Of a DNA stretch of 64,000 bases, positions 1 to 64,000 are shown in pieces. How positions within the stretch are numbered: position 1 is the stretch's first letter; the number at the start of each line of letters is the position of its first letter. The notes under the pieces are model-generated. The model did not search any database, had not been told where the DNA came from, and was given only the letters and a program-made list of their open reading frames with translations. The DNA is from an uncultured virus (IMG/VR IMGVR_UViG_3300010938_000026) (lineage: Duplodnaviria; Heunggongvirae; Uroviricota; Caudoviricetes). The translations under genes and the position numbers were made by a program. The stretch lies in the IMG/VR virus record IMGVR_UViG_3300010938_000026; one strand, 5' to 3'.

Positions 1-158
1 GAACATACATAAGTCAAGGCAATCAACAAGAATCTGCCTTCAGCATCCTGCATGGTCGTGGCGGAGGAGATCCAACCAGTTTCTCGGACATCCGTGCGGA
101 TACCACGCTAGCCCGACCGCTGGCTGCATACAAAGTTTATCGTGACCCGGCGAATCGT

Positions 159-1373
159 ATGTTCGCTATTAGTGAAAACACCGGATACATTGGAATACTG
201 GATGATGGGTCTGTATGTCTTTCTGATGGTTGGGGTGCAGAGATACGATTGAGTCGCGGTTGTGTATATATCACCGCTCCACTAGATATCTACCTCGATG
301 CTGGTCGTAATGTCGTCCAATTCGCTGGACGTGATGCAATCTTCAAAGCCTACAAAGATATGGACTTATCAACGTCGGCGGGGGATATGCGGCTCAAGGC
401 TGAGCATAACTTGCACATGCTTGGCGCGAATGCTGGCGGGACGTATGGAGTGTTGGTTGAAAGCCGGTCCTCGTTAGCCTCGGGATATCAAGAGGGTTTA
501 GGTACAGCGGCCCGGTACCCTGGAATTAACCTCGTGGCGAATACATCCAATATCATATTAAAAGCAGAAAATGTTGCCTCATGGGCTGCCGTGGCGATTA
601 TAGACGCCGCACCATCTGGAGTTATAATCCGATCCGGAGAAAAAATAGTCGATCAAACGAGTTGCGTGATTGCTCAGATCTTCGCCTATAATCAACATGA
701 TCGGTCTTACAAAGAAATAGAAAATTGCGAAGAACTAGGAAATGCGGCACCATACTATCGCGGACCTCGGTACAATCTTTTTACGTATCAGTCGACTGTT
801 CTCGACGGTGAATTGTTAGTCAAGGGAGACGTGGCTACCTATAATGATGTTGTTGCAGGGGGGCACGTATACATTGCAGGGGATGTATTGATCGACTCGC
901 AGTTTGCGCGGAACATGAGGCAATCGTTACCTCTAACAGGATCTAGTTTAAGCGTAAGTGTAATCCACGCTATGGACGGTTCGATACTAGGACAGCTTCC
1001 CACGTACGCAGCAAACTTATTCTTTACCTGTCGAGTCGATGCAGACTACCAAAATAATAACTTTACGTACCCCGAAGGAGGATGGACGACCGTTCAGCGG
1101 GCCACATGGCCAGAGCCATCGGTGGATGTCGAATTTATTGATGTGAACTGTAAGAGGAGTAAATCTGGTTCGTCGGGTGATCCGTCAAATACCGCGTCGG
1201 CCAGAAAGCCGCGACAGCAGACTTGGCCGTTCCCAGGCGCCAAGTATTACGGCAAAAAAGCACCAGCGGTAATCATTCGATCCACGCCGCGTTTAGACGC
1301 CAATGTGTCGGGTGGAAAATATAAGCCGCCAATACAAACGGTGACGATGCACGGGAAAAAGAGGTTAGGTTAA
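159..1373 (+). CDS. Putative baseplate spike / Gp5-VgrG-like tail protein (5' part lies upstream of the window)
   Basis: The frame is open back to position 3. Short beta-strand repeats (IRLSRGCVYITAPLDIYLDAGRNV, DMRLKAEHNLHMLG) resemble spike beta-helices; tail/baseplate context. Confidence 0.45.
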   Translation: MFAISENTGYIGILDDGSVCLSDGWGAEIRLSRGCVYITAPLDIYLDAGRNVVQFAGRDAIFKAYKDMDLSTSAGDMRLKAEHNLHMLGANAGGTYGVLVESRSSLASGYQEGLGTAARYPGINLVANTSNIILKAENVASWAAVAIIDAAPSGVIIRSGEKIVDQTSCVIAQIFAYNQHDRSYKEIENCEELGNAAPYYRGPRYNLFTYQSTVLDGELLVKGDVATYNDVVAGGHVYIAGDVLIDSQFARNMRQSLPLTGSSLSVSVIHAMDGSILGQLPTYAANLFFTCRVDADYQNNNFTYPEGGWTTVQRATWPEPSVDVEFIDVNCKRSKSGSSGDPSNTASARKPRQQTWPFPGAKYYGKKAPAVIIRSTPRLDANVSGGKYKPPIQTVTMHGKKRLG

Positions 1374-1375
1374 AA

Positions 1376-2258
1376 ATGTGTAGATTATTGCGCTGGCTAT
1401 TTCCTCGCATTTATCTGCGGAGAGAACTGCAAGCTCTCCGGAAACAGGTAGAAAAACTCGAAAAAGATTTCAGTGCGAGACTCGATGCCGTTTATGCTAT
1501 ACTGAAAGCGTTGAAGATGAAGTTGTGGGTGCCCGAGGCACCCGTGGTCGTCTATTACGAGGAGGACAATATGGCCCAACGTATTCATTTCGAGGTTCGG
1601 TTGCATCCACCTGTTGATGCCGATGTCGTGTCACGTTTGATCACGGTCAAAGTCACGGGTACCGACTCGACCGTTCGCATGCTCTATGATGGGGCAGTTG
1701 ACCCGCACGCTGAGGTATTAGGACGTTATTGGGGCTACGAGGATGAAGTCGTTACTGTTACGCTAATCGACGTAGACGATGCGGGCAATCATTCTGAAGC
1801 TGTTGAAGTTTCATATCACTTGCCCGATCTGACCGCACCGGCAAAGCCGGTAGCACCGGAGATCGTAGTCGTCGGAACAGACAGCGATTTTCCTCCACCG
1901 GTTGATGTCCCATCGTCTGATGAGCCACAAAGCTCCGATGAGCCACAAAGCTCCAGTGGCGAAGGGCAGCTTGAAGAAGCACNNNNNNNNNNCACTTCCG
2001 TAGAAGGCTTGGAAGAAGTATCTTCTGAAGCGTCGGAGGGCGTGGAAGAAGTATCTTCTGAAGCGTCGGAAGGGGTCGTTACCGAAGAGCATGTGGAGGA
2101 AGAACATGTAGAACCAGACGCCGGTACCGTCGAGGAGCATGTCGACGAAGTTCTCCCGTCCGATGTCGAAGACACTGACGCGCATGTTGATGAGGTCGTG
2201 GCAGACGAGGGAGATACGCAGGTCGACGCCGAAGNNNNNNNNNNACGAGCAGCTGTAA
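1376..2258 (+). CDS. Acidic low-complexity protein (spans two N gaps)
   Basis: Glu/Asp/Ser-rich with SDEPQS x2 and EEVSSEASEG x2. After the second gap, GAG CAG CTG TAA ends at 2258 and overlaps the next ATG (TAATG). An in-frame GAGGAGG/ATG at 1559/1571 gives an alternative start. Confidence 0.55.
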
Positions 2259-2725
2259 TGAGCACCTCCGTCGTAGCCGACGAACCTAAAGTTGCCTCCG
2301 AGGTCATCCAGGATTTCCTCACAGGCATCCTTTTGGATGGCCGCTATGTTGCTACGTACCAAGCGCCTGAAGGCAACCTAAAAGCTGCCTTCAGGACGCT
2401 TACGTACGAGGAGGAAACGGAAGTTCGCAAATACCTGGCTCGGACCTTTGAAGGGCAGGAATACGTAGATACGGCTCTATTCCGGCGTGTGCGCGACGTA
2501 TACAAACTGCGATTTTGTATTCAATCCATTCACCTCGATAAGAAACTCATCTACGATGCCACGGTGCATGATTGCTCTGTCCTAGAGCAAAAGGTCTTAG
2601 TAAGCGAACCGATGGTTGCAATCCTGCGCGCTTTACTGCACAAGTTTGAGACACTGTGCGGTCAGATAATTAAGGAGGTGTCGCGCGGTGATTTTTTCGG
2701 CGTCATCAGGGAGTCTACAACTTAG
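2258..2725 (+). CDS. Putative tail assembly chaperone (gpG-like)
   Basis: ATG at 2258 coupled to the upstream stop; 155-aa protein (FRTLTYEEETEV...) ending at an in-frame T TTT TTC slippery heptamer. Confidence 0.6.
   Translation: MSTSVVADEPKVASEVIQDFLTGILLDGRYVATYQAPEGNLKAAFRTLTYEEETEVRKYLARTFEGQEYVDTALFRRVRDVYKLRFCIQSIHLDKKLIYDATVHDCSVLEQKVLVSEPMVAILRALLHKFETLCGQIIKEVSRGDFFGVIRESTT
2672..2698 (+). promoter_or_regulatory. Programmed -1 ribosomal frameshift signal (internal SD plus T TTT TTC)
   Basis: AAGGAGG at 2672-2678 and X XXY YYZ heptamer at 2692-2698 in frame with the upstream ORF; the -1 frame opens right after TGA (2689-2691) and stays open to 3024. Confidence 0.75.
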
Positions 2726-3024
2726 TAGACGCCCTAGCTGAGCAGAACTTAGTCCGCATCATTGGCCCATCTTCGTGGTTATACTCTAAACTTGTCCTGC
2801 ATCTGTTGCTTTTAAGACAACGTCTCAAAACAGAGCAGCAGATTGCTTTTGCCCACCTTGTGGTTACCGATCCCAAACAAGCACGCCCCGCGTACAAACG
2901 GTATATCGCTCGTATGCTCCCGTATGAAATGAACTTATACTATAGTCATAAGGACACCATCCAAAACCTGATCGAACGCTACAAGAAGATTTATGGGGAT
3001 CCAGTAAATGCCACGGTATCCTAG
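2692..3024 (+). CDS. -1 frame extension of the tail assembly chaperone (gpGT-like)
   Basis: Stop-free -1 frame FFRRHQGVYNLVDALAEQNL...LLLRQRLKTEQQ..., continuous with track ORF 2806-3024; no ATG near its 5' end. Confidence 0.65.
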   Translation, partial: FFRRHQGVYNLVDALAEQNLVRIIGPSSWLYSKLVLHLLLLRQRLKTEQQIAFAHLVVTDPKQARPAYKRYIARMLPYEMNLYYSHKDTIQNLIERYKKIYGDPVNATVS

Positions 3025-3949
3025 AAAGTCCAGAGTTTTCAAGCCACACGTGCGTGTCCCGGCACCCAAGCGACTGAGGAGAAGCCGACTCCGTCCACCC
3101 CGTCATTACATGGGCCGGGAACTCGACAGGGAGGTCAGTACTATATCCGTAGGCGAGATCGAGGAAAGTCTAAGTCAATCCCAAAAGCAGATAGACGAGG
3201 CGGCGCATACAGATGGGATTGAAGAGGAAGTAGAGATCCCTACGCCATCAGGACTTGAACTGTCTGACGAAGAAACGACTCAAGTCGAGCCGGCGTTATT
3301 GGAACTGGGATCTCCTGAAGAAACGTTCACGATCATCGAATCTCTAGAACTCGAGGGCGTCGAGCAACCAGAACCGACGTCAGCTGTAGAACCACCTGAA
3401 GGAGAAGTGGGGGAAACCCTGGTAGCGCATCTCACGCAAGACGACCTTGGCGAAATGGAATCCGCGCCGGTTGAAACCCCATCTCCGGAAGATACGGACT
3501 TTACGGCATCTATGGCTGAGACACTCGAGATTGCGGAACCTGTATATGAGCCTCAGTTCCCTCAACCAGAGTTGCCCGATGATACGGGGGAATTTGCCCT
3601 CGTACATGAAGATATAGATGAATATTCACCCGAAGTGCGGCTCGCAGAACCGCTCGACCTAGACCTAGATTATGCCGCAGAGTTTGAGGGCGTACAACCG
3701 CTCGAGCTAGACGGGGCAGTTCCCGAACCCGCTCAGGTTTCCGATTTAGCCGATCTGCAGGAACTCGCGGGAGAACAGCATTTCGCGTCTGTGCCGCCGG
3801 AAGAAATTGAGGTGCCGGATATCGAACTACCGCGTAGTGACCATGAGGAGCTGCTGCAATACGCGAAATCTGGACGAGTGCGGTCCCCTGCTGAACGGTT
3901 CCAAGACTTTCAACCAAGAAACTTAGTTAGCGTACCTGACATCGCATGA
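3008..3949 (+). CDS. Hypothetical protein with Arg-rich N-terminus and long Glu/Pro-rich body
   Basis: 313-aa ORF overlapping its neighbours; strong charge asymmetry. Confidence 0.65.
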   Translation: MPRYPRKSRVFKPHVRVPAPKRLRRSRLRPPRHYMGRELDREVSTISVGEIEESLSQSQKQIDEAAHTDGIEEEVEIPTPSGLELSDEETTQVEPALLELGSPEETFTIIESLELEGVEQPEPTSAVEPPEGEVGETLVAHLTQDDLGEMESAPVETPSPEDTDFTASMAETLEIAEPVYEPQFPQPELPDDTGEFALVHEDIDEYSPEVRLAEPLDLDLDYAAEFEGVQPLELDGAVPEPAQVSDLADLQELAGEQHFASVPPEEIEVPDIELPRSDHEELLQYAKSGRVRSPAERFQDFQPRNLVSVPDIA

Positions 3950-4479
3950 GCCGCATCATTACAACAGTCACACATCCTGCCGTTGCAATTAGCGGTGTGC
4001 CGTCGATTCAGCCGCTTGGTGTACTATTGACCTTGCCTAACGGTCAGGTTCTGGATTTGAACACGTTTGGGCTAATTCCCACGCGGGTAGAATTTCGGAG
4101 CACCAGCAACGTCAGCGCAGAGGTGAGCAGTAACTTCTTCCTGTACATGTACATTTTCGGCGCTTTGCCTTTCAAGGCTGTACTTAGCGGTTACATTATC
4201 CGCAATGTGACACAATCAGGTCAAAATCAACTAACGCTGCAACATACGTCACCGCTAACATTCCTGACCTTCTTGGCAACCAAGGTTGCCGCGTCATATT
4301 CATTCCGGCCGGTGATTCTTTCCTTAACCTCGGATTTGCTAGATCCGACTGTTGACCGATTAAATATTTATGGGTTTCTCGTTGACGTCGGCGCACAGTT
4401 TGAAGCGGATGAGAACATATCCGGGCTGGGTTCATTCAGATTGGAAATTTTGGGCATACCACCACCACCAACGCCATGA
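3946..4479 (+). CDS. Hypothetical virion/tail protein
   Basis: 177-aa ORF with ATGA coupling on both sides; beta-rich; directly upstream of the hub-like gene. Confidence 0.6.
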   Translation: MSRIITTVTHPAVAISGVPSIQPLGVLLTLPNGQVLDLNTFGLIPTRVEFRSTSNVSAEVSSNFFLYMYIFGALPFKAVLSGYIIRNVTQSGQNQLTLQHTSPLTFLTFLATKVAASYSFRPVILSLTSDLLDPTVDRLNIYGFLVDVGAQFEADENISGLGSFRLEILGIPPPPTP

Positions 4480-6188
4480 GTGGCATAATTCCCGCTGACC
4501 AAACAGCTTTTTATGCCCCCCCATATACATCGCTGGCTCTCTCCATGTTTGCCGCGGTGCAAATAGAGGGGCGTACTTTTACTTTCCCCGTAAACTCCGT
4601 AAAATGCAAATTTCCTTTGGTTGCGTCTGGTGGCTCCTCTGACCTGCCGGAATGCTCTGTGGAGTTAGCTACCGGGTTTGAGGCATTCTCGGGTACTCCC
4701 GTCAACTCAGAGCTATTGCGCAACCTGGTTTTCCAGATTCCGATTGAAGTGTACTTAATGGTGTCTGGTACTAGTGGCAATCCCACTGGGATACTGGGAC
4801 TTCATCGCAACGGGAGATACGTACTATTTCGGGGCTTTGTGACTGACATCCTGTACAGCCGTATACCCGGCAAAGTCGGTGTGATGCTTAAGGCGATACA
4901 CTGGCTATATGCCCTGAATTTCAGTTCAGCTTTGAGTGAAACCAGTCATCCTAAGAACCCCGCTGATCTTACGTTCAATGCATTTCTGAGGACCGGCGCC
5001 GGCTCGCGGGGAGGTCTGACCAACCTTGACGACTTCCAAGCCACAATAGGGCCGCTGAATGTAATGCAGGACATGTGGGGATACGCGATTTGGCCGTGGT
5101 TTCTATCCCTCGCGTCGACAGATCGCATCAACGTCCAGGCATTCTGGCCGGGAATCAACGATTCCGCAAATCGACTGTCATACTGGGCATTAAACCAATT
5201 TTGGTTCGGACCGGGCTACCGTCCTCTGTCCGTACGTACGGACTACGTTGCCTCGCAGTACATCATTCTTTCCATATCAAATGCACTTGCCGGTCTGATG
5301 GCTGGCACGTTCCACAATAGCCTACATGATCTCGCCAACAAAACCTTATGGGAAGAGTTAGTACGTCTTGCTGACCATTTCTTTTTCATGGTCATCCCTC
5401 TGCCGCTGACCGCTGTAGTGGCACCCTTTGTACCGGCACTCGGAACCATCTACGACCCGTATAGTATGGGCGTCACGATTCTGCGCCGGGACATTTTCAC
5501 CGTCCGTGTTGCGTCCAATCTCGACCGTCCGCTGCGAGCGGTAGGTCTGTTTGGAAGCGTATCCACATTTGCCGGCTCTGATTTATCCTCCGACCCGGTG
5601 AGTGCTGGGATGGAAAGCCTGATAGGTGGAGCTTTCGTCGCTCCCAACATCCCGGATGGCATGGTCATGTTCAATCCGGCTCCGTTTTATGCCGCAACTG
5701 TAGTGGAACCGTCAGTTTTCGGCCCACTTCTCCTTGGGGCGCGGGGGAACGCGTTCGCTGCCCCTGGAAGAGGGTCCAATAATCGGCGGCTGAAGTCGCA
5801 GATGATGCAAGGCCGTAAAGCATTCTTAGATAATCTGTCACAGTACCTGTACAATACCTATGTTACGTATAAAAGGCGGGTTCTATTATCTGGCCCACTG
5901 CGTTTTGATATTGCGCCTGGAAGTACAATCGCCATTGAAGGAGTTACCTCGTGGTTTCATCCTTCTGACGATGTAAAGGGCAGTACAGTTTATGGTTTGG
6001 TGCGTAGTGTGGAACATCAAATTCACGTCGGCGGAGACGAACACTCTCAAGCCGAATGTAAAACGGTTTTGGAGCTCCAGTACATCAGGAACGGGGTGGA
6101 ACAACTGCATCCTGCCTTTGTCAGCACGACCCACCCGCTGTACAAGAACACCTTTGCGGGGATGCCAATGCTTAATGGACCATTCTAA
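4476..6188 (+). CDS. Putative baseplate hub protein (gp27/gpD/Mu gp44-like)
   Basis: C-terminal GPLRFDIAPGSTIAI...YGLVRSVEHQI...KTVLEL pattern is typical of hub proteins; N-terminal LFRGFVTDI. Confidence 0.55.
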   Translation: MSGIIPADQTAFYAPPYTSLALSMFAAVQIEGRTFTFPVNSVKCKFPLVASGGSSDLPECSVELATGFEAFSGTPVNSELLRNLVFQIPIEVYLMVSGTSGNPTGILGLHRNGRYVLFRGFVTDILYSRIPGKVGVMLKAIHWLYALNFSSALSETSHPKNPADLTFNAFLRTGAGSRGGLTNLDDFQATIGPLNVMQDMWGYAIWPWFLSLASTDRINVQAFWPGINDSANRLSYWALNQFWFGPGYRPLSVRTDYVASQYIILSISNALAGLMAGTFHNSLHDLANKTLWEELVRLADHFFFMVIPLPLTAVVAPFVPALGTIYDPYSMGVTILRRDIFTVRVASNLDRPLRAVGLFGSVSTFAGSDLSSDPVSAGMESLIGGAFVAPNIPDGMVMFNPAPFYAATVVEPSVFGPLLLGARGNAFAAPGRGSNNRRLKSQMMQGRKAFLDNLSQYLYNTYVTYKRRVLLSGPLRFDIAPGSTIAIEGVTSWFHPSDDVKGSTVYGLVRSVEHQIHVGGDEHSQAECKTVLELQYIRNGVEQLHPAFVSTTHPLYKNTFAGMPMLNGPF

Positions 6189-6199
6189 GAGAGATAGTC

Positions 6200-6946
6200 A
6201 TGGCTACCTATGACGAAAAGGCCTTACAGGCAACATGGAGAGCTTGGGCCAGCCAACCTGGCAACAAAAAGCTATCCAGCGAAGTCATCGCGAAATTTGA
6301 TCCTCTGATTAAAGTTGTCATCAATTCCTATCTGGGGAAACAGTACGTGAATGACCCCCTCATGATAGGGCGCGCGCGACAACTCTTGTACCAATCCTTA
6401 CAAACTTATAGCCCAGAGAAAGGCCCGATTACGTCCTATGTCTGGATGAATTTGCAGCGGTTACAGCGTTATCTGAATAAGCAACAAAATGTCATCCGCT
6501 TGTCGGAGCGCGATGCATTAATAGCGCGTGCTGTAGAAAACGCTGAGAAGGAATTTATTGAAGAAATGGGACGGGAGCCAACGGATGAGGAGCTGGCGGA
6601 TAAGTTGAATATCTCCCGGGCCCGGCTGCTAAAATTGCGGCGCCGTCAAAAAATGGGGTTTGAGGGATCATTTGAAGCGGTAGGAGACGATGAAACCGGA
6701 GGCATGTTGCCTGGGGTAGACACCGCCGGCCGACCCATAAATCGTAAGTATGCTGAGTTGTTGTACGACAGTCTAGAAGACACCAAGGATAAGTACATCA
6801 TGGAACGCGCCTTTGGTTTAGGCAATCGGGAACCGGTACCCCTTGACAAAATCGCAAAAGACCTGAACATTTCAAAAGGAGCGGTCAGTCAGAGGTTAGC
6901 GAAGCTCAACCAGCAATTGCTGGAATTATCCGAGGCTTTGAGGTAA
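6200..6946 (+). CDS. RNA polymerase sigma70-family factor (SigF/FliA-like, group 3)
   Basis: Region 2 YSPEKGPITSYVW; region 3 GREPTDEELADKLNIS; region 4 HTH LDKIAKDLNISKGAVSQ. Confidence 0.9.
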   Translation: MATYDEKALQATWRAWASQPGNKKLSSEVIAKFDPLIKVVINSYLGKQYVNDPLMIGRARQLLYQSLQTYSPEKGPITSYVWMNLQRLQRYLNKQQNVIRLSERDALIARAVENAEKEFIEEMGREPTDEELADKLNISRARLLKLRRRQKMGFEGSFEAVGDDETGGMLPGVDTAGRPINRKYAELLYDSLEDTKDKYIMERAFGLGNREPVPLDKIAKDLNISKGAVSQRLAKLNQQLLELSEALR

Positions 6947-6953
6947 ACATGAT

Positions 6954-7334
6954 ATGTCCGTGCCTTATCTGAAAAACTTGGTTAAGGAGCTTCAAGAAAA
7001 TAGTCGAATTACGCATTGGATCCATGAACCATCATTGGTGCCCACTAGCTTTACCACGGAGCCAGGTGAATACATTCACCAAAAAAGGGATCCTTTACGT
7101 AACCTTTATTCACGCCACTTCCACGGTTCCATGGCCCAGCGTGCAGGTGCGCTGCTGGCCATCAACTACACCGGCGCATTTCAGCGCTCTATGGTCTCCT
7201 TTTTGCAAACTCCTGTTATGATAACGAGAAATGAAATCGTGCGGGATGCTGCACAGCGCGGATCCAAAGGTAAGGACGTGTATTCGCAAATACTTAAGCA
7301 CATTGAATTTTTGCTATCGCAATCCTCTCAGTGA
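6954..7334 (+). CDS. Hypothetical protein
   Basis: 126-aa ORF with GAGGT upstream, coupled to the next gene. Confidence 0.6.
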   Translation: MSVPYLKNLVKELQENSRITHWIHEPSLVPTSFTTEPGEYIHQKRDPLRNLYSRHFHGSMAQRAGALLAINYTGAFQRSMVSFLQTPVMITRNEIVRDAAQRGSKGKDVYSQILKHIEFLLSQSSQ

Positions 7335-7810
7335 TTATGGATATCCAGATAGAGGCGCCACAGAATGTCGGGGTTATCGACGGACATTCTGCGGCCGTAC
7401 AAAAATTTCTGCTAAATTTCGTAGACCTGCAATACGATGACACGTATTCACTACGAAACAATTCCGGGGTTGTCCAAACAAATCCCGCGATGCTGTATGC
7501 GTATGCATGGTCTGATACGCTCAGGGTCAAACACCGGCTTGCGGAAGCAGACCCTGCATGGCGTACCATTCACGTGCAAGTACAAGAAGCGCGCATGCAA
7601 GGTGAGGATTTGCATATTCATGTAACTTTGACGTTTGCTGATGGAGCTAAAGCCGATGTCGCTGCCTGCATCCGAGATTGGTTGGAACTCGACTCGCAAG
7701 ATTCTACAGCAGCTGATGGCGAAGGCTTTGGAGACAGCGCCAGCGAGTTCGAGGCAGAGATGGCAGGGCCGCTTGGCGAACAAAGTACAGAGGGAAATCC
7801 CGACACTTGA
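7331..7810 (+). CDS. Possible baseplate wedge subunit (gp25/XkdS-like)
   Basis: Size and position before a baseplate J-like gene; ends in VQVQEARMQGEDLHIHVTLTFADG strands. Confidence 0.4.
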   Translation: MIMDIQIEAPQNVGVIDGHSAAVQKFLLNFVDLQYDDTYSLRNNSGVVQTNPAMLYAYAWSDTLRVKHRLAEADPAWRTIHVQVQEARMQGEDLHIHVTLTFADGAKADVAACIRDWLELDSQDSTAADGEGFGDSASEFEAEMAGPLGEQSTEGNPDT

Positions 7811-9074
7811 TACACAGGATAGCGCCTTCAGTAAATACGTTCTCCACGCGGATGCTGCAGTCTTAGCGGCGATGGAGGAGATTCTAGTAAGTATCGTGCG
7901 TTTGTTCAGCGGTAAAGCTTCCACGCAGCTTGACCATTCGCTGGCGCAGTGTTTCGCCGAATTACTGGGTTATCAACCATCTCCGCCTAAAGCAGCTAAA
8001 GGGCGCGTGATCATTATTTATGATCCAGCACGCATTAGTCTTGATACGATTTTGCCCACAAAATTGGTGAGCGGAGGCATGACCTTCTCAATTCAGAAGG
8101 TGTTATTCACTGTTGAGTTAAAGAAAAAAATGGTCGCTTTAGTAGAAGTCGAGGCAGACCGCGCAGGGTCCGCAGGTAATTTGATCGTCGGGACGCAATT
8201 ATCCCCAATAGTGCCGATTGACGGGGTGGACAACATTTTGGCCAATGAAGACTTTACGGAAGGAGCTGATGCTTTGGACGCTGGCTATCTTTTGCTTCGT
8301 GAATTACATCTGCTACGACAGAACGTCGCTGCGCCACCTCCGGTACGGGCGTTGGCCGCTATGTCGCTGCCCAAGGTTGTTCCTGGATTCTGGCACGACG
8401 GGTGTTTTTACGTTGCTGAACATGTACGTTTGTCTACAAAAATCACATTAATTCCTGTTAGCTCGCACGGAACTACCGTTTTGGAAGAAGGAACGTACTT
8501 GCCGTTTTATGAAGTGCTTGGCGTATTAGATGGTACGGATCAAGAGATTGACTATTTAGTCAAAGTAGATAGACAAAATTTCAGTGCAGAAACTATTAAG
8601 GTCACGCTGAAAAAGCCGGAGGGCGTGGATGTTCGGGAACATGTCCTTTTAATAGCACGAGCCATTCCTGATTTATTGGCCGTGCATTGCGCTCTTTCAC
8701 GCTTGAGTGTTCCCGTACGCGCTGCTAATTTGGCGCTATTGCGGATAAAAGGAGTTGCGGAATCAGCTCCCCTTATGGGAAATCTCGGTGCATGGTGCGC
8801 CAAGTTCTTACAGCAGAACAGACGTACCCGAACGCTGTCGGTTGGGGAAATCAAACAGGCTCTGAGCAATTTCGGGATCGATGTACACACTGTCAGCGTG
8901 GAACATCTAACCGTGTCTGGCCGTAAAACAATTACCGGAGAAGCTGAGTTAATGCTTCCANNNNNNNNNNTAACTGTTTGGGTTTACGATAATGACACAT
9001 TTGATCTCACAACCACTTTTAGTCCAGCAGCTCCTAAACAGCACGCCGAAGTCGGTTCGGACACCACAGGCTGA
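7635..9074 (+). CDS. Baseplate J-like protein (start uncertain; N gap near the 3' end)
   Basis: VEADRAGSAGNL...PIDGVDNILANEDFTEGADA matches the baseplate J motif (A..G..GN...I.GV..V.N..F.GG.D). Confidence 0.75.
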   Translation: MLMELKPMSLPASEIGWNSTRKILQQLMAKALETAPASSRQRWQGRLANKVQREIPTLDTQDSAFSKYVLHADAAVLAAMEEILVSIVRLFSGKASTQLDHSLAQCFAELLGYQPSPPKAAKGRVIIIYDPARISLDTILPTKLVSGGMTFSIQKVLFTVELKKKMVALVEVEADRAGSAGNLIVGTQLSPIVPIDGVDNILANEDFTEGADALDAGYLLLRELHLLRQNVAAPPPVRALAAMSLPKVVPGFWHDGCFYVAEHVRLSTKITLIPVSSHGTTVLEEGTYLPFYEVLGVLDGTDQEIDYLVKVDRQNFSAETIKVTLKKPEGVDVREHVLLIARAIPDLLAVHCALSRLSVPVRAANLALLRIKGVAESAPLMGNLGAWCAKFLQQNRRTRTLSVGEIKQALSNFGIDVHTVSVEHLTVSGRKTITGEAELMLPXXXXTVWVYDNDTFDLTTTFSPAAPKQHAEVGSDTTG

Positions 9075-9137
9075 GTACGGATTGACCGTCCGCTATCAAG
9101 CGATCGGTGAATGTTTGGAGGAAATGCTGGAAGAAAA

Positions 9138-9157
9138 TTTTAATCACGTGATTAAAA
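9138..9157. promoter_or_regulatory. Dispersed palindromic site TTAATC-N4-GATTAAAA (representative copy)
   Basis: TTTTAATCACGTGATTAAAA; other copies start at about 21994, 31473, 40516, 45069, 45255, 45986, 46548, 48354 and 62381; partial copy at 10898. Confidence 0.8.
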
Positions 9158-9233
9158 AATGTTTCTACATGCCCGGCAAGGTACAATGGGAAGAGGTTCG
9201 TAACGATTGCTGGACACACAAGGAGAATGGCGT

Positions 9234-9518
9234 ATGACCACTGCAAAAATTCGTGAAGACCTGTCAGTCGAACTGGATAACGGCTTTCAGCCAGTTTTCA
9301 AGGTCATAGTCGAGAGTGGCGATCACGGTTCACTCTTAGAGCCGGCGGTCGCGGACATGGTGCGCAAATTCGCTCGGACAAAATACTTGGAAATTGGAAT
9401 GCCTATAGCGCCAACAATCGTAGCCATCAAGAAGGATGGAAGCATGTGGCGTACTGGCGATCCGCCACACGAGGTCGAAAAGTTTCACGCGATCTTTGAA
9501 TGCACCATACGAAGGTGA
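9234..9518 (+). CDS. Hypothetical protein
   Basis: AGGAG at 9221 before ATG 9234; TGATG coupling to the next gene. Confidence 0.6.
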   Translation: MTTAKIREDLSVELDNGFQPVFKVIVESGDHGSLLEPAVADMVRKFARTKYLEIGMPIAPTIVAIKKDGSMWRTGDPPHEVEKFHAIFECTIRR

Positions 9519-9949
9519 TGCCAGACGATCTTTTTCGCACGCTGCTAATTCGCTTATTAGCGCTACCCGTTGGGACCCCTACCATTGTGGCGGAATTATG
9601 TTGCCGTATTGCGACACAGTGGAGCTCCGTGTGTCGTGTCGAACAAGCAGCGGTCGCCTTGACCTTCGCAGAGACGAAAGATGAGCTACTGAAATGTGTG
9701 GAACAAGTGTGTAAAGAACCGCAGCAAGTACGGCTTATCAGCCTCTTGAATAACCGATTTTTGACCTACGGCAGCGAAAAGGCATATGATACGATCATGA
9801 AAGCGTGGGTGCCACTGGAGCAGGTGCTTCCCTCGACCACCATGATACTATCGTTCAATATTGCTGCGCACTGGCATGACATCCAACAGCAGCATCAAGC
9901 TATCCGAAGTCGCCATTCTCACACTGATCAACAGCCCTCTGGCTCATAA
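9518..9949 (+). CDS. Hypothetical protein
   Basis: ATG overlaps the upstream TGA; helical protein. Confidence 0.55.
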   Translation: MPDDLFRTLLIRLLALPVGTPTIVAELCCRIATQWSSVCRVEQAAVALTFAETKDELLKCVEQVCKEPQQVRLISLLNNRFLTYGSEKAYDTIMKAWVPLEQVLPSTTMILSFNIAAHWHDIQQQHQAIRSRHSHTDQQPSGS

Positions 9950-10163
9950 ATACGATTTTCTACGCGACCCGCCAAAAACCGATTCCCGAAGTTGTTGCGG
10001 AGACGGGTATCATATTGATTATGAGGAGATAAACAGGCGCCTCAATCAGCTCAACGACGCCTCTGAGCTGCTGAAATACCTTGAGACGCAATATTTCCGG
10101 GTGGTCTATTCGCACGAGAAGGCCACAATCGAAGTCGCCATGATCCTGGAGTTCCCAAAATGA
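9861..10163 (+). CDS. Hypothetical protein
   Basis: 100-aa ORF, ATGA-coupled to the next gene. Confidence 0.5.
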   Translation: MLRTGMTSNSSIKLSEVAILTLINSPLAHKYDFLRDPPKTDSRSCCGDGYHIDYEEINRRLNQLNDASELLKYLETQYFRVVYSHEKATIEVAMILEFPK

Positions 10164-10807
10164 GTACAGATTTACAGGTTAAGGTGCAGCAGGCGCTGCA
10201 AGATGAGGAAATTACGGCCACACAATTGCTAATTCGCCATCCGGAATTCATGGATGACGACCCGGCGGCCATTGAGCACATGTTCCGACGTTTTGGGTAT
10301 TCTGGGCAGGCATATAACAAGTACATGGCTGGGGTAGAAATAATTAAGACCAACAGGTATTGGAAACACCTGCCGTCTTTCCTGACGCTTGCGCATGCCA
10401 TCACCTACGGTCACGTTTATGCCGGAGAACTGATTATGACCACGATGGAAGCTGCCAGCTGGTCCGTCGTGGAAGCGGTACTCTTATGCCCGGACGTTTC
10501 GTTGGAGGAATGCGAATTTACGAGCGACATCAAAGCGTATATCGTAACCCGTGCTAAATACGAGAACCAGTTCGGCCTAACACTTAGCTCCTTTATTGAC
10601 GACGACGAAATAAAGAAAATTGACTCGCCACACTTGAACACTTGGTTAGTTACCAGGACACAGGAGCTGCTGGGGGCCATTAAAAAGGAATTCAAACGCA
10701 GACGTGAGGAAATCAATTTACAAAGCATCAACGATTTACGCCGGAAACTCTCCCTGGTCTTCCCGCCCGACCTCAAGCTCATCAAGTACCTCGACGCTGC
10801 GACCTAA
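10160..10807 (+). CDS. Hypothetical protein
   Basis: 215-aa ORF; overlaps the convergent minus-strand gene by 72 bp. Confidence 0.65.
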   Translation: MSTDLQVKVQQALQDEEITATQLLIRHPEFMDDDPAAIEHMFRRFGYSGQAYNKYMAGVEIIKTNRYWKHLPSFLTLAHAITYGHVYAGELIMTTMEAASWSVVEAVLLCPDVSLEECEFTSDIKAYIVTRAKYENQFGLTLSSFIDDDEIKKIDSPHLNTWLVTRTQELLGAIKKEFKRRREEINLQSINDLRRKLSLVFPPDLKLIKYLDAAT

Positions 10808-13111
10808 TTCGCGGATCTTCGTAAGTACAGTCTCGGTAATATTACGAGGGAGTACCTCTTCCGCGTATTGAGCCAACTCGTCCTGAGTAATGGAGAATTT
10901 TAATCCTGAGATTATTTTTTGAAGTACGTGAAATCGTGTTTTCAGGCCAGAGACTTTGGCTACTGGATCACGCAGATACACGAACCCTTCGCGCAGCGAG
11001 CGCTTGTGCCCAACAGGACCCTCCATTGCGTTGGCCATGTTGTAGAGAAATGTAGTGATACTCGTGTCACTCGGCTTGAAATCGCTGTAACTCTCAATGG
11101 CCCACGCGAGAAGTGAGCTAAATACCTTGGGCAAACGATCCGCTTGTACCGACGCTGGGTCTATTTGTACCAGCATTACGTTGTGGACGAACGGGTTAAT
11201 CAAGCCAGGCTTACGGAAGAGAACCACGCCAGGGCCGTGCTTCAAGATATGTTCATAAGGTAATTGTAGACTGGCCACAACCAAGGGCCATCCTGGGGCG
11301 TATCTGGATACGACTTGCTCCAGCACCCGATCCGGTTCGTGGCCCAAAATGACATCTATACCGCATTGGGTGAACGCCTCATGCAGGTCACGGGGGAAGA
11401 CATCGGTCAGAATTACCAAGGAATACGGAGTCTTTCCGAGAAGTTGCATCAGTGGAATACCACACAAGGTCAGGGCAAGCCTGGCTGTCTGAACTTCTTG
11501 TTGGGTGTTTAGCGTCAAATACCCGGTATCGTAATTCGCTACAAATTCCGGGGCTGAGGGTATGGTGCAGGCAGACATGGGCGGCCGCCCGGGTTGCAAA
11601 ATTTGGTATTTAAGTCGGATCCCGTCCGGTGTAATGGACGGGACATGTTCTATATGCTGGTTATCCCCGATAAGTACTGCTAGCTCCCAGAGAAGACGCA
11701 GAAATTTTGGATCGTGGCCGATAATTACACGGGGATATTGCTTCAGAAAAGCCATCGGTAATGATGCCATCATGCGCTTCTTAGATGCATTAGGGACTGA
11801 TACATCGAAATTCTGGCCGTATGCCCGGACGGTGAACACATGGCTCGTCGGTGTAACCACTTGTAAAGCCGGGATGTAATTGCTGATGTATGTGTTTTTA
11901 TAAATAATGCCCGATTCCGTGACCTGCACAGTGACGTTAGCCAGCGCCACGTCGCGGTTTAAGAGCGCCTGGAATCGTCCCTCAATACGTTCGTAATAGC
12001 TGGCTAGCCGCGCGAATTCCTGTGTTTTGCTCAGATTTACGGGCAGCGAGAACGGCTGCCGGTGCTTGATCGTGTTGTTGATGAAGTGCAGAATGGTTTC
12101 TGGTGCCTTAGAGAAGTTGATGAGCTCTTGGAGACACGTGGTTGCGTTACGCATGGATACGCCACCAACGTAAGTCCGTGCTCCGATGCTTATGGCATAC
12201 TTGTACCAATGGTAGTCCGGCTGCGGTACATATATGACGAGTGTACGCGAGGTAGCAGGAGCCTCGGTTGTGCTGAACACGTATTTCCGTCCGTTACAAT
12301 ATCCAAGACCGCGGTACGCCAAGAATATGGGCGGTAACTTCCCTACGCCGCAAATACTGCTGGACAAAAGGCTCAGGTAATCTTGGGGAGTGGTGAAGCC
12401 AATCAAGTAATTGTCTATAAGCCGGTTAAATACCCCAGGAACCACAAAATTCGGACAGCCGCCAAGACCGGTACCACGACCGATCTGGCGGGCCGTGTAA
12501 TAGAACGTCTGGCGCGGATTGAAAATTAAAAAACCGCATACCCGTTCGACCGCCGAATAAAATGGCATAACAGCGACCATTTCCGTTCTCAGACTGGTCG
12601 CTGGAAAATCCTCCAGCACTTCGGTGAGTTCAGACACCGGCAGGACCAGCAGGCATTTCTCCACAAGATCGGCATAGGACGGGTCTATGCCCGGAGTTGA
12701 CCACCACGTGGTAATGCTGCGCAGATAAGAACCCACTTTTGCCCGGAAGCGCCGGCGCAGCTCCTCGTAGATTTTCTGCAGGCGGTCGATTTCGCTGGTA
12801 TAACGGGAATACACCTCGAAGTGGTCGGGCGTAATCGGGCGGGCGGTGAGCTTGTTCGTGTTGAAATATTCAGCGGCAACCGTGTAATCCAAATAGCCAT
12901 GCTGCTTGGCCATATCCAAGAGCACCTGAATGGCATCGTCCGTTCGCTTGCAATTAGGACAATGGATTGCTACACTTCCCGAGCACAGGTCTAGGTGTGC
13001 TGCCCCATGACTGTTACAATAAAAGCATGGGATTGCATTAGGAAGAATCCGTTCCTTCGATCCGAGAAATTCGAGGACTGTACCGACATTCAGCTGGATG
13101 GGTAAAAACAT
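10736..13111 (-). CDS. Large protein with N-terminal Zn ribbon and degenerate DnaG/TOPRIM-like region
   Basis: CFYC...HCPNC; VMPFYSAVERVCGF resembles the DnaG core (FPI.d..g.vvGF); IGFTTPQDYLSL aligns with TOPRIM vEG.mD but lacks the Glu. Confidence 0.5.
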   Translation of the reverse strand: MFLPIQLNVGTVLEFLGSKERILPNAIPCFYCNSHGAAHLDLCSGSVAIHCPNCKRTDDAIQVLLDMAKQHGYLDYTVAAEYFNTNKLTARPITPDHFEVYSRYTSEIDRLQKIYEELRRRFRAKVGSYLRSITTWWSTPGIDPSYADLVEKCLLVLPVSELTEVLEDFPATSLRTEMVAVMPFYSAVERVCGFLIFNPRQTFYYTARQIGRGTGLGGCPNFVVPGVFNRLIDNYLIGFTTPQDYLSLLSSSICGVGKLPPIFLAYRGLGYCNGRKYVFSTTEAPATSRTLVIYVPQPDYHWYKYAISIGARTYVGGVSMRNATTCLQELINFSKAPETILHFINNTIKHRQPFSLPVNLSKTQEFARLASYYERIEGRFQALLNRDVALANVTVQVTESGIIYKNTYISNYIPALQVVTPTSHVFTVRAYGQNFDVSVPNASKKRMMASLPMAFLKQYPRVIIGHDPKFLRLLWELAVLIGDNQHIEHVPSITPDGIRLKYQILQPGRPPMSACTIPSAPEFVANYDTGYLTLNTQQEVQTARLALTLCGIPLMQLLGKTPYSLVILTDVFPRDLHEAFTQCGIDVILGHEPDRVLEQVVSRYAPGWPLVVASLQLPYEHILKHGPGVVLFRKPGLINPFVHNVMLVQIDPASVQADRLPKVFSSLLAWAIESYSDFKPSDTSITTFLYNMANAMEGPVGHKRSLREGFVYLRDPVAKVSGLKTRFHVLQKIISGLKFSITQDELAQYAEEVLPRNITETVLTKIRELGRSVEVLDELEVGREDQGEFPA

Positions 13112-14183
13112 GGCGAATTACAGCTACGCGCAACTCTACAGGTTGATGAAACGGTATCCTTTACCGGACTTCGTCAAGAAAGCGTCGCTGCAAGAGCTTG
13201 AGCATGACGAATTGCCCGCAAATTTATACGCCGACGACCGGCTCCGCTTGTATCCATGTCACACTCCTGCCGCCACGGTTATTGCTGCAGCTCAATTCTG
13301 CGAGGACAAAAATCAGTATAGCAAAGAACGCCAAGCATATATTGTCCAGGGTCTGTTAAAGCACGCAAGCGAGCAGGGTATCTATCACACCGTAAAGGGA
13401 ATTCTGGAATACAGGCCGCCCGAAGAGCCTATTGAATACGCATGGGAGCATGAGGGACGCAAATTGTTTCCGATGCGCAACGAGAAAGAAGCGTCCGCTG
13501 TCGTAGATTATCTCGTGCAGCACTGGCGCAAGATTGCATCCGATGTGCGCGAGGCGATTGCGAAAAACGCGCTCCACATCCTTGCGAAGCATCGTTACAA
13601 CATTGGACCCAAGCGCACCACGCTGGAAAAACTCGCGTTTGCCGGATTAGTGGATAAAGAACGGTTGCTTCAACATGTCAAAACCGCGTCCGCCTCGATA
13701 CCGGCACGGAAGCCGTCTTTTGAGATAGATTCATACAAGGACGAAAACTGGTACATGTTGCTACCGCAGCTGCAGAAAGAGCTGGAGCATACCCCCGTTT
13801 ACGATCAAGAACGCTTACGCCTTTTGTGTAAAGCAGCCTCCCAGATCTTAGGCGAAATTGGAGCAGTCAAGCAGCCGATCGAACTGGAGACAATTTTGAC
13901 TCCATCCGAGGTAAATGCCGTAGCAGACACGTACATCGAATTACCAAACGGGAAGCTGTACAAGCGGGCAGACTTCCGAAATCTCACAGCCAGTGACTTG
14001 GAAGATTGGTTTGGTCCGAGATTCCAAACTGCTATCCGAGGAGGTGTTGTAAACTATGACTGGCTGTTGAAAGAGGCTATGTTCTTGACCCCACAAGAGG
14101 CTGAACGTGTTAGCGAATTGCTGGCTGAGAAGGGTGTACGACCCCTTTCGACGACGACGGTTCCTCTGGAAGTTCCTCTCTAA
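13098..14183 (+). CDS. Hypothetical phage protein with two R-x-[YF]-P-x-[HR] repeats (alternative start 13110)
   Basis: RLYPCHTPAATVIAAAQF and RKLFPMRNEKEASAVVDYL are internal repeats of a type seen in large-phage proteins. Confidence 0.6.
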   Translation: MGKNMANYSYAQLYRLMKRYPLPDFVKKASLQELEHDELPANLYADDRLRLYPCHTPAATVIAAAQFCEDKNQYSKERQAYIVQGLLKHASEQGIYHTVKGILEYRPPEEPIEYAWEHEGRKLFPMRNEKEASAVVDYLVQHWRKIASDVREAIAKNALHILAKHRYNIGPKRTTLEKLAFAGLVDKERLLQHVKTASASIPARKPSFEIDSYKDENWYMLLPQLQKELEHTPVYDQERLRLLCKAASQILGEIGAVKQPIELETILTPSEVNAVADTYIELPNGKLYKRADFRNLTASDLEDWFGPRFQTAIRGGVVNYDWLLKEAMFLTPQEAERVSELLAEKGVRPLSTTTVPLEVPL

Positions 14184-15895
14184 TCGTGCACGGAGAGCAC
14201 TGGCCAGCTGCCGGTTGCATGCCACAATGAGACGCAAGCCATGGCCGTACAGGCGGCAAAGTCATCACAACTTTTCTTGAGCTTGATTATGCGATAAGAT
14301 TCGCGCCCTGACGGGGTGACAGTACGTTCTTCGCGCAGGACGATGAAGTCGTTTAACAGTTTCTGCCCTTCGTCATATTCACCCCGGAAGAAGCGAATCC
14401 GCTGTTCCTTGATGGCGGCAGAAACGAATTGATACGCTTTGGTTTTATCCATCTTATAGAACGTGCGGTTCTTCGCCGTATTCTGGACAGGGATAAACAT
14501 AAAATGCGTGCTGCTGCCGACGAAATACACGGGGAGGACAAATCGCTCGGATAATCCCCATTCAAATAAATATGCTTCTCGAACACTCCCGGCATTTGTG
14601 TAGTCATGGACGACAAAAGACGGGCGTAGTGCAGTAATGTAATTCATAAGGATACGCGATTCATCGCGCGGGGACGTGTGATTAAAGATCCGCCCGCCGA
14701 ATAATACATCGATGGTTCCATTAGGGTGCAGGCCAGCGAATGCAAATGTCGTTAAGCTGAGCCCTTCTTGGCCGCCGCCGCCCCAGTCTATGGCCAGTGC
14801 GCAGTGCCGGTATTGTGGACGCATACGGAGGGCTTCATCAAAGTCATTCGCGCCCAGGGTAGATGCACTCAAAAGGTCGGCGGAGCTTAAAAGCGCAGCG
14901 GCCTCGTCGTAACTTTCTCCCAGAACTTCGTTGACGAAGCGGAAGCGTGGCGTTGGACCTTTACCAGCATGCTTGTCTAAGAGCTCTTTCCAAGATCGGA
15001 ACCGGCTAAAGTCAGCATAATGCATTGGCATAATTACTTGGGACACGTGATATCCGTCAAACTCTCCGCGCTTCTGCGGGAACCTGGGCACCCACTTTCC
15101 ACGTCTTGGGTTGATTGGTTTACCGCAACGAGCGCAGATAGTAGCGGGAGACTTTTCTGAAATGTCCTCCCGCAACGGGCCAATCATGCGTTCCAAATGT
15201 TGATCCAAACATGCGATGTTGTAAAACGAGCAGCTGTCACATTTGATTACGAGTTCACACGCAGAGCTTTCTTGCCAGAGTTGTTCAATCGTGTTGTCTA
15301 ACGAGAGAGGTGTACCTGTAAAAACTTCTAAACGCCAGTTTGAAGCTGTAAGTGTTTCACGAATTACAGGAATGTTGTCTAGATCAAAATCTTGAACTTC
15401 GTCGATCAATAACATGTCGTTTGAGTAAGAACGTGTACGTGATGCATCCAGTTGGGCGTAAAGAAAAACAATTCGAGAACCATTTTTGAATTCTTTGTAG
15501 AGCGTTGCTTTTGCACACTGTGGATCTACATAACGGTCACGAACGGGTGAAGTCAGGATAAACGGCTTCACATATTTATTGCTGATATTCGTGACTTGCG
15601 ACTTGATGGGTGTAACGAGCATTATTTTGAAGTGAGGAATGGCGAATGCGCGTATCACCACGGCGGCTGCGATGGTGGTGGACTTCCCTACTTGCCGTCC
15701 GGCCTTGATGAGCGTACGCTTCGCCAGGGTCCGCTTCAATAATGGCCTCAATGGGAAATGCTGTTCCAAGGTGAACGGTTGGTCATCAAGTCGTAAAAGA
15801 GCTGCGCATAGCGGCTCGAGGGAGCAGTTCGTCGGCGAGGTTAACCCGCGACGTAACTGATCGAGATAAAGGTCTATCTCATGGCTAGTAGACAT
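14180..15895 (-). CDS. terL: Terminase large subunit (GpA-like)
   Basis: Walker A KAGRQVGKST; Walker B LLIDEVQD; coupling motif FTGTP; CxxC...CxxC; GYHVSQ; FVNEVLGESY; nuclease motif AIDWG. Confidence 0.92.
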   Translation of the reverse strand: MSTSHEIDLYLDQLRRGLTSPTNCSLEPLCAALLRLDDQPFTLEQHFPLRPLLKRTLAKRTLIKAGRQVGKSTTIAAAVVIRAFAIPHFKIMLVTPIKSQVTNISNKYVKPFILTSPVRDRYVDPQCAKATLYKEFKNGSRIVFLYAQLDASRTRSYSNDMLLIDEVQDFDLDNIPVIRETLTASNWRLEVFTGTPLSLDNTIEQLWQESSACELVIKCDSCSFYNIACLDQHLERMIGPLREDISEKSPATICARCGKPINPRRGKWVPRFPQKRGEFDGYHVSQVIMPMHYADFSRFRSWKELLDKHAGKGPTPRFRFVNEVLGESYDEAAALLSSADLLSASTLGANDFDEALRMRPQYRHCALAIDWGGGGQEGLSLTTFAFAGLHPNGTIDVLFGGRIFNHTSPRDESRILMNYITALRPSFVVHDYTNAGSVREAYLFEWGLSERFVLPVYFVGSSTHFMFIPVQNTAKNRTFYKMDKTKAYQFVSAAIKEQRIRFFRGEYDEGQKLLNDFIVLREERTVTPSGRESYRIIKLKKSCDDFAACTAMACVSLWHATGSWPVLSVHD

Positions 15896-16045
15896 ACGCC
15901 ATCTGACGACAATGCATTCGCATCCTTAGCCCTACTGGCAGTATTGGGCGTAGTATGCGGAGTCATTGATCCTATCGGAGGTACGGTGGCTGCTGTCTGG
16001 TTGGGGATTTGTGCCCTCCTCGATGAAGGCCACCGGAAATCCTAA
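15881..16045 (+). CDS. Small putative two-TM membrane protein (54 aa, not in the ORF track)
   Basis: Hand translation MASRHTPSDDNAFASLALLAVLGVVCGVIDPIGGTVAAVWLGICALLDEGHRKS*. Confidence 0.5.
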   Translation: MASRHTPSDDNAFASLALLAVLGVVCGVIDPIGGTVAAVWLGICALLDEGHRKS

Positions 16046-16064
16046 TCGCACCATCGGTTAGCAC

Positions 16065-16094
16065 CTCAGCCGCAGGCCGATGCCTGCGGCTGAG
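16065..16094. repeat. Perfect 13-bp inverted repeat (hairpin, no U-tract)
   Basis: CTCAGCCGCAGGC-cgat-GCCTGCGGCTGAG. Confidence 0.85.
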
Positions 16095-16097
16095 TTG

Positions 16098-16106
16098 TGC
16101 TATACT
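16098..16106 (+). promoter_or_regulatory. Putative extended -10 promoter of the replication operon
   Basis: TGcTATACT about 25 nt upstream of the first operon ORF. Confidence 0.5.
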
Positions 16107-16128
16107 ATACTTTAGTCCATAGAACGAA

Positions 16129-16596
16129 GTGACACAAGTATCGGAACGACAATGGGATAAAGCGATGTCGGATCTCTTGAGCCGAATACTTACCGGGTCT
16201 GATCAGAAACGTTGCATCAAAGATGCCCGTGCGCTGGAGACCGTGCAAATACCGTACGATACAGCGGGGTACTTGGGCACGCAATTACTTTTGCCGTTCG
16301 TTTTGAAAGAAGATTTACCGCCTGGCGGTTCGGCGGATGCCACGATTCATGTCTTTGATCCCACCGGTACAACCTGGACCTATGAAGCTAAAGTTTATGA
16401 TGATTTCAGGATCGGTTTCTACGGTAGCAAGGGCGCCAAGGGCGTCGTCTTCAAATATTACAACGGACCACGCCGTCGTCCTGGTGCATTGTCTGAGGCG
16501 CATCCGGTCGACAAGACTATGTTCCGCCATGCAATAGTCAATATGCAATGCGGCACCAGTCCACCCCCTAGTTCTGACTCACCAGGCGGCTCATAA
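16129..16596 (+). CDS. Hypothetical protein
   Basis: 155-aa ORF at the head of the operon. Confidence 0.55.
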   Translation: MTQVSERQWDKAMSDLLSRILTGSDQKRCIKDARALETVQIPYDTAGYLGTQLLLPFVLKEDLPPGGSADATIHVFDPTGTTWTYEAKVYDDFRIGFYGSKGAKGVVFKYYNGPRRRPGALSEAHPVDKTMFRHAIVNMQCGTSPPPSSDSPGGS

Positions 16597-16632
16597 CCGC
16601 CACTTTTTAGCTTTTTTTCCTAGGAGACATGT

Positions 16633-17709
16633 ATGGGAGGTATTCTGTTTACTGCTGATTGGCACATCAAGCATACAGATCGTATCTGGGCACACCGCCC
16701 CCAGATTACAGGAGATTTGCAGTGTGCCATGCAGCAAGTTATTCAGTATCTCGAACAGAGGGAGCCGGAAGCGGTCATCCTTTGTGGGGATATATTTGAT
16801 AAGCCAACCGTAACGGCCTTTGGGCTGCATATTTTCTTGGAGTTTCTGCGTGTGTGCCAAAAGGTTGGCGCGAAAGTGTACTTTGTCCAAGGACAGCATG
16901 AATGGAGCGAGCCGCCGCTCCTGCGAAGCATTAGTGCTCACTGCGAACACCTGCACAACAGGCGTATTTACGCAAATTCCACGTATGTGTACGGACTGGA
17001 TATTATGCGCGATCCGCCGGAGAAACCTCTGGACATCGCGGCGGACATACTGGTAACCCATCAAGTATGGAAGGAATTCATTCCGGTAGCCGGGGTACTA
17101 TCCCTTGACATGGTCGTGGGTCCGTCCGTGGTTGTGTCCGGAGATTATCATGTCCCATGTGAACGTACATACGACAGCGGCGTGACACTTATTTCTCCAG
17201 GACCACTCGTCCCGCAGGCGCTGGATCAGATTCATGACAAGTCCTTGGTGTATTTGGAAGGAGACTCATTTGTACGCCTACCGATAAAGGCGCGTAAAAT
17301 TTTCCGCATCGCGTTGAAGGTGCCACAACACGTTGAGAATTTCATAAAGGAGTTTAAGCAGGGGAATTATCTCACACCCGACTATCCCGACCCTATCCGC
17401 CAGCCAGTGATCGTTATTGACTACGAACCCGATCTGAAGGCTATGGCGGAAATCCGCGCGTTAGTGGGGGAGCAGGCATTCTTAATCGTCAATCCTTCTC
17501 CGGGTGAGGATATGGCGACCACCGCATCCCCATTGACAGAGTTACCAAGTGTGGAATCGTTGATTGCGGAACTCGCCGGTGACAATAAGCTAATTGCTGA
17601 CTTGGCCTTATCCTACTGGCGAGCAGGGTTAGGACCGATCAGGTCGTATTTTGAAACGGACGAGCTGAAAGGGTTCTTGGATGAAAGTAAAACGCGCACG
17701 CCTAAATAA
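16633..17709 (+). CDS. sbcD: Mre11/SbcD-like (T4 gp47-like) metallophosphoesterase nuclease
   Basis: TADWH, CGDIFD, GQHE (GNH variant), VTHQ, SGDYH; AGGAG SD. Confidence 0.9.
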   Translation: MGGILFTADWHIKHTDRIWAHRPQITGDLQCAMQQVIQYLEQREPEAVILCGDIFDKPTVTAFGLHIFLEFLRVCQKVGAKVYFVQGQHEWSEPPLLRSISAHCEHLHNRRIYANSTYVYGLDIMRDPPEKPLDIAADILVTHQVWKEFIPVAGVLSLDMVVGPSVVVSGDYHVPCERTYDSGVTLISPGPLVPQALDQIHDKSLVYLEGDSFVRLPIKARKIFRIALKVPQHVENFIKEFKQGNYLTPDYPDPIRQPVIVIDYEPDLKAMAEIRALVGEQAFLIVNPSPGEDMATTASPLTELPSVESLIAELAGDNKLIADLALSYWRAGLGPIRSYFETDELKGFLDESKTRTPK

Positions 17710-19633
17710 TATGTTCCAATATCGCGACTTCGAGGTGGAGTTCACATCAGGCATCAACCTGATTGTGGGCCCTAACGGTGTCGGGAAGAGCAATTTGCTC
17801 AACAGTATCAAATTTGCCTTAACTGGGGAGACGCCGTTCAAGAAGCAGCTCTGCGCCAACGTGATGGCAGGAGAGGATGCTGTGTGCTGTGTCGAGATTG
17901 AAGGTGAGCATCACGGCGACTTCCTAATCCATCGTGACCTTCATCGTCCGGCGCAAGCGAAATTCAAACACGCTTCTGGTACAGTTAAGGGAGCCAACCA
18001 AGTCACGAAGGCTATCACAGAATTACTGGGGATTTCCATTGCTCATTTGACCGATCATGTCTTCATCCCCCAGGGCAAGCTACGTGCATTCATTGACAGC
18101 ACGCCGAACGAGCGTTTGGAGCTCATTAGCCAGCTTTTGGACCTGAACGAGATCGAAGCGCGCTGGCAAGCATTAGGCGACTACATCAACAGCGCCAGAG
18201 CTATCGAGTTAATCGACTACGCCACCGAGTTGAATACGCTCGCCAGGGCTGAGAAGGAGCTTGAGGACATGGCCAAAGTCGATGCCTCGCTGGTACACGT
18301 GCAGGATAATCTGCATCGCAAGCTGGTCGATGCCAGAACGCGCCTGCAAACCGCCCAGCAAATGCTGCAACGTCAGGAAGCGAAATTACAGCACTGCCAA
18401 GCGACTTTGGAGAAGGAAAAGGCCAGGGTTGGTTTCACCGAAAATCCGAAGCTGGAACCGTGGCTCCCACATCTGGTAGGTGTGCGGCAATACTACGATG
18501 TGCTGAAGCGGCTACATGATCAGCTCAAACGGCGTGCACCCATGCAACCCAAAGTGGAGCAGGTTCATCTGGATTATGTTGCTGATAAGAAATCGAAAGC
18601 AGAAAGCATGGTGAAATTCTACGGCAGCGCAGTCCAAGTGGCCAGCGCCAGCGGCGAGTGTCTATTGTGTGGCTCCACGATTGACCCGGACACGTTGCAG
18701 GCCCGAATCGACGAAGCGCGAACACGCCTGATGGAGGAGATTTCCGAACTGCATGATACCTATATTACGCTCAAAGACATTCAACGGAAGCGCCGCGAAG
18801 CCGTCGAAGACCGTGAGCGCATTCGTCAGCTAATAGCCCAACTGCGAACGTTCCGTACCACATTGCCAGCGAACCCGCCAGAGCTAGCGATGCTGGAGGC
18901 TTATGCCAAGCAAAAGGCGGAATGGGAACAGGTACAGAAAGGTCTTGCTGAACTTCTCAGCGAAATTGAGAAAGCCCAGCAAAATATCACTAGCTCCAAA
19001 GCAGTAATCGAGAGTCTAGAAAAGGAAATCCGTGCAACGGAAGAACATATCATTTTCAGTAAAGCAGACGTAGACCGGCAGCTTACCGCATTAAAACGCC
19101 GGGAAGAGTTACTTACCCAGATAAGCCTATTGAAAAGCTTCCGCGAGAAGCAGACAAAACTCGATGCTGCTAAGGAGCGGTTGCATACTTTGGTTCAGGT
19201 ACGGGAGATTTTTCACCGGCGCAATTTAATTACCCGCATAATAACGGGTTACGTAAATACCCTGTCTTCTCGCATAAATAAACTGCTGGCAGAAATTAGT
19301 ATGCCATATACCGTGTCTATCACGCCGGAAATGGCATGCGTGGTAACGTACAGCGATGGTAGAATCATATCTGAGGGAATGCTATCGTACGGAGAGCAGT
19401 TGGCGCTATCGTTGTGCTATCACCTGGCGGTCAACCAGGTCCACAATTTACATTTTGTGGTCCTGGATGAGCCGACATTGGGGCTGGATGAGCACCGAAT
19501 CAGCCAAGTGCCGGAATTGCTGACGCGATTTGCGGAAGTGCAGGGAGATCGGTTTCAGATCCTCTGCTGCACACATGAACGGGACTTGCTGAAATGTGCT
19601 CATAACGTAATCGAGCTGAGAGGTGCAACATGA
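17681..19633 (+). CDS. sbcC: Rad50/SbcC-like (T4 gp46-like) ATPase
   Basis: Walker A GPNGVGKS; Q-loop FIPQG; coiled coils with CLLCG zinc hook; signature LSYGE; Walker B VLDEPT; H-loop CTH. Confidence 0.93.
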   Translation: MKVKRARLNNMFQYRDFEVEFTSGINLIVGPNGVGKSNLLNSIKFALTGETPFKKQLCANVMAGEDAVCCVEIEGEHHGDFLIHRDLHRPAQAKFKHASGTVKGANQVTKAITELLGISIAHLTDHVFIPQGKLRAFIDSTPNERLELISQLLDLNEIEARWQALGDYINSARAIELIDYATELNTLARAEKELEDMAKVDASLVHVQDNLHRKLVDARTRLQTAQQMLQRQEAKLQHCQATLEKEKARVGFTENPKLEPWLPHLVGVRQYYDVLKRLHDQLKRRAPMQPKVEQVHLDYVADKKSKAESMVKFYGSAVQVASASGECLLCGSTIDPDTLQARIDEARTRLMEEISELHDTYITLKDIQRKRREAVEDRERIRQLIAQLRTFRTTLPANPPELAMLEAYAKQKAEWEQVQKGLAELLSEIEKAQQNITSSKAVIESLEKEIRATEEHIIFSKADVDRQLTALKRREELLTQISLLKSFREKQTKLDAAKERLHTLVQVREIFHRRNLITRIITGYVNTLSSRINKLLAEISMPYTVSITPEMACVVTYSDGRIISEGMLSYGEQLALSLCYHLAVNQVHNLHFVVLDEPTLGLDEHRISQVPELLTRFAEVQGDRFQILCCTHERDLLKCAHNVIELRGAT

Positions 19634-20544
19634 TCCGTAACGCCAACACGATATGCGTAGTGCCAACTACTCGGGGACTGATCTCAGAAACAGGTCAACC
19701 GCTCGATGTAGATTTACTCATCGCACAGCCGCCTGAAGCGGTGTACACAGTCGCGGCAGTTGAATCGCTCCCTTTCTACGAGCGGTGTTATGAAATCGGA
19801 TTGCCGGTTTACGTCTGTTCGCCGCAGTTAGTGCAGCGGAAATCCGTGACGTCCATTGTGATGCTGCTGAAGAACCTGCGTATCTCCTCAATGATTGGAG
19901 GTTTTCGGCGGCTCACGCAGGATGATATGCATTTACTTCGGTTGCGTCTCTGGCTGGAGACGGTAACATTAAACGGTGCGCCTTGCTGGGAAACACCGGT
20001 TTCATGCCTGGTGACACCGATTAAGCGTATGCCGGTATTCCAGCGAATGAGGTACGTGTCATCCCTCAATGAGGATCAACTGGCTAAAGTCCTGGCGTAT
20101 GCCATTGATCCGCGATGGTTTAGCTACCCGGAAATTTCTCCGGAACGCTTCCAGCGGTACTTCAAGATTGGACCACATCGTCGAGCTGTCATTAAACCGT
20201 TAGACGAGCGATATCATGCTGCATCATCGGCTTGGTATTCTGCTTCACAGGCAGAATTACTCAAGTCCCTAAAAGGTTATATCCGTAATCTATCGCCTCG
20301 CGATTACTTCATGCGGGAATGGTATAAGAATTACCTTTTGCATGACACAGGGAAAGCTATCACAAAAGTAACGAAGAAATTCCTTACTTTCCTCTATTAC
20401 GTGTGGATGGATACCGTGTGCGAGGTGCCGGAAGGAATCTTTGTCCCTGAACGTTTCTTTGGCGACAATAAACAGGACCTCGAAGCATGGCAACAATGGA
20501 ACAGCGAGTTACTGTTAAAATCCGAGGGTCGTGGCTGCTCGTAG
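19630..20544 (+). CDS. IS110/Piv-family-like (RuvC-like plus Tnp/Nop-like domain) protein, apparently degenerate
   Basis: VAAVESLPFYERCYEIGLPVYVCSP, LAKVLAYAIDPRWF...FQRYFKIGP and YKNYLLHDTGKAITKVTKKFLTFLYYVW follow the IS110 motif order; KTD..DA and the catalytic SG are not visible. Confidence 0.45.
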   Translation: MIRNANTICVVPTTRGLISETGQPLDVDLLIAQPPEAVYTVAAVESLPFYERCYEIGLPVYVCSPQLVQRKSVTSIVMLLKNLRISSMIGGFRRLTQDDMHLLRLRLWLETVTLNGAPCWETPVSCLVTPIKRMPVFQRMRYVSSLNEDQLAKVLAYAIDPRWFSYPEISPERFQRYFKIGPHRRAVIKPLDERYHAASSAWYSASQAELLKSLKGYIRNLSPRDYFMREWYKNYLLHDTGKAITKVTKKFLTFLYYVWMDTVCEVPEGIFVPERFFGDNKQDLEAWQQWNSELLLKSEGRGCS

Positions 20545-21998
20545 AAAACATCCCCGATCAGATTTATCCGCAATTCACTAGCGCGCTATCATACGACAAG
20601 ACAGTATATGACTACACAGCGAACTTCCGTGGTGGTAGTATTTCTGCTTCCCAGGTGCGCATAGCCTGCTATAAGAGTCTCCATAAGGATAATCAACCCA
20701 AAGCGATATTGACGCGAGCAGGCTTCCTTACACGTGTCGCTTCGCTGCTTGAAAAGAATAAAGTTCCATTTGATGTGCAGGACCTTTCCACGAATATTGG
20801 TAAATACTTCGTCAATTTAGACGCACTGGAAGGGTACGAATTACGTGATCAACAGGCAGACTGCTTAAAGCAGATTCTGCTCAATAGGGGTGGCATAATC
20901 AAAGCCGCGACTGGTTATGGCAAAACATTTCTAATTCCGCTGATATGCAAAGTTTTCAGCGAAGCTACCATCCATATTGTGACCAAACGTAAGGACGTAG
21001 CTCGCAGTATTGTGCGAGAATGCACATCACATGATGTGAAAGTCGGTCTGATAACATCAGGTCAACCATCTACACCGGGTCGCATTCTTGTCTGTACGGC
21101 TGGTAGTCTGGACAGGACTAAATACGATGCCGATTTGGTTATCTTGGACGAATGTCACGAACTAGTAACGCCACATTACTTAGAAAAGCTGATGCGCTAT
21201 AAAAACGCGCGCTTTTATGGATTTTCAGCTACAGCGGAAGAACGGGCAGATAATGCACATTTCCATCTGGAGCAACTCTGCGGGCCGGTGATATACCGTG
21301 CCGAGTATAAGGAAGTGTGCAAGGAAGGCAATATCGTGCCCATTGTAATCCAGTGGATTCGTGTGCCAGCAGCAGGGGGTATACCTGCGTCCTCACAAAT
21401 GCCCTTTCATTATTTGCGCAAAGCATTGCGCAACAATGCACAGCGTAACAAAACGATCGTTGACGTTGCGCGCAAGTATAAGGACAGCGGTAACCAAGTC
21501 CTGATTATTACGAAAACTGTAGAACATGCATTGCTCCTTGCACGAGACCTACCAGAATTTGAGCTGTGCTGTGGTACATTGACGGATAAGCATCTTCGCA
21601 CGGCCCAGCGTTATCAGATGGATCTGAGCAAACTGCGCCAGAACATAAAGAATCGCAATGATTTAGCCATGGCGTTCCGCAACCGTAGCATCATGGGGGC
21701 TATTGCTACAGAAATCTGGACCACTGGTGTTAGCTTCGATGACTTGGAAGTCCTTATCCGAGCTGATGCTGATACCAGCAAGATTTCAACAGCACAGGTT
21801 CCTGGCCGTGTTTGCCGGCTGCCTCAGAAGACCGACAAGGCATTTGGCTTGGTCGTGGACTTCATTGATGAATTCCACACACAGCTATACGCGCGCTCTC
21901 TGGCGCGTTACCGCACCTACAAAAAGATGGGATGGACGCAATGCGACGAAAATCTGCAACCCATAAGCTCCTTTCCGCGCATTTACACGAAAATTTAA
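20487..21998 (+). CDS. Superfamily 2 helicase (UvsW/ResIII-like)
   Basis: AATGYGKT, DECH, FSAT, TGVSFDDL, QVPGRVCR. Confidence 0.92.
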   Translation: MATMEQRVTVKIRGSWLLVENIPDQIYPQFTSALSYDKTVYDYTANFRGGSISASQVRIACYKSLHKDNQPKAILTRAGFLTRVASLLEKNKVPFDVQDLSTNIGKYFVNLDALEGYELRDQQADCLKQILLNRGGIIKAATGYGKTFLIPLICKVFSEATIHIVTKRKDVARSIVRECTSHDVKVGLITSGQPSTPGRILVCTAGSLDRTKYDADLVILDECHELVTPHYLEKLMRYKNARFYGFSATAEERADNAHFHLEQLCGPVIYRAEYKEVCKEGNIVPIVIQWIRVPAAGGIPASSQMPFHYLRKALRNNAQRNKTIVDVARKYKDSGNQVLIITKTVEHALLLARDLPEFELCCGTLTDKHLRTAQRYQMDLSKLRQNIKNRNDLAMAFRNRSIMGAIATEIWTTGVSFDDLEVLIRADADTSKISTAQVPGRVCRLPQKTDKAFGLVVDFIDEFHTQLYARSLARYRTYKKMGWTQCDENLQPISSFPRIYTKI

Positions 21999-22576
21999 TC
22001 ACGCGATTAAAATTCTCATACGCGTTACACATGGCTGTGCGTGACGAGAACCGTGTCGTGCGCACAGCAGATCCAGACGTCAAGTGGAAAACAGATAATT
22101 CATTCTTGCTGCTGGCCGAAAGGCTACAACGGCAACAGAAGGCCCATGATCCAGAAGGTATTGTGCAAAGCGGCTTTGATGAATTTCCGAAGGGCCGGGT
22201 TTATCCAAACATGCTCCTGAGTGACCGGGTGCTCGCGCGTTATGAGCGCGATTTACCCGGCCGTCTGGAGCGACTTAAAGTCATATTCAAGGTTCACTAC
22301 GAAACCCTGCTGAGTCGTGTCCCGTTGTACACGGACCCAGATCTCACAAGGGAAGACGTCTTGCCGTTATTCGAGAGTATCCACCCCATAATGGCGTGGT
22401 GGGCTGCGAAGGAATTTTTAAGTGGTGGCGAGGACCTTGAAGACTTATTCTGGAATGCTAGGCTCGCATTTCGATTGTGGCCATTCGGTTACTTGACTCA
22501 CCCTGGATGGAAGCAACTGGTGATCGAAGGATGTCTCTATGAGCTTCAACCTTCCGAATCAGGAAGTCCCACGTGA
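21932..22576 (+). CDS. Hypothetical protein (start uncertain)
   Basis: ORF filling the gap between the two helicases. Confidence 0.6.
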   Translation: MDAMRRKSATHKLLSAHLHENLITRLKFSYALHMAVRDENRVVRTADPDVKWKTDNSFLLLAERLQRQQKAHDPEGIVQSGFDEFPKGRVYPNMLLSDRVLARYERDLPGRLERLKVIFKVHYETLLSRVPLYTDPDLTREDVLPLFESIHPIMAWWAAKEFLSGGEDLEDLFWNARLAFRLWPFGYLTHPGWKQLVIEGCLYELQPSESGSPT

Positions 22577-24074
22577 CTGGATCACCTTGGTGATTGCAGC
22601 CGCGTGTTTAGATAAAGACTTATATGCACAACTGCAGACTAAACTCCGCCGGGAATACATTCCGATGAACGCCATGGTCGAAGAGCAGACCTGGCGGTTG
22701 CTCCAGGATTTTCACGCGCGATACGGTACGTTACCATCCCCCGAGATTCTCAAGGCGGAATTATCGCGCTACGCCGCAAGTGCCGAGCTGGACCAGGAAA
22801 GTGTCAACGACTTCTTGGATGTATATGACGGGCTACGCGAGAACTATGATGAAACTGCGAAAAATTATGTCTGGTACGCAGCCGAACAATGGCTCCTGAT
22901 GTCAGGGGTCATTCAACCACTTAAACAGGCGAACCTGGAACCAGGTCAAGCTGACCTACACAGCGTCATCACTGACTGTTACGAAAAGTCCTCCCAGCTC
23001 CGCCTGGAAAAGCTACGAACATCGAGTCTGGCAGACTATTTAATGAGCTCTGAGGGCATTTCCGAGCTCATACCGACGGGCGTTACATTCATTGATGAAC
23101 GCATTGGCGGAGGCTTCTTGGGAGGTGAAGTGGCACTTCTGCTAGGCCCGACCAAAGGCGGGAAGACCACCATAGGGTTACAGATAGCGGCCGATAGCGC
23201 GATGCGTACTTTAACCTCGTCAGATAAGCGCCTGACCGCTTTCATTGGCTATGAAGACGACGGTCATACTGTGGCCATGCGAGTGCTATCATATCTGGCC
23301 CGGATTCCCCGGGACCGCCTCCTGCGGCAGGGACGCAGGATTCTGGAAAACCAAGATAGCGTCACTCCGGAGGACTTCGAGGTCATGGTCAGTGAAGGCC
23401 GCACGGTCACAACAGAGGGTGCCAGACTTCAGGCTGCTCTACAGGTGAGTGAATCGCTGAAGTTAGTAGACTTTTCCGGACGTTCAACTGGTGCTACATC
23501 CGTAGGCTGCGGCGGAGTTGATGAAATCGTCCAAGCATTAAAGCTCAACGACCCGGATCAACGTGGTTATAAGCTCATCATCATAGACTGGGCCGGAATC
23601 ATGGCGACACGTTACCTGATGGCTCGTAACTCCCGCGATACGCAGCGGGACTTGGCGCTTTACCTGAGATCATTACCAGATGAGTTGCACCGCAAAGTGG
23701 CAGCGCCATACGGTGCCGCCGTGATCCTGATCCATCAGCTTGCCGGTGCGGCCAATAAACACAGTCCGGTTTCAGATGTAGGTTTCACTGAGGCCGAAAA
23801 CTGCAAAAGTATGGCCTTTCTTGCATGGTTCTCCATGGTCTTACGTAAACCTGACCCGGTAACGCGCGTCAGTCTGTTCGATGTAGAGGTAGCTCGCCGC
23901 TGCGAGAAAACTGAACCGGCCATCGTCAAACTACACGGTGAGTACGGATACTTTGAGGATGTCAGCCGGTACTATATTGTGGACAGAACCACGAAACGGA
24001 TTTTGCAACGTGATGAATATCTGGATGGACTCCGGCAGGCAGCTGATCGGCGCGACGACAGGTTCAACTTATGA
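22539..24074 (+). CDS. dnaB: Replicative DnaB-like helicase
   Basis: PTGVTFIDERIGGG, Walker A GPTKGGKT, IGYED, IIIDW, IHQL. Confidence 0.9.
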   Translation: MSFNLPNQEVPRDWITLVIAAACLDKDLYAQLQTKLRREYIPMNAMVEEQTWRLLQDFHARYGTLPSPEILKAELSRYAASAELDQESVNDFLDVYDGLRENYDETAKNYVWYAAEQWLLMSGVIQPLKQANLEPGQADLHSVITDCYEKSSQLRLEKLRTSSLADYLMSSEGISELIPTGVTFIDERIGGGFLGGEVALLLGPTKGGKTTIGLQIAADSAMRTLTSSDKRLTAFIGYEDDGHTVAMRVLSYLARIPRDRLLRQGRRILENQDSVTPEDFEVMVSEGRTVTTEGARLQAALQVSESLKLVDFSGRSTGATSVGCGGVDEIVQALKLNDPDQRGYKLIIIDWAGIMATRYLMARNSRDTQRDLALYLRSLPDELHRKVAAPYGAAVILIHQLAGAANKHSPVSDVGFTEAENCKSMAFLAWFSMVLRKPDPVTRVSLFDVEVARRCEKTEPAIVKLHGEYGYFEDVSRYYIVDRTTKRILQRDEYLDGLRQAADRRDDRFNL

Positions 24075-25171
24075 GTCCATTAAATCCTCGGCTTTTCCAA
24101 AGGCTTATGCAGAAGTTTGGCTCCGTCACCATTTACCGCTCCGGCGAGTCAGGACGGTGGATGATGACGAATGGTCGAGTGGAGGTTGCAGATTGGGGAG
24201 AATGCTATGCTGTAAACTGCCCGCTCTGTGGGGACCAGAAGAAGCATTTGTGGATAAGTCATCTCTGGGGAACAACTGTCGGCGGGAAAACCGTATTTCC
24301 TGCCATGTGCTATCGCCGGCAGTGCCTGAGCGATCGCGAGAAATGGAAAAAACTATTCCACGCACTCAGGGATAACGCCCGGCTCACGGTGCGCGCCCAA
24401 GCGGTCCAAGTGACCAAGATTGAGTTACAGCCCATTGAGCTTCCAGCAGGGGCCATTCCCCTTCATGCTTTGGCAGACGACCACCCGGCCATTGAATACG
24501 TCAGGCAACGTGGTTTTGACCCTGTCTGGCTCTACAAGCATTTCAAGGTGCATGTCTTTGAATGGGCACATCCCGATTTCGGCGGCCGCATCTTAATCCC
24601 CGTCATCGTTCGCGGTCAAATAGTCGGGTGGCAAGCTAGAACCTACATCAATGACCGGACGAAATATCTTTCTGCACCAGGCGTCAAGCTTCACGCGACA
24701 CTTTATAACATTGATTTGGCAGAAAGGGCAGACCTTATCGTCATCGTTGAAGGCATGATCGACGCCTGGAGGGTATGCCAGCTGGAAAATGTAGTCGGCG
24801 TGTCCCTATTCGGTAAAAGCATGTCAATTCACCAGGCCGAAATCGTATCCCGTTGGCTCAAGAACGGTAAAATAGTCTGCGTATGTCTTGACGCTGATGC
24901 GCATGCGGAACAGGACAAGATTTGCAAGGCGCTGCCGGAAGTACATCCCATCAATTTGACTGAGGGTGATCCAGATGAGAACCTCGACGAAGTCTGCGAG
25001 AAGCTCTGCACAATTCTCGAAACCATACGTGCCGGTATCGGACGATCTACTCGAAATGAGTGTCAACCGGACACTGGAACATTATGCCCGCCAGAGTCCA
25101 GTCAATCGCGACAAAACATTCCGCGAGCTAATACCGGTATACCACGGTATTTATCACCATCTGCTTCATAA
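24071..25171 (+). CDS. dnaG: DNA primase (Zn finger plus TOPRIM)
   Basis: CPLCGD...H...C; EYVRQRG; RILIPV...VGWQAR; KYL; IVEGMIDA; LDAD. Confidence 0.9.
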   Translation: MSPLNPRLFQRLMQKFGSVTIYRSGESGRWMMTNGRVEVADWGECYAVNCPLCGDQKKHLWISHLWGTTVGGKTVFPAMCYRRQCLSDREKWKKLFHALRDNARLTVRAQAVQVTKIELQPIELPAGAIPLHALADDHPAIEYVRQRGFDPVWLYKHFKVHVFEWAHPDFGGRILIPVIVRGQIVGWQARTYINDRTKYLSAPGVKLHATLYNIDLAERADLIVIVEGMIDAWRVCQLENVVGVSLFGKSMSIHQAEIVSRWLKNGKIVCVCLDADAHAEQDKICKALPEVHPINLTEGDPDENLDEVCEKLCTILETIRAGIGRSTRNECQPDTGTLCPPESSQSRQNIPRANTGIPRYLSPSAS

Positions 25172-27848
25172 TGTACAGGACCTGACCGTAGTCTATAAAA
25201 CAGGTCTCATGCAGCACGGCCGCAGCATTCCCGGTCACTTCTACCGACCTGAATACTACAAAATCTCATCGGCACGATTCAATTTACCTGTATATGAGAC
25301 TGACGTGGAATGCGGGCCGCAAGCCATGGAAGGGATGACACTATTCATTATGGGAAAAAGCCCCGGAGAAGAAGAAGCAATCAATAAACGCAACTTTTGC
25401 GGCCCGGTCGGTCGGGATGCTATCGCGCTCCTTCAGAACGAAGGCTTATTTGAGCTCTTTGCGAATGTCTACGTCACTAACTTCTGTAAATGGACCATGA
25501 AAATCCCGGGCGATTCCGTGCTGCGGGATAACTGCAAAGAATGCTTACCGCTGCTGTACAATGAGATCGCTATTGTTCGCCCGCAGGTCATCATCTATTT
25601 CGGCTCCCCGGGGCTCCTCAGCGCAATGCGCAGGGTGATTCAGTTTGACCAGAAAAAGATTAGCACAGGTGACATAATTCCATTTGAAATCACGTTACCT
25701 GACGGAGAAACCCACCAAGGTTTGTTCGTCTGTCTGTCGTTTAGTTTAAGTACCACGATTCGGGGTTACGTGAAACGCCTGTACCATTTCTTGACCACGG
25801 GCGATTTGGAAAACACAGATGAGGAGAGCTATAAGGTCATCACCAACGCCAGCGCACTCAAGACACTCGTCGACGCAATCGAAGCGCAAGGCATTACGCG
25901 CATCGCCCTCGACTCTGAATGGTATGGCCGCTATGGGGACAAAGGTAGCTGGCTACGCTGTTTGCAGCTGGGACTGCCGCAGCCTGTGGAGGGTGCATCC
26001 GAACACATAATCGCCCTGCGGGACGAAGCAGGTAATCCCCACTTCCCGGACGAAACAGAAGTGGGCCAGATTCTCAGTCGTGTTCTTCTTAAACCAGGTG
26101 TGACAATCATTGGGTCATTCATTTTCACTGACTCAGTATGGCTAAAAGATATTGGTCTAGACCTGAAACCCAAGTTCGTCGAAACCATAGAAAGTCGAGG
26201 ACGTACCGGGATATTCGACGTGGCTATGGCCGCGAAAGCCACGGACGAATACCTGGAGCTCGACTTGTGCAAGCTAGCTAGCGTGTTTCTGGGTGCGATG
26301 GCCTGGGACGGCGAAATCGCGGAATGGGTAAGTCAGCAAGACACCAGCATGTTCGGACATGCCCCGGCACGGATACTCTTCCCATACGCCGCGAAGGACG
26401 TTAAATACTCGCTCCTGCTGGAGCAGGCTATTCGTAAACCACTGGAGCGGGACAAATTCGGCAATAACTGTTACCCTGCGTACCTTAATAACATGCGCAT
26501 GTGTGCTGCAGTATGTGAAATGATGCGGTACGGGCTTAAGGTGGACAGGAAACGATTGGAGGACATGCGGCAAAAGTTCACCGTAGCCCGGGAACGCTTG
26601 CTCGCTGAAGTACGTGCCGACCTGAATTGGCCTGACTTCGATCCTGGCAAAACTCAGCACTTAATTGCGGCATTATTTAATGAAGGGTACCTGCAGAAGA
26701 AGGTTGCCCCTGAAGGTGCAAAGTCCTTGCACCTCTCCCCAATTAAACCCACTAATAAGCGCTACCGCTCATGGGACGCTATCCCTGCGTCCGAACGACC
26801 ATTCGCTACGCCGTGTGTAGATAAAGAGGTGTGCGGCATTTTGGCCGAGAAGCATCCCGTCGCGGCTAAAATCCGAGACCTCGGCATTTTCAAACACGTG
26901 CTGACCAACATATTTGGCACACGCGGCTTAGAGACGCACATCTGCGACGATGGCCGGGTCAGGTCATTCATCGCGCCGACCACAGAATCTGGACGGTGCA
27001 GTAGCTCGCGTCCTAATGTACAGAATTTCAGTAATAAGAGGGACGCAGACTACAGTCGTCTCTGTGGCACAGAAATCAAAATGCGGGCATTCTTGGTAGC
27101 AGAACCAGGCTATGACTTCGTCGAATGTGACTTTGTGGCCGCCGAGCTCATGCTACTGGCCGTAATGGCAAACGATCCGACCCTGCTGGAGCACTGCCTT
27201 CGTTCTGCTCTACCTGATGACGACCCGGACTATTTCGACATTCATAGTTACATCGCGGTCCATACGTTTGGCTTTGACTGTGAGCCGACAAAGAAGGGGC
27301 TCGCCTCCATAGGAAAAAGCCATTTCAGGGTCGTCAGCAAATCCGTCATCTATGGCCTCAACTACGGGCGGGGTGCGCCTGCCATTCGAGAGGCGTTAAA
27401 GGCAGAAGGTATTCACATAGAACTTCACGAAGTAGAAGCCATCATGGATCGCATATTCCAAACCTATTCCCGGGTTCCCAGCCTGTTGGACCAGTTACGC
27501 AAAGTTGTCTACGATCCCGGGTTCCAAGTTAATTACTTCGGTCGTTGCCGCCGGTTCATAAGAAGCAACGACCAACGCCGGATGCAGGACCAAGAGCGGG
27601 AATCGTTGAATTTCCCGTTCCAGTCGATGACGGCGGATTGCTTGGATATACTAACCTATAAGCTCTATACGCACCCTGAGAAGGAACGCCTGGGCTACCG
27701 TATCTTAGCCCCGGTTCATGACGCCCTCTGGATTGAATGTCTGAAGGAACAGACAGGAACGCTCATCGACCTGATCCATGAAACCACTGCAATGGTTACA
27801 TTCCGNNNNNNNNNNTCCGTCAATGGGATACATATGGTAGAGCTGTAG
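24966..27848 (+). CDS. polA: Family A DNA polymerase with N-terminal UDG-like and 3'-5' exonuclease domains (start uncertain; C-terminus crosses an N gap)
   Basis: UDG-like GKSPGEEE...FCGPVG...YVTNFCK; ExoI ALDSEW; ExoIII YAAKD; TESGRCSSSRPNVQN; motif A DFVAAELMLLA; motif B RVVSKSVIYGLNYG; motif C VHDAL. Confidence 0.93.
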   Translation: MIQMRTSTKSARSSAQFSKPYVPVSDDLLEMSVNRTLEHYARQSPVNRDKTFRELIPVYHGIYHHLLHNVQDLTVVYKTGLMQHGRSIPGHFYRPEYYKISSARFNLPVYETDVECGPQAMEGMTLFIMGKSPGEEEAINKRNFCGPVGRDAIALLQNEGLFELFANVYVTNFCKWTMKIPGDSVLRDNCKECLPLLYNEIAIVRPQVIIYFGSPGLLSAMRRVIQFDQKKISTGDIIPFEITLPDGETHQGLFVCLSFSLSTTIRGYVKRLYHFLTTGDLENTDEESYKVITNASALKTLVDAIEAQGITRIALDSEWYGRYGDKGSWLRCLQLGLPQPVEGASEHIIALRDEAGNPHFPDETEVGQILSRVLLKPGVTIIGSFIFTDSVWLKDIGLDLKPKFVETIESRGRTGIFDVAMAAKATDEYLELDLCKLASVFLGAMAWDGEIAEWVSQQDTSMFGHAPARILFPYAAKDVKYSLLLEQAIRKPLERDKFGNNCYPAYLNNMRMCAAVCEMMRYGLKVDRKRLEDMRQKFTVARERLLAEVRADLNWPDFDPGKTQHLIAALFNEGYLQKKVAPEGAKSLHLSPIKPTNKRYRSWDAIPASERPFATPCVDKEVCGILAEKHPVAAKIRDLGIFKHVLTNIFGTRGLETHICDDGRVRSFIAPTTESGRCSSSRPNVQNFSNKRDADYSRLCGTEIKMRAFLVAEPGYDFVECDFVAAELMLLAVMANDPTLLEHCLRSALPDDDPDYFDIHSYIAVHTFGFDCEPTKKGLASIGKSHFRVVSKSVIYGLNYGRGAPAIREALKAEGIHIELHEVEAIMDRIFQTYSRVPSLLDQLRKVVYDPGFQVNYFGRCRRFIRSNDQRRMQDQERESLNFPFQSMTADCLDILTYKLYTHPEKERLGYRILAPVHDALWIECLKEQTGTLIDLIHETTAMVTFXXXXSVNGIHMVEL

Positions 27849-27899
27849 GTGACAAGGAGTTTGCGTTAAGTATGTCTGTCTCAGTCAAAGGAGAAAAGG

Positions 27900-29237
27900 A
27901 TGCCTAGAGAATTACGACCGTCTCAGAATCCGGCACCAGCGGCACCGAGCGCAGGACTCTCCAAGTACAAGGAGCTGATCCTTGACCAGCGCAAGGCACG
28001 GCGGCTTTTGTTCCGCCCGAGCTGGGATTTCACGATCCTGCTATTCCGTCCGCTACCCATCTTCGACCCCAAGACTAATAGCTTCACTCCATACAAAGAC
28101 GGCGACATGTACGGTAAATGGTTGGGGTCAGATTTCGTGATTGGCCAAGTGAGCAGCGGCTTTCGCACCGGTAAATGCGTATTGAAACATCAGTGCGAAG
28201 GTACGGATGTGCTGGATCAATCCCCGATTTACATTCTGGCACAACAGCTCGGCTTGTACGATCGGGCCAAACAAGCTCTGGCCAACAACAAGCGTGATGT
28301 CTTTGAGCAACTCAAACCCCAACTGCTTCCCAAAGTTTGGTCGCTGTATCAACAGGATTCATTAACACAGGTCCGCGTTAAACCAGCCAGCTTCGTGCAG
28401 GCCGTTGTCTATGCCGTCAAGTCACAACCCATCCCAGCAGGGAAGGGGCTGTATGACGATGATTTAGCTCCAGTAGTCATCCTGGAGGGTTCGGCACAAA
28501 CCGCGCTGATTGAAGCTCTCCAGCCTCAGAACCCGAGCGAGCCGGAAGCAGACGCCATTGATCCGGCAGCAGGCCGATTGATTGAGATCGGACGTAAAGG
28601 CTATGACCGCCGGAGCTGGTTTCCGACTTCCGGAGCACCGGATTCCAACTACTTCGCAGCCCGAGCCTTTGTCAAATACGGTGCTAATCCGGTAATCTCG
28701 GCCGCGCTGGGCAATGATGCGCGTATCTTGGAATTGCTGAAACTCAAGACCACGCCATGGGACAACATGTTTGTCCTGCTGGATGAGAAAGAGCAGATGG
28801 ATTTGCTCGTCTGGTCCGGCGCCAATCCGGCTTACATTTATCTGCTCTTGGGCGACCTGTTTACCATCCCCGACATCATTACCAAGGCCGCGCAAAGGAC
28901 TTTGGGGCAGCCAGTGACAGTGCCCGAGGTACCACAGGCACCTCAGCCCGTCGCACAGCCAGCGCCTCAAGTACCGGAGCCTGAAGTCACCTCTCCGCCG
29001 TGGGATGAGGAGGCATCATCCGCGACGCCCGACGCGGAAGTTGAAACGGAGGTACTCAACGCAGCTCAGCAGCACATCGCTGAGATGGTAACCCCAGCTG
29101 CGCCGGAGCCCGCCCCGACTCCCGCACCACAGCAGGCAAAACCGGCAGCAAAACCTGCACCAGCCGGAGTTGCAGGCCAACTCAATGAGGCCAAGCTGGA
29201 CGAGTACATTAACAAGTTGAAGAGGCGTAAGGCATGA
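27900..29237 (+). CDS. Hypothetical replication protein with Pro/Ala-rich tail (SSB-like by position)
   Basis: AAAGGAG SD; lies between the polymerase and the recombinase; FRPLP motif as in gp32-like SSBs. Confidence 0.45.
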   Translation: MPRELRPSQNPAPAAPSAGLSKYKELILDQRKARRLLFRPSWDFTILLFRPLPIFDPKTNSFTPYKDGDMYGKWLGSDFVIGQVSSGFRTGKCVLKHQCEGTDVLDQSPIYILAQQLGLYDRAKQALANNKRDVFEQLKPQLLPKVWSLYQQDSLTQVRVKPASFVQAVVYAVKSQPIPAGKGLYDDDLAPVVILEGSAQTALIEALQPQNPSEPEADAIDPAAGRLIEIGRKGYDRRSWFPTSGAPDSNYFAARAFVKYGANPVISAALGNDARILELLKLKTTPWDNMFVLLDEKEQMDLLVWSGANPAYIYLLLGDLFTIPDIITKAAQRTLGQPVTVPEVPQAPQPVAQPAPQVPEPEVTSPPWDEEASSATPDAEVETEVLNAAQQHIAEMVTPAAPEPAPTPAPQQAKPAAKPAPAGVAGQLNEAKLDEYINKLKRRKA

Positions 29238-30508
29238 GCAAACGGAAGAAAGCTCAGCCGGAACTGATCGTTACTGACTCCGCATTCGATCGCGCTCGAC
29301 AGGAAGTCGAGCGCGAGATTGCGGAGATCACCGACCTTCCGTGCTACAGTCCGCATATCGCCCTACGGTTTCCTTCTTTTGCCCTTAAATACCTCATTCA
29401 GTACGAAGGATTCCCGCTTGGGTGCTTCGTAATGATTGTGGGTAAAAAAGGGAGCTTTAAGTCCTTGCTGTCCATTGAAATTGCAAAATGGCACGCTCAG
29501 TACGCTGGGCTCACCATTTTGCTGGACTCCGAAGGCGGCGCAATTCCCTTAGCACAGAGCATCCTCGGCAAGCAGGTCATGGCTTACAATTGCGCCGCGC
29601 TGGAGGACTGGCAGGTTCTTCTGACGAGGCTCAGCCGCAAGCTTGGCGATATGGTCGATAATGGGGCGGTATTCCCGGTGTGTTACATTATCGACTCGAT
29701 TGTTGGTGCCGAATCCAAGGATGTAGGTGCCAAGATCGAAGAAGAGGGATTTAACAAAGGGTCATATCCTGTTGAAGCCAAGCTAATCGCCGGCTACCTC
29801 CGACATAAGAACCGGCTACTACTGAAGTATCCATTTACATTAGTAGGCACCAACCATCTACGTGAGGTCCTCAACCCGATGACCGGGACGCCGGAGGAAC
29901 GTATCCCCGGCGGAACCAGTCTGGAATACCATGCTCATCTGATCCTGAAGACTAAGAAGACCAAAAGACCAGAGTTCAGCGGAGATGCATATGAGGGATC
30001 CGTCACCATCTCTGTGGAAAAGGACCGACTGGGTGCTGAAGGGAAATCCATTGACGTACCTATCCGGTTTTTCCGCAACGAGAAAGACGAGACCGTCACT
30101 GAAATGAATTGGCACCACGCCACAGCTGAGCTCTTAAGCAAAGGGACATTTTTCCCGGTCCGCACACGGGATCGTATCATGAAGCGGTTGCGGGAAATCA
30201 TTAACGTCGAGGCAAAGTCAGCAGGGCCGTATGGTCTGCGTTATTACTGCAAAGAACTTGACATCAGTGCTGACGATGCGGTTGACGCGGAAGAATTGAG
30301 TCTGGCATTAGAAGCACGGCAGGACATCCTGGACGAGTTGTATCGTCTATTCCTGATCCGCAAAGCCCCATTCTTTCAGCAAGGTATCGCCTATGCAGAA
30401 CAACTGGAGAACGCTACCAAATCCGGATTCCAGCCCATCGCTGAGCATATTCCGCGAAATGAGCACGAGGACGATCCGGTGGACCGAGAAGGTAACAATA
30501 CTCCATAA
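29234..30508 (+). CDS. uvsX: RecA/UvsX-like recombinase
   Basis: Walker A GKKGSFKS (UvsX-type FKS), LDSEG, IIDSI, TNHLR, PGGTSLEYHA. Confidence 0.88.
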   Translation: MSKRKKAQPELIVTDSAFDRARQEVEREIAEITDLPCYSPHIALRFPSFALKYLIQYEGFPLGCFVMIVGKKGSFKSLLSIEIAKWHAQYAGLTILLDSEGGAIPLAQSILGKQVMAYNCAALEDWQVLLTRLSRKLGDMVDNGAVFPVCYIIDSIVGAESKDVGAKIEEEGFNKGSYPVEAKLIAGYLRHKNRLLLKYPFTLVGTNHLREVLNPMTGTPEERIPGGTSLEYHAHLILKTKKTKRPEFSGDAYEGSVTISVEKDRLGAEGKSIDVPIRFFRNEKDETVTEMNWHHATAELLSKGTFFPVRTRDRIMKRLREIINVEAKSAGPYGLRYYCKELDISADDAVDAEELSLALEARQDILDELYRLFLIRKAPFFQQGIAYAEQLENATKSGFQPIAEHIPRNEHEDDPVDREGNNTP

Positions 30509-30977
30509 GAACATGTTCCATGCGACCGCTCATGCGTTTATCAGGACGTCAGAAAACGGCACGCCGACGATAGGGGAATTTGTTTTTGACCCAGACTTAG
30601 ACACCCTCGTTTATCGTCCCATGGAGTCAATCGAACCTGGGGGTGCCCGCGGGTCAATCCATCAGATGGTGTTCATCGGAGGCTACGAAGTTGCCCCGTC
30701 ATTCCTCTACGATCTCCTGGCGGGTCGTAAGGCCATACTGAGTGACATCATCTCGATATTTTCCCGGCTTAAGCCTTTGACACCTCCGCATTCTTTACCT
30801 ACCGTGGTAATAACCGTGCGAGAGCAAAAGTCACATTTGTTCATGCTACCGGCGCGCATTCCCTTGGCGCAGCTCAGTTGCCGATTCGGGACGGCCAGCA
30901 ACGCCAGTGGAACGCTTGAGGTGGCGGATTACGACGAGTTCGTCAAAGAGGTATTGCAAAGTGATTCGCATTCGTGA
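30393..30977 (+). CDS. Hypothetical protein
   Basis: ORF in the operon; start uncertain. Confidence 0.5.
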   Translation: MQNNWRTLPNPDSSPSLSIFREMSTRTIRWTEKVTILHKNMFHATAHAFIRTSENGTPTIGEFVFDPDLDTLVYRPMESIEPGGARGSIHQMVFIGGYEVAPSFLYDLLAGRKAILSDIISIFSRLKPLTPPHSLPTVVITVREQKSHLFMLPARIPLAQLSCRFGTASNASGTLEVADYDEFVKEVLQSDSHS

Positions 30978-31770
30978 TGGCATAGCCATCCGATATGAGG
31001 CATGGGAAAGCATACCTGATCTCTCACGCTGGATAACGCAGTTTATCCATAGATGCGTCGTCCAGCGACTGAACCAGCGTGACCTGTTATTGCGGCCCGG
31101 CACGGTCACCCGTGCCGGGTATCGCTTTACTCAGACCTCAGCGACCCAGCTCCTTCAAATCTCCACGCAAAAAGAACACCGCCATCCGTTCCCGTGGCTC
31201 TCCAATCAGAATATCAACTACCGGATCATGAACATTCTGATCGAGGAAGGATGGCGTAACTTAAGTCCCTACTTCACCTTAATCGACCCGGAAGAAAAGC
31301 TCATCGAGGGTTTTGTCCGAACCACTAAGGACATCCCCAAGTACCTCGTTTCAGCACAGGCTTTGATCCGCGCAGCGGAAATAACCAATACCACAGAAGA
31401 TTTGAAATTGGACCTGTGGTGGGGCTTTCTATGGCACTCGGGCATGTTTATAATTGCCCGTCAGCCCAAAAATTTAATCTTCGGATTAAAATTGGCTTCA
31501 CAGAAAATCGAGGTATCATCCATTGTTAACGAGTACGGACCGACCACCGATTTGAGCGTCTTGGATCGCATCGTCAGGGAAAGGCGAAAATACTGCAACG
31601 CCCGGATCACGTCGGCGCCCGCACTTGTTAAAACAGTACGTGGGGTGTTAGCTAGGTTAGGTGATTTGAGGGAGTTCCGTCATGGCTGGGTCGCTTACAA
31701 GTCAGCAGTCGAGCAACTTGATGAGTCTGGACGATCCAATTCTGGAAAGCCCGGAGCAGGTGATCAGTAG
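30907..31770 (+). CDS. Hypothetical protein
   Basis: 287-aa ORF; contains one copy of the palindromic site. Confidence 0.55.
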   Translation: MERLRWRITTSSSKRYCKVIRIRDGIAIRYEAWESIPDLSRWITQFIHRCVVQRLNQRDLLLRPGTVTRAGYRFTQTSATQLLQISTQKEHRHPFPWLSNQNINYRIMNILIEEGWRNLSPYFTLIDPEEKLIEGFVRTTKDIPKYLVSAQALIRAAEITNTTEDLKLDLWWGFLWHSGMFIIARQPKNLIFGLKLASQKIEVSSIVNEYGPTTDLSVLDRIVRERRKYCNARITSAPALVKTVRGVLARLGDLREFRHGWVAYKSAVEQLDESGRSNSGKPGAGDQ

Positions 31771-32434
31771 CTTCAACGAGCATGAACGTCAGGTTTATGA
31801 AGATTTGGCGGACCGGTTAGCTCGCATGGTCCGCGGGGAAATTCGCGCGCGGTACGAAATCGCACAACGTATCCATGAAGTTTATTACCGCATGCAGACG
31901 AGCGGTTCATTGTACGGGCAAAGGTTCTTGCATCGGCTGGCAATAGCTCTTGGTTTCAAATCCGCGGGTCCGTTCCGTGAGATGATTCAGATTGTAGATC
32001 GCTGGCCGACCTTGGAATCCCTGGAAAAAGAAGTCCTCAGCAGGATTAAGAACATTAGCTGGAAGAAGATTTTGCTTATCGCGCGACTGGAACCCGAGGA
32101 ATTCGCTGAATGCGCGGAGGAGATTAGCAACATGACAGTAGAGGAGCTGCGGAATCAAACCCGCACCGATACTGCCAAACCCGGTCGTTCCTTTGAGAAA
32201 CTCGAAACTGTCGAAGAGCTCCTCCGCGACATCGAATCTTCTACCTCGCGCCTGAAAAAGAAAGTCGAAACTCAATGGAAAGCCTTTGACCTGAAGAAAC
32301 TTGTGGCTAGACTGGAAGTTGGGGATGCGGAAATTGAGGAAATGTTGCTTTCAGCCAGCCAGAAGCTTGGTGAACTGGCCCGCGCCCTTGACCTCTATGC
32401 TCAAGAGCTCGATACGTTTTTGGCCAACACATGA
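31682..32434 (+). CDS. Hypothetical helical/coiled-coil protein (likely start 31721)
   Basis: 250-aa ORF, ATGA-coupled to the next gene. Confidence 0.65.
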   Translation: MAGSLTSQQSSNLMSLDDPILESPEQVISSFNEHERQVYEDLADRLARMVRGEIRARYEIAQRIHEVYYRMQTSGSLYGQRFLHRLAIALGFKSAGPFREMIQIVDRWPTLESLEKEVLSRIKNISWKKILLIARLEPEEFAECAEEISNMTVEELRNQTRTDTAKPGRSFEKLETVEELLRDIESSTSRLKKKVETQWKAFDLKKLVARLEVGDAEIEEMLLSASQKLGELARALDLYAQELDTFLANT

Positions 32435-32865
32435 TCATCTTAAATCACATTGGTAAGGCTTTCAGCAGTCCAAATTTGACTATTATTTGCGTCAGTGGAG
32501 GGATTATCGTCAGTCAGACGCAAGTCGCTGACGAAAAGCGCGACGAAGTTCCCCAGCACTATTACATACTCCCAAGCAACGTACGTGAGGCTCTGCACTG
32601 TCCTGGCGACGTGGACGAATTTGAGATTGTCGGCGGAAAACGCCGCTGGTGCCACTGCACAAATCATGTCGGGATTCCAATGTTCGAGGTCCGGACCATG
32701 GATGCCGGCCCCAACGGAATCGCCCCGTTGCTGATGCTGGACAAACTATACAGTACCATGACTGACGAGGAAGCCAAAACCTATTCAGTCGTGGCGGTAT
32801 TCAACACCGAACAGGTTCTCCAGGAAAACAGGATGCATTTCGGAGCCATCCGATGGGTCGGGTAA
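32431..32865 (+). CDS. Hypothetical protein
   Basis: 144-aa coupled ORF. Confidence 0.55.
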   Translation: MIILNHIGKAFSSPNLTIICVSGGIIVSQTQVADEKRDEVPQHYYILPSNVREALHCPGDVDEFEIVGGKRRWCHCTNHVGIPMFEVRTMDAGPNGIAPLLMLDKLYSTMTDEEAKTYSVVAVFNTEQVLQENRMHFGAIRWVG

Positions 32866-33239
32866 TTTATATCAACATTGACGATCTTCCGCGTGTCGAT
32901 AAGAAAGCGAATGTCGCGTTTCTGTCCCGCGACTTTCTGCAGGTCGGGAAGGTCTTGAAACTGCAAGCCATGCACGTCATAGACGACAATAAAGTCGCAT
33001 GGGCCGACGTGACTAGCGCTGAACCCGAGGTGCCCCTTTACGAGGCGATGAAACACGACGATGACGCGGACTGGTTGTGTGTTATTAACACAGCGGCATT
33101 TGTCTGGCGGCATGCGTACAAGGATGGCTTCAATCAGGTCTGGATTTTGCACAAGTATTTGTCGGAATCACATCCGGCAATTTTTGGTGGTCTAAGAGGA
33201 ATTGTGGAAATCAACGATGAAGCCGACGGAAACCCTTGA
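32853..33239 (+). CDS. Hypothetical protein
   Basis: 128-aa ORF with GGAG upstream. Confidence 0.55.
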   Translation: MGRVIYINIDDLPRVDKKANVAFLSRDFLQVGKVLKLQAMHVIDDNKVAWADVTSAEPEVPLYEAMKHDDDADWLCVINTAAFVWRHAYKDGFNQVWILHKYLSESHPAIFGGLRGIVEINDEADGNP

Positions 33240-33837
33240 CAAAACCTTACACCATTGCCATGATACACTTAAACAGTTTCGCGGAAAAACCCTTGATGAT
33301 TCTACGTGCCACACATTAAGTTTCTGCCTTAAACGTGATTTGAGTTCAGTTGTTCGATTACCTTATGAGACTGTACTGAAGACCATTGAAACGTTTCGAG
33401 GACTAACCGTTAACGACGAGATTGCACGAGATATTGCTTATTTGATTTCAGGAAATTTACAGCAGCTTAAAGTTCAATCGATTCGTGGATGTAAGTATTT
33501 TGGAGCAGCTTACGATTCTTCAGCCCTTTGTGTGTTTACAGAATTTCGTGATAAGAACATGGGACTTCGAGTTATTACCGGACCACATGCAGGTGATTTG
33601 ATCTTTGTTCCGATGCCTAAAGAGCGAGCGAGCAGAATAGCCTATCAGATTGGAATGCAAGTTAGTGAACATCAACGACTTAGGAACAGTCCGATTTTTC
33701 GTTACATTGGTGATTTGATTGGTCATTTTGCACGAGTTGAGATCCAGCGTTTGAATGGTTCATGTCGAGTATTACGGATATTTGGTGATAAAAAAGTGCG
33801 ACAGATGAACAAACAAGGTGATGTATGCTGCAAGTAA
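33202..33837 (+). CDS. Hypothetical protein
   Basis: 211-aa ORF in a lower-GC patch. Confidence 0.6.
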   Translation: MWKSTMKPTETLDKTLHHCHDTLKQFRGKTLDDSTCHTLSFCLKRDLSSVVRLPYETVLKTIETFRGLTVNDEIARDIAYLISGNLQQLKVQSIRGCKYFGAAYDSSALCVFTEFRDKNMGLRVITGPHAGDLIFVPMPKERASRIAYQIGMQVSEHQRLRNSPIFRYIGDLIGHFARVEIQRLNGSCRVLRIFGDKKVRQMNKQGDVCCK

Positions 33838-34268
33838 GACCGCTCGTTGGAACGCCAGCAGATCGTCAGTTTTATAATCCCGCGCGTGATTTAGCAAATT
33901 GTGGGCTGAACATTGTACATGTTGGTATGCAATTCTTGGATCACTGGCTGAAGTTACCTGAAACTCGCAGTTACATGGAAGCTAACAATATTACTGATCG
34001 AGAAGTTTACGAAGCGGTCGCGAAATTTGGAGATATGTTCGTTGACGTATTGACCACAAGAACCCATGAAGCCGCACGCCTATCAGGATTTGACAAAGCA
34101 CGACTCGCAGTCAGGAACTTGATTCTTGCCGCTATTGGTTACGCTTTTACGGATGCAACATTTTTCGCAGTTCAGGAATCCTTCGCAGCTGATGGAACAC
34201 CACCGATTTCACGTGATGAGTTGATTAAAGAAGTGAAACGGTTGTGTATGAAAAGGCTTGAAACCTGA
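33825..34268 (+). CDS. Hypothetical protein
   Basis: 147-aa ORF, TGATG-coupled to the next gene. Confidence 0.6.
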   Translation: MLQVRPLVGTPADRQFYNPARDLANCGLNIVHVGMQFLDHWLKLPETRSYMEANNITDREVYEAVAKFGDMFVDVLTTRTHEAARLSGFDKARLAVRNLILAAIGYAFTDATFFAVQESFAADGTPPISRDELIKEVKRLCMKRLET

Positions 34269-34864
34269 TGTTGAGCATAGCATTGACGACAACTGGTTTA
34301 GACCCTAAGTTTGACACGTTGCTGATTGTTGGAATATTTGATCCTGACACAGAAAAGACATTTGAGTTTTTTCCAAGATTTGATCCAGAATTGATTGATT
34401 ACATTGCTAACGCGATGACATTAGTGGAATTGGATGCAAAATTTCGAGGAAAAGATTGCCCTGCATATCCTTATACCATTGAAGAGATAATCGAGAGACA
34501 CGGTGCCGATCATGAGTTGCAGGATAGGTTAGACGCCGCAGGGGCTGTGCTTTTGCACGGCCCTTGGGCGTCTGACTTTTTAACGGAACGGAATTTCCAA
34601 CTCCCAGAACGGGTCAAATTCTTACGTGACGCTCTTGAAAGCGTCCACCCAGATCTCGTGTACACCCGATGGGATGAGTTAGCCGAGATCTGTAATATAC
34701 CCCTAGCGGGTAGGAATTTAGGATTCCCGACTGAACGGGCCAAACTTCAATGGCAGATTTACCAGACGATTCAAAACTACAGGGAGAAATCCAAGACGTT
34801 AGAATCATCAATCCTGCCGACAGCAAACCCCAGTTCAGAGAATACAGACCAGACTGTATCCTGA
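34268..34864 (+). CDS. DnaQ/DEDD exonuclease-like protein, probably inactive
   Basis: SIALTTTGLDPKFDTLLIVG matches D-x-E-TTGL...D.IIEIG with D and E replaced; LLHGPWASDFL resembles ExoII. Confidence 0.5.
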   Translation: MLSIALTTTGLDPKFDTLLIVGIFDPDTEKTFEFFPRFDPELIDYIANAMTLVELDAKFRGKDCPAYPYTIEEIIERHGADHELQDRLDAAGAVLLHGPWASDFLTERNFQLPERVKFLRDALESVHPDLVYTRWDELAEICNIPLAGRNLGFPTERAKLQWQIYQTIQNYREKSKTLESSILPTANPSSENTDQTVS

Positions 34865-35358
34865 TCACACATGCGATAGTACCCATCATTTTGGGCACCG
34901 ATCCGATAAAAGGTTTGTGTCAGCAGCACGGTATCAATCTATGGTGCCGTCTGCTGACCAAACCTTTTATTCGTTTTACGCCAGCTACTTTCGAGACGGG
35001 CATCTCCAAAGCACTAACACTACCCTTTGACCGCGCTCTCTTTTTCGTCACATTACCTGACTGGCAGAAACTGAAATCTATTACTGATGAGCTTTCTATC
35101 TACATCGACGGGCAATGCAATATTGCCGTATGGGAACGCATGCAGATGCCTGACGTAGAGGAATTGAACCTCAAGAAGGCACGAATCAGCATACTGGGTT
35201 TGTGCGACCCAAAACGCTATCTCAAACCGGTCTTTGAAAATGGCTACATAACTTTCATCCGTACTGACCCACTTCCATATTCTGGAGCCATTGCCTCAGA
35301 GCACACTGAGATTAAAGATCAAATTCTGGACCAGTTAAAGGAATGGAAAGACCGCTAA
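34750..35358 (+). CDS. Hypothetical protein
   Basis: 202-aa ORF ending the operon. Confidence 0.5.
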   Translation: MADLPDDSKLQGEIQDVRIINPADSKPQFREYRPDCILITHAIVPIILGTDPIKGLCQQHGINLWCRLLTKPFIRFTPATFETGISKALTLPFDRALFFVTLPDWQKLKSITDELSIYIDGQCNIAVWERMQMPDVEELNLKKARISILGLCDPKRYLKPVFENGYITFIRTDPLPYSGAIASEHTEIKDQILDQLKEWKDR

Positions 35359-35374
35359 ACTACAGTGCGTAGTT

Positions 35375-35383
35375 TGGCATAAT
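35375..35383 (+). promoter_or_regulatory. Putative extended -10 promoter
   Basis: TGgCATAAT in an intergenic gap before an AGGAGG-led gene. Confidence 0.4.
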
Positions 35384-35427
35384 CTCATGGCGGGCCGCTG
35401 GTGAGATCCATAGCGTAGGAGGATACT

Positions 35428-35961
35428 ATGTGCAGGATGGAAGGTGAGATAAAACTCTCATTCCTCGGGTCGATGCGCCTGTTGCAGTTCCTGAAGGACA
35501 AGCACCTTGTCAATCGTTACGGTTATCTGTGTAACCGCGGGGTGCCTGTCAGTCAGGATGATATGCCACATTATCGGACACGTGGCAGGAAACTGACCAT
35601 ACCTGATTTCGATTACCCCAGCGAGTTCTATGAACTTCTCAAAGAACTCAAATGGACCGGCTGGCTTATCGTATCACGGCCGGACGATGAGTGGATGGAC
35701 ATCTGGGTATCGAAATCCAGACAGCGCCTGAACACGCGGCATCTCTGGGATTGGATCCTGGAGACAAAGACCTATGTTCTGCATAGGTCTATCGAGACCG
35801 AGGAATATTCCATCGCGCGCGGGGCAGAGTTGGGGCACAACCTTGCTAAGATGTTGATCGTCCAGTGGCTGGTCCCACCTGTTGATGAGGAACAAGCAAC
35901 ACAAGAGATGAAGAATAGACGTGAGATCAGCAGCCGTCTCCAGCGGTTGCTGATACAATAA
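35428..35961 (+). CDS. Hypothetical protein
   Basis: Strong AGGAGG SD; 177 aa. Confidence 0.7.
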   Translation: MCRMEGEIKLSFLGSMRLLQFLKDKHLVNRYGYLCNRGVPVSQDDMPHYRTRGRKLTIPDFDYPSEFYELLKELKWTGWLIVSRPDDEWMDIWVSKSRQRLNTRHLWDWILETKTYVLHRSIETEEYSIARGAELGHNLAKMLIVQWLVPPVDEEQATQEMKNRREISSRLQRLLIQ

Positions 35962-35981
35962 CCATTGCTTCAGGGTGCCAC

Positions 35982-36040
35982 GCCGACAGCTGGCGGTTCA
36001 TGTGGTTGGGCCTGCCGTCCGTCAGCTGTCGGCTATTTTT
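35982..36040 (+). terminator. Intrinsic terminator-like hairpin
   Basis: GCCGACAGCTGGCGG / CCGTCAGCTGTCGGC 15-bp stem followed by TATTTTTT. Confidence 0.7.
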
Positions 36041-36053
36041 CTAGGAGGAGCGA

Positions 36054-37553
36054 ATGTTTCTGAAATACTTTAAGGCTGCATACCCGGTACTCGCGGTCGA
36101 GACCTTTGAAGAATGGCGCGTTGCCAGGACGATTCACGCCGAAGTGACAGAGTACATGTCCAAGAAGGAGAACAAAGGCCGGTGGGCCAATGTCTACTTC
36201 ATTGGCGTGCGCGGCGGCTTGTACGACCTGAACCGTAATCGGATCGTGGATGACTCCGCAAACTACGAACAGGTCTGGCAGATGGCTTCATCGTCGTCGA
36301 TGATCGTCATCGTGGCTGACTTCCGGCATTTGTGCGTTAGCCCGGCTCATTACCGGCCGCTGCTCAACGCTATTCCAGGGTTCAAGCGGTGCGGAAGCAC
36401 AATTGTCCTGGCTGGGCCAGTCTGGAAGCTGCCAGAAGAATTGCAGCATATCGCGCCGGTCATTGAGTATCCGCTACCTACACGGGAAGAGCTCAAGGCT
36501 GCGCTGCAGGTCATCGTCAGCAATGTGAATGCCAAGGCGACCAGTGCCTCGCAACGGCTGCCCGATCCGCTACCTAATGAACAAGAAATTCTTGATGCAG
36601 CGGCGGGCCTCACCATGGAAGAGGCCGAAAACGTCATCGCGCTGGCGCTGCGTCCAGATGGCATTGATCATCACGTGGTGCTGACCGAGAAGATGCGCCT
36701 TGTCCGGCAGACTACCGGCTTGAGCATCCTGCAACCTCAGCCACTTGAAGTCCTCGGTGGATTGAGCAACTTCAAGAAATGGCTCCAAGAGGAAGTGGTC
36801 CCGAATAAGCGCGATCTGGACCTGGCGGTTCGCGCTATGCTGTTCGTCGGACCTCCGGGCACTGGCAAGAGTCTTGCTGCACGTTGCCTGGCTAAAGCCC
36901 TCGAGTATCCGATCATCGGGCTGGACCTGGCCGCTTGTCGCGGACAGTACGTCGGTGCTACTGAGAGCAACGTACGTCGCGCCCTCCAGATGGCCGATGC
37001 CGTTGCCCCGTCCATCCTGCGTCTGGATGAAATTGACTCGGCGTTAGGCGGTTATGCTTCATCGGCGCATACCGACGGCGGCGTCACGTTAAACGTCCTG
37101 TCGATGCTTCAGACCTGGTTGCAGGACAACAAGAAGCCCATCGTCGTGGTTGGCACAGCGAACTACCCGGACCGGATTCCGCCAGCTCTCATGCGCGCCG
37201 GTCGTATGGATGCAATCTGGGTCTTTGATCTGCCGACCACAGAAGAACGACGCGAGATCGCGCGGATCCATTTGCGCCGATTCGTTGACAACAATCAGGC
37301 GGAGAAATTCGCGGAAGTTATCGCGAGTCTCACGGAGGGCTATACGGGCGCTGAAATCGAGGGTATCGTAAAGACGGCGGCCCGTGCCACGCAGCGCAAG
37401 TTGCGCCATGATGTCATTATGACAGCAGTAGGTACGATCGTGCCTCTGTCCCGGTCAAAGGCGGAGGAGATCAATAACATGCGGAAATGGGGAGAGAAGT
37501 TCGCTCGCTTCGCCAATGAAGAGGCTGCAGACGAGACAAAACGGCGCTTGTAA
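36054..37553 (+). CDS. AAA+ ATPase (Ycf46-like)
   Basis: YPVLAVETFEEWR N-terminus; LGGLSNFKKWL; Walker A GPPGTGKS; YVGATESN; RLDEID; TAN; PPALMRAGRMD. Confidence 0.9.
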   Translation: MFLKYFKAAYPVLAVETFEEWRVARTIHAEVTEYMSKKENKGRWANVYFIGVRGGLYDLNRNRIVDDSANYEQVWQMASSSSMIVIVADFRHLCVSPAHYRPLLNAIPGFKRCGSTIVLAGPVWKLPEELQHIAPVIEYPLPTREELKAALQVIVSNVNAKATSASQRLPDPLPNEQEILDAAAGLTMEEAENVIALALRPDGIDHHVVLTEKMRLVRQTTGLSILQPQPLEVLGGLSNFKKWLQEEVVPNKRDLDLAVRAMLFVGPPGTGKSLAARCLAKALEYPIIGLDLAACRGQYVGATESNVRRALQMADAVAPSILRLDEIDSALGGYASSAHTDGGVTLNVLSMLQTWLQDNKKPIVVVGTANYPDRIPPALMRAGRMDAIWVFDLPTTEERREIARIHLRRFVDNNQAEKFAEVIASLTEGYTGAEIEGIVKTAARATQRKLRHDVIMTAVGTIVPLSRSKAEEINNMRKWGEKFARFANEEAADETKRRL

Positions 37554-37566
37554 CCAAGGAGAAGGT

Positions 37567-38178
37567 ATGCAAACCAAGTTTTACTGCCCGCGGACATGTC
37601 CGCAGTATAACGAACCACAGTGCCGGTTCATGCCGGTCCTTGAGTGGTTCACGGACGAGATCGTCAACAGTGAGACCACGACCGTTCAGGTCAAATTCAA
37701 GCGGCTCGATGTGCTCCAGCGTGTGGTTGCCGAAATGAAAGGCACCCTCGAAATGGAAGAGAAAGAGCACACGGTATGGACCCGGCGCTTCAAAGGCCGT
37801 GCTATCCGTCTGCCTGGGTGGCAGCACCCCATTGTCTGGGATGGAAACCAGCTCATCTTCGACCATTACAACGGAAAATGGGGCAACCCCAAAGACATTG
37901 ATACCCTCATGGGTAAGTATGTCAAAGCAGCTGCCGCAGCCGTTGCTGATGAGCTTAGCTGGACCCGTCAGGTTAACGAGGACGGAACTGTCACCATCTA
38001 TCATCCGTCTGGCGGTGTGCTGACCGTATCTCCGAGCGGTATCGTTGATGCCACGGGATTCGTTGGCAACGCCTGCCACGACGCGGTTGGACAGATCACT
38101 GCTGCATTGGGTGACGTGACCCATCAGGGCCTCAAGTGCGAGGCTAACCTGCAGCAGAACATGCAGCAGAACCAATAA
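37567..38178 (+). CDS. DUF1257 (Ycf35)-like plus DUF2997-like fusion
   Basis: IFDHYNGKWG...EDGTVTI followed by VSPSGIVDATGFVGNACHDAVGQITAALG; usual partners of Ycf46-like ATPases. Confidence 0.6.
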   Translation: MQTKFYCPRTCPQYNEPQCRFMPVLEWFTDEIVNSETTTVQVKFKRLDVLQRVVAEMKGTLEMEEKEHTVWTRRFKGRAIRLPGWQHPIVWDGNQLIFDHYNGKWGNPKDIDTLMGKYVKAAAAAVADELSWTRQVNEDGTVTIYHPSGGVLTVSPSGIVDATGFVGNACHDAVGQITAALGDVTHQGLKCEANLQQNMQQNQ

Positions 38179-38194
38179 ACCATCGTTCCTCCGC

Positions 38195-38253
38195 GGGCGG
38201 TGCAAGGCCCTTTCTCCACCCCAAAACCTTGTGCTTTGCACCGCCCTTTTTTT
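38195..38253 (+). terminator. Intrinsic terminator
   Basis: GGGCGGTGCAAGGC / GCTTTGCACCGCCC stem plus T7. Confidence 0.8.
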
Positions 38254-38268
38254 CTATGAGGCTGAGTT

Positions 38269-38619
38269 ATGCCAGACAAACCATGGAAGCAGTTTGAACG
38301 GCGTATTGCCAGATTTTTCGGAGCAGTTCGGAACAGTCTAAGCGGGCGTAACAGCAAGGTCACGTCCGCGGATTGCATCCACGACCATTTATACATCGAA
38401 GCGAAATGGCGTGCATCGAGCGCCCTCTTCACGCTGTTTGAAAAGGTGAGGGAGGAGGCAAACAAAGAACGCAAACTGCCCGTTATCGCGCTGCATCGAA
38501 AGGGTCGTAAGTATGACCTGATTTGTTGTCGGGCAGAAGATCTGAAAATCATTGCACAGTACGTAAAGCCTGAAGTATTGAAGGAGGAGGAAAATGGCTC
38601 ACGAGATCACGGTCCGTGA
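38269..38619 (+). CDS. PD-(D/E)XK nuclease, Holliday junction resolvase-like
   Basis: WKQFERRIA...SADC...YIEAK...PVIALHR. Confidence 0.75.
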   Translation: MPDKPWKQFERRIARFFGAVRNSLSGRNSKVTSADCIHDHLYIEAKWRASSALFTLFEKVREEANKERKLPVIALHRKGRKYDLICCRAEDLKIIAQYVKPEVLKEEENGSRDHGP

Positions 38620-39628
38620 TGATGGTGTAGCAGAAGCTGCATACGCGCTGCAGCCGGCTTGGCATAAATTAGGCACGGTACTGGATCACCCAATGACCAG
38701 CGCGGAAGCCATTCAAGTCGCCCACCTTGATTGGACCATTAGCAAGCAATCTACATACATCCGTAGCAATGACGGCTGGCATGAAGTCCCGCAGTTCAAA
38801 TTCGTGATGCGGGATGACAACCATAAAGTGCTGGGCATTGTGTCGGACAATTACCAGCTCGTCCAGAACGTTGAGGCGTTCGCATTTCTCGATACCCTCG
38901 TCGAAGAGGGTCAGATACAATATGAGGCGGCCATGAGCCTCAAAGAGGGTCGTGTCGTGATTCTTCTGGCTCGCATGCCTGGTATTGATTACATCACGTC
39001 AGACGACCAGTTGAAACGCTACATCCTGCTGAGCCTGACTCACGATGGCACTGCCGCTATTAAGTTCGGGCCGACATCGGTGCGTGTGGTGTGCGCCAAT
39101 ACTTACGCACTGGCGCAACAAGAGGGCGCACTACGTGACGTGGCGGCGCGGACGATCTTGGATCGAGGTATTAGAGTCACGCACGTCGGGGATGTAAAAG
39201 CCAAGCTGCAAGCTGCTAAGGCCGCGATCGATCAGGCAAATATCCTGTTCGATCATTATGCCGATATTGCCAAACAGCTGGCGCAGAAGAAATGGACCGA
39301 CGAACAGTTCCAGCGGTTCTTGGATGTCATGTGCCCGGAATTGCAGCCGTATGACCCGGATTACACGGAGAAGCGGGCAAAAGCCATCCAAAACACGCGT
39401 GCAGAGATTCGGACTTTGTATTATAATGACGAGAAACAGCAGCTAGACGGCATTGAGCGGACCGCCTGGGCTGCTGTTTGTGCGGTGACCGAGCACATCG
39501 ACCATCTGCCACGCCGGGGAGCTACTTGGCGGCAGAAGGCCGAAGCACGATTCAACGTCTGTCTCTACGGCCCTGGCCGTGATATGAAACATCGGGCCTA
39601 CGAGGCAGCAATGCGAATTTCATGCTAA
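38594..39628 (+). CDS. DUF932-family phage/plasmid protein
   Basis: PAWHKLG, LDWTI, LGIVSDNYQLVQNVEAF, THDGT, TSVRVVCANT, TAWAAVCAVTEHIDH. Confidence 0.88.
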   Translation: MAHEITVRDDGVAEAAYALQPAWHKLGTVLDHPMTSAEAIQVAHLDWTISKQSTYIRSNDGWHEVPQFKFVMRDDNHKVLGIVSDNYQLVQNVEAFAFLDTLVEEGQIQYEAAMSLKEGRVVILLARMPGIDYITSDDQLKRYILLSLTHDGTAAIKFGPTSVRVVCANTYALAQQEGALRDVAARTILDRGIRVTHVGDVKAKLQAAKAAIDQANILFDHYADIAKQLAQKKWTDEQFQRFLDVMCPELQPYDPDYTEKRAKAIQNTRAEIRTLYYNDEKQQLDGIERTAWAAVCAVTEHIDHLPRRGATWRQKAEARFNVCLYGPGRDMKHRAYEAAMRISC

Positions 39629-39856
39629 GTCCGCTCCTGCGCAAGCCCGGGTGTGGCCATTGGTTACACTCGGGCCGGATTCATACCACCTTCCTTTCCA
39701 AGCTCGGGCGCTGGTGTAACAGCTAGCGCTCGAGCCGTCATCATTACGCTCCTGCGCAAGCCCGGGCGGTGGCGAAAGTCATCGCCCGGGCCGCAATTAT
39801 TGTCCGCTCCTGCGCAAGCCCGCGCTACGCTTCGGTGTAGCGCGGGTCTTTTTTTT
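39629..39856 (+). ncRNA. Tandem array of four ~58-nt leader+hairpin units (putative structured RNA)
   Basis: CGCTCCTGCGCAAG in units 1, 3 and 4 (CCTTCCTTTCCAAG in unit 2), then hairpins at 39646-674, 39703-734, 39761-790 and 39819-846 with G.U pairs, compensatory changes and GAAA/UUCG loops; the last is followed by a U-tract. Confidence 0.7.
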
Positions 39857-39938
39857 GTTCCGCAAAAGAAAATGACGATAGGGCAACGGAATTATTTGCG
39901 ACAGATTTCGATCATGTAGTGCTCGGAAGATCAGACAC

Positions 39939-40478
39939 ATGGCTCAGAATCAAAAACCGTTGATCCATACCGCTACGGTAAAAACGCCTCCTGATTACAG
40001 ACCTACGTGGCCGCAGCGTATATTTATCAGGGTACAAGACACGGAGCTATTCGTGGCCTCCGCGGGTGGCATGCCAGATTCTGCAGACGTAGCTGTGACC
40101 TCTAACGTACACGTACCTGTCCACTTTCGCCTGCGGGACATAGCGGCTTACAAGTACACGCGTAGTGAAACAAACAGCCGCGGACTTGTAGTATACCCAG
40201 GTTGCATAGCGGTAGAGAGTTATACCGGGCCACCAAAGTCCCCGTATAACAAAATCGAACTAGACGGCTACAATCGACGGATTTATTGCAATTACAAATC
40301 GAAAAATGAGATGCGCTTCGTGCAGATTGACTTACTGGCACGCTTTGGCCACGTAGCGATTCGGGATGAAGTAATGAACATGGCGTGCATCCCACCATCT
40401 CTTCTAAAGTTAGAGGCGTGGTCTTGCCGCACAAACGTAGAAGCTTACGAATTGTCTGGATGTAAGTTCCAAGACTGA
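39939..40478 (+). CDS. Hypothetical protein; outlying member of the [DN]T-motif family
   Basis: 179 aa; IFIRVQDTELFV. Confidence 0.6.
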   Translation: MAQNQKPLIHTATVKTPPDYRPTWPQRIFIRVQDTELFVASAGGMPDSADVAVTSNVHVPVHFRLRDIAAYKYTRSETNSRGLVVYPGCIAVESYTGPPKSPYNKIELDGYNRRIYCNYKSKNEMRFVQIDLLARFGHVAIRDEVMNMACIPPSLLKLEAWSCRTNVEAYELSGCKFQD

Positions 40479-40489
40479 AAGGAGACTGA

Positions 40490-40813
40490 ATGAAGCAAAT
40501 AAGTATTTACAAGGATTTTAATCCCGTGATTAAAATCGAGGCCGAATCGATGGAGTGGTTACTTGATTGCTTGGTCTGTCTAGGAAAGGCCGCTCGGGAC
40601 GACTTCTTAAACGGCTTGTCCTTTACAGGCCGGAACGGTGTCCTTTATCAGCTCAAGCGGCTAAAACCCAGTGAAGCCAAGCAACTCGGGTCACCTCATG
40701 CTAAGTGGGCTATTGAATCATTTGAGGGATCAATGTTGGAGACGAGGCATTTGTACAAGACACGTAACAGGGCTATGAATGCGTTTTGCGCATTCGCGGG
40801 GGAACTTGCTTAG
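40490..40813 (+). CDS. Hypothetical protein
   Basis: AAAGGAG SD; 107 aa. Confidence 0.7.
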   Translation: MKQISIYKDFNPVIKIEAESMEWLLDCLVCLGKAARDDFLNGLSFTGRNGVLYQLKRLKPSEAKQLGSPHAKWAIESFEGSMLETRHLYKTRNRAMNAFCAFAGELA

Positions 40814-40825
40814 AAAGGAGCACTA

Positions 40826-41572
40826 ATGTTAGCGACACACTTGACTTTTAATTACAGGCGTGATCGCATGCTGAGCGTGGATGAACTGCAAAACGTAGCG
40901 CAACGCCTCTTCAACACAGCGCAGTGCGCGGCGAAGGATCAGACATATCTAATCAATCTTGCATACTCCGCATGGGGCGAGCGAGGGATAATCGGTCGGT
41001 TTGCCAGTTACAAGCAGCCGGAGACAGGCGAAGTGGCCACCTGCTACCAGGTGCAGCAGGTAGGATTAAAGAAGGAGGACGGCCAGCTTTACAAAAAACG
41101 TACGTCCAAAGTGGGCATGGACCTCCAAGAAGGGATGGATCAGTACCTGGACCGTGCACGGGCGTTCATGCAGCAAGTCCGGAATCCGGATGACGTCCGT
41201 CTCTGTACGGTGGCACTGAAATGGCAATTTCCTATTGAGCAATTCAACGTCATCAAGGAAATGGCGACCCGGTTACCCGCGCCCAGCGAAGCTTCAAACT
41301 TGCAGATTTATTCAAGTATAGGAGCGCTCGTGTTTTGGAAATGCGACACTGAAGGTAATCCGCTGGCCTCAAGCCCTGAGTCTTGGGTAGTTCATTCAAT
41401 GTATGTAGGGGGTCACGGATACCACCAATCCTTCTCGACACTCAAAGAGGCACTTGAGTTCGTGCAGCCGCACTTGCATGCGTGGGACAAGGAATGCGAT
41501 GACCACGTGATCGCATCTGTTCGTGAATTCGTGGAAGCGAGGCTCCAAAAAGCGAAAAAGGTTCAACGATGA
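40826..41572 (+). CDS. Hypothetical protein (paralog of the next gene)
   Basis: AAAGGAG SD; NPL...SWVVHS...FSTLKEALEFVQPHL. Confidence 0.7.
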   Translation: MLATHLTFNYRRDRMLSVDELQNVAQRLFNTAQCAAKDQTYLINLAYSAWGERGIIGRFASYKQPETGEVATCYQVQQVGLKKEDGQLYKKRTSKVGMDLQEGMDQYLDRARAFMQQVRNPDDVRLCTVALKWQFPIEQFNVIKEMATRLPAPSEASNLQIYSSIGALVFWKCDTEGNPLASSPESWVVHSMYVGGHGYHQSFSTLKEALEFVQPHLHAWDKECDDHVIASVREFVEARLQKAKKVQR

Positions 41573-42255
41573 CCTGGAACTTCCACGCTGTACTTAAACT
41601 CCAGCGATCGGCGGAAACTCCGCTATTGGAAATTCAGCAGGTAGCTGAACGTGGTCGAGAATTGCTCCAACAAGTTCTCACCACGGGCCCATCTTGGTGT
41701 ATCATCACATGTCACCGCGGCTGCGCCTTCGTCGGGCAGATAAATGTCATGTATACACGGTCCGGCGATCAGCAAATCAGGGTAGTCAGCTCGCATACCT
41801 TGAAGATGTACTCAGCCGATGACGTTACCCATGAAGAAACAGCTACTGTAGATAGCTTCTCTCAGGATGAGGGTCGCTCCGGCTGGCAGGAATTCTGGAT
41901 GTATACAGGTTACGATGTCAAGAAGCATCCATGCCGGACGGCTCCATACCTGTATACGATTGAGCTGGTCGCAGATATCCCGGCCGATCAAGTGTCAAAG
42001 CTTAAGGAATTCATCGAGGGTATACACAATGCCCAAAGAGAATCCAAGCTTACCTTAAAGACACGCGCTATTGAAATCAACATCTATTTACCTCGCTTCT
42101 GGCGGAATCCACTTGGCAAAGATGACACTTCATGGGTAGTAGAGTCTCAGATTTACCTTGAGCCACGTGAGCGGCACGTCAAGACGTTTGACCGCCTCAA
42201 AGACGCATTTGCGTTTGTTTATCCGCATCTTCTTCCGCCGTCGGAAGCAAATTAA
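41569..42255 (+). CDS. Hypothetical protein (paralog of the previous gene)
   Basis: NPL...SWVVES...FDRLKDAFAFVYPHL. Confidence 0.7.
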   Translation: MTWNFHAVLKLQRSAETPLLEIQQVAERGRELLQQVLTTGPSWCIITCHRGCAFVGQINVMYTRSGDQQIRVVSSHTLKMYSADDVTHEETATVDSFSQDEGRSGWQEFWMYTGYDVKKHPCRTAPYLYTIELVADIPADQVSKLKEFIEGIHNAQRESKLTLKTRAIEINIYLPRFWRNPLGKDDTSWVVESQIYLEPRERHVKTFDRLKDAFAFVYPHLLPPSEAN

Positions 42256-42290
42256 ACACAGGACACGTGAAGGTCCAACAGCTGACTTCA

Positions 42291-42338
42291 CTCCCGCGCA
42301 AGCCCGCGCTACGCTTCGGCGTAGCGCGGGTATTTTTT
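42291..42338 (+). terminator. Solo copy of array unit 4 acting as an intrinsic terminator
   Basis: CTCCCGCGCAAG-CCCGCGCTACGC-TTCG-GCGTAGCGCGGG-TATTTTTT. Confidence 0.8.
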
Positions 42339-42358
42339 ATGTCAAAAAAGGAGAGTCA

Positions 42359-43099
42359 ATGAACGCTGTCGACGCATTGAATTCTATAACGCTCGCTAAT
42401 GTGTCCAAATCGGCATTTGGCGGCATTCAAGCCGATATTGTCGCCTTTAATGATGTATCTGTTCATTTAGAAAAATCACTCAAAGTGCACGTTGCATCAA
42501 ATGTGCCTATGTACAAGGATAAGTCATACGCGGGTAGAATTAAATTGCTGCTTCCATTATCGGGCGTAAATATTCGTAAATTAGACAAATCGAGCTATTT
42601 AATCGAATCTGGCCCGTATAATCTCTTCGGGGTTGTTGTGAAGACAGGTAATTTCTGGCCAAAAAGCTTCGTCGTAAACACTGTAAAACTGAATGGGCCA
42701 GCGCAGTCTGATCCGTTGGGTAAAGATACTTATGGTTTGATTCTAACCAAAGATGATCACATTTGTGTGCGATGGGGGCATCGGTATATACCAAGACCCG
42801 ACAGGCTACCCGGGTCTCGGCTGGACTATAAGCTTCGTCAGGGTGAGTGTAACATCGATTTGGCTGGGAGAGTCATTGTGACAATCCACAACGACCTCGA
42901 CTTTGGGTGTGCAAACGACGAACTCGACGTTGGGTGTGCAAAGGCAGCTGCAGGGTGTGTGATGGCAATGCTAGCCCTGATTTTGATAGCGATACTGTTC
43001 GTTGTTGTGCTAGGGATAATTGCTGGGGCCATAACCGGATTCAAAGAGGCGCTGGCATTTACCGGCCCAAGCATTTCCGCAGTCGGAAGCCTGATCTAG
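42359..43099 (+). CDS. Hypothetical protein with C-terminal membrane anchor
   Basis: AAAAGGAG SD before ATG 42359; long hydrophobic stretch MAMLALILIAILFVVVLGIIAGAI. Confidence 0.7.
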   Translation: MNAVDALNSITLANVSKSAFGGIQADIVAFNDVSVHLEKSLKVHVASNVPMYKDKSYAGRIKLLLPLSGVNIRKLDKSSYLIESGPYNLFGVVVKTGNFWPKSFVVNTVKLNGPAQSDPLGKDTYGLILTKDDHICVRWGHRYIPRPDRLPGSRLDYKLRQGECNIDLAGRVIVTIHNDLDFGCANDELDVGCAKAAAGCVMAMLALILIAILFVVVLGIIAGAITGFKEALAFTGPSISAVGSLI

Positions 43100-43123
43100 T
43101 TAATTGAACTTTCGGAGGTCCGA

Positions 43124-43894
43124 ATGCTAAGTCGTGGTAACGACAAACTGGGACGTAGTATCTACCATTGGAGCATTCCCGCCATTACTACATGCCCTGG
43201 TGCAACGGAGGCATGTAAAGCCCTCTGTTACGCATCCAAGGGGCGCTTTCGCGCGCCAGCGTCCAAAAACAACATGGCTCGCAATTACAGGCTCAGCAAA
43301 TCCAGATACTTCGCAGAGGCCATGATCTGCGCAATCCAGGCCATGCGCCATCCCATCATACGTATCCATGTGGCCGGGGACTTCTATGACCGATCCTACA
43401 TCAAGAAATGGCTCCGCATCGTTAAAGAATGTCCTCACGCCACATTCTTTGCCTATACCCGTAGCTGGAGACGACCAGAGCTCCTGCCGCTCCTCCTACG
43501 CCTTGGCTCACTGCCGAACATGCGTCTGTGGTTCTCCGCAGACCGGCTCGGCGGTGAGCCACCCCGGTTGGGGTTACCCATCGCATACATGAGCATCGAT
43601 GATAACGACATTCCACCCTGGCCAGTTAATCTGGTATTCCGGGTACAACGTAAAACTCAGCAGAAATTCATGAATGGATACCTGGTATGCCCGGTAGAAC
43701 AGGGCATCAACCGCCAGACGCATATCACCTGCACGAAATGCCAGCTTTGTTTCCAGCGGCTCAACCACCCACACCTCCAAAAGGAGGGTGCCGGTCTTAT
43801 ATATAAGGAAGCCTGTTCCCGGCCAAGTTCCAATCCAAAGGTGGGGAACTGGCGGAGATGTACCCCTAACGTAACGACCCCAGAAGAGGTGTGA
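43124..43894 (+). CDS. GP88-family phage protein (Cys-cluster, radical-SAM-like)
   Basis: GNDKLG...TCPGATEAC...CYA; IRIHVAGDFY; AYTR; C-terminal CP...CTKCQLC. Confidence 0.8.
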   Translation: MLSRGNDKLGRSIYHWSIPAITTCPGATEACKALCYASKGRFRAPASKNNMARNYRLSKSRYFAEAMICAIQAMRHPIIRIHVAGDFYDRSYIKKWLRIVKECPHATFFAYTRSWRRPELLPLLLRLGSLPNMRLWFSADRLGGEPPRLGLPIAYMSIDDNDIPPWPVNLVFRVQRKTQQKFMNGYLVCPVEQGINRQTHITCTKCQLCFQRLNHPHLQKEGAGLIYKEACSRPSSNPKVGNWRRCTPNVTTPEEV

Positions 43895-43982
43895 ATTCTT
43901 ATATATAAGAGCACAGTCAATACGTAAAATCTGTCTCCAAATGGGGTATGGCCTGTTAAGTTAACAGAGCAAGGGAGGCGTT

Positions 43983-44885
43983 ATGAGCCCGCGCTTGTAT
44001 GGAACCTTTATCTTCCGGCTGAAGAACCAGGCTAGCATTGATGTGCTGTATAAATACATGAAGACGTCAGCGGACGACTCCGGGCACGTTCCGGTAGCTC
44101 TGCGACATTATGTTTTAGATATCCAAGAAGACGAGCTTAAAGTCAAACTGAAGACCAAGACCACAAAAGACGGAATCGTTTGCACACTGCCTACAGGCGA
44201 AAAAATCAAGCTGCCCAAGAAACTCTTTCCTCTACGTGTCGTCAGCGGTACAATTTATCACACTGCAGATGGTTACAAGATCAAAATCCTTTACGCAATT
44301 CGCACTAAAGCCCGTGTTTTAGACCCTGAGAAGATCGTTGGAATTGACCTTGGTGTACATAAGATCGTTACTTCTGAACCTGAGACCTATAAGTTTCCGA
44401 AGCGTTTGTTGAAGACCTTAGAGAAGCGTGATCTTGAAAGTAAAGACGTTAAGCGACAGTTAACTGCGTTCTACACTCAAGTTGTTGTAAAGCTTTGTAA
44501 AACCTACGATTACATCGCTGTAGAGAAGTTCAATCCGCATTTTCAACCGATCGCTGGTACCGAATTGTTCTACGAAGTTCTGAAGCGTCAAACACAAAAA
44601 TACGGTAAACAAGCTGTTTTCGTAAATCCTAAGAACACTTCAAAATTCTGCGCTACGTGTAACGTGAAGCTGAAACCAAAGAATGCGGACTTGCAGTACT
44701 GCCCCAAATGCAAGAAAGCCGTTAACCGTGATGTCAATGCAGCCACAAACGTCAAAAACCTTGCACTTCGGCGTTCTGACTCGGCCGGTTTTGTTGGGAC
44801 TTTGCCGGCACCTGACCATCCACCATGTGGTACGGGTAAATTAAATGTTGCAGGGGATCCTTTCGAGAACCAAGGAACCTGGTGA
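43983..44885 (+). CDS. tnpB: TnpB-family (IS200/IS605 OrfB-like) RuvC nuclease, compact, with no tnpA
   Basis: RuvC-I VGIDLG; RuvC-II IAVE; VNPKNTSKFCATC...CPKC zinc finger; RuvC-III NRDVNAATN; GGGAGG SD. Confidence 0.88.
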   Translation: MSPRLYGTFIFRLKNQASIDVLYKYMKTSADDSGHVPVALRHYVLDIQEDELKVKLKTKTTKDGIVCTLPTGEKIKLPKKLFPLRVVSGTIYHTADGYKIKILYAIRTKARVLDPEKIVGIDLGVHKIVTSEPETYKFPKRLLKTLEKRDLESKDVKRQLTAFYTQVVVKLCKTYDYIAVEKFNPHFQPIAGTELFYEVLKRQTQKYGKQAVFVNPKNTSKFCATCNVKLKPKNADLQYCPKCKKAVNRDVNAATNVKNLALRRSDSAGFVGTLPAPDHPPCGTGKLNVAGDPFENQGTW

Positions 44886-44945
44886 GGAAGGGTGGGCCGT
44901 AGGCAACGATGCCCAAATCGAGCCAGAATCCCGCTTAAAGGTGAC
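44780..44945 (+). ncRNA. Candidate omega/reRNA scaffold overlapping the tnpB 3' end
   Basis: Several GC-rich stem-loops (GCCGG..CCGGC, CCAC..GTGG, CAGG..CCTG, GGGC..GCCC) where TnpB RNAs usually lie; boundaries are guesses. Confidence 0.35.
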
Positions 44946-45000
44946 ACATCGGCAGAAGACAAAAAAGGTAATTTAAGGCATAAAAATTAGTTCTCTGTAC

Positions 45001-45276
45001 CCCTGCCCAACCTCTTAGGGAGTAAAAAACTTAAGGGGACCGGGCAGTTTTCATCTTTTGAATAAAACTTTAATCGCAAGATTAAAATTTTACTACGACA
45101 CAAATAGCCGCCAGTACCCATGATGACAGTGAAAACTAACCAAGAATCCAAACATGATGACAGTGAAAACTAACCAAGAATCTAAACCCTGCCCAACCTC
45201 TTAGGGAGTAAAAAACTTAAGGGGACCGGGCAGTTTTCATCTTTTGAATAAAACTTTAATCGCAAGATTAAAATTT
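45001..45276 (+). repeat. Two identical 90-bp direct repeats (45001-45090, 45187-45276) enclosing a 34-bp tandem repeat (45119-45186)
   Basis: CCCTGCCCAACCTCTTAGGG...GATTAAAATTT twice, 186 bp apart; CATGATGACAGTGAAAACTAACCAAGAATCYAAA twice. Confidence 0.92.
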
Positions 45277-45366
45277 GACCTGAACACACACGATAGTCGC
45301 CAGCACTCCTCCAACCAGTAAAAAACTAGAAAAGAACCCCAACCCTAACGTACACCTCTCTAGATC

Positions 45367-45417
45367 GGCTTGAGCCAGCTCCTGATACAGAACGCTGGCT
45401 CAAGCCAACTTTTTTTT
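45367..45417 (+). terminator. Intrinsic terminator
   Basis: GGCTTGAGCCAGC / GCTGGCTCAAGCC 13-bp stem plus T8. Confidence 0.85.
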
Positions 45418-45446
45418 ACCAACCATAAAGACAGGAGATTGCCAGA

Positions 45447-46019
45447 ATGTACATCAAAAACAAAAAAGCCCACATCAGCACCAGTACGGTCAGCCCAAAA
45501 TTCATACATATAAAATTCAAGCACACTAAACTGATACTCACAGAAGAGGCACCATACGGGTCAATGCTGGAAGCAGAATACGTCACCAAAAAGGTTAGCG
45601 ATAAATACGTCCCGAAATTGCTGGTCATGACTCATAACGAAAATAACGTAGCCATGACATACGAAAACGCACATGAAATCCTGGACCTGATGATCGAAGA
45701 CCAACGGGAATATGAAGAGGACGAGTCCGCAACCAGATTGAAAATCGAAAAGAACGACTATCTGAACAACGAACACAAAACACTAACACTAAAATACGAT
45801 TGCGCCATTGCTGACCTGCGTAAAGGTAAAATAAACCTGAGAGTCTTGATCACAATGCCAACAATGCGAAGCGGATTACTGGTCGATAAACGCCTGTCTA
45901 AAGACCTGAGAAACTCACACATCGACCTGGATCAATTCACCGTAAGCCCGGAACTACAGCCAGATATCAGGGCCATCGAACGGAATTTAATCACGGGATT
46001 AAAATCCAAAATTCGATAA
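45447..46019 (+). CDS. Tandem-array protein 1 (beta-rich, unknown function)
   Basis: AGGAG SD; 190 aa; IHIKFKHTKLIL. Confidence 0.7.
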   Translation: MYIKNKKAHISTSTVSPKFIHIKFKHTKLILTEEAPYGSMLEAEYVTKKVSDKYVPKLLVMTHNENNVAMTYENAHEILDLMIEDQREYEEDESATRLKIEKNDYLNNEHKTLTLKYDCAIADLRKGKINLRVLITMPTMRSGLLVDKRLSKDLRNSHIDLDQFTVSPELQPDIRAIERNLITGLKSKIR

Positions 46020-46038
46020 ACAGGAAGACAAGAAACTT

Positions 46039-46650
46039 ATGCGCTTAGACAACAGCAAGAAAGGGTTTTGCCTGACCACAACAACAGAACCCAGGACGCT
46101 AAAACTCGAATCCAAAACGACCGACTGCATCATAACCGCGATAGCGGGACGAGAATACATCGAGGCTACCTTCAAAACTCCACAAATCCGCGATACATAC
46201 GTCCCACAATTTAAGACCATAACCGAAGGACGCGTCCGGCAATATGCTGCGTGCTACATTAACGTCAATAAAATCCTGGAAGCAAATCGATTGGCTTATA
46301 ACGACGTGCTCCTTCAAACAAGTAATTACCTGAAAAAGCGGCACATTCTGGTAACTCACCATCAAAACACGATCAGCATTAAAATGTTCGTCGATAACAC
46401 AAGCAAATGCGCGGACATCGCCCTAAAAAATAAAATCGAAATCCGAATCAAGATCAGTAAGTCCGTACGCGACAGCGAAATAATCTTGGGTGAACACAGA
46501 CTCGTCTATAACACCACATCAATACCGAAAACTACCCCATCCCGGAATTTAATCACAGGATTAAAATCCAGCCAGCACGACTCAAATGCAGGAGAACACT
46601 GCTATGATCATTGCAATAGTCGAACCTCCAGAAGGCTACCGCCAGATTGA
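46039..46650 (+). CDS. Tandem-array protein 2
   Basis: 203 aa; LKLESKTTDCII. Confidence 0.6.
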   Translation: MRLDNSKKGFCLTTTTEPRTLKLESKTTDCIITAIAGREYIEATFKTPQIRDTYVPQFKTITEGRVRQYAACYINVNKILEANRLAYNDVLLQTSNYLKKRHILVTHHQNTISIKMFVDNTSKCADIALKNKIEIRIKISKSVRDSEIILGEHRLVYNTTSIPKTTPSRNLITGLKSSQHDSNAGEHCYDHCNSRTSRRLPPD

Positions 46651-47119
46651 AGAAAAATTCGCGCTGTACGTCTACGACGACTCGTACTACATGCAAATCA
46701 AACTCGCTAACGCCGACCTCATAATCCAGGTTCCTGAAGGATGCAAGAAATTCGTGACCGATGTACGTTACGCCCGGCGCTATACCAGCCAGTGGAGAAT
46801 AAACTGGTACGCTGACGCCACCCACGGTGAACTATGTAACGCCAGTAAACACTGCGAACATAACCTGAAGTGGAAGGTTGAAGACATAATCTATGACGAA
46901 TTCACGCTCCAGCGCGAAGACGCAGATGGTACCCAGTTCATACACGCAATGCGGGACCAGTCACCGCTCATCACTACCAAGGTGCATACACGGGAAGGTC
47001 ACCAGACACTGGGATTGGAATTGGGCCAGAATAACCTCATCATGTACACACCGGATATACAAATCCTGCCCCTGACCCTGTCAGTCCCGGAAAACACCTG
47101 CAAGAAAAAAAGGAAATAA
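46586..47119 (+). CDS. Tandem-array protein 3
   Basis: About 170 aa; MQIKLANADLII. Confidence 0.6.
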   Translation: MQENTAMIIAIVEPPEGYRQIEEKFALYVYDDSYYMQIKLANADLIIQVPEGCKKFVTDVRYARRYTSQWRINWYADATHGELCNASKHCEHNLKWKVEDIIYDEFTLQREDADGTQFIHAMRDQSPLITTKVHTREGHQTLGLELGQNNLIMYTPDIQILPLTLSVPENTCKKKRK

Positions 47120-47120
47120 C

Positions 47121-47693
47121 ATGCTCATAAGAAAAGATGGCTTCACGATATTGCACAATAACCCTACATACCTGGTCATAAACCTGAAAAATACCACAGT
47201 ATACCTCAGCATAGAACCAAACGAAGCAGTGCTCCGCTGCAAATACGAAACCTCGAATACAGGCATAAAAGACCTGTCGGACTTTGCCCTGTCCCTGCGA
47301 CTTGCACGACTGCACTCGAGCGGGACCAGCCTGTCATGCATGTTCACGACCAGATACGTCTACGCCCAGATGTCCCCGTTCCTCATCAGCATATCCAGCC
47401 ACGACTACCTGAAAAGGCGATACAAATGGCTGGATATGCAGAACTCCTACGTCAAGATCACGCGGCGAAATCGGGAACAAGAAGAAATGGTCCTAGTCGA
47501 TCTGGCTAAAGAGGGAATAGTCCGGGTAGCCCGGAAACTGTCCATCGTACAACACGACCGGGCAATCGTCCCGCTGTCCGCAGAGTCTACCCGATACCAG
47601 ACACAGGTCACCCTGCCCGAAACTGATAAGCGCAAACGCCTGACCCTGCCAAAGACGCTCTGCCAGAAAACAGAGCTTGACATTTACGGCTAA
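47121..47693 (+). CDS. Tandem-array protein 4
   Basis: 190 aa; LVINLKNTTVYL. Confidence 0.65.
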   Translation: MLIRKDGFTILHNNPTYLVINLKNTTVYLSIEPNEAVLRCKYETSNTGIKDLSDFALSLRLARLHSSGTSLSCMFTTRYVYAQMSPFLISISSHDYLKRRYKWLDMQNSYVKITRRNREQEEMVLVDLAKEGIVRVARKLSIVQHDRAIVPLSAESTRYQTQVTLPETDKRKRLTLPKTLCQKTELDIYG

Positions 47694-47886
47694 TCCTGCC
47701 GTATCCAGACGACCATCTTAAAACCTTATTCGAATGGAGTACCACCATGCACCTCCGTACCGAAAACTTCCGCTTGAAGGTAGGCGAAACAGGTATCGAA
47801 TGCCCGCTACATTTAGACATAAACCCCTAGCCGACCAGTGGCCCAACACACCAGCAAACCTGACCACAAAAGGAGGTTAACAGGCA

Positions 47887-48357
47887 ATGCAAATAGATGC
47901 TGGAAAAGTCCTGCTGATAGCAGATGTCCTCGGCGTATTCACGTTGCGCGTTGCCAATACCGAACTCCACATAGATGCCAGAGACGGATCGGAAGATACA
48001 CAGCTTATCTACCGAAACTCGATGGCACGAAATCCCTCGTCCATTTGCTTTGGTTTCACCATCAGTGACGCTCAATATTACGAACCCGACTGTGTAAACC
48101 ACCGCCGGCGTCTCATGGTCGAGGACCAGGGAAATACCATAACGTGCCGCAGCGAGGATTACATGGCGCGCCGGCTAACAGAAATATGCTTGGGGCCGGA
48201 CGCGATCAAATGTGCATTCAAATCGGACCGAGGGATTACAGCGTTTCGCCTGTCTTTAGACCATGATCACGTGACCGTCGAAGTGAAACAGAAATTCCAC
48301 CATGTCCATCACACAAAGCAGTTCCTGACTGCACTGAAAAACCGGGCGAAATCTTAA
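47887..48357 (+). CDS. Tandem-array protein 5
   Basis: AAGGAGGT SD; 156 aa; FTLRVANTELHI. Confidence 0.7.
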   Translation: MQIDAGKVLLIADVLGVFTLRVANTELHIDARDGSEDTQLIYRNSMARNPSSICFGFTISDAQYYEPDCVNHRRRLMVEDQGNTITCRSEDYMARRLTEICLGPDAIKCAFKSDRGITAFRLSLDHDHVTVEVKQKFHHVHHTKQFLTALKNRAKS

Positions 48358-48399
48358 TCCTGTGATTAAAATTGTCCTCTAAACCAAGGAGAAAATGCC

Positions 48400-48936
48400 G
48401 TGCAGTTAAAACATGGTAAAACCGAACTGAACCTGCACTGGATAGGTGCCATGAGTATTGCTGTCAAAAATACTGAGACACTCCTGGCCTTCGGTAAACA
48501 TGTACACCGGATAGAAGTCAAATACAATACGCGAGCGACATGCGACCGGTACGTCCCGCATGCTACCTTCAACTACGCGAAATCACCCTACGAATTCTTC
48601 ATTTGCCTGAACCCCTGGAGAAAAATTACCGTGGACCTAAACATGGACAATCACGGCAACACAATTATCATAGCCGTCGACTACAGCAAAGACCGGGTCG
48701 CTGAACTGACTCTCACCGGCCGGGGTATATTCGCCCGGCTGCAGAAAGGAAATCTCCAGAAAGAATGTATCCTTCATGTCAGAAGTGATCCCGAGGCGCT
48801 GGATGTGTGTAAAGAGCAAATCAGAATTGTTCGCGAGCAGCCGTATACCCTCAAGCGCTGGCGGCCAAATATCCCGCTCCGCCCGCGCCTGACAGATATC
48901 CCGGTGGTAGATGTCGCACCGGAAGGCAAGCTATAA
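48400..48936 (+). CDS. Tandem-array protein 6
   Basis: AAGGAG SD with GTG start; MSIAVKNTETLL. Confidence 0.65.
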   Translation: MQLKHGKTELNLHWIGAMSIAVKNTETLLAFGKHVHRIEVKYNTRATCDRYVPHATFNYAKSPYEFFICLNPWRKITVDLNMDNHGNTIIIAVDYSKDRVAELTLTGRGIFARLQKGNLQKECILHVRSDPEALDVCKEQIRIVREQPYTLKRWRPNIPLRPRLTDIPVVDVAPEGKL

Positions 48937-48937
48937 C

Positions 48938-49459
48938 ATGAAACCTACAAAGAAGTCGTTCCGCCGGGTTTACACTACCGATAGCGGACCACTGGTTCGC
49001 TACGATCATTTCATATTTCGTCATGAACCTGGAAGAGAATATTCACTGACCATACTCCTTCGAGATACAAATTTTGGCATAGATGTCTACATAGCATCAG
49101 CCCTGGAGCACGTAGCCGTCGCCTGTAATACTGATTGTCTGCCCCGGAAATGTTTCTGGGCCCTTAACGAACTGGCACATGACCATGAAGTATATGCGGG
49201 AACCTCCCGTAATCTGTTCGTCGTCCACCCGCCCGGTTCCGTCCTCCGGATCAGACGCCTATCCGGACATAAGAAAATACGACTTCACGGTACAAGATAT
49301 GCGCGCACTGTGCGGGTCTGGGCCAGCGATGCCAGCGAATTTGCGCGCGCCTGCATTAAAATCCTTTCCCCGTCACGTATTACCGCGTCTTATTCACGTT
49401 GCGTCAGGGCAAAACGCGTGTCCATTCAAACCCGACCCAGAAAAGGAGTTTTCAAATGA
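48938..49459 (+). CDS. Tandem-array protein 7
   Basis: LTILLRDTNFGI. Confidence 0.6.
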   Translation: MKPTKKSFRRVYTTDSGPLVRYDHFIFRHEPGREYSLTILLRDTNFGIDVYIASALEHVAVACNTDCLPRKCFWALNELAHDHEVYAGTSRNLFVVHPPGSVLRIRRLSGHKKIRLHGTRYARTVRVWASDASEFARACIKILSPSRITASYSRCVRAKRVSIQTRPRKGVFK

Positions 49460-49989
49460 TTTACTGGCGCCTTCCGCCGGAGCCACGTGATCCGTCTCCA
49501 TACGCAAGCAGCGCTGTCTCCATAGAATACTATACCCGGCTGCAATATGAGCTGTATGTCAGAGTCCGCGATACGCTGGTGTCAGTAAAACGTAACCGTG
49601 ATCTGAATTATGAACAGGTTCACTGTATGCGTGGCAAGTCAGCCAGCGATAGAAAAATTGACTATGACCTGCGAACAGGCAGGGACTTAGCGGAGTTAAC
49701 ATGCAAAGGTGACGAGATAGGTCGCAATAGTTACGTTAACATGTGTTCCGTACACAAAGAAAAATGCACCGGTCGGATGCGTTCCCTGATCGTTTACAGG
49801 CAATGCTGTGCTATTGATTGCTGTGTTGCGCAGCGCGATTGCAAGCGGTTAATTTATCTCACATTTGGCCCGACCAGGTTGACGATAAGCGGGGCCATCT
49901 TCAGTTTCTTGTTCTGGCAGCCGTCGCTACTGGTCAGCGAGGGCGAAATCGATATCGACGGCTATGTTTACCCGTTGAAAGCCCGGTAG
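49456..49989 (+). CDS. Tandem-array protein 8
   Basis: AAAAGGAG SD; ATGA coupling; LYVRVRDTLVSV. Confidence 0.65.
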   Translation: MIYWRLPPEPRDPSPYASSAVSIEYYTRLQYELYVRVRDTLVSVKRNRDLNYEQVHCMRGKSASDRKIDYDLRTGRDLAELTCKGDEIGRNSYVNMCSVHKEKCTGRMRSLIVYRQCCAIDCCVAQRDCKRLIYLTFGPTRLTISGAIFSFLFWQPSLLVSEGEIDIDGYVYPLKAR

Positions 49990-49999
49990 GGAAGAACCT

Positions 50000-50521
50000 A
50001 TGCCAGCACTTAAGCTCCCAATATGTCTACCAGGATTTGAAAACTGTGTCCGTTACGATTACACAACACTCCCCACACCTTATGCTGCCGTATGCGCTCA
50101 TAGTACTACGATAGAAATCGGGTCCTTACACGGCACAGTCGTACCCTTTGCCCTGCGCTATATCAGTTACTTACGTGACCGTACCCAGGGATTCCTGTAT
50201 TTCGCAGGACCTACATCCGTCACCGTGGCGCATGACTATTCGTCCAGGCACCTGGACTACTTTTATTTCCTGCCCCGCGAATTTACGTGCGAGTCCAGGT
50301 CAAAAACCAGGAAATGCTCCATTCGAGTCAATCCGTTCTCACGCTTGATACGATACCGAGTCAGTGACCGGTGCCTGGATGTGTCTATCTGGATTTCGAG
50401 TCTTGGGGTATGGATACGTCACCGCGAAGGATCGAATCGGGAAGATATGTCCTGCCCTAACCATATACACATGCCAGCGCTTTCAATCAGAACGGCAAAT
50501 TGCCGTAGGAGGAAATTATGA
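50000..50521 (+). CDS. Tandem-array protein 9
   Basis: 173 aa; AAVCAHSTTIEI. Confidence 0.6.
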   Translation: MPALKLPICLPGFENCVRYDYTTLPTPYAAVCAHSTTIEIGSLHGTVVPFALRYISYLRDRTQGFLYFAGPTSVTVAHDYSSRHLDYFYFLPREFTCESRSKTRKCSIRVNPFSRLIRYRVSDRCLDVSIWISSLGVWIRHREGSNREDMSCPNHIHMPALSIRTANCRRRKL

Positions 50522-51093
50522 GCACTGCATGTACTGATGCGACCAAATTGGGAAGAAGCGTAACAATTCAAAAGTCGAAGTCCATTTCGGTGGTCTCCGA
50601 GGACACTGAGTTTTACATCGATCTTGTGTCCCGCCGTCTATCTATTCGCTGGCACATCGATCCTTCACACGCGGAAACGCTCTACATGATTTATGGATAT
50701 GAAGCAGACGGCTACTTGGCGGGCCGCGTCTATGTGAGCGGTAAGAATTTGTTCCTATCTTGTAATTCGGCGTTGACGAGTGTCGAGAGCTATCTTGGAC
50801 CGTTAGGCATCGGGTTCGAGCAAGCCTATGGTGAACACTATCTAGATAGCATTAACTGGCATGTCCGTCAACAAGATATGGAGTACAACACCAAACTTGA
50901 GTTTACCCCGTGGGTTTCACTGCGGCGCAGCATTCGTCGCGTTAAGAAAGATGAGCGCGGGGCAAAGCAACCTGATGGCGGCCAGTTTGATGAATGGTGG
51001 TTGAGTCCCTCATTTCCCGAGGACAAGTATGAGTGCTTCCGTGAAGTTCAACAAAGACCCGCAGTCGACGAATCGGGTAACGATAACGATTGA
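50518..51093 (+). CDS. Tandem-array protein 10
   Basis: AGGAGG SD; ISVVSEDTEFYI. Confidence 0.65.
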   Translation: MSTACTDATKLGRSVTIQKSKSISVVSEDTEFYIDLVSRRLSIRWHIDPSHAETLYMIYGYEADGYLAGRVYVSGKNLFLSCNSALTSVESYLGPLGIGFEQAYGEHYLDSINWHVRQQDMEYNTKLEFTPWVSLRRSIRRVKKDERGAKQPDGGQFDEWWLSPSFPEDKYECFREVQQRPAVDESGNDND

Positions 51094-51544
51094 CGACACG
51101 CAATTGACGGTTATTCCAAATCCCGGAGGCATTGCCGTACATGTTTTCCAGGGTAGATCCTATCCTGCATACGATACCTCATGCCCGCGTGACCCGAATA
51201 CCGTCAGTCTCGTCGACTACACAAGCCCGGATTCTTTCGTATGGTATGTCGCCGCCGGTCGTGCTCTCTACATAAAGTCGGGTACGACCTGCGGGAAACG
51301 TTTGATGAACCTCGAACTCTTCGTAAACCGCTGGCGGACGGGTGACATCAGCTGGTTTATTGATACCGGACTGCCCATAATTAAACGAGTTTCCTTGATC
51401 TTCTATGCGGGTGCGATAGCCCGGACGGATTTTGCTCTTTCGGTCCGCCATGGCCGCAATCGCCCGGAATTGCACCAGGTTGAAGACCGACTCTACTGGC
51501 TGATTCCAAAGATATCCATTCCTCCAGGGAGAGAACATACATGA
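51029..51544 (+). CDS. Tandem-array protein 11
   Basis: 171 aa; VTITIDDTQLTV. Confidence 0.6.
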   Translation: MSASVKFNKDPQSTNRVTITIDDTQLTVIPNPGGIAVHVFQGRSYPAYDTSCPRDPNTVSLVDYTSPDSFVWYVAAGRALYIKSGTTCGKRLMNLELFVNRWRTGDISWFIDTGLPIIKRVSLIFYAGAIARTDFALSVRHGRNRPELHQVEDRLYWLIPKISIPPGREHT

Positions 51545-52098
51545 TCTGTATCCGAACACCTTCAATCAACATTCCTGCTCCGGACCGGTTCTCCAACGCA
51601 AAAACCACCATCATCGTGCGCGACACGACATTCTCAGGGCAAAGTACTTGGGTTAGCGGTGGTGAGGACTTGGCCTTTCACTCAGATGAGAAGCAGTCCT
51701 TGAATATCTATATGACGCCACGTAGTGTGTGCATGCGCAACGCGGACGGATCGGTACATTTTGGCCTTGAATACTTATCTCTGGGGCGTGTGGAAGGAGA
51801 AGAGGATTACGCCATTTCATTTAATTTCTTCGTGGAGGCCAGGCAGGTCCAGATTGAAATGGCCGATCAAACACATCTTTTATTGTACATCTGCCTGAAC
51901 CTATCCTCTGGAAGCTCCTCGCTCATTCTAACCCATCCACACGAGGCGCCCCGCGAGCCTCTGGCAATAAAGCTCAAATTTCCCTATCCGCAAACGCTCG
52001 AGACCGTCGACGATCGGTTCTATTTTACGTCAGATGGTACTGTACGCCCGGCGGACAATCAAGATAGTGAACCCGTATCAGGAGAGGAACGAATGTGA
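51541..52098 (+). CDS. Tandem-array protein 12
   Basis: MICIRTPSINI...TTIIVRDTTFSGQS. Confidence 0.65.
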   Translation: MICIRTPSINIPAPDRFSNAKTTIIVRDTTFSGQSTWVSGGEDLAFHSDEKQSLNIYMTPRSVCMRNADGSVHFGLEYLSLGRVEGEEDYAISFNFFVEARQVQIEMADQTHLLLYICLNLSSGSSSLILTHPHEAPREPLAIKLKFPYPQTLETVDDRFYFTSDGTVRPADNQDSEPVSGEERM

Positions 52099-52649
52099 TT
52101 GCCCTGGTTACCCCATCTATTTCCGTCAATGAGCATGTATTCGGGCCGGCACTGGTATTCCGGATGCAGATCCGCGTGTACGATACTGAATTTGTAGGTC
52201 AGTCGGAGGGGTCGCGTGATTGTGAGCGCATTTCCTGCTCCCTGGGCGTGAATCCAGCGTTCTACCTTTGCGCGGGCCCGCGGACTCGGGAGATCTGTGA
52301 TGCACATAGGCATGGTCTTGAAGTCGCTTCCACCTACGTGACGGTTATATCTCCGAAGTGGGACACTGACCTTACGCTCACGATGTGTTTTTTCGAGCGT
52401 GTCATCCCGATTCGCGCCACACAGTGGAAGCAGAAGAAGCAAGTAGACACTCTTGAGCTGCATCTCACGCGCGTCATGAATCGCCTGGAGATACTAGCTC
52501 AGCCCAGTAACCCGCTAAGCGCGATTAACACCGTACCCGACATTACCCGATTACGCTTCGTGGATGAGGACACCCCTGAAGGAGGTCACGATGAGTGTGG
52601 TATTTGCCCCGAATCTTCCGAACTATCAACCACCAGCGACCCGATTTAA
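52095..52649 (+). CDS. Tandem-array protein 13 (closest to protein 12)
   Basis: MIALVTPSISV...MQIRVYDTEFVGQS. Confidence 0.65.
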   Translation: MIALVTPSISVNEHVFGPALVFRMQIRVYDTEFVGQSEGSRDCERISCSLGVNPAFYLCAGPRTREICDAHRHGLEVASTYVTVISPKWDTDLTLTMCFFERVIPIRATQWKQKKQVDTLELHLTRVMNRLEILAQPSNPLSAINTVPDITRLRFVDEDTPEGGHDECGICPESSELSTTSDPI

Positions 52650-53091
52650 CCTTCTTATCGAAGTGGACGATACCAATCTACAGCTGCGCGAGCGGACGCG
52701 TTATGGGTCCGACGACATCAGGGTATCGCAAAAAGCCTTTAGCATTATCACGACGCAATTTCATCAATGGATTGTGGCCCGTGCGGGAGGTCGGTTCATT
52801 TTCGATCTTCACAAGCGATACTCCCGGCGCCTGGAGTTGGAGCCGGGAGTATTCATCACGCCTGTGGTAACCGGTGATACGGCACGCGGCCACGTGCAAG
52901 TTCATCGTTACGTAGGATATCCCGATTTCGGGTTTGAACTCCCATGTACGTCTGGTGAGAAAGGAAGCGGGACGGTACAGTTCGACACCGACTGCATATG
53001 CATTACCATCCTGCGACCCGAGAAACCGCTCGCGGTGATTGTACCTTTATATCCCGATCTTCCAAAGGAATTAAATTTATGCCAGGATTAG
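52591..53091 (+). CDS. Tandem-array protein 14
   Basis: AAGGAGGT SD; LLIEVDDTNLQL. Confidence 0.65.
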   Translation: MSVVFAPNLPNYQPPATRFNLLIEVDDTNLQLRERTRYGSDDIRVSQKAFSIITTQFHQWIVARAGGRFIFDLHKRYSRRLELEPGVFITPVVTGDTARGHVQVHRYVGYPDFGFELPCTSGEKGSGTVQFDTDCICITILRPEKPLAVIVPLYPDLPKELNLCQD

Positions 53092-53582
53092 TTTTACGAA
53101 ACGGCATATGTGAGTTTTCCTGGCCGAGTCGGCCCCTTAGCTCTACGGACCGGTACCATAAACTGCGTGTGCAATTCAGAGGCACAGCCCTATCAGCCGG
53201 GTATGCTGCACCGGAAGACATTCTTGTAAATTCAAGCGAACGTTCGTTTCACATAAGAGTCGCGAGGCGCCAGGCAATAATCCGGATTGACGGTCGGGAA
53301 TTGACCAAAGCTCTTTTCGATTATGAGGAAGGTCCCGTCAAAGTTTCATGCGACACGGATTATAACGGCCTTAGTTTCACGGTCAGTCCACCTATATCAG
53401 ATCACATGCTACTTGTCTCCATGACAGCCGCCTCTGGTGCGGAGAACCGCACAGAGAAATTACACATCCGTCTGCACACGCCACAGTCACTAACACGTGA
53501 AATCACATGCATGCAAGTTGTTGATTTGCTGGATGCTCATGTGAATTTAGAGGATATTTTGTCGGTAATAAAACCGACCTGA
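53079..53582 (+). CDS. Tandem-array protein 15
   Basis: AAAGGA SD; LRVQFRGTALSA. Confidence 0.6.
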   Translation: MPGLVLRNGICEFSWPSRPLSSTDRYHKLRVQFRGTALSAGYAAPEDILVNSSERSFHIRVARRQAIIRIDGRELTKALFDYEEGPVKVSCDTDYNGLSFTVSPPISDHMLLVSMTAASGAENRTEKLHIRLHTPQSLTREITCMQVVDLLDAHVNLEDILSVIKPT

Positions 53583-53612
53583 GCAATGTCCCTTTCCTAA
53601 TCCGAGGAGTCT

Positions 53613-54143
53613 ATGAAAACCAAGATTCGGTTCCGACCATGTATGGTCCGGCTAGACGGAGACCTTTATGTATACGGTGTCGTGCAGGATACAACATTTG
53701 AGCTGAATAAAAGAGGAATGGAATTCAATTATCACGTTGTGCGCTGGCAACAACCAATATCGACACAATGGAAGGTTTCGCCCGGGCGTGCCGTGTTTGC
53801 GGTGACCATGGAAGCTGAACGCAAGCACGCACTAGATATACGTTACATCCGTACGGCCGATGTGTCGCGTCACGGATGGTCGTGCGAAAGGCGGGACGAT
53901 CTTAATTCTGGATACTGTAGCATGTCTGTCCCATACGCAAGTATATCTATCTACAGCTATCAACGCTACAGCTATCAACGGAACAATTTTCCGGTGTATT
54001 ACGAGATAGACTATCTCTTCGATCTATCCTCATCTGGGGTTTACCTGCGCCATAAAGTATTTCGTGAGGCCGGAAAACAAATCCGGCGTTTTCTATTGAA
54101 TGTGTCAGTATGTGACTTCCAAATTGTGGAGGACAGCTTATGA
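53613..54143 (+). CDS. Tandem-array protein 16
   Basis: GAGGAG SD; VYGVVQDTTFEL. Confidence 0.65.
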   Translation: MKTKIRFRPCMVRLDGDLYVYGVVQDTTFELNKRGMEFNYHVVRWQQPISTQWKVSPGRAVFAVTMEAERKHALDIRYIRTADVSRHGWSCERRDDLNSGYCSMSVPYASISIYSYQRYSYQRNNFPVYYEIDYLFDLSSSGVYLRHKVFREAGKQIRRFLLNVSVCDFQIVEDSL

Positions 54144-54703
54144 GTGACCTATTGGCGGCGTTTTCACGCGGGCGCGTCGCTTGGTCTGTGGATCTTGACG
54201 GCAGGCGGAGACTAGAGGTCGCAGTACCAGATACCACCATGTCCCTCCAGTTCATCAAGGGACGGGACGCAGCTATAGGTGAGCCTTGCCTGCAGTGTTC
54301 TTGGGCAGAGACGGAATACGAATTGCGGGTCGGTAGTATAAAGCCGTCGGTCAATTCTGCACAAGGTCAACTGTCAGCGGAGACCAGAGGCGGATACCGC
54401 AACTTGGCTCGGATTGACGAAATAGCTCAGTTTTATCAATATGCTATAGGTAACTTGGATTACCGCACTCCGTTTCAGATCTTGTGGACACAGTATCCCA
54501 AAGATCCAGATCGCTGTGCGTATGGATGGGAACATACCATAACATGGTGGCGATATCCTTTATTGCGTGTAGTGCATCGTCATTTTATAAAACCTACGGA
54601 ACGTACGGCACGTACATTGCTGACAATGCGCTACCAGCTGCTGATGTGTCCACGCATTAAGTTCGACGGCGACAGGATCCGTGTGCCCAAGCTTATCGCG
54701 TAG
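54140..54703 (+). CDS. Tandem-array protein 17
   Basis: GGAGG SD; ATGA coupling; LEVAVPDTTMSL. Confidence 0.65.
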   Translation: MSDLLAAFSRGRVAWSVDLDGRRRLEVAVPDTTMSLQFIKGRDAAIGEPCLQCSWAETEYELRVGSIKPSVNSAQGQLSAETRGGYRNLARIDEIAQFYQYAIGNLDYRTPFQILWTQYPKDPDRCAYGWEHTITWWRYPLLRVVHRHFIKPTERTARTLLTMRYQLLMCPRIKFDGDRIRVPKLIA

Positions 54704-54736
54704 GTCGCGCCTGTTGGACTGGGGAAGGAATTCGCG

Positions 54737-55216
54737 ATGACTTCAGTATATGCAAGGAATCTTCCACGCTCTGCCTACAAAGATTTATATCTGACGGATT
54801 TCTGCCCCGGGGACTACTTAACCGTTTCCCTCGGGTATACACACTTTCACCTCATTCTGAGCTACCGATTTGTACCCTATGAGTTCATGATAGAAGACTT
54901 GCGTACTGCGCATTCTCATTTCTCCCTACAGTTGGGCAGGTCCGGCTTTCAATTCGCGAGTCGCGCGCGACGCTTGAGTCACAGCCAGTTTGTGATCGAA
55001 ATTGCACGTCGTATTGCTCAAACAACACTCAGTGGGCATGGGTACAAAACGTTTGTTTGGTACAGCACAGTGCGTGGTGGGTCATGTTCGGAGTTCCACG
55101 GCGCGGTTTACTTGGGCGACATTATTCCGGGGCGGCCGGCGCCTGTCAGTATTGATACGTCTGGCTCACCCCGGCGTCTCATTGTTGGTGCGGGTTTACC
55201 TGATTTACAGGGTTGA
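54737..55216 (+). CDS. Tandem-array protein 18
   Basis: 159 aa; LTVSLGYTHFHL. Confidence 0.55.
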   Translation: MTSVYARNLPRSAYKDLYLTDFCPGDYLTVSLGYTHFHLILSYRFVPYEFMIEDLRTAHSHFSLQLGRSGFQFASRARRLSHSQFVIEIARRIAQTTLSGHGYKTFVWYSTVRGGSCSEFHGAVYLGDIIPGRPAPVSIDTSGSPRRLIVGAGLPDLQG

Positions 55217-55220
55217 TAGT

Positions 55221-55745
55221 ATGGCCGGTGTATGCATCGAAGACTTGAAACTTGGTAGATTGATCTTTTTCGTGGACAATACGGTAGTCGCTGTCTGTAG
55301 CCGTGATGATGTGCGGAGGCTGATCTCCATCTATGAACGCACACCGTGCAATGGTGAAGAGCTTGTATTTGAGATTAATTTGTCTACCGCACCCGCTAAA
55401 TGGCTGTTCTTGACCAGCCCCAACAGTTTATATGTAGACAACCTAACCCGCCCGGCTGTGATTACCCACCGCGATAATGTGTTCTCTCGCGTATTATTTG
55501 GGGGTGGTGGTGAATGTCATACAGATGCCATATTCCGCAAGGCGCATCATACGCTGAAATGTTGTCTAGGATTCGGTGGCCCAGGTATATTGCTGCGGCA
55601 AGAATCGCAGTATGTCTCATGGGAGCAGCTTCGCCCGGGCGAACAGGAACCAAAGTTTCCTCGAGGCATGATTGCCCCGTATAGCCTGCGCTGGGATTAC
55701 GACCTGGCTTGCGAGTCTGGTCAATTACTGGTCCAGGCAGATTAA
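55221..55745 (+). CDS. Tandem-array protein 19
   Basis: LIFFVDNTVVAV. Confidence 0.55.
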   Translation: MAGVCIEDLKLGRLIFFVDNTVVAVCSRDDVRRLISIYERTPCNGEELVFEINLSTAPAKWLFLTSPNSLYVDNLTRPAVITHRDNVFSRVLFGGGGECHTDAIFRKAHHTLKCCLGFGGPGILLRQESQYVSWEQLRPGEQEPKFPRGMIAPYSLRWDYDLACESGQLLVQAD

Positions 55746-55779
55746 TGTCCTATAGATTCCCAACCGTAAGGAGGATAAT

Positions 55780-56310
55780 ATGTTCACGTTTTGGGAGGGT
55801 CGGGTCCATTTTGGCACTCTTCCGCGGGCGCAAATTGACATGCAGTTTCAAGATACAAGTGTGCTGATAGAACCACACCACATATTCTCAGGGGCACACA
55901 GTTACTATTGGCGTTTTAATTGCACTGTCGGTGATAGGTATTTCATCTATACCGCATACCACGATGGATTCGAGCACAGCGTGATTTTGCGACCTTCCTC
56001 CCCCGATAGATTATATCGACGGACGCGCTCCCCAAGGCGTAGCAACTATACTGAGCACACCCTTAAATGTGACTTAGTATGGTCCCTCGAAGTTTGCTTA
56101 CAAGGGAACCATTCTGATCCGCTGATCGCAATGGAGTCGGATACTGAGGATGTCTACCGCGATATCGAGCTTTCTCCTTCCTGCATCGCAACAAAGTACC
56201 CCGCGCGTAAGTCCCCATCTGTCACTCATTTCGAATCCCTGTTCATCTTTCATCGGCAGTTGCCGAAGGTGGCGATTCCTCACGTGGATATCGAGTCGGC
56301 TTCCGCGTGA
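55780..56310 (+). CDS. Tandem-array protein 20
   Basis: TAAGGAGG SD; IDMQFQDTSVLI. Confidence 0.7.
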   Translation: MFTFWEGRVHFGTLPRAQIDMQFQDTSVLIEPHHIFSGAHSYYWRFNCTVGDRYFIYTAYHDGFEHSVILRPSSPDRLYRRTRSPRRSNYTEHTLKCDLVWSLEVCLQGNHSDPLIAMESDTEDVYRDIELSPSCIATKYPARKSPSVTHFESLFIFHRQLPKVAIPHVDIESASA

Positions 56311-56376
56311 GGTGGCGGCCAGCCGGCACAACTACAGCGTAGTTGCAAGTATCAACTTTCCGCTGGAGGATTAAAA

Positions 56377-56910
56377 ATGTGGCAAATTTGTGTGGATAAT
56401 TTATGTATTAACTCATCCCGTACCTGGGATCATAAGCGCCCCAAGAGACATCGAACTTTCGATGGGCGATCAAAAACTATTGAAATCCAAGATCAGCGAT
56501 TTCAAATATGGATACATTCTTCTGGCACGGGACTGGCGGTCTGGGATGATAACCATAACTATGGTGTTGACTGTATCGTGGCAGACGAGAGTGATACTCT
56601 TAGTATGGAAACACGTGTTTGGGATAAAGGTAATCGGCGGGTTCTAGCATCGTACGCTCGAGCGGAGTGTGTTTATTCAATTCATGGCGATCGGGATACC
56701 ACACTCGACTTTTACAATTTCGAAGTCCGCCGGCGCCTCGCTTTAATCTTGCCGGGTAAACATCAGCTCGTTGACCGTGTAATAAAGTTTCTTCGCGGCC
56801 GTTTGAAGATCGCCACGGCAATGCGAGGAGACAGTGTTTGGACAATTAGGTACATCAACTTGTACCCGCCATACCGGCGGATGTGCAAACAAGCTTGGCC
56901 GGCAGAGTGA
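56377..56910 (+). CDS. Tandem-array protein 21
   Basis: GGAGG SD; KTIEIQDQRFQI. Confidence 0.6.
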   Translation: MWQICVDNLCINSSRTWDHKRPKRHRTFDGRSKTIEIQDQRFQIWIHSSGTGLAVWDDNHNYGVDCIVADESDTLSMETRVWDKGNRRVLASYARAECVYSIHGDRDTTLDFYNFEVRRRLALILPGKHQLVDRVIKFLRGRLKIATAMRGDSVWTIRYINLYPPYRRMCKQAWPAE

Positions 56911-56932
56911 GTAACCTCGGAAAGGGCTACAA

Positions 56933-57505
56933 ATGAGATGGAAGATTTATGTCTACGGGTCACTCCTAGGCCGGCGTCACAAATCGGGGATTGATCTTAT
57001 GCGGACGTGGCAATCCGATCGCTGGGCTGTACGCATATACGCTGAGTATCCCTCCTGTTTATCAGTTGACGTTGGTAGCCGCATGCTGAATATTTTGGCC
57101 ACAGGATGCCACTACGAATTGCATACGGGGGCACATTATGTTGCACTGTATGTAGTCCCGCCGGCGACTTTTCAGCATTGTGCCCGGAGGCTGGCGAAAA
57201 GCGCGACGTCTGCGAATTTATTCAGTACGCAGCCGTCTGTTGAGGCGACGGTTCATATGTGCTCAGATCGCCGGCGAAATAACATGATTAAAATGCAGCT
57301 CATTCATGGCAGTTGCTTCAATCAAGAGTTGATCTTCTTTCGTGAACACTTGCGGTTTACCGCACGTTATACGTCGAAATATCAAAAGGTAATGCAAAAC
57401 ATTTATCTGCGACCCTCATGTCGCAATTTATGTCGGCTTCCAAATCAAAAGGAGCAGCGTAATGTCGAAAGCATTGACGAGCATCGTGAGGCGAGTAGGG
57501 CCTAA
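56933..57505 (+). CDS. Tandem-array protein 22 (weak motif; resembles protein 21 at its ends)
   Basis: MRWKIYV vs MWQICV; QNIYLRPSCRNLC vs RYINLYPPYRRMC. Confidence 0.55.
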   Translation: MRWKIYVYGSLLGRRHKSGIDLMRTWQSDRWAVRIYAEYPSCLSVDVGSRMLNILATGCHYELHTGAHYVALYVVPPATFQHCARRLAKSATSANLFSTQPSVEATVHMCSDRRRNNMIKMQLIHGSCFNQELIFFREHLRFTARYTSKYQKVMQNIYLRPSCRNLCRLPNQKEQRNVESIDEHREASRA

Positions 57506-58103
57506 ATACGTGAAAAGGGTCCGTACAGCCATCCAGCAAATTGCCATCCGCGATTTGAGCGTCGACGACCTTGAGACAAAGGTAGACGAGGATGCACAGG
57601 CGCTCACTCCGGATGATGTAACTCTGGATGACGTTCGGAAAGTGGCGGGCTTAGCCATCGTGACGCTTGGCTGGCTGTATGTCAGCTTATTGGGAGATCA
57701 TCCATTTGACTCTCAGAGCTTAGTGGTGAACGGGTTCATGGACGAATTCTACAAACTGCTGGACGAAGATATTCTGGAGGGCAAAAGTGGTCAAATGTGG
57801 CAGCATGTCAGCGCCCGTAACGCGGAAGCAGCCGCCGCATATATGAGCAAACTGGCAGTACAGTTTATTGTCGAATGCTCTGGTATGCTCGTCGATTTCG
57901 ACGCTGACGGTAAAACGTCTATCTCATTGCTGGAAGGCGGGTTCCACCGTCTTCAGCGGGCCTTTGTGATGCTTGCTGCCACCGAAATGTTGCCGGCGCG
58001 CGGCCAGGCATTCGAGGCCGCTCTGCGGAAGCTCGATGAATTGGTCAATCGGTATCGCCGTGGTCGGATCTATATCGAGATGTTAACACCTAGCTGCAAT
58101 TGA
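57462..58103 (+). CDS. Hypothetical helical protein
   Basis: AAAAGGAG SD; 213 aa. Confidence 0.7.
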   Translation: MSKALTSIVRRVGPKYVKRVRTAIQQIAIRDLSVDDLETKVDEDAQALTPDDVTLDDVRKVAGLAIVTLGWLYVSLLGDHPFDSQSLVVNGFMDEFYKLLDEDILEGKSGQMWQHVSARNAEAAAAYMSKLAVQFIVECSGMLVDFDADGKTSISLLEGGFHRLQRAFVMLAATEMLPARGQAFEAALRKLDELVNRYRRGRIYIEMLTPSCN

Positions 58104-58113
58104 GGAGGCACCT

Positions 58114-58674
58114 ATGAAGTACTGTGATTTCTGCTCCTTGTATGACTTAGATGTTGACTCTGAGATCGATCCGAATGCGGAGGTTACAGTTTCCGACCGG
58201 ATTACCGGTGTAACTCATCTCAACGATAAGCTTGAGGGGTTCTCACCTGAAGAGATCTACGATGCTGTGTACGAGGACTACGCGGCTACACAACTGCAAT
58301 TAGAAACATTATGGATCCGTGTGCAGACATTCAAACGCGCCTCTGTCTATGATATGCATGGCAATCTGCGTACGTATAATCTTGACTACGATGAGCGTAC
58401 GGTTGCGGTTCCGCCTGTTGAGCCACCCTGCACCGGTGGCGAGCACGACTGGGAATGGTTCGGTCAAGTGGTCGACTTGACGCCGGCTGCCCGAAACTAT
58501 GTGGTCCGTGGGCCGGTGTATTCTGAACGGTGTCGGAACTGCGGGATGACTCACGTAATTCAAACGGACGTGGACGAGCCATTCTCGTTCCTTCCAGGGT
58601 ATACCCGCGAAGAGTATGGCCCTGTCCAATCCCATAAAGGGGAGACCGACGATGGATCTGGCACGACAGATTGA
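58114..58674 (+). CDS. Hypothetical acidic protein with possible Zn ligands
   Basis: GAGGAGG SD; C..GEHDW...CRNCG. Confidence 0.7.
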   Translation: MKYCDFCSLYDLDVDSEIDPNAEVTVSDRITGVTHLNDKLEGFSPEEIYDAVYEDYAATQLQLETLWIRVQTFKRASVYDMHGNLRTYNLDYDERTVAVPPVEPPCTGGEHDWEWFGQVVDLTPAARNYVVRGPVYSERCRNCGMTHVIQTDVDEPFSFLPGYTREEYGPVQSHKGETDDGSGTTD

Positions 58675-59179
58675 GCGCATCATTCCCCATCGGGTCAGGC
58701 AACGATCCAATCTAAGCTGCGAGTTATATGGATGGCTTGTATTTCAAGGTACTCACATAAATCTTACTAACCGGTACTTTGGGGTGTCCTCGCGTCCCAT
58801 TTCTGAATTTCAAGTTACCAATGTGGAGTTTGAGTTTGAGCTAGTCCGGAACGTTGTCCGCCTGCATCAAAATAGGTCATACAGATCACTCGATCTGGCG
58901 CGGCACTACCTCTCCCTGCAATGTCGGGAGGCTGCGCGTTTTGCCAATGCACGTATGATTTACATCGTGCAAGGTCAGTGCGAAGTAACCGCCCCAAACA
59001 TTTTGATCGCCTTCCGACCTTCGTTCTTTCGAATACGTATCTCTCGCAGGAATTTACCCTCGCTGGAACTTCGATTCCGCACACGCTCATGCTTGCGGAC
59101 GTTACCCGAAGACGCGCGGCAGTTTTTACGATCCACCAAAGTTAACAAACTTGGACGCCGCGGCATAATTTCAGGGTGA
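58652..59179 (+). CDS. Hypothetical protein, possible array-family outlier
   Basis: GGGGAG SD; GWLVFQGTHINL. Confidence 0.55.
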   Translation: MDLARQIERIIPHRVRQRSNLSCELYGWLVFQGTHINLTNRYFGVSSRPISEFQVTNVEFEFELVRNVVRLHQNRSYRSLDLARHYLSLQCREAARFANARMIYIVQGQCEVTAPNILIAFRPSFFRIRISRRNLPSLELRFRTRSCLRTLPEDARQFLRSTKVNKLGRRGIISG

Positions 59180-59190
59180 GGAGGCTAACA

Positions 59191-59712
59191 ATGTCAATTC
59201 CAGCAGCATGGCAGCGGCTCAATGAGAGGAGCCACCAGCGTATCATCCTGAAAAAATGTAGACGTTATCACGTTTACGAGTCCCATGTCGGTGATACGGT
59301 TGCTATCTGGCATCACCAAGATTTATCAGTGCGATGGTATTCGCCAACAAAATGCCGGTTACTCTATTGGCGTATCGCACGCCGTGTCAATGGACGTTCC
59401 GCTTATTCAGGCGACGGGCGTGGCGAGTTACGGTGTTCTCCTAGATATACGAATCACTGGCCCCATAAACTTATTATCTTACGGCCACGTGAAATGGGCG
59501 GCGTGTTGTACATACGGGGCGAGGCTGGCGAGGTTGTTGAAGTAAGGGCAATCCTGTCGCCACCATCTCCCTTCTTAAGCCTCTCGTTACATCGGTATCG
59601 GCGTCAGCGCCGGTCGCGCTCCGACATCTGCGAAGCCGCACTATATTTCCATCCGCGACTATTTCAACCCCAGTTTCACGAGGTAGGAGGAAGTGTATGC
59701 GTCATCCAGTGA
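59191..59712 (+). CDS. Hypothetical protein
   Basis: GAGGAGG SD; about 173 aa; Arg-rich. Confidence 0.55.
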   Translation: MSIPAAWQRLNERSHQRIILKKCRRYHVYESHVGDTVAIWHHQDLSVRWYSPTKCRLLYWRIARRVNGRSAYSGDGRGELRCSPRYTNHWPHKLIILRPREMGGVLYIRGEAGEVVEVRAILSPPSPFLSLSLHRYRRQRRSRSDICEAALYFHPRLFQPQFHEVGGSVCVIQ

Positions 59713-60329
59713 CTGATGAACCGCTGGCTGATAATGCTATCATCCGGACGGACAGGCAAGGCCGTCTTCACTACGCGCGCGGCCCTGAGATTGTCAGTGG
59801 CACGCGTAAGGAATGGTGGGTTCACGGGGTACGGCACCGTGATGGTAATGAACCCGCCATCGAAGATGAGAACGGGCTATATGCCTTCTATGTGAACGGC
59901 CAGCTGCACAGCACTGTCGGTCCGGCGTATGTACGCTACAACGACAACGAGGCGTATGTGGCGCATTACGTCAACGGGAAATTGCAATCTCTCGTTGAGG
60001 AAGGCGTAGTACTGCCCTGTGTTATCGTAGTGCGCCCGCGGGGTTATGTAACCCTGAAATACTATGACGACGGGCTACTGCATCGTGACATCGGCCCGGC
60101 TTTCATGCGGGTTTATAAGGGCCGGCTGATGATGCAAGCCTACGCATATCGCGGAAAACTCCACCGATTGGGTGGTCCGGCTATCATTAACTTGTTCCTT
60201 CGGAAATGCCGGTATTTTATCCAGGGCCGCCCCGTGACGGAGGAGGAGGCAATGGCTGCTTATGTTCCGCCTCCAGCGCTCCAGCAGCAGTCGCTGCAGA
60301 TCACGCGGGCCGTAGTAGCAGGGGACTGA
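59697..60329 (+). CDS. LHRxxGPA-repeat (MORN-like) phage protein
   Basis: RHRDGNEPA, LHSTVGPA, LHRDIGPA, LHRLGGPA. Confidence 0.75.
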   Translation: MRHPVTDEPLADNAIIRTDRQGRLHYARGPEIVSGTRKEWWVHGVRHRDGNEPAIEDENGLYAFYVNGQLHSTVGPAYVRYNDNEAYVAHYVNGKLQSLVEEGVVLPCVIVVRPRGYVTLKYYDDGLLHRDIGPAFMRVYKGRLMMQAYAYRGKLHRLGGPAIINLFLRKCRYFIQGRPVTEEEAMAAYVPPPALQQQSLQITRAVVAGD

Positions 60330-60331
60330 GT

Positions 60332-60973
60332 ATGCCGCCATTGAAACGGATTCACAACATCACGGGCGAAAAGTTAGACGACGATGCCATTGAATTCATC
60401 AAGCAGCCGGAAGGCTGGCTCCATAACGAGGGAGGGCGTCCGTGCATCATGTCTACAGCACTCATCGAATGCCGGGTCATGGGTGTTCTGCACCATGACA
60501 ACGGCCCGGCGCGAGTCACGGACGAGTTGACCGCGGAGTGGTACAACAATGGCCGCCTGCATTCACAAGGGTGGTATTTCGCGAAGGCGAAAGTCACTCC
60601 CCAGGAGCAGCTTTTCGAGTGGTATACGGACGGACTGCTCAATTCACATGAGGACTATCCGGCACGTATACACTTGAAGGGCACCGTGGTCCTGTGCGAG
60701 TGGTACCGAAATGGATTGCAGCATCGAGACAGGTATCCCGCATACCTGTTATACGATGGGCAAGTCCTTAAGGAATTTCGCTTCTATTCCGGCGGTCAGC
60801 TTCATCATGACGAGCATGTCGCTGTCGGCGTACGGCAGGACGATGGCAGCTATCGCGGGGAATACTGGCTGCACGGCCAGCGGTACACTGCCGAAGAATT
60901 TCGCAAGGCGCGATCTATCGTGCGCCGTCGGGTAACCGTTGAAGAGAATAAGGAGGTAAACGTTGTTGACTGA
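60332..60973 (+). CDS. LHRxxGPA-repeat (MORN-like) phage protein, paralog
   Basis: LHHDNGPA, EWYNNGRLH, EWYRNGLQHRDRYPA, EYWLHG. Confidence 0.75.
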   Translation: MPPLKRIHNITGEKLDDDAIEFIKQPEGWLHNEGGRPCIMSTALIECRVMGVLHHDNGPARVTDELTAEWYNNGRLHSQGWYFAKAKVTPQEQLFEWYTDGLLNSHEDYPARIHLKGTVVLCEWYRNGLQHRDRYPAYLLYDGQVLKEFRFYSGGQLHHDEHVAVGVRQDDGSYRGEYWLHGQRYTAEEFRKARSIVRRRVTVEENKEVNVVD

Positions 60974-61643
60974 AAAGCAAGCTGAACATCTGGCTCGTAC
61001 TATCGTTGAGGTGCGAGGCCGTTACGAATCTGCCGTGCGCGGATCACTTCGTTATTTGGCCTTCCATTTGGCGCAAGCGCCCAAGCTCAGTTTGCGGGAA
61101 AAGTGGGATGCTTCATTGATCCTGCACTGGAGTGCCGAATTACTGCCAAGTGTGCGGCGCTTGGACGCGCGCGACATCACGAATTTTGTACCCGATCTCG
61201 ACCATGGGCAGGTTCGTGAAGCTCTGGTCAGTGCTACCGAGCTCGTCGACGGCTGGATCCGGAGTGGGCAGCTGGCCGAGGTGTTATCTGCTGATGAGCT
61301 GGCCAACTCCATGCCGGAATTCTTGCAGCGCTTGCAACAGGCGCTTGAATATTCGGAACATCCAGCATCGGTGCTTTTGGCGTTCTTGTTCGCCGACGGC
61401 ATGCAGGTTTTGTCACGAGCAGCCCCGACCGAACGATTCGACGAGTTTGCTCGGAAGGTCGCCAACTGCGCCCGGGGCCACATGCACCGGTTTGTGCAGT
61501 GCAAGGATGATCTGCTCCCGCTTTGTGTTGGCACGTTGCCACCGCAGGCTAATCTGACCGACCCACGTATGGCGCTGGATTTCATCTACGAATTTGTAGA
61601 AGCAACCCAGGAGGCTACCACGCATGAACCCATCGCAAATTGA
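60963..61643 (+). CDS. Hypothetical helical protein
   Basis: TAAGGAGGT SD with TTG start; 226 aa. Confidence 0.65.
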   Translation: MLTEKQAEHLARTIVEVRGRYESAVRGSLRYLAFHLAQAPKLSLREKWDASLILHWSAELLPSVRRLDARDITNFVPDLDHGQVREALVSATELVDGWIRSGQLAEVLSADELANSMPEFLQRLQQALEYSEHPASVLLAFLFADGMQVLSRAAPTERFDEFARKVANCARGHMHRFVQCKDDLLPLCVGTLPPQANLTDPRMALDFIYEFVEATQEATTHEPIAN

Positions 61644-61935
61644 GCTAGCTATCACGTACCTGGCCCGACGTGACGAGCTGAAGCAGCTCGAAAAGGAGTT
61701 AAAGCAGTTACATGAACGGGTGGTCGCTGAGATTTTTCACGACCAGCCCGGTCGTTTTGTCATTCCGGACATGAACAAAGCCTTGGTGTACGAAGAGGTG
61801 GAGTCCACCCGATTCGATACAGCAAAACTCAAGGCTACCATGCCGTCCTTGTACGCACAGCTGTCTGTGGAGTACAAGTACCGGCGGTTATCTGTAGAGG
61901 AAGGAGGCACGAATGGGAGAAAGCATGAAGACTGA
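61624..61935 (+). CDS. Hypothetical protein resembling the C-terminal part of YqaJ-type proteins
   Basis: Coiled coil followed by STRFDTAKLKATMPSLY...YRRL. Confidence 0.55.
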   Translation: MNPSQIELAITYLARRDELKQLEKELKQLHERVVAEIFHDQPGRFVIPDMNKALVYEEVESTRFDTAKLKATMPSLYAQLSVEYKYRRLSVEEGGTNGRKHED

Positions 61936-62284
61936 GCTGGTTCTGCTCACCCGCGGACATCTAGTGCTCCTCGGCGATGACGGTAAGATTACCGTCCTCG
62001 AACGGGTAAGCCACAAGGTAGTGTATTACGGTGAGCCATCCGGGGATCATCCCCTTTCGGCTGCTGCCAGCCAGATTTACAAACTGGCTGAGGCTCAGCA
62101 GTTGCCTGAGACCCTGCCCATGTGGCACCCCTACCCACATGACGTGCCGACGGTAGAGAACTTCGCTCTGTACGAAGTCCCCGCTGGTACGTTGCCGTCC
62201 CGGGACATTTTCGTCTATTTCCGTGACGCCGTGCGTCGCGCCAAAGAGAAAGGCGCAAGGACACGCGCCAAGCGGAAGAAATAA
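61913..62284 (+). CDS. Hypothetical protein
   Basis: AAGGAGG SD; 123 aa. Confidence 0.65.
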   Translation: MGESMKTELVLLTRGHLVLLGDDGKITVLERVSHKVVYYGEPSGDHPLSAAASQIYKLAEAQQLPETLPMWHPYPHDVPTVENFALYEVPAGTLPSRDIFVYFRDAVRRAKEKGARTRAKRKK

Positions 62285-62305
62285 GATTTTTTTCCTGCGT
62301 CCGCG

Positions 62306-62340
62306 CCCGCACCGCCTTCGCGCGGTGCGGGTATTTTTTT
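62306..62340 (+). terminator. Intrinsic terminator related to the array hairpins
   Basis: CCCGCACCGC-cttcgc-GCGGTGCGGG-TATTTTTTT, preceded by TTCCTGCG. Confidence 0.85.
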
Positions 62341-62348
62341 AGATTTTC

Positions 62349-62357
62349 TGTTAGAAT
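62349..62357 (+). promoter_or_regulatory. Putative extended -10 promoter
   Basis: TGtTAGAAT just after the terminator; palindromic site 24 nt downstream. Confidence 0.45.
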
Positions 62358-62403
62358 GGAGGTGGTTGGGTATCAATAAATTTAATCGCGGGATTAAAAT
62401 GTC

Positions 62404-62982
62404 ATGAGCTGGTGGTGGTGTTGCTGCTCTAGTTCTTCTTCCTCGAGCAGTTCTAGCTCGTCAAGTAGCAGTTCCAGCTCTTCCTCATCCAGTAGTTCTT
62501 CTTCATCAAGCAGTTCTAGTTCGTCTTCCTCGAGCAGCTCCAGCTCTTCCTCGTCCAGTAGTTCTTCTTCATCCAGCAGTTCTAGTTCGTCTTCCTCTAG
62601 TAGCTCCAGCTCTTCCTCATCCAGCAGTTCTTCTAGCTCTAGTTCGTCTTCCTCGAGTAGCAGTGTAAGTTCATTGTCTTCGTCATCATTATCCTCCTTA
62701 AGCAGCGCAAGTTCACCCTCTGCGTCTATCTTATGTTGTTGTTCCGACCGGCCGGACTGCATATTTGTCTGGGATGACGAGTTGATGGTCTGGGTGCCTG
62801 ATGCCACCAATAACGCACAGTGTGAAGAATGTGGCACAAATACTTCCGACCCGAATGCACATTGTAACTGTCCACCGCCACCTACGCCCGGCACGTTTAA
62901 CGGTCAAGTATGGACCACCCCGTGTAGTGCACCGCCAAGTCATGATGATTGTTTTATAAGCTCTGATATAACCCCTGTCTAG
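62404..62982 (+). CDS. Poly-serine / Cys-rich protein
   Basis: MSWWWCCC, about 80 consecutive Ser encoded by mixed TCN/AGY codons, then a Cys/Pro-rich domain. Confidence 0.7.
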   Translation: MSWWWCCCSSSSSSSSSSSSSSSSSSSSSSSSSSSSSSSSSSSSSSSSSSSSSSSSSSSSSSSSSSSSSSSSSSSSSSSSSSSSSSSVSSLSSSSLSSLSSASSPSASILCCCSDRPDCIFVWDDELMVWVPDATNNAQCEECGTNTSDPNAHCNCPPPPTPGTFNGQVWTTPCSAPPSHDDCFISSDITPV

Positions 62983-62992
62983 GTAAGCACTA

Positions 62993-63999
62993 ATGGACTG
63001 CCCGTATTTCGTGAATGGTTGTTGTCAGCAGGCCAGTGAGATTGCAGATGGGCTGGAAATCCGCCCATCCGAGTCAGCCTGTCGCGTCTGCAAAACCGAA
63101 GACCCACCGATGAGTATTAACAAGGTGACGGTCTCTTTGGCCATCTCTGCCCTTGCCAAGCACGACCGCGGGAAGATGAATCATATTGTAGCGGCATATC
63201 ATCATTTATTATCTGCCAATCCATCGCTCCGGCAGAAGGCGACACGTTATACTCTGGCTGTCACCAAATGGATTAAAGCAGGCCGGCCCCGTCGCTCCCC
63301 GGATCACATTTTGTATTTAGCCCAGTATGTGTGCAAACCCTGTATGTACTACCGCAGTCAGAATTCTTCATGTGGTTTATGCGGCTGTCAGGTCAATAAT
63401 TCCACGTTGCCCTTGGCTAACAAATTAGCTATGGCTACTGAGGAATGTCCCATAAGGAGGTTTCGCGCTATGGCAGATTTTTCCCAATTCCACGCATATT
63501 TATTAACGCCGGTTCCCGGTTTGGAAGGATGGTTGTACGATGGTGCACGTCAGCACTGCGCGTCCGTCGCACCAGTCCGGGCCATGTTGCCGTCGCATTT
63601 GATTAACTATTCGCAGGTATCTTCAGAGGTGATTTGCAACTTTCGGAACATGCAACGGCTTTGTGAAGCTGCCATCGTGGACGGGCACGAGTATGTGCTG
63701 CTTGGCGATACTAGGTTGCTGAATACAGACGTTTCTTTTGACAGGCTTATTAAAATAGTTCAAGAGGCGCCAGCCGATTGGGATTGCCTGTTGCTGGCCT
63801 ATGACTTCGCTTCCGGCGAAATGCAGCTGCAATCACAGTTCACGTATATCTATCCAAGTTATGTACGTTGCCCGGCTCTATGGGTCTCTAACATCAGCGT
63901 AATCAAGCAATATTACCTATCTATGCCGCCGTATCGCTGGGATTTCGGTATCGGGCAGTTAAATCCACGGCCTCGTGTGTATGCAGTAACGCCGCCACT
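62993..63999 (+). CDS. Cys-rich Zn-binding domain fused to a degenerate GT25-like domain (runs off the window)
   Basis: Hand translation is stop-free: CKPC...CGLCGC...NKLAMATEECP, then ICNFRNMQRLCEAAIVDGHEYVLLGD...PADWDCLLL. Confidence 0.6.
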   Translation, partial: MDCPYFVNGCCQQASEIADGLEIRPSESACRVCKTEDPPMSINKVTVSLAISALAKHDRGKMNHIVAAYHHLLSANPSLRQKATRYTLAVTKWIKAGRPRRSPDHILYLAQYVCKPCMYYRSQNSSCGLCGCQVNNSTLPLANKLAMATEECPIRRFRAMADFSQFHAYLLTPVPGLEGWLYDGARQHCASVAPVRAMLPSHLINYSQVSSEVICNFRNMQRLCEAAIVDGHEYVLLGDTRLLNTDVSFDRLIKIVQEAPADWDCLLLAYDFASGEMQLQSQFTYIYPSYVRCPALWVSNISVIKQYYLSMPPYRWDFGIGQLNPRPRVYAVTPP

Positions 64000-64000
64000 C

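Follow-up and report, generated by a model that had tools for sequence, protein, structure and literature searches.

Plasmid RK2 carries 12 copies of a 13-bp palindrome, the OB operators of KorB, a regulator of the ParB family. The stoperators of Cluster A mycobacteriophages (L5 and Bxb1, with repressors gp71 and gp69, respectively) are asymmetric 13-bp sites that serve a monomeric repressor in temperate phages, and a block of elongation, in addition to initiation, has been proposed for them. Phage promoters can also be repeated elements: those of the T7 type are 23 bp long and not palindromic, whereas those of the N4 virion RNA polymerase, a giant virion enzyme, have a 5–7 bp stem and a 3-nt loop with conserved bases. 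In the Cluster O mycobacteriophages, a 17-bp dyad (TGTTCGG-N3-CCGAACA) occurs in 34 copies in Corndog (PMC4351075), and 31 copies are given for Ryadel (PMC6439249). These invariant 7-N3-7 dyads are found at boundaries between genes and within the ends of ORFs, and were read as sites of a dimeric regulator, with no cognate protein shown (PMC4351075).

A repeated palindrome and its copies

The window, i.e., the whole 64-kb stretch analysed here, is part of a 74.4-kb contig, of which about 10 kb lies outside it. It comes from a novel, uncultured phage that encodes a sigma factor (gene at 6200–6946), TerL and baseplate J and carries a replication module. It contains ten exact copies of TTAATC-N4-GATTAA, where none is expected (100 dinucleotide-preserving shuffles, mean 0.00, maximum 0). 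Two further copies have one mismatch. The palindrome falls in the size range (13–16 bp) and copy number (about ten) of parS and KorB OB sites, and is the sole strongly over-represented motif of the window. The copies and the hairpins upstream of three of them are as follows; the first coordinate of each exact copy is its core start.

6297..6315, + strand: degenerate copy, TTGATC-CTCT-GATTAAAGT, 97 nt into the sigma-factor gene
9140..9158, + strand: motif copy, spacer ACGT; left flank fully symmetric, right flank AAAAA
10897..10915, − strand: degenerate copy, ATAATC-TCAG-GATTAAAAT, within the 3' portion of gene 10736–13111 (minus strand)
21995..22013, + strand: motif copy, spacer ACGC; the helicase gene 20487–21998 stops at its first TAA
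31474..31492, + strand: motif copy, spacer TTCG; within the conserved ORF 30907/30961–31770 (269/287 aa), encoding NLIFGLK
40518..40536, + strand: motif copy, spacer CCGT; perfect palindrome with 10-bp arms
45003..45059, + strand: hairpin and T-run, −21.8 kcal/mol, directly upstream of copy 45070
45070..45088, + strand: motif copy, spacer GCAA; non-coding, 22 nt after the T-run starting at 45048
45189..45245, + strand: hairpin and T-run identical to 45003..45059, upstream of copy 45256
45256..45274, + strand: motif copy, spacer GCAA; duplicate of 45070 in a 102-nt repeat
45987..46005, + strand: motif copy, spacer ACGG; in the final 11 codons of gene 45447–46019, 34 nt before ATG 46039
46549..46567, + strand: motif copy, spacer ACAG; at the tail end of ORF 46039–46650, a paralogue of copy 45987
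48354..48372, + strand: motif copy, spacer CTGT; gene 47887–48357 stops at its first TAA
62305..62340, + strand: hairpin (11 pairs, nine of them GC) and T7 run, upstream of copy 62382
62382..62400, + strand: motif copy, spacer GCGG; 48 nt after the hairpin 62305–62332 with its T7 run

The full element is a dyad of 22–24 bp, R-A-W-T-TTAATC-nYRn-GATTAA-A-A-T-Y. All ten exact copies agree at the 12 core arm positions, and the spacer varies, with a Y-R step at its centre in nine of the ten and free outer bases. The dyad is perfect, its half-sites are 10 bp apart from centre to centre, and its symmetry extends into the flanks at positions ±1, ±3 and ±4; only position ±2 is asymmetric. On the + strand, the core is followed by AAAA in every exact copy and by AAAAT in nine (copy 9140 has AAAAA). 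Half-sites on their own show no enrichment (44, against a shuffle mean of 37).

In 300 codon-preserving shuffles, 2–5 motif sites were left, compared with ten observed, and those left were essentially the four copies outside the shuffled genes. As these shuffles destroy the coding copies, the motif is not explained by coding, and its frequency exceeds the comparison that an earlier note on this DNA had proposed as a check. Because two pairs are duplicates, the copies amount to about eight independent sites: 45070 and 45256 share a 102-nt direct repeat (45001–45102/45187–45288), and 45987 and 46549 occupy equivalent positions within paralogous genes.

The earlier note had listed ten copies with their spacers, a partial copy at 10898 and stop codons (21998 and 48357) inside the motif. 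We recovered all of these, with the partial copy on the minus strand and the sites displaced by 0–2 nt because flank bases had been included. The peptide NLIxxLK, reported for four ORFs, is encoded at 31474, 45987, 46549 and, provided that the ORF from 21932 is genuine, 21995; copies 9140 (FNHVIKK) and 40518 encode FNxxIK. The cluster described at 45–48 kb is present, but it is partly the product of duplication, through the 102-nt repeat and the paralogous genes. The two pairs of reverse-complementary spacers that had been taken to argue for a dimer are within chance (P(≥2) = 0.14).

Relatives and protein content of the phage

Hot-spring metagenome runs (four, from three studies) were the only source of relatives, with no RNA run among the matches listed. 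Contigs from the four DNA runs are ~88–95% identical, with 2221 differences. Strain indels border three of the copies: the right end of 45213>46033 (819 nt) abuts copy 45987, 39860>40502 ends 16 nt before copy 40518, and 46577>46655 starts 10 nt after copy 46549. In two runs, contigs could be aligned through copy 46549, and the next 72–77 nt could not. Members of the cluster of ORF 30907–31770 are 96–98% identical throughout, so the conservation of NLIFGLK is uninformative.

Near-identity DNA searches of GenBank phages with 20–32 kb and 44–50 kb gave no match, tblastn gave only matches of 22–26% identity for PolA and none for the sigma factor, and scans of IMG/VR with PolA, DUF932 and P0007 gave no relative. 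A TerL search of IMG/VR returned three relatives (38–42% identical), which contain no motif copies and no analogous palindrome. The relatives G002 and G001 have repeated asymmetric motifs of their own, promoter- or leader-like and located 17–22 nt (G002) or 4–5 nt (G001) ahead of an ATG, and the sigma-factor gene is common to G002 and G003. A metagenome scan with a GP88-like protein yielded short contigs (L142 and L143) that reach no motif copy. The motif pattern itself gave single matches, one per contig, among the 80 listed of at least 119 in IMG/VR and the 80 listed of at least 120 in GTDB genomes; these listed matches, mostly in A/T-rich genomes, were treated as chance and gave no host or prophage lead. 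Among the papers listed by a literature search for a TTAATC/GATTAA palindrome, none was relevant.

Apart from the sigma factor, no DNA-binding family was detected with Pfam (33 + 46 + 14 ORFs), PHROGs (48) or NCBIfam (70). There was no match to helix-turn-helix, ParB/KorB or ParBc families among the window ORFs scanned, and for these ORFs the earlier statement that no cognate protein is evident holds. Likewise, the window ORFs matched no repressor or integrase family, the window gave no other sign of lysogeny, and no large ORF in it was recognisably polymerase-like. A search for hidden paralogy in the array of ~180-aa ORFs, by hhalign of 302/528 pairs, gave only two weak pairs, and Atlas look-ups of two small proteins beside the motif gave nothing. 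No tRNA was found in the window.

Placement and possible functions of the motif

The sites lie at a median distance of 30 nt from the nearest gene boundary, compared with 173.5 nt for random positions (P = 0.002, eight independent sites). Six or seven copies are inside ORFs, in frame, and copy 31474 is ~200 nt away from any gene end. From the motif to the next start there are 14–37 nt at copies 40518, 21995, 46549, 48354 and 45987. For example, copy 48354 is followed after 27 nt by an SD and the GTG 48400 of the next gene, and copy 46549 is 19–37 nt upstream of the alternative starts of gene 46586/46604–47119. At copy 46549, a homologue with 60% identity stops just ahead of the motif peptide. 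Copy 62382 directly adjoins the start codon (ATG 62404) of a + strand poly-Ser ORF, and the stop codon of an alternative ORF on the minus strand (62394–62894) overlaps it. Copy 40518 is 28 nt into ORF 40490–40813 and 40 nt past the stop of the preceding gene, copy 9140 is within ORF 8992–9237, whose end overlaps the next gene by an ATGA (9234), and the minus-strand copy is near a convergent junction with the + strand gene 10160–10807.

Three of the nine strong + strand elements that consist of a hairpin and a T-run have the motif within 22–48 nt downstream, and a degenerate motif copy, TTCATCTTTTGAATAA, is found 20 nt upstream of copy 45070. About 90 nt beyond copy 45256, a strong hairpin (45367–45406) and a T8 run from 45410 precede an SD and the ATG of gene 45447. 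The terminator-like hairpins of this genome are elements distinct from the motif, which was rejected as an intrinsic terminator in its own right (A/U-rich stem, no T-run following).

The better-kept half-site is downstream with respect to transcription in eight sites and upstream in one, with one tie (p = 0.039). This downstream half-site reads GAT-TAAAAT, and the −10-like TAAAAT is found in nine of the ten copies. There is no conserved −35 with the motif (information upstream of the dyad is <0.7 bit per position), and no conserved −10/−35 partner element was found up- or downstream of the dyad. A sigma-70 consensus scan of three of the four 20-kb parts of the window (all but 20001–40000) identified no promoter at the motif sites, and sigma-70-type promoters were not enriched in these parts (25 versus 25.9, 14 versus 20.5 and 1 versus 3.0 expected). 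The candidate promoter that the earlier note had placed just upstream of 62381 was thus not recovered; the sequence there has a strong hairpin and T-run 48 nt before the motif. The motif exists far above chance, as a dyad with 10-bp half-site spacing that is placed at gene boundaries and has a somewhat better-kept downstream half.

Our preferred reading, held tentatively and at somewhat less than an even chance, is that the motif is a cis-regulatory dsDNA site through which a dimeric regulator controls transcription. We infer binding by a protein, the dimeric state of this protein and its effect on transcription, all three. In its geometry, the motif is typical of a dimeric operator of the helix-turn-helix type. 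Among the options of the earlier note, an operator or roadblock for a dimeric protein is the best supported, by the dyad, the Y-R centre, the invariant arms and the boundary placement. The reader would be a homodimeric, sequence-specific DNA-binding protein, encoded by the phage or, less likely, by the host, and possibly outside the window; a single such regulator could act at about a dozen gene-boundary places of the phage genome. At sites that head a transcription unit, namely those after the hairpins with T-runs at 45048, 45234 and 62334 and those 14–37 nt before the gene starts at 46039, 46604 and 48400, the protein, once bound, would either occlude RNA polymerase or recruit it, and the downstream half-site GAT-TAAAAT may also serve as the −10-like hexamer. 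Where a gene ends or convergent genes meet (21995, 10900, possibly 62382), it may form a boundary or a roadblock to elongation.

Some observations run against this. A purely symmetric operator does not predict that the downstream half-site is better kept (8 versus 1), no candidate binding protein was seen among the ORFs scanned, the three relatives have neither a copy nor a comparable palindrome, and 6–7 copies are within coding sequence, with 31474 far from gene ends.

The asymmetric promoter- or leader-like motifs of the two relatives instead favour a self-contained phage-specific promoter of the early or middle class, which would act without a separate dimeric factor. The earlier note did not include this option, which we consider possible but distinctly less probable than a dimeric operator. 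Here, a ~22-bp element would be read by the host core enzyme with the phage sigma factor (6200–6946) or by a putative phage polymerase, with TAAAAT as the −10 and transcription starting ~7 nt downstream. Consistent with this, the half that is better kept, which includes the invariant A completing TAAAAT, is downstream in 8/9 informative sites, the motif follows hairpins with T-runs at 45048, 45234 and 62334, and the next start is 14–37 nt away at five copies. Gene 45447 has no room for another promoter past the T-run at 45410. Early promoters of many phages head arrays of small co-oriented ORFs, and five copies head a 17-kb array of this kind. In addition, other promoter-like motifs are absent from the window, sigma-70-type sites are not enriched (20001–40000 excepted), G002 and G001 have their own repeated motifs before ATGs, and G002 and G003 share the sigma-factor gene.

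However, the dyad symmetry is perfect, and we know of no sigma-dependent or T7-type promoter with this property; the literature consulted, including the available part of the P23-45 preprint, gave no precedent for a palindromic promoter. A −35 element is absent; the TTAATC arm is just 7 bp from TAAAAT. No copy is found at the divergent junctions 15895/16129 and 62894/62993, which require promoters, whereas copies near convergent junctions (10900, possibly 62382) would yield antisense RNA. Moreover, 40518 sits 28 nt into a gene with a strong SD, 62382 leaves just 4 nt between TAAAAT and ATG 62404, and 9140 and 31474 are within genes with no nearby start.

In polycistronic transcripts, the motif could form a hairpin with a 7-bp A/U stem and a 4-nt loop. 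Such a hairpin would be recognised by a protein of the phage or the host and serve for RNA processing, as the boundary or stabiliser of an mRNA, or for antitermination. The RNase III sites of T7 are located at gene boundaries and co-oriented with transcription, and the copies here resemble them in both respects. The core change at 6297 (A to G) retains a G-U pair in the + strand RNA only, the flank pair ±4 is A-U in six copies and G-C in three, the stable tetraloops UUCG and GCAA are among the loops, and the genome is rich in strong intercistronic hairpins that would need read-through. Nevertheless, we regard an RNA hairpin as unlikely. The covariation score of 0.085 was reached by 114/500 shuffles and the paired fraction by 256/500; among 12 pairs, four never vary and two have double changes. 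The core arms have only two changes among 11 copies, both single: the change at 6297 is compatible with a G-U pair, and that at 10900 leaves its position unpaired. So few arm changes, with covariation not above shuffles, are expected for base-specific reading by a protein and leave structure unsupported, and 12 invariant core arm positions in ten exact copies would be unusual for a structure-only signal. With predicted energies of −2.3 to −7.1 kcal/mol at 37 °C and 0 to −0.8 at 65 °C, the stem would be weak for a hot-spring phage, position ±2 is unpaired in 8/11 aligned copies, 7/9 distinct loop sequences are not stable tetraloops, no U-run follows the stem, as an intrinsic terminator would require, and Rfam gave no match.

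A broader structural variant, in which the dyad is read along transcription as an extruded hairpin, a cruciform or an RNA stem-loop, also has a low probability in our view. It would make the motif a new class of structure-dependent phage promoter or the site of a phage-encoded, sequence-specific factor of RNA processing or antitermination, and such a factor might allow polymerase past the nine strong intercistronic elements with hairpin and T-run. We keep it under consideration because of the orientation bias, the G-U-compatible change at 6297 and the A-U/G-C alternation at ±4.

A role outside transcription, such as parS- or KorB-like loading of a protein for partition or condensation, a hot spot of replication or recombination, or the target of a site-specific nuclease or recombinase, seems improbable. 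Chromosomal parS is a 16-bp palindrome with ~10 copies, many inside genes, which is much like the motif. The strain indels that end at or near copies 45987, 40518 and 46549 could also fit such a site, as recombination between Cluster O repeats has been described (PMC4351075). However, indels are expected at gene boundaries anyway, and only one end of each is at a copy. Neither the boundary bias (P = 0.002) nor the orientation bias is predicted, and no ParB, recombinase or nuclease candidate was seen among the ORFs scanned. For the same reasons, the parS-like, nucleoid-organising and origin or packaging options of the earlier note are not favoured.

The least probable reading by far is derivation from a mobile element, as IS200/IS605-type hairpin ends, REP-like relics or targets of a nearby RNA-guided protein of the TnpB type. 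A TnpB-like gene (43983–44885) is located 185 nt upstream of copy 45070, and IS200/IS605 ends are subterminal hairpins. However, no TnpA/Y1 transposase or RAYT was found among the scanned ORFs, the in-frame copies leave the conserved ORFs around them intact, and the variability of the spacer is incompatible with guide pairing. The 16-mers of 44890–45315 match elsewhere only at the motif arms and at chance level, and Rfam, as for the RNA hairpin, had no match. An IS200/IS605/TnpB origin of the motif is thus disfavoured.

Comparison with known systems

The phage lineage has almost no annotated relatives, and the palindrome is its only strong repeated signal, which makes it the best handle on the organisation of gene expression in this phage. 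Finding the factor that reads it would give a function to at least one of ~60 unknown proteins and would also define a set of co-regulated genes.

Like the promoter sets of T7 and N4, the motif is an element of ~20 bp in ~10 copies that is co-oriented, heads gene blocks and is unique to its phage. Unlike T7-type promoters, it is palindromic, and it differs from those of N4 in its variable 4-nt loop; no polymerase of the N4 kind was seen in the window. With the Cluster A stoperators, it shares many near-identical dispersed copies, mostly at gene boundaries and oriented with transcription, whereas it differs from them in being a near-perfect dyad in a window with no repressor, integrase or sign of lysogeny in the ORFs scanned. 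The OB operators of KorB are similar in that about a dozen perfect palindromes occur in a replicon of ~60 kb, some at promoters and others distant, and in that a single dimeric protein acts globally, as we propose here. The motif, however, belongs to a phage, its sequence is unrelated, and no protein of the ParB/KorB family was detected in the window.

The nearest known analogue is the Cluster O dyad repeat, of which the motif is not a member. Both have invariant inverted-repeat arms, a short variable spacer and many copies, confined to one phage lineage. In both, copies are found in short intergenic gaps, at the 5' ends of ORFs and in their 3' parts, a few copies have one mismatch, and strain indels are associated with copies. 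The motif differs in its unrelated, A/T-rich rather than G/C-rich sequence, in its arms of 6–10 bp and 4-bp spacer with a Y-R centre, and in its density (~12 per 64 kb versus 34 per ~70 kb). Its orientation bias is mild, whereas none was reported for Cluster O, and its host and lineage are unrelated, a hot-spring phage with its own sigma factor. The motif could help to explain why some phages scatter invariant dyads through their genomes, even inside genes, a question that dates from the Cluster O repeats. Dispersed phage dyads are an already known type of feature, and the motif described here is a further example of it rather than a new principle.

Copy number and anatomy of the palindrome

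The palindrome TTAATC-N4-GATTAA occurs exactly 10 times across the 64-kb window, against 0 copies in each of 100 dinucleotide-preserving shuffles. When an AAAA extension was included and one mismatch permitted, a single additional match appeared on the minus strand at 10898-10915 (0.04 expected), which bears out the partial copy that the earlier note had placed at 10898. A position-weight scan yielded a second degenerate copy at 6297. The spacers listed in that note are correct for all copies and its sites stand, with positions that were 0-2 nt off as flank bases had been included. The note had also named codon-preserving shuffling as the comparison by which the motif could fall, and the motif stands: 300 such shuffles of the gene models left 2-5 copies versus 10 observed, the survivors being essentially the four copies outside the shuffled genes. 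This means that neither protein sequence nor codon usage accounts for the motif. Isolated half-sites were not enriched (44 observed, 20 of them belonging to full sites, versus a shuffle mean of 37).

Alignment of the copies revealed a longer dyad, R-A-W-T-TTAATC-nYRn-GATTAA-A-A-T-Y, whose symmetry holds at positions +/-1, +/-3 and +/-4. Position +/-2 is asymmetric: the right side is A in 10/10 copies, completing GAT-TAAAAT, and the symmetric T is found on the left in just 3/10. The hexamer arms are 10 bp apart from centre to centre, and the central dinucleotide is pyrimidine-purine in 9/10 copies (CG 5, CA 3, TG 1). The two reverse-complement spacer pairs, previously offered as an argument for a double-stranded DNA site, are within chance (P(>=2)=0.14). 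As copies 45070 and 45256 are parts of one 102-nt direct repeat, and copies 45987 and 46549 correspond in position within a pair of paralogous genes (28% identity), there are about 8 independent copies.

The phage lineage and its relatives

The window derives from a phage and encodes the following:

6200-6946, sigma-70-family factor
24966-27848, family-A DNA polymerase with an N-terminal uracil-DNA-glycosylase-superfamily (UDG-like) domain and a 3'-5' exonuclease domain
43983-44885, short TnpB/Cas12f-like protein of 300 aa
minus strand, large terminase
baseplate-J-like protein
SbcCD-like proteins, helicases and primase
RecA-like protein, AAA ATPase, DUF932 and GP88 proteins

The sigma-factor gene is SigB/F/G-like and RpoD-like with low scores, and adjoins a gene for a 570-aa protein in the window (4476-6946) and in two distant IMG/VR relatives, G002 (59982-62485) and G003 (42405-44722). 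The TnpB-like protein has a zinc-ribbon/TNB domain and the RD-NAA-N RuvC-III motif, and its N-terminal part is far shorter than that of solved TnpB proteins. From 45447 to 62284 runs an array of about 30 successive co-oriented ORFs, strikingly alike in size (156-255 aa, the majority 170-195), none of which matched Pfam, PHROG or NCBIfam. Mutual similarity within the array is nearly absent, being seen between 45447/46039 and 59697/60206 (BLAST) and weakly between 47887/48400 (hhalign, 302/528 pairs). Four 10-base N runs (1983-1992, 2235-2244, 8961-8970 and 27806-27815) lie inside otherwise open frames.

No GenBank phage has DNA similarity to the window, whose source contig measures 74.4 kb (protein cluster record). 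The IMG/VR relatives comprise three contigs only, with terminases (TerL) 38-42% identical. G002, a complete 224.5-kb genome, has the sigma factor, SbcCD, helicase, polymerase and RecA-like genes in common with the window; G003 has the sigma factor and AAA ATPase, and G001 has the SbcCD, helicase, polymerase and RecA-like genes on a fragment without the sigma factor. Closer relatives are hot-spring metagenome contigs from four runs in three studies, which align over 31-50 kb with identities of about 88-95%. This places the lineage in hot springs.

G001-G003 contain zero motif copies, even with one mismatch, and no analogous over-represented palindrome. G002 and G001 (58-61 kb) have repeated signals of their own. 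G002 carries a motif of about 20 bp, ctcTAATAGCGaTAaCAg, at 19 positions spread over both strands, and at four of these an ATG lies 17-22 nt downstream; one subclass includes the 10-bp palindrome ATAGCGCTAT. G001 carries six copies of GCAGAAAGCAG, four located 4-5 nt ahead of an ATG and a fifth ahead of a GTG, some with CCGTTACrTATAACC upstream. Both motifs are asymmetric and resemble promoter or leader elements, which raises the prior that the window motif belongs to the machinery by which these phages initiate transcription.

Among the hot-spring contigs, strains differ by indels or replacements of whole genes (39861-40501, 45214-46032, 47697-47867 and 48886-49440). Gene 39939-40478 is substituted by 58 nt in a related strain, and gene 45447-46019 is missing from one together with the second repeat unit. 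These whole-gene differences indicate a putative mosaic accessory region. Some strain indels finish at or near motif copies (e.g., 45213>46033 and 39860>40502), each with one end only at a copy; gene boundaries tolerate indels anyway.

Gene boundaries and terminator-like elements

Gene models were scored by codon usage, and the boundary test was made on the 8 independent copies. Their median distance to the nearest gene start or stop was 30 nt, versus 173.5 nt at random positions (P=0.002). The copies, named by core start, are placed as follows:

9140, 97 nt ahead of the stop of an 81-aa ORF
21995, furnishes the stop codon of the gene upstream
31474, interior of a conserved ORF
40518, 28 nt into an ORF
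45070 and 45256, non-coding DNA
45987, within the final 11 codons of a gene
46549, tail of an ORF whose homologue at 60% identity stops just short of the motif peptide
48354, furnishes the stop codon of the gene upstream
62382, adjoins the ATG at 62404 (+) and overlaps the stop of an alternative minus-strand ORF, 62394-62894

Downstream of this last copy, 62404-62900 is a low-complexity repeat that reads as about 80 successive serines (+) or as an acidic E/L/D repeat, EELELLDEEELL... (-).

When half-sites were oriented by gene, the downstream one was better kept at 8 sites and the upstream one at 1, with 1 tie (p=0.039); the minus-strand copy 10900 also has its better-kept half-site downstream. 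This bias favours a self-contained phage promoter, the main rival reading, which we consider unlikely. Convergent junctions hold copy 10900 and, provided that minus-strand ORF 62394-62894 is real, copy 62382, whereas the divergent junctions of the window hold none, a distribution that speaks against a promoter. Copies 40518 and 62382 are also inside, or too near, the start of the downstream gene for that role.

Copies 45070, 45256 and 62382 are located 22-48 nt past members of a set of strong hairpin+T-run elements, and this terminator-then-motif arrangement again favours the promoter reading. The set comprises:

T-run starts 34965, 36036, 38247, 39849, 42333, 45048, 45234, 45410 and 62334, plus strand, nine elements of -21 to -35 kcal/mol

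The minus strand of the window has no element of similar strength. As the Shine-Dalgarno sequence (SD) and ATG of the next gene follow T-runs 36036, 38247, 42333 and 45410 within about 10-30 nt, these elements are intercistronic, within operons, rather than operon ends, and imply read-through, attenuation or antitermination.

Downstream of the TnpB-like gene lies a 560-nt non-coding stretch (44886-45446), more stably folded than shuffles (z=-4.85), in a region (44-48 kb) whose plus strand is strongly A-rich (AT skew 0.25). It contains the direct repeat (45001-45102/45187-45288), each unit comprising a hairpin+T-run, a degenerate motif and a perfect motif, and a 34-nt tandem repeat at 45119-45186. 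It terminates in a strong 13-bp hairpin and T8 run directly before the SD of gene 45447. The stretch resembles a pair of small RNA units, or else a regulated leader. It has no Rfam match, and the region downstream of the TnpB-like gene has no guide-like match to the remaining window; for the palindrome, a transposon-derived or TnpB-guided origin is disfavoured. A second repeat family, CGCTCCTGCGCAAGCCCG, has 4 copies (39624, 39739, 39797 and 42281), the last of each group continuing into a duplicated 52-nt UUCG-loop terminator (39807-39858/42291-42342, 92% identical). The annotated ORF 39653-39919 in this repeat region is probably non-coding.

Gene 45447 has no other promoter, which, like the promoter-like motifs of the relatives, favours the promoter reading; the symmetry of the motif and the absence of a -35 count against it. 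Besides the palindrome, Shine-Dalgarno sequences were the only enriched upstream motif in the window, and sigma-70-type promoters were not above shuffle expectation in the 3/4 parts of the window scanned.

Reading of the motif and comparison with known systems

As RNA or single-stranded DNA, the motif would fold into a 7-bp A/T stem capped by a 4-nt loop. Its folding energy is -2.3 to -7.1 kcal/mol at 37 C, shrinks to -0.3 to -3.0 at 55 C and is close to 0 at 65 C, a marginal stability for a hot-spring host. In 11 copies, two single changes occur in the core arms; the one at 6297 is G-U compatible and the one at 10900 is unpaired. The flank pair +/-4 is A-U in 6 copies and G-C in 3, and the covariation score was matched by 114/500 shuffles. 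Only two loops are stable tetraloops (UUCG and GCAA), no T-run follows the motif, and Rfam gave no match to it. The invariance of the arms is neutral on structure and is the expected outcome of base-specific reading of duplex DNA. An RNA hairpin is improbable and a non-transcriptional DNA function more so, both with weaker support than a dimeric-regulator site or a promoter.

The motif fits a transcription signal located at gene boundaries and read as duplex DNA. We tentatively rank first a putative site for a dimeric regulator, a single hypothesis that would explain the dyad, its 10-bp geometry and Y-R centre, the boundary bias and the variety of contexts. A bound site that overlaps a start region would act as an operator, its right half bearing the -10-like TAAAAT; one located at a gene end or convergent junction would serve as a boundary or roadblock. 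The scanned window ORFs yielded no cognate protein (Pfam, PHROGs and NCBIfam; two Atlas look-ups), in agreement with the earlier note, which had seen none.

The motif is a dispersed dyad signal that is real and specific to this lineage, in a phage itself largely unknown. Among the papers listed by a full-text literature search for its sequence, none was relevant. The motif follows a logic like that of stoperators, KorB OB sites and phage-specific promoter sets, but differs from each of them in at least one defining feature. Among described phenomena, the 17-bp dyad repeat of Cluster O mycobacteriophages comes closest; Corndog carries 34 invariant copies, which lie in gaps between genes, at ORF 5' ends and within ORFs (PMC4351075). 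Its authors propose a dimeric regulator and doubt a simple promoter role, the function being unknown (PMC4351075). In Cluster O, strain indels arise by recombination between copies (PMC4351075); in the window lineage, too, strain indels finish at or near copies, with one end only at a copy. Dispersed dyad signals of this kind are already known from phages, and the window motif is a further case.

Follow-up and report, generated by a model that had tools for sequence, protein, structure and literature searches.

A tandem array of four 57-58-nt units (positions 39629-39857, + strand), each composed of a leader followed by a 13-14-bp GC-rich hairpin, lies directly behind a DUF932-family gene of a large uncultured tailed phage. 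The array represents a genuine RNA structure that has been selected on one strand and is specific to the lineage of this phage. In design it is an expanded form of the phage's own terminators, in which unit 4 and a solitary fifth unit located elsewhere represent a terminal type and units 1-3 an internal type. We propose that the array serves as a 3' mRNA cap and termination barrier, in which three duplicated non-terminating hairpins are joined to a terminator, and we assign this reading a probability of about one half. All positions are numbered along the window, the 64-kb stretch of phage DNA that was analysed.

Nearly all genes in the window are located on the + strand, and they encode a large terminase, a sigma-like factor, two helicases, a primase, a family A polymerase, a UvsX-like recombinase and an AAA ATPase. 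The array is positioned inside the replication/recombination gene block (helicases, primase, polymerase and recombinase), and all of the genes that neighbour it are on the + strand. Specifically, it sits in a 310-nt gap between the DUF932 gene (38594-39628, +; PF06067, E = 1.4e-46), whose TAA stop codon occupies 39626-39628 and is followed at the next base by unit 1, and an ORFan gene (39939-40478, +), for which a search of the ESM Atlas returned no usable match. Several other features of the window were recorded. In the sigma-like phage protein (6200-6946, +) only regions 3 and 4 are recognisable, and its promoter specificity could bear on the operons located behind the terminators. A short (300 aa) TnpB-like ORF (43983-44885, +) contains a Cas12f1-like TNB domain (E = 1.2e-13); its match to the NCBIfam guided_TnpB family lies below the cut-off, no tnpA was seen, and the 560-nt gene-free, A-rich, low-GC stretch on its 3' side (44886-45446) could be the site of its guide RNA. 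This stretch is followed by approximately 17 head-to-tail ORFs of 156-203 aa (45447-59712, +) that lack family matches, share 7-29% identity with the first among them, and may represent either an array of strongly diverged paralogues or simply a block of small ORFans. At 44-50 kb an unusual, negative GC skew and a strong positive AT skew are seen.

The first C of the hairpins is located at 39646, 39703, 39761 and 39819 (spacings of 57, 58 and 58 nt), as the earlier note on this DNA had reported. Unit 1 (39629-39685, +) carries the leader CGCTCCTGCGCAAG at 39632-39645 and a 14-bp stem-loop at 39645-39675 (-25.4 kcal/mol) that is closed by an ATT loop and followed by CCG and an A/T-rich tail without a T run. 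Units 2 (39686-39743, +) and 3 (39744-39801, +) have the same construction, as each contains a 14-bp stem-loop (39702-39735, loop GTAACA, -27.3 kcal/mol; and 39760-39791, loop GAAA, -31.5 kcal/mol, respectively) followed by CCG and a tail that lacks a T run; the leader of unit 3 is exact, while that of unit 2 is pyrimidine-rich and degenerate, retaining TCCT...CAAG. Unit 4 (39802-39857, +) combines an exact leader with a 13-bp stem-loop at 39818-39847, a C(UUCG)G loop and a run of eight T residues (39849-39856), and its sequence marks it as a predicted canonical intrinsic terminator. The description given previously holds for the leader, which is exact in front of units 1, 3 and 4 (its 15-mer occurs in three exact copies) and whose CAAG is also kept in unit 2, for the GAAA and C(UUCG)G loops, and for the confinement of the T run to unit 4 within the four-unit array. 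The A/T-rich segment that follows the CCG of units 1-3 is 9-11 nt long. The one correction concerns the stems, whose compensated pairing stands: they are 13-14 bp long, one pair more than the 12-13 bp noted. All units have the same orientation, and the direct repeats among them occur as three exact copies of 14-21 bp. The conserved block extends 4 nt into the 5' arm of the hairpin, whereas the rest of the stem varies. A mini-hairpin that the leader could form (CGC-TCCT-GCG) is absent from units 2 and 5.

The array folds far better as + strand RNA than shuffled sequences do. The + strand RNA of 39620-39870 has a folding energy of -130.9 kcal/mol as compared to a shuffle mean of -91 kcal/mol (z = -8.99, with 0 of 200 shuffles as good), whereas the - strand RNA of the array reaches -105 kcal/mol (z = -2.59, with 3 of 200 shuffles as good); scored singly, the hairpins range from -25 to -31.5 kcal/mol. 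In an alignment of the five units all 70 stem cells pair, and 7 of the 14 pairs are changed on both sides, covariation here being that between paralogous units of one genome. Neither the observed pairing nor the covariation score was reached by any of 500 shuffles, sliding the partner by 1-3 columns as a control lowered pairing to 34-41%, and RNAalifold independently predicted the same 14-pair helix. The 68 pairs counted, which are those of units 1-5 only, comprise 57 Watson-Crick and 11 G.U pairs and not a single A.C pair. Because of these G.U and A.C counts and the asymmetry of folding between the strands, the + strand RNA is the form that has been selected, and the compensatory changes bear out what had previously been suggested, namely selection on + strand RNA structure. 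In units 1-3 the 5' arm is a single sequence in variant forms, and each difference is compensated in the 3' arm; these matched differences indicate that units 1-3 are diverged duplicates that have been kept paired by compensatory change.

The array is not the only place in the window at which this module occurs. A hairpin scan combined with a mismatch search revealed a fifth unit at 42286-42340 (+), overlooked previously, that is solitary and nearly identical to unit 4: its leader, CACTCCCGCGCAAG, differs at two positions, its stem matches that of unit 4 except that one G.U has become G-C, and it ends in a T run. It lies between a gene that ends at 42255 and an ATG at 42359. Two looser members of the family, both intergenic and likewise overlooked, are located at 38181-38255 (+), where a leader with TTCCTCCGCG precedes a 14-bp stem (38195-38208/38233-38246) with a 24-nt loop and a 7-T run, and at 62287-62340 (+), where a TCCTGCG leader precedes a 10-bp GC stem and a 7-T run. 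A covariance model built from the five units was run unfiltered over the whole window. It returned units 1-5 at 54.9-64.9 bits (64.9, 54.9, 63.7, 64.8 and 60.0 bits for units 1 to 5, respectively) and nothing else above 21 bits, and its next full-length + strand matches were the two looser members (38181-38250, 13.7 bits; 62287-62337, 11.0 bits).

These copies connect the array to the terminators of the phage. A GC hairpin followed directly by a U run, the hallmark of an intrinsic terminator, is found in unit 4, in unit 5 and at 38181-38255 and 62287-62340, whereas in units 1-3 the hairpins are followed by CCG and mixed A/T. The 64-kb window holds four strong + strand terminators (38.2, 39.85, 42.3 and 62.3 kb); the terminator scan of the 64 kb showed no further strong one on this strand, the one at 38.2 kb having escaped it because of its 24-nt loop. 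All four have a TCCYSCG-type motif just upstream. The motif TCC[TC][GC]CG occurs 20 times on the + strand of the window, as compared to 14.6 occurrences expected, and is found directly upstream of six of the seven family hairpins. Thus, the units belong to a small phage-specific family of terminator modules that consist of a pyrimidine-rich leader and a GC-rich hairpin. The earlier note had raised the scenario that units 1-3 are terminator remnants left by gene deletions, of which the kinship with terminators holds but the decay does not, as these units have been kept paired. A perfect 16-bp GC-rich hairpin (-30.2 kcal/mol) is also present at 16061-16098, flanked by the convergent terminase gene (- strand) on one side and the next + strand gene on the other; it lacks the leader motif and probably acts as a terminator in both directions. 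At 38.2 and 42.3 kb the T run is followed by the next ATG after only 15 and 20 nt, respectively (38247-38271; 42333-42361), and both of these gaps contain a Shine-Dalgarno sequence and leave no room for a promoter. A scan of 35000-46000 detected no sigma-70-like + strand promoter in or after the units. Because the gaps are short and promoterless, the genes downstream of 38.2 and 42.3 kb seem to need read-through.

Relatives of approximately 90% identity in which the array is kept are present in three metagenome DNA runs (X1, X2 and X3); none of the runs listed as containing the stretch is registered as RNA. An X2 contig that spans 39612-39866 contains 13 differences in 255 nt, while six listed coding pieces of X2 contain 287 differences in 2378 positions (Fisher p = 3.9e-4 for the comparison with the array), so that in X2 the array diverges about half as much as its coding flanks. 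The deletions that X2 carries in the array remove 2 nt from the loop of unit 2 and 1 nt at a G.U position of unit 3. In X1, the tail of unit 2 is joined straight to the leader of unit 4, which shows that unit 3 has been lost; the number of units is thus variable among relatives. In X3, one contig crosses the whole array without indels and another covers unit 5, and the segment 39861-40501, which holds the ORFan gene at 39939, has given way to 58 other letters; the left breakpoint falls immediately behind the T run of unit 4. As this gene swap begins at the end of the T run, the 3' edge of the array is a recombination breakpoint, and the ORFan (39939-40478) appears to behave like a swappable cassette. 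The array also happens to be open in the frame of the DUF932 gene (39629-39919, +), where 96 sense codons follow the TAA before a stop at 39917-39919. A search with this 96-residue frame identified no protein homologues (it gave four candidates, none of which scored), and we do not regard it as coding, because the 2-nt and 1-nt deletions in X2, 64 nt apart, would shift the frame between them; the open frame is probably an effect of GC content and not a read-through extension.

Beyond these relatives the design was not recovered in the collections searched. GenBank phages contain no DNA match to 38594-40478, and their proteins are at most about 31% identical to the DUF932, polymerase and AAA proteins. 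In IMG/VR, the exact 18-mer of the leader yielded one chance match inside an unrelated stretch, single-protein searches with the DUF932, 39939 ORF and AAA ATPase sequences yielded no relatives, and a gapped leader-stem pattern matched at least 120 loci, among which the unit design was found in none of the 25 most stably folded. A 16-mer pattern applied to JGI and ENA metagenome contigs matched at least 120 loci. These were ranked by fold energy together with the IMG/VR locus of the 18-mer (L001), and the best 40 of the 121 looked like chance matches in high-GC DNA; among the matches listed, no locus had more than one. DUF932 proteins of 45-60% identity are encoded on other viral contigs and in bins of Pirellulales and other Planctomycetota, which gives a weak hint, drawn from protein similarity, that the host may be a member of the Planctomycetota. 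An alignment search with the DUF932 protein led to 87 loci (80 viral and 7 genomic), and the array was absent from all 17 of the closest, in which the gene is followed by 0-2 ordinary hairpins. The best match of the covariance model in two genomes of the candidate host order had an E value of 0.29, and in 151 genomes of that order it produced a single match of 41.7 bits. This match is located in a genome of the Pirellulales-type order (locus L332, 1501-1552; genome G018, contig C389) after an ORF of 491 residues, and reads CGCTCC...GCAA followed by a CCCGCG stem and a T run. It is an ordinary terminator, and we judge its resemblance to the module to be at chance level because 151 genomes hold many terminators.

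In the mechanism that we propose, the + strand transcript of the DUF932 gene would carry the array as its structured 3' end. RNA polymerase would pass units 1-3, which lack a U tract, and would release the transcript at unit 4, where the hairpin is followed by U8, so that the finished RNA would end in four consecutive hairpins of -25 to -31 kcal/mol. We infer a stabilising role for these hairpins: they would block 3'-to-5' exonucleases in cis, with the inner hairpins acting as fallback barriers, and they would probably also serve as pause or back-up structures that tighten the operon boundary. The units may have arisen by unequal recombination between the 14-21-nt leaders, and the same repeats would act as breakpoints for gene swaps. 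A passive cap leaves unexplained why an identical 14-nt leader is present in units 1, 3 and 4 while the stems diverged, why three extra hairpins are present here and not at the other terminators, and why the T runs at 38.2 and 42.3 kb are spaced only 15 and 20 nt from the ATG.

The conservation of the leader, together with the short spacing between T run and ATG, keeps termination controlled by a factor viable. In a form that we regard as possible though doubtful, the leader and the foot of the stem would be bound by a protein, of phage or host origin, that switches the terminators on or off in a nut-, RAT- or Nun-like manner, and the array would steepen the switch. In a more general form, which we entertain equally tentatively, the 14-nt leader plus any stable hairpin would be a module read by a putative RNA-binding factor of the phage or its host that controls termination or read-through at all operon boundaries of the phage; the four-unit array might then be a high-avidity platform or sponge for the factor, and the phage would possess a new transcription-control system in which the leader is read by sequence and the stem by structure only. 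Such control would account for a leader that is identical in units 1, 3 and 4 and a conservation that stops 4 nt into the 5' arm of an otherwise variable stem, as well as for the motif common to all four strong + strand terminators and for the genes behind two of them that seem to need read-through; that the phage encodes its own sigma-like factor is in keeping with it. However, none of the 59 ORFs scanned was recognised as encoding a protein of the N, Q or RAT-binding type, the loops, which differ in all units, make a loop-reading protein unlikely, the leader of unit 2 is degenerate, and units 1-3, being devoid of a U tract, offer nothing to regulate.

The remaining explanations place the function of the array in trans, in the DNA, or nowhere. 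We think it improbable that processing of the transcript yields ~58-nt units with a function in trans as guides, sponges or decoys. The regular 57-58-nt period, the presence of one conserved and one variable single-stranded part in each unit, the retention of the array in relatives with better conservation than the flanking genes, and the TnpB-like gene 4 kb downstream are compatible with such processing, but no Nop/Tas, Cas or other guide-binding protein adjoins the array, loops of 3-6 nt are too short for the dual spacers of a stem-loop tigRNA, and the same module is also used on its own as a plain terminator. As regards anti-SD or antisense action, no stretch of 10 nt or more that is complementary to the linkers occurs in the 64-kb window, in which only 8-9-mers at chance level were found, and Rfam returned no match at gathering thresholds in the whole window, the best sub-threshold match being tpke11 (22 bits versus a gathering score of 43; E = 0.12). 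There is similarly little to recommend the idea that the array is a neutral by-product, in which a terminator was copied by slippage or unequal recombination at a module boundary and the extra hairpins are functionless. The variation in unit number between relatives, the coincidence of the array edge with a gene-swap breakpoint and the absence of the array from the 17 closest DUF932 loci of other elements could all be reconciled with neutrality, but not so readily the compensation of every stem difference among units 1-3, the restriction of non-Watson-Crick pairs to G.U on one strand, or the lower divergence of the array than of neighbouring coding DNA in X2. Least of all do we credit a DNA-level element, in which the direct 21-bp repeats and hairpins would be iterons, single-strand initiation signals of an origin or another protein-binding DNA site. 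Its location in the replication/recombination gene block and the three exact direct repeats of 14-21 bp, behind which the sequence becomes richer in A/T, would suit such an element, whereas the G.U versus A.C asymmetry and the strand-specific fold speak for RNA, and the members of the family are T-run terminators between + strand genes. Since single-stranded DNA would tolerate G.T as well, the DNA reading is weakened rather than refuted.

Comparison with known systems separates the array from the guide RNAs with which it had been associated. A TIGR array is accompanied by a Nop-domain Tas gene, and each of its units contains two 8-12-nt spacers that are flanked by box D and box C and that are enclosed by a stem in stem-loop arrays (PMC12045711; bioRxiv 10.64898/2026.09.09.750476). 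The phage array resembles the TIGR-Tas stem-loop arrays in that it is arranged in tandem, occurs in a phage, has palindromic stems of variable sequence and ends in a terminator, and it differs from them in lacking a Nop-domain gene and stem-enclosed pairs of 14-nt box D-spacer-box C intervals and in having loops of only 3-6 nt (PMC12045711; bioRxiv 10.64898/2026.09.09.750476). Because its loops are this short, the stems cannot enclose two such intervals. A TIGRFinder-type pattern of 14-nt intervals occurs four times per strand in 39600-39900, without a regular pair in each unit. No Nop domain was detected by Pfam among the 59 ORFs of the window, all neighbours included, or by NCBIfam in 10 neighbours. 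The 'IS110/Nop-like gene at 19630' to which the earlier note had pointed in support of a TIGR-like guide array lies 20 kb from the array and is an ORF without a sequence match in Pfam, NCBIfam, PHROG or the PDB. With neither a Nop/Tas protein nor dual spacers, an Rfam family or an antisense target found, the suggestion of a TIGR-like array fails, and membership in TIGR-Tas is rejected on the missing Nop gene, the 3-6-nt loops, the irregular intervals and the lack of a family for the 19630 ORF. CRISPR arrays consist of identical 23-47-nt repeats and unique, non-palindromic spacers, accompanied by cas genes or by a match to a host repeat. A CRISPR array or solitary-repeat RNA was likewise rejected, as the conserved part here measures 14-21 nt and the variable part is itself a palindrome; apart from the TnpB-like ORF 4 kb away, no cas genes were found. 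The array does not open a new class of guide RNAs.

Other comparisons concern systems that act on the transcript in which they lie. Lambda-type nut sites combine boxA with a boxB hairpin whose conserved loop is read by the N protein. The array shares with nut a short conserved single-stranded box located a few nt upstream of a hairpin in a phage transcript, and it differs in its 13-14-bp hairpins, in the tandem arrangement of four of them, in the fact that some hairpins are terminators, and in its loops, which are not conserved and thereby speak against a site of the boxB type; among the 59 window ORFs scanned, none was recognised as N-like. The likeness to intrinsic and tandem terminators lies in units 4 and 5, which consist of a hairpin and U run with a UUCG loop. 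C(UUCG)G and GNRA hairpins are very stable and occur in phage intercistronic regions, and the GAAA loop of unit 3 is in line with this. Unlike intrinsic terminators, units 1-3 lack a U run, and all units share a sequence-specific leader, which ordinary terminators can do without.

Further comparisons are with dispersed palindromic elements. The REP/BIME clusters of enterobacteria are tandem extragenic palindromes that form stable stem-loops in the 3' regions of mRNAs. The phage array resembles them in its tandem, GC-rich, imperfect palindromes with G.U pairs, its intercistronic or 3' position and its conserved linkers, and by analogy its expected role would be that of an exonuclease barrier. 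It differs in that its units are all direct, whereas REP clusters alternate in orientation; in that the family has 7 members in 64 kb of phage, whereas REPs are high-copy and dispersed in the host chromosome; in that no repeat family was found in 2 + 151 genomes of the candidate host order; and in that the linker is conserved and the stems are variable, the reverse of REPs. A review links REP stem-loops to the decay of structured RNA. In the PeSL (promoter-early stem-loop) elements of T4-type phages, a sigma-70-like promoter and a Shine-Dalgarno sequence come after the stem-loop, and the array resembles these elements in being a repeated, dispersed intergenic regulatory cassette with a stem-loop, located at breakpoints of indels and gene replacements between close relatives (PMC4122927). 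Such breakpoints are seen here in the loss of unit 3 in X1 and in the replacement of 39861-40501 in X3. Unlike in PeSL, no promoter was found in or after the units of the array, its conserved part lies upstream of the hairpin, and a T run or CCG follows the hairpin. Being all-direct, low-copy and promoterless, the array is neither a REP/BIME cluster nor a PeSL. It shows instead how transcripts are punctuated in a phage without cultured relatives, by one reusable leader-plus-hairpin module that is used singly as a terminator or expanded in tandem, and that is a hotspot of unit loss and gene replacement. If the leader is read by a factor, the module would represent a new system of termination control in a phage lineage that is poorly known and whose host may be a member of the Planctomycetota; if it is not, the array would offer a clean natural case of duplicated RNA hairpins evolving by compensatory change, and its family would constitute REP- or PeSL-like elements outside the enterobacterial and T4 worlds.

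Follow-up and report, generated by a model that had tools for sequence, protein, structure and literature searches.

Large DNA viruses of eukaryotes carry multigene families that behave as 'genomic accordions', and T4-type phages have hyperplastic ORFan regions flanked by promoter/stem-loop cassettes (PeSLs). T4-type phages also encode internal proteins (IPs) with a targeting sequence at the extreme N-terminus and a protease cleavage site. In excerpt, PMC3012670 mentions a capsid targeting sequence (CTS) for T4-type internal proteins and describes them as counter-defence proteins, encoded in a fast-evolving, often basic cluster sharing just a short N-terminal element and diverse in everything else. 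Tandem amplification of a counter-defence gene is described for evolved T4 in an excerpt of PMC9391042.

Here, a 64,000-nt stretch of DNA from an uncultured virus (IMG/VR IMGVR_UViG_3300010938_000026; the window) was analyzed, in which positions 45447–57505 hold 22 consecutive + strand genes arranged back to back. Like the eukaryotic-virus families and evolved T4 (the latter as excerpted from PMC9391042), in which tandem duplication is a host-adaptation route, this array would consist of tandemly duplicated accessory genes and diverged paralogs, but those systems have recognizable domains or near-identical copies. The copies here have diverged to saturation, their number is stable over the 13 genes compared and they contain no known domain. 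The PeSL regions are likewise runs of lineage-specific small genes, and a palindrome (TTAATC-N4-GATTAA) is found at some boundaries of the array; in contrast to those regions, however, it occurs at only 3/21 internal boundaries (the 3′ ends of o01, o02 and o05), lies within coding sequence in o01 and o02 and is accompanied by no promoter consensus above chance in the array, whose genes share both motif and size. The array resembles the T4-type IP locus, as far as the excerpt of PMC3012670 portrays it, in being a fast-evolving, often basic cluster united by a short N-terminal element. It differs in that its element is internal (residues 21–44), forms a predicted beta-hairpin and has no conserved cleavage-type residue, and in comprising 22 copies of uniform length with whole-length paralogy in places.

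The 22 ORFs are real protein-coding genes under purifying, not diversifying, selection at the whole-gene level. A syntenic metagenome contig (L001) is collinear with window positions 47858–54888 at 85.8% nucleotide identity, and all 13 fully covered array genes are intact in it. The two sequences differ at 297, 223 and 452 sites in the first, second and third codon positions, respectively. ORFs on the − strand across the array are at most 135 aa long, and a 175-codon open frame has a chance of ~2 × 10−4 in random sequence of 50% GC. Gene-wide dN/dS for the 13 ortholog pairs ranged from 0.09 to 0.63, all below 1, with a pooled value of 0.34. The preliminary description had proposed diversifying selection and recommended that copy number and dN/dS be checked in related contigs; every covered gene is retained in L001, and gene-wide diversifying selection is unsupported in 13/13 pairs. 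Values of dN/dS below 1 do not point to an arms race.

Gene starts were refined using Shine–Dalgarno (SD) sites and conservation in L001, yielding new starts for o03 (46604), o07 (48938), o08 (49456), o14 (52591), o15 (53079) and o19 (55221). After refinement the proteins measured 156–203 aa (mean 177.9, sd 11.3), in keeping with the uniform size first noted together with the run of about 22 ORFs. SD cores of 4–6 nt precede 20/22 starts, and the junctions include five 4-nt overlaps and four longer ones; the genes had been described as mostly SD-led or coupled. The members are as follows, with dN/dS values relative to L001.

45447..46019, + strand: o01, 190 aa; motif IHIKFKHTKLIL, Thr27; AGGAG SD
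46039..46650, + strand: o02, 203 aa; motif LKLESKTTDCII, Thr28
46604..47119, + strand: o03, 171 aa; refined start with AGGAG SD; degenerate motif MQIKLANADLII, Ala in the Thr column
47121..47693, + strand: o04, 190 aa; strict motif INLKNTTVYL, Thr25
47747..47830, + strand: small ORF of 27 aa in the 193-nt gap between o04 and o05; motif-like FRLKVGETGIEC
47887..48357, + strand: o05, 156 aa; strict motif LRVANTELHI, Thr25; AAGGAG SD; 79% amino acid identity to the L001 ortholog, dN/dS 0.42
48400..48936, + strand: o06, 178 aa; GTG start; motif SIAVKNTETLL, Thr25; 65% identity to the L001 ortholog, dN/dS 0.40
48938..49459, + strand: o07, 173 aa; refined start, ATG and SD kept in L001; strict motif ILLRDTNFGI, Thr44; dN/dS 0.23
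49456..49989, + strand: o08, 177 aa; refined start, overlapping o07 by 4 nt; strict motif VRVRDTLVSV, Thr40; dN/dS 0.34
50000..50521, + strand: o09, 173 aa; degenerate motif AAVCAHSTTIEI, Thr36; 86% identity to the L001 ortholog, dN/dS 0.23
50518..51093, + strand: o10, 191 aa; motif ISVVSEDTEFYI, Thr30; DTEFYID invariant across three further aligned orthologs (P0013–P0015); dN/dS 0.63
51029..51544, + strand: o11, 171 aa; overlapping o10 by 65 nt; strict motif ITIDDTQLTV, Thr24; dN/dS 0.47
51541..52098, + strand: o12, 185 aa; motif TIIVRDTTFSG, Thr29; VRDTTF invariant in four database orthologs (64–84% identity), with the L001 copy in addition; dN/dS 0.30
52095..52649, + strand: o13, 184 aa; GTG start; motif QIRVYDTEFVG, Thr31; dN/dS 0.40
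52591..53091, + strand: o14, 166 aa; refined start; strict motif IEVDDTNLQL, Thr28; under the strongest constraint of any member, dN/dS 0.09; database orthologs P0016 and P0017 also 166 aa
53079..53582, + strand: o15, 167 aa; refined start, with a stop codon upstream of the chosen Met in L001; motif LRVQFRGTALSA, Thr36; dN/dS 0.33
53613..54143, + strand: o16, 176 aa; motif YGVVQDTTFEL, Thr27; dN/dS 0.37
54140..54703, + strand: o17, 187 aa; overlapping o16 by 4 nt; strict motif VAVPDTTMSL, Thr32; dN/dS 0.32
54737..55216, + strand: o18, 159 aa; degenerate motif LTVSLGYTHFHL, Thr35; first 50 aa, as far as the contig end, 88% identical in L001
55221..55745, + strand: o19, 174 aa from an internal ATG; strict motif FFVDNTVVAV, Thr21; longest ORF from 55002, the chosen start having no SD and being the least certain of the array
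55780..56310, + strand: o20, 176 aa; strict motif MQFQDTSVLI, Thr26; AAGGAG SD
56377..56910, + strand: o21, 177 aa; degenerate motif TIEIQDQRFQIW, Gln in the Thr column
56933..57505, + strand: o22, 190 aa; VRIYAEYPSCLS, without Thr; the weakest member, ranking 167/713 when left out of the family HMM

The block common to these proteins is a 12-residue h-x-h-x-h-x-[DN]-T-x-h-x-h motif with its Thr at residue 21–44, and it recurs far beyond chance. The strict form h.h.[DN]T.h.h was found within the first 75 aa of 9/22 members compared to 0/49 other window proteins, and 500 composition-preserving shuffles gave a mean of 0.26 and a maximum of 2. All 12 motif strings originally quoted were found. 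In a MAFFT alignment, the motif column contains Thr in 19/22 members (all except o03, o21 and o22) and [DN]T in 14/22; ungapped conservation runs from offset −7 to +4 and no further, and the block begins 14–37 residues from the protein start. Between orthologs the motif window is more conserved (147/169 identical positions) than the remainder (1669/2115; Fisher p 0.013).

Two genes outside the array had been singled out as outlying members.

39939..40478, + strand: o23, dispersed member, 179 aa; strict motif IRVQDTELFV
58652..59179, + strand: o24, possible dispersed member, 175 aa; WLVFQGTHINL (QGT, not [DN]T)

The former assignment holds: o23 ranked 1/713 when left out of the family HMM (E 0.011) and matched the o12/o13 profile over 92 collinear columns (hhalign P 0.0015). 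The latter is weak, o24 ranking 20/713 with E 1.5. With o23, at least 23 family copies make up 16% of the 74-kb genome of a phage known from metagenomes only.

Whole-length homology was detected only in the adjacent pairs o01/o02 (BLASTP 1.5e-8; Smith–Waterman (SW) score 101 against 33 ± 5.7 for shuffles, with the shared C-terminal peptide excluded), o05/o06 (BLASTP 2.5e-4) and o12/o13 (hhalign P 1.3e-4, 144 columns), which fits the prediction of serial duplication. The resemblance first reported for neighbors thus stands for o12/o13 and was not reproduced for o21/o22. In the recommended all-versus-all comparison, the three best of 300 thin-profile hhalign pairs were all adjacent genes and the other 297 had P > 0.002; 91 merged-profile comparisons gave three weak links at P < 0.004, all collinear, including o04 to o05/o06 (P 0.0025, 123 columns) and o01/o02 to o05/o06 (P 0.0039). 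Most pairs were therefore without significance. When each member in turn was left out of the family HMM, 11/25 placed among the first 30 of 713, where chance would put ~1; the median rank was 65, and only two of the 25 left out reached E < 0.05. With the three pairs set aside, members lying farther apart in the array were no less similar (Spearman −0.06, p 0.18). Nucleotide similarity between copies, which had not been visible by eye, was absent except for physical overlaps and one 28-nt element.

These data also bear on the alternative that the array is a set of unrelated small ORFan families or singletons, which gained the same hairpin by recombination or convergence and are of uniform size because packing or expression constrains it. 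Outside the motif, homology is confined to {o01, o02, o04, o05, o06} and {o12, o13, o23}, the excess of similarity there is marginal (SW mean 27.8 versus 26.9 for reversed sequences, p 0.033) and the palindrome, present at three gene boundaries, might promote shuffling. Such an origin is nonetheless unlikely, given a length sd of just 11 aa over 22 genes, similar distances from start to motif, a recurrent biased composition, the same meander topology in both predicted models and the lack of any shared module at the nucleotide level. We tentatively infer that all 22 members have a single origin and a shared fold.

The proteins are enriched in T, Y, I, R, S and C and depleted in A, L and E, and are rich in beta-formers, as described at the outset; pI is at least 8.4 in 15/22 (full range 4.8–10.5). 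AlphaFold (AF2) predicted an all-beta meander of ~8 antiparallel strands for o12 (mean pLDDT 52.7) and an 8-strand all-beta meander for o14 (mean pLDDT 39.4), both at low confidence and built from one and the same family alignment. R27-D28 is placed at the turn of the first hairpin in the low-confidence o12 model. A structural search with the models gave no significant match. One fold for all members is plausible and no firmer than that, because of the low pLDDT, the single alignment and the lack of a significant structural match. The family is represented in databases by a few metagenome contigs only. None of 42 sequences matched Pfam at E ≤ 10, profile and single-sequence searches of the PDB were both negative, and PHROG yielded no relative.

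A PD40/TolB-like beta-propeller was considered and rejected. Long proteins made of repeats were hit by the o12/o13 profile via a W-x-x-(D/G)-G-x-x-L-A-F-x-S...I-Y-(V/M) stretch, which is hairpin 2 of the o12 AF2 model and which we take to be the PD40 repeat (presumably Pfam PF07676); the scores are inflated because they are summed over 5–16 repeats. In o12 there is a single stretch of this kind, it is not family-wide, and the Pfam search above gave no match.

The explanation we prefer, tentatively and with slightly less than even confidence, is that serial tandem duplication expanded a lineage-specific family, which then diverged to saturation and now forms a host-directed accessory repertoire. 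Duplication would have produced one tightly packed, partly translationally coupled block of 22 genes and one or more dispersed copies (including that at 39939), and divergence would have left three adjacent pairs recognizable over their full length. Each member would be a soluble protein of ~178 aa, rich in beta-formers, in which the [DN]-T block is the predicted first beta-hairpin of the ~8-strand antiparallel meander modeled for o12. This hairpin may nucleate a common beta scaffold or dock on a common partner, while the freely diverging remainder could give each copy its own target, resulting in a repertoire of takeover or counter-defence binders. The host-directed function, like the anti-defence or host-binder role first suggested, is a guess, as no family or structural match and no known system in the neighborhood provide a clue. 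A bolder version, improbable but a serious possibility, is that the array is for a phage what multigene families are for large DNA viruses of eukaryotes, with at least 23 copies of a novel beta fold that each neutralize or hijack a different host factor or defence and share the [DN]-T hairpin as a handle. If so, the hairpin would serve folding, loading or a common host hub, and selection would keep each copy for a separate host factor or defence.

That the short N-terminal block is the only family-wide element, that most members are basic and that sequence outside the block evolves fast would also suit packaged head proteins like the T4-type IPs, injected with the DNA to neutralize host defences after entry, with the block as a loading tag on otherwise unrelated proteins. 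We consider this quite unlikely, since the block lies 21–44 residues in, within a predicted beta-hairpin rather than at the extreme N-terminus, and has neither a conserved Glu nor a cleavage-like residue after it. Uniform length and three whole-length pairs are better explained by duplication than by a shared tag, no PHROG head or internal-protein family was matched, and the array is downstream of replication genes, away from recognizable head genes. Judged as a T4-type targeting sequence, the block was rejected, as it begins 14–37 residues in and has no conserved acidic cleavage residue.

The gene overlaps suggest coupled synthesis, all covered copies are intact in L001 and the edge-exposed beta-meander of the o12 model favors strand pairing, all of which would accord with paralogs that are subunits of one hetero-oligomeric beta assembly (a ring, sheet or intracellular scaffold); the divergence, far above that usual for known hetero-oligomer subunits, and the pI range of 4.8–10.5 make this very unlikely. 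Highly improbable is a set of diverged nucleases, or pseudo-nucleases, of the RNase A-like or EndoU-like type, with [DN]-T-x-h as the base-recognition strand of that superfamily: the RNase A signature contains N-T-F, and PF18431 (RNAse_A_bac, 0.88) and PF14436 (EndoU_bacteria, 0.85) were among the nearest named clusters in a language-model feature search with o14, but these scores are a lead only because they fall below the tool's 0.9 bar, o12 gave different, unrelated neighbors, the AF2 models lack N-terminal helices, no conserved His column appears in the family alignment (unreliable outside the motif) and, with no Pfam or PDB match, membership in either family was rejected.

Returning to the duplicated family, the 27-aa ORF between o04 and o05 is possibly the relic of a lost member, a speculative reading because the block HMM missed it. 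Upstream, one further element marks the array boundary.

45366..45417, + strand: GC-rich hairpin followed by a T-run, directly before the o01 SD, read from the sequence

A promoter/terminator scan of this hairpin returned a − strand reading only (45409–45394). The neighboring TnpB/repeat locus looks incidental to the array, with the hairpin and T-run lying between the two. Terminator-like hairpins inside the array did not exceed shuffle expectation, T-run hairpins are found at 45.4 kb and 62.3 kb, and the array is probably co-transcribed.

The 22 consecutive + strand open reading frames between 45447 and 57505 (o01–o22, in order) are real genes. No − strand ORF longer than 135 aa lies within this interval. 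Six starts were revised from Shine–Dalgarno (SD) matches and conservation in L001, a syntenic metagenome locus of 7030 nt that is collinear with window positions 47858–54888 at 85.8% nucleotide identity. In L001 (L001 5149–5230), codon 8 of the long form of o15 is a stop that precedes the Met at window 53079, so this downstream Met is the true start; the o14 orthologs in the database have 166 aa, which matches o14 from its refined start. With refined starts, the products span 156–203 aa (mean 177.9, s.d. 11.3) and an SD core is found at 20 of the 22 starts. The junctions include five 4-nt overlaps and four longer overlaps of 13–65 nt, and the intergenic gaps are mostly 1–66 nt, with a single gap of 193 nt.

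All 13 genes fully covered by L001 (o05–o17) are intact there with conserved starts, at protein identities of 65–92%. Their dN/dS values range from 0.09 to 0.63 (pooled 0.34), and differences by codon position (297/223/452) are dominated by the third position. The genes are therefore fast-evolving but under purifying selection; the diversifying selection suggested in the preliminary description was not seen at the gene-wide level in the 13 ortholog pairs. As 13 of 13 copies are intact and constrained in the relative, each copy is individually maintained and the copies are not redundant.

The N-terminal [DN]T motif reported earlier for the members proved to be real. Its strict form, h.h.[DN]T.h.h (h, hydrophobic position), occurs within the first 75 residues of 9 of the 22 members and of the dispersed ORF at 39939, as opposed to 0 of 49 other window proteins and a mean of 0.26 (maximum 2) in 500 shuffles of the members. 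MAFFT alignment gave a column with Thr in 19/22 members and [DN]-Thr in 14/22, the Thr lying at residues 21–44. Conservation anchored on this Thr, whose z-scores are inflated because the aligner picked the column, is limited to offsets −7 to +4 (h-x-h-x-h-x-[DN]-T-x-h-x-h), and no ungapped conservation was found outside these offsets. Between orthologs, the motif window is 87% conserved versus 79% for the remainder (p 0.013); VRDTTF is invariant across the aligned o12 orthologs and DTEFYID across those of o10. The first six genes, o01–o06, form a distinct sub-block, as they bear K/A-N-T in place of D-T. The window region 44001–48000, which covers the first four members and upstream sequence, is A-rich (GC 0.44–0.48, AT skew 0.22–0.29), and GC is higher, about 0.50, in the remaining array. 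A 27-aa ORF at 47747–47830, in the sole long array gap, bears the motif-like FRLKVGETGIEC and may be what is left of a lost member; it was not detected with the block HMM.

Paralogy among the members is detectable mainly between neighbors. BLASTP linked o01/o02 (1.5e-8), o05/o06 (2.5e-4) and, marginally, o12/o13 (0.089), and no other pair; thin-profile hhalign comparison of 300 pairs confirmed these three (P 1.3e-4 to 1.9e-3). All three are array neighbors, bearing out the expectation that the closest relatives lie side by side. The o01/o02 homology is still clear after removal of their shared C-terminal peptide, which is encoded by a DNA palindrome. Merged profiles of the proven pairs and their orthologs gave, among 91 comparisons, three further collinear links: the dispersed member o23 (39939–40478) to o12/13 (P 0.0015, 92 columns), o04 to o05/06 (P 0.0025, 123 columns) and o01/02 to o05/06 (P 0.0039, 39 columns). 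In leave-one-out searches with a family HMM against 713 sequences, including other ORFs, reversed sequences and shuffles as decoys, 11 of 25 left-out members ranked in the top 30 (about one expected), at a median rank of 65. Only two of the 25 left-out members reached E<0.05. The earlier proposal that the members are paralogs of one fold is partly borne out. Post-motif similarity was marginally above the null (mean Smith–Waterman score 27.7 versus 26.8±0.2 in shuffles; p 0.033 against reversed sequences). The three pairs aside, similarity showed no trend with distance in the array, and no nucleotide similarity between copies, frame-shifted duplication among copies or tandem DNA repeat within the array was found.

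The members are enriched in T, Y, I, R, S and C and depleted in A, L and E, and the AlphaFold2 models of o12 and o14 are all-beta, consistent with this composition. The o12 model (mean pLDDT 52.7) has eight regular strands at residues 21–95 (block pLDDT about 58–78), with R27-D28 at the first hairpin turn; the o14 model (mean pLDDT 39.4) has eight strands within the N-terminal 106 residues. These pLDDT values are too low to establish a fold, such as the single one first suggested, and both runs used one common family alignment (42 rows). The ESM Atlas model of o12 (pLDDT 0.30) gave no lead. A stretch of o12 at residues about 35–60 (W-V-S-G-G-E-D-L-A-F-H-S...L-N-I-Y-M), which resembles one blade motif of TolB/PD40-type propeller repeats, drew repeat-summed matches to long repeat proteins; the likeness does not extend across the family and is unsupported by Pfam.

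Most likely, the array is a lineage-specific family that was expanded by serial tandem duplication and has diverged to saturation: its members are uniform in size, share a motif at a common position and are alike in their biased composition, their homology is detectable between neighbors only, and the dispersed o23 can still be aligned with o12/o13. As to function, we favor a set of host-directed binders that would share one beta scaffold, nucleated by the DT hairpin. As an observation, the array is well established. The motif could instead be a loading signal, the members then being packaged like the T4 internal proteins that share a recognition element (PMC3012670). Alternatively, several unrelated ORFan groups might carry a common N-terminal module. 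The copies might also be subunits of a hetero-oligomeric assembly. An RNase A/EndoU-like relationship, weakly suggested by an ESM Atlas feature search with o14, is unsupported by Pfam and PDB.

The window belongs to a phage contig of 74,426 nt, and the array reads in the same direction as the replication genes, downstream of them. PHROG and Pfam scans of the window identified the following genes and left the majority of the remaining genes without a family.

Genes identified outside the array by PHROG and Pfam scans
14180–15895, − strand: large terminase
16.6–30.5 kb: SbcC-like, helicase, DnaB-like, primase, DNA polymerase and UvsX-like genes
43983–44885: short TnpB-like gene
In the window: baseplate J-like protein
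In the window: sigma-70-like factor
In the window: AAA ATPase, DUF2997, DUF932 and GP88-family protein

The terminase shares no more than about 25% identity with its counterpart in any phage record, and megablast of the array DNA against phage GenBank records gave no match, which places the phage far from anything cultured. By sequence comparison, the array proteins are a family without a relative in Pfam, PHROGs or PDB. With 25 members at E≤0.1, Pfam and PHROGs yielded nothing but scattered matches below threshold; with 42 sequences at E≤10, no Pfam family matched more than a single member, and one PHROG matched two (best E 0.1). PDB sequence searches with the family profile and with o14 alone returned nothing below E 0.98. 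An exhaustive search of 1.84 billion representatives with the o12/o13 profile recovered only the family's own clusters and five long repeat proteins, the latter rejected as relatives since repetition inflates their scores. Word-indexed searches found close orthologs only (four for o12, two for o14; o12 and o10 orthologs with the family profile), and the family turned up only on a handful of metagenome contigs, with orthologs 64–92% identical; contigs bearing orthologs measure 8683, 8017, 6905 and 3703 nt, and others are shorter. IMG/VR scans with o12, the GP88-like neighbor, the AAA ATPase and the o10 alignment found no relative; neither did scans of species genomes with TnpB or the o12 alignment, which therefore gave no host clue. 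No Rfam family or tRNA was found. Generic word searches of the literature found no account of a comparable array, a weak indication that none has been described.

Phages are known to have clusters of accessory ORFans and, occasionally, sets of paralogs. Their genomes, however, are compact, and large paralog sets are rarely retained in them; 22 saturated paralogs occupying 16% of a mid-sized phage genome are unusual. Devoting 12 kb of a 74-kb genome to 22 copies, with 13/13 checkable copies under purifying selection, implies a strong, copy-specific benefit. Should the copies form a host-targeting repertoire, the array would hold a wealth of new inhibitors or binders and would show in nature how phages build accessory functions by duplication and divergence; should the motif serve as a loading signal, a new system of protein packaging would be defined by it. 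Under either reading, the family is new to Pfam, PHROGs and PDB.

Several DNA elements were noted in the window.

Repeats and palindromes in the window
45001–45102 and 45187–45288: 102-nt direct repeat, 95% identical, between the TnpB-like gene and the array
45119–45186: two 34-nt tandem units, flanked by the 102-nt copies
9140, 21995, 31474, 40518, 45070, 45256, 45987, 46549, 48354 and 62382: the ten perfect copies of the palindrome TTAATC-N4-GATTAA

Each 102-nt copy holds one palindrome. The palindromes lie mostly at gene boundaries, and o01, o02 and o05 each have one at the 3′ end; within o01 and o02 it codes for the C-terminal peptide that the two have in common. A longer 20-nt form has 21 strand-wise matches versus 0.04 expected. 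The palindrome may act as an operator, form a hairpin in RNA or represent a small mobile palindromic element. A strong hairpin with a T-run lies at 45366–45417, ~30 nt ahead of the start of o01. Downstream of it, no sigma-70-like promoter was predicted above chance, and no further hairpin with a T-run was seen between 45.37–45.42 kb and 62.3 kb. Tandem duplication seems to be frequent in this phage: elsewhere in the window, a second adjacent paralog pair, unrelated to the array, is encoded at 40826–41572 and 41569–42255 (BLASTP 8.5e-7), and the ORF at 39653–39919 resembles part of the membrane-anchored product of 42158–43099 (phmmer 3.2e-6).
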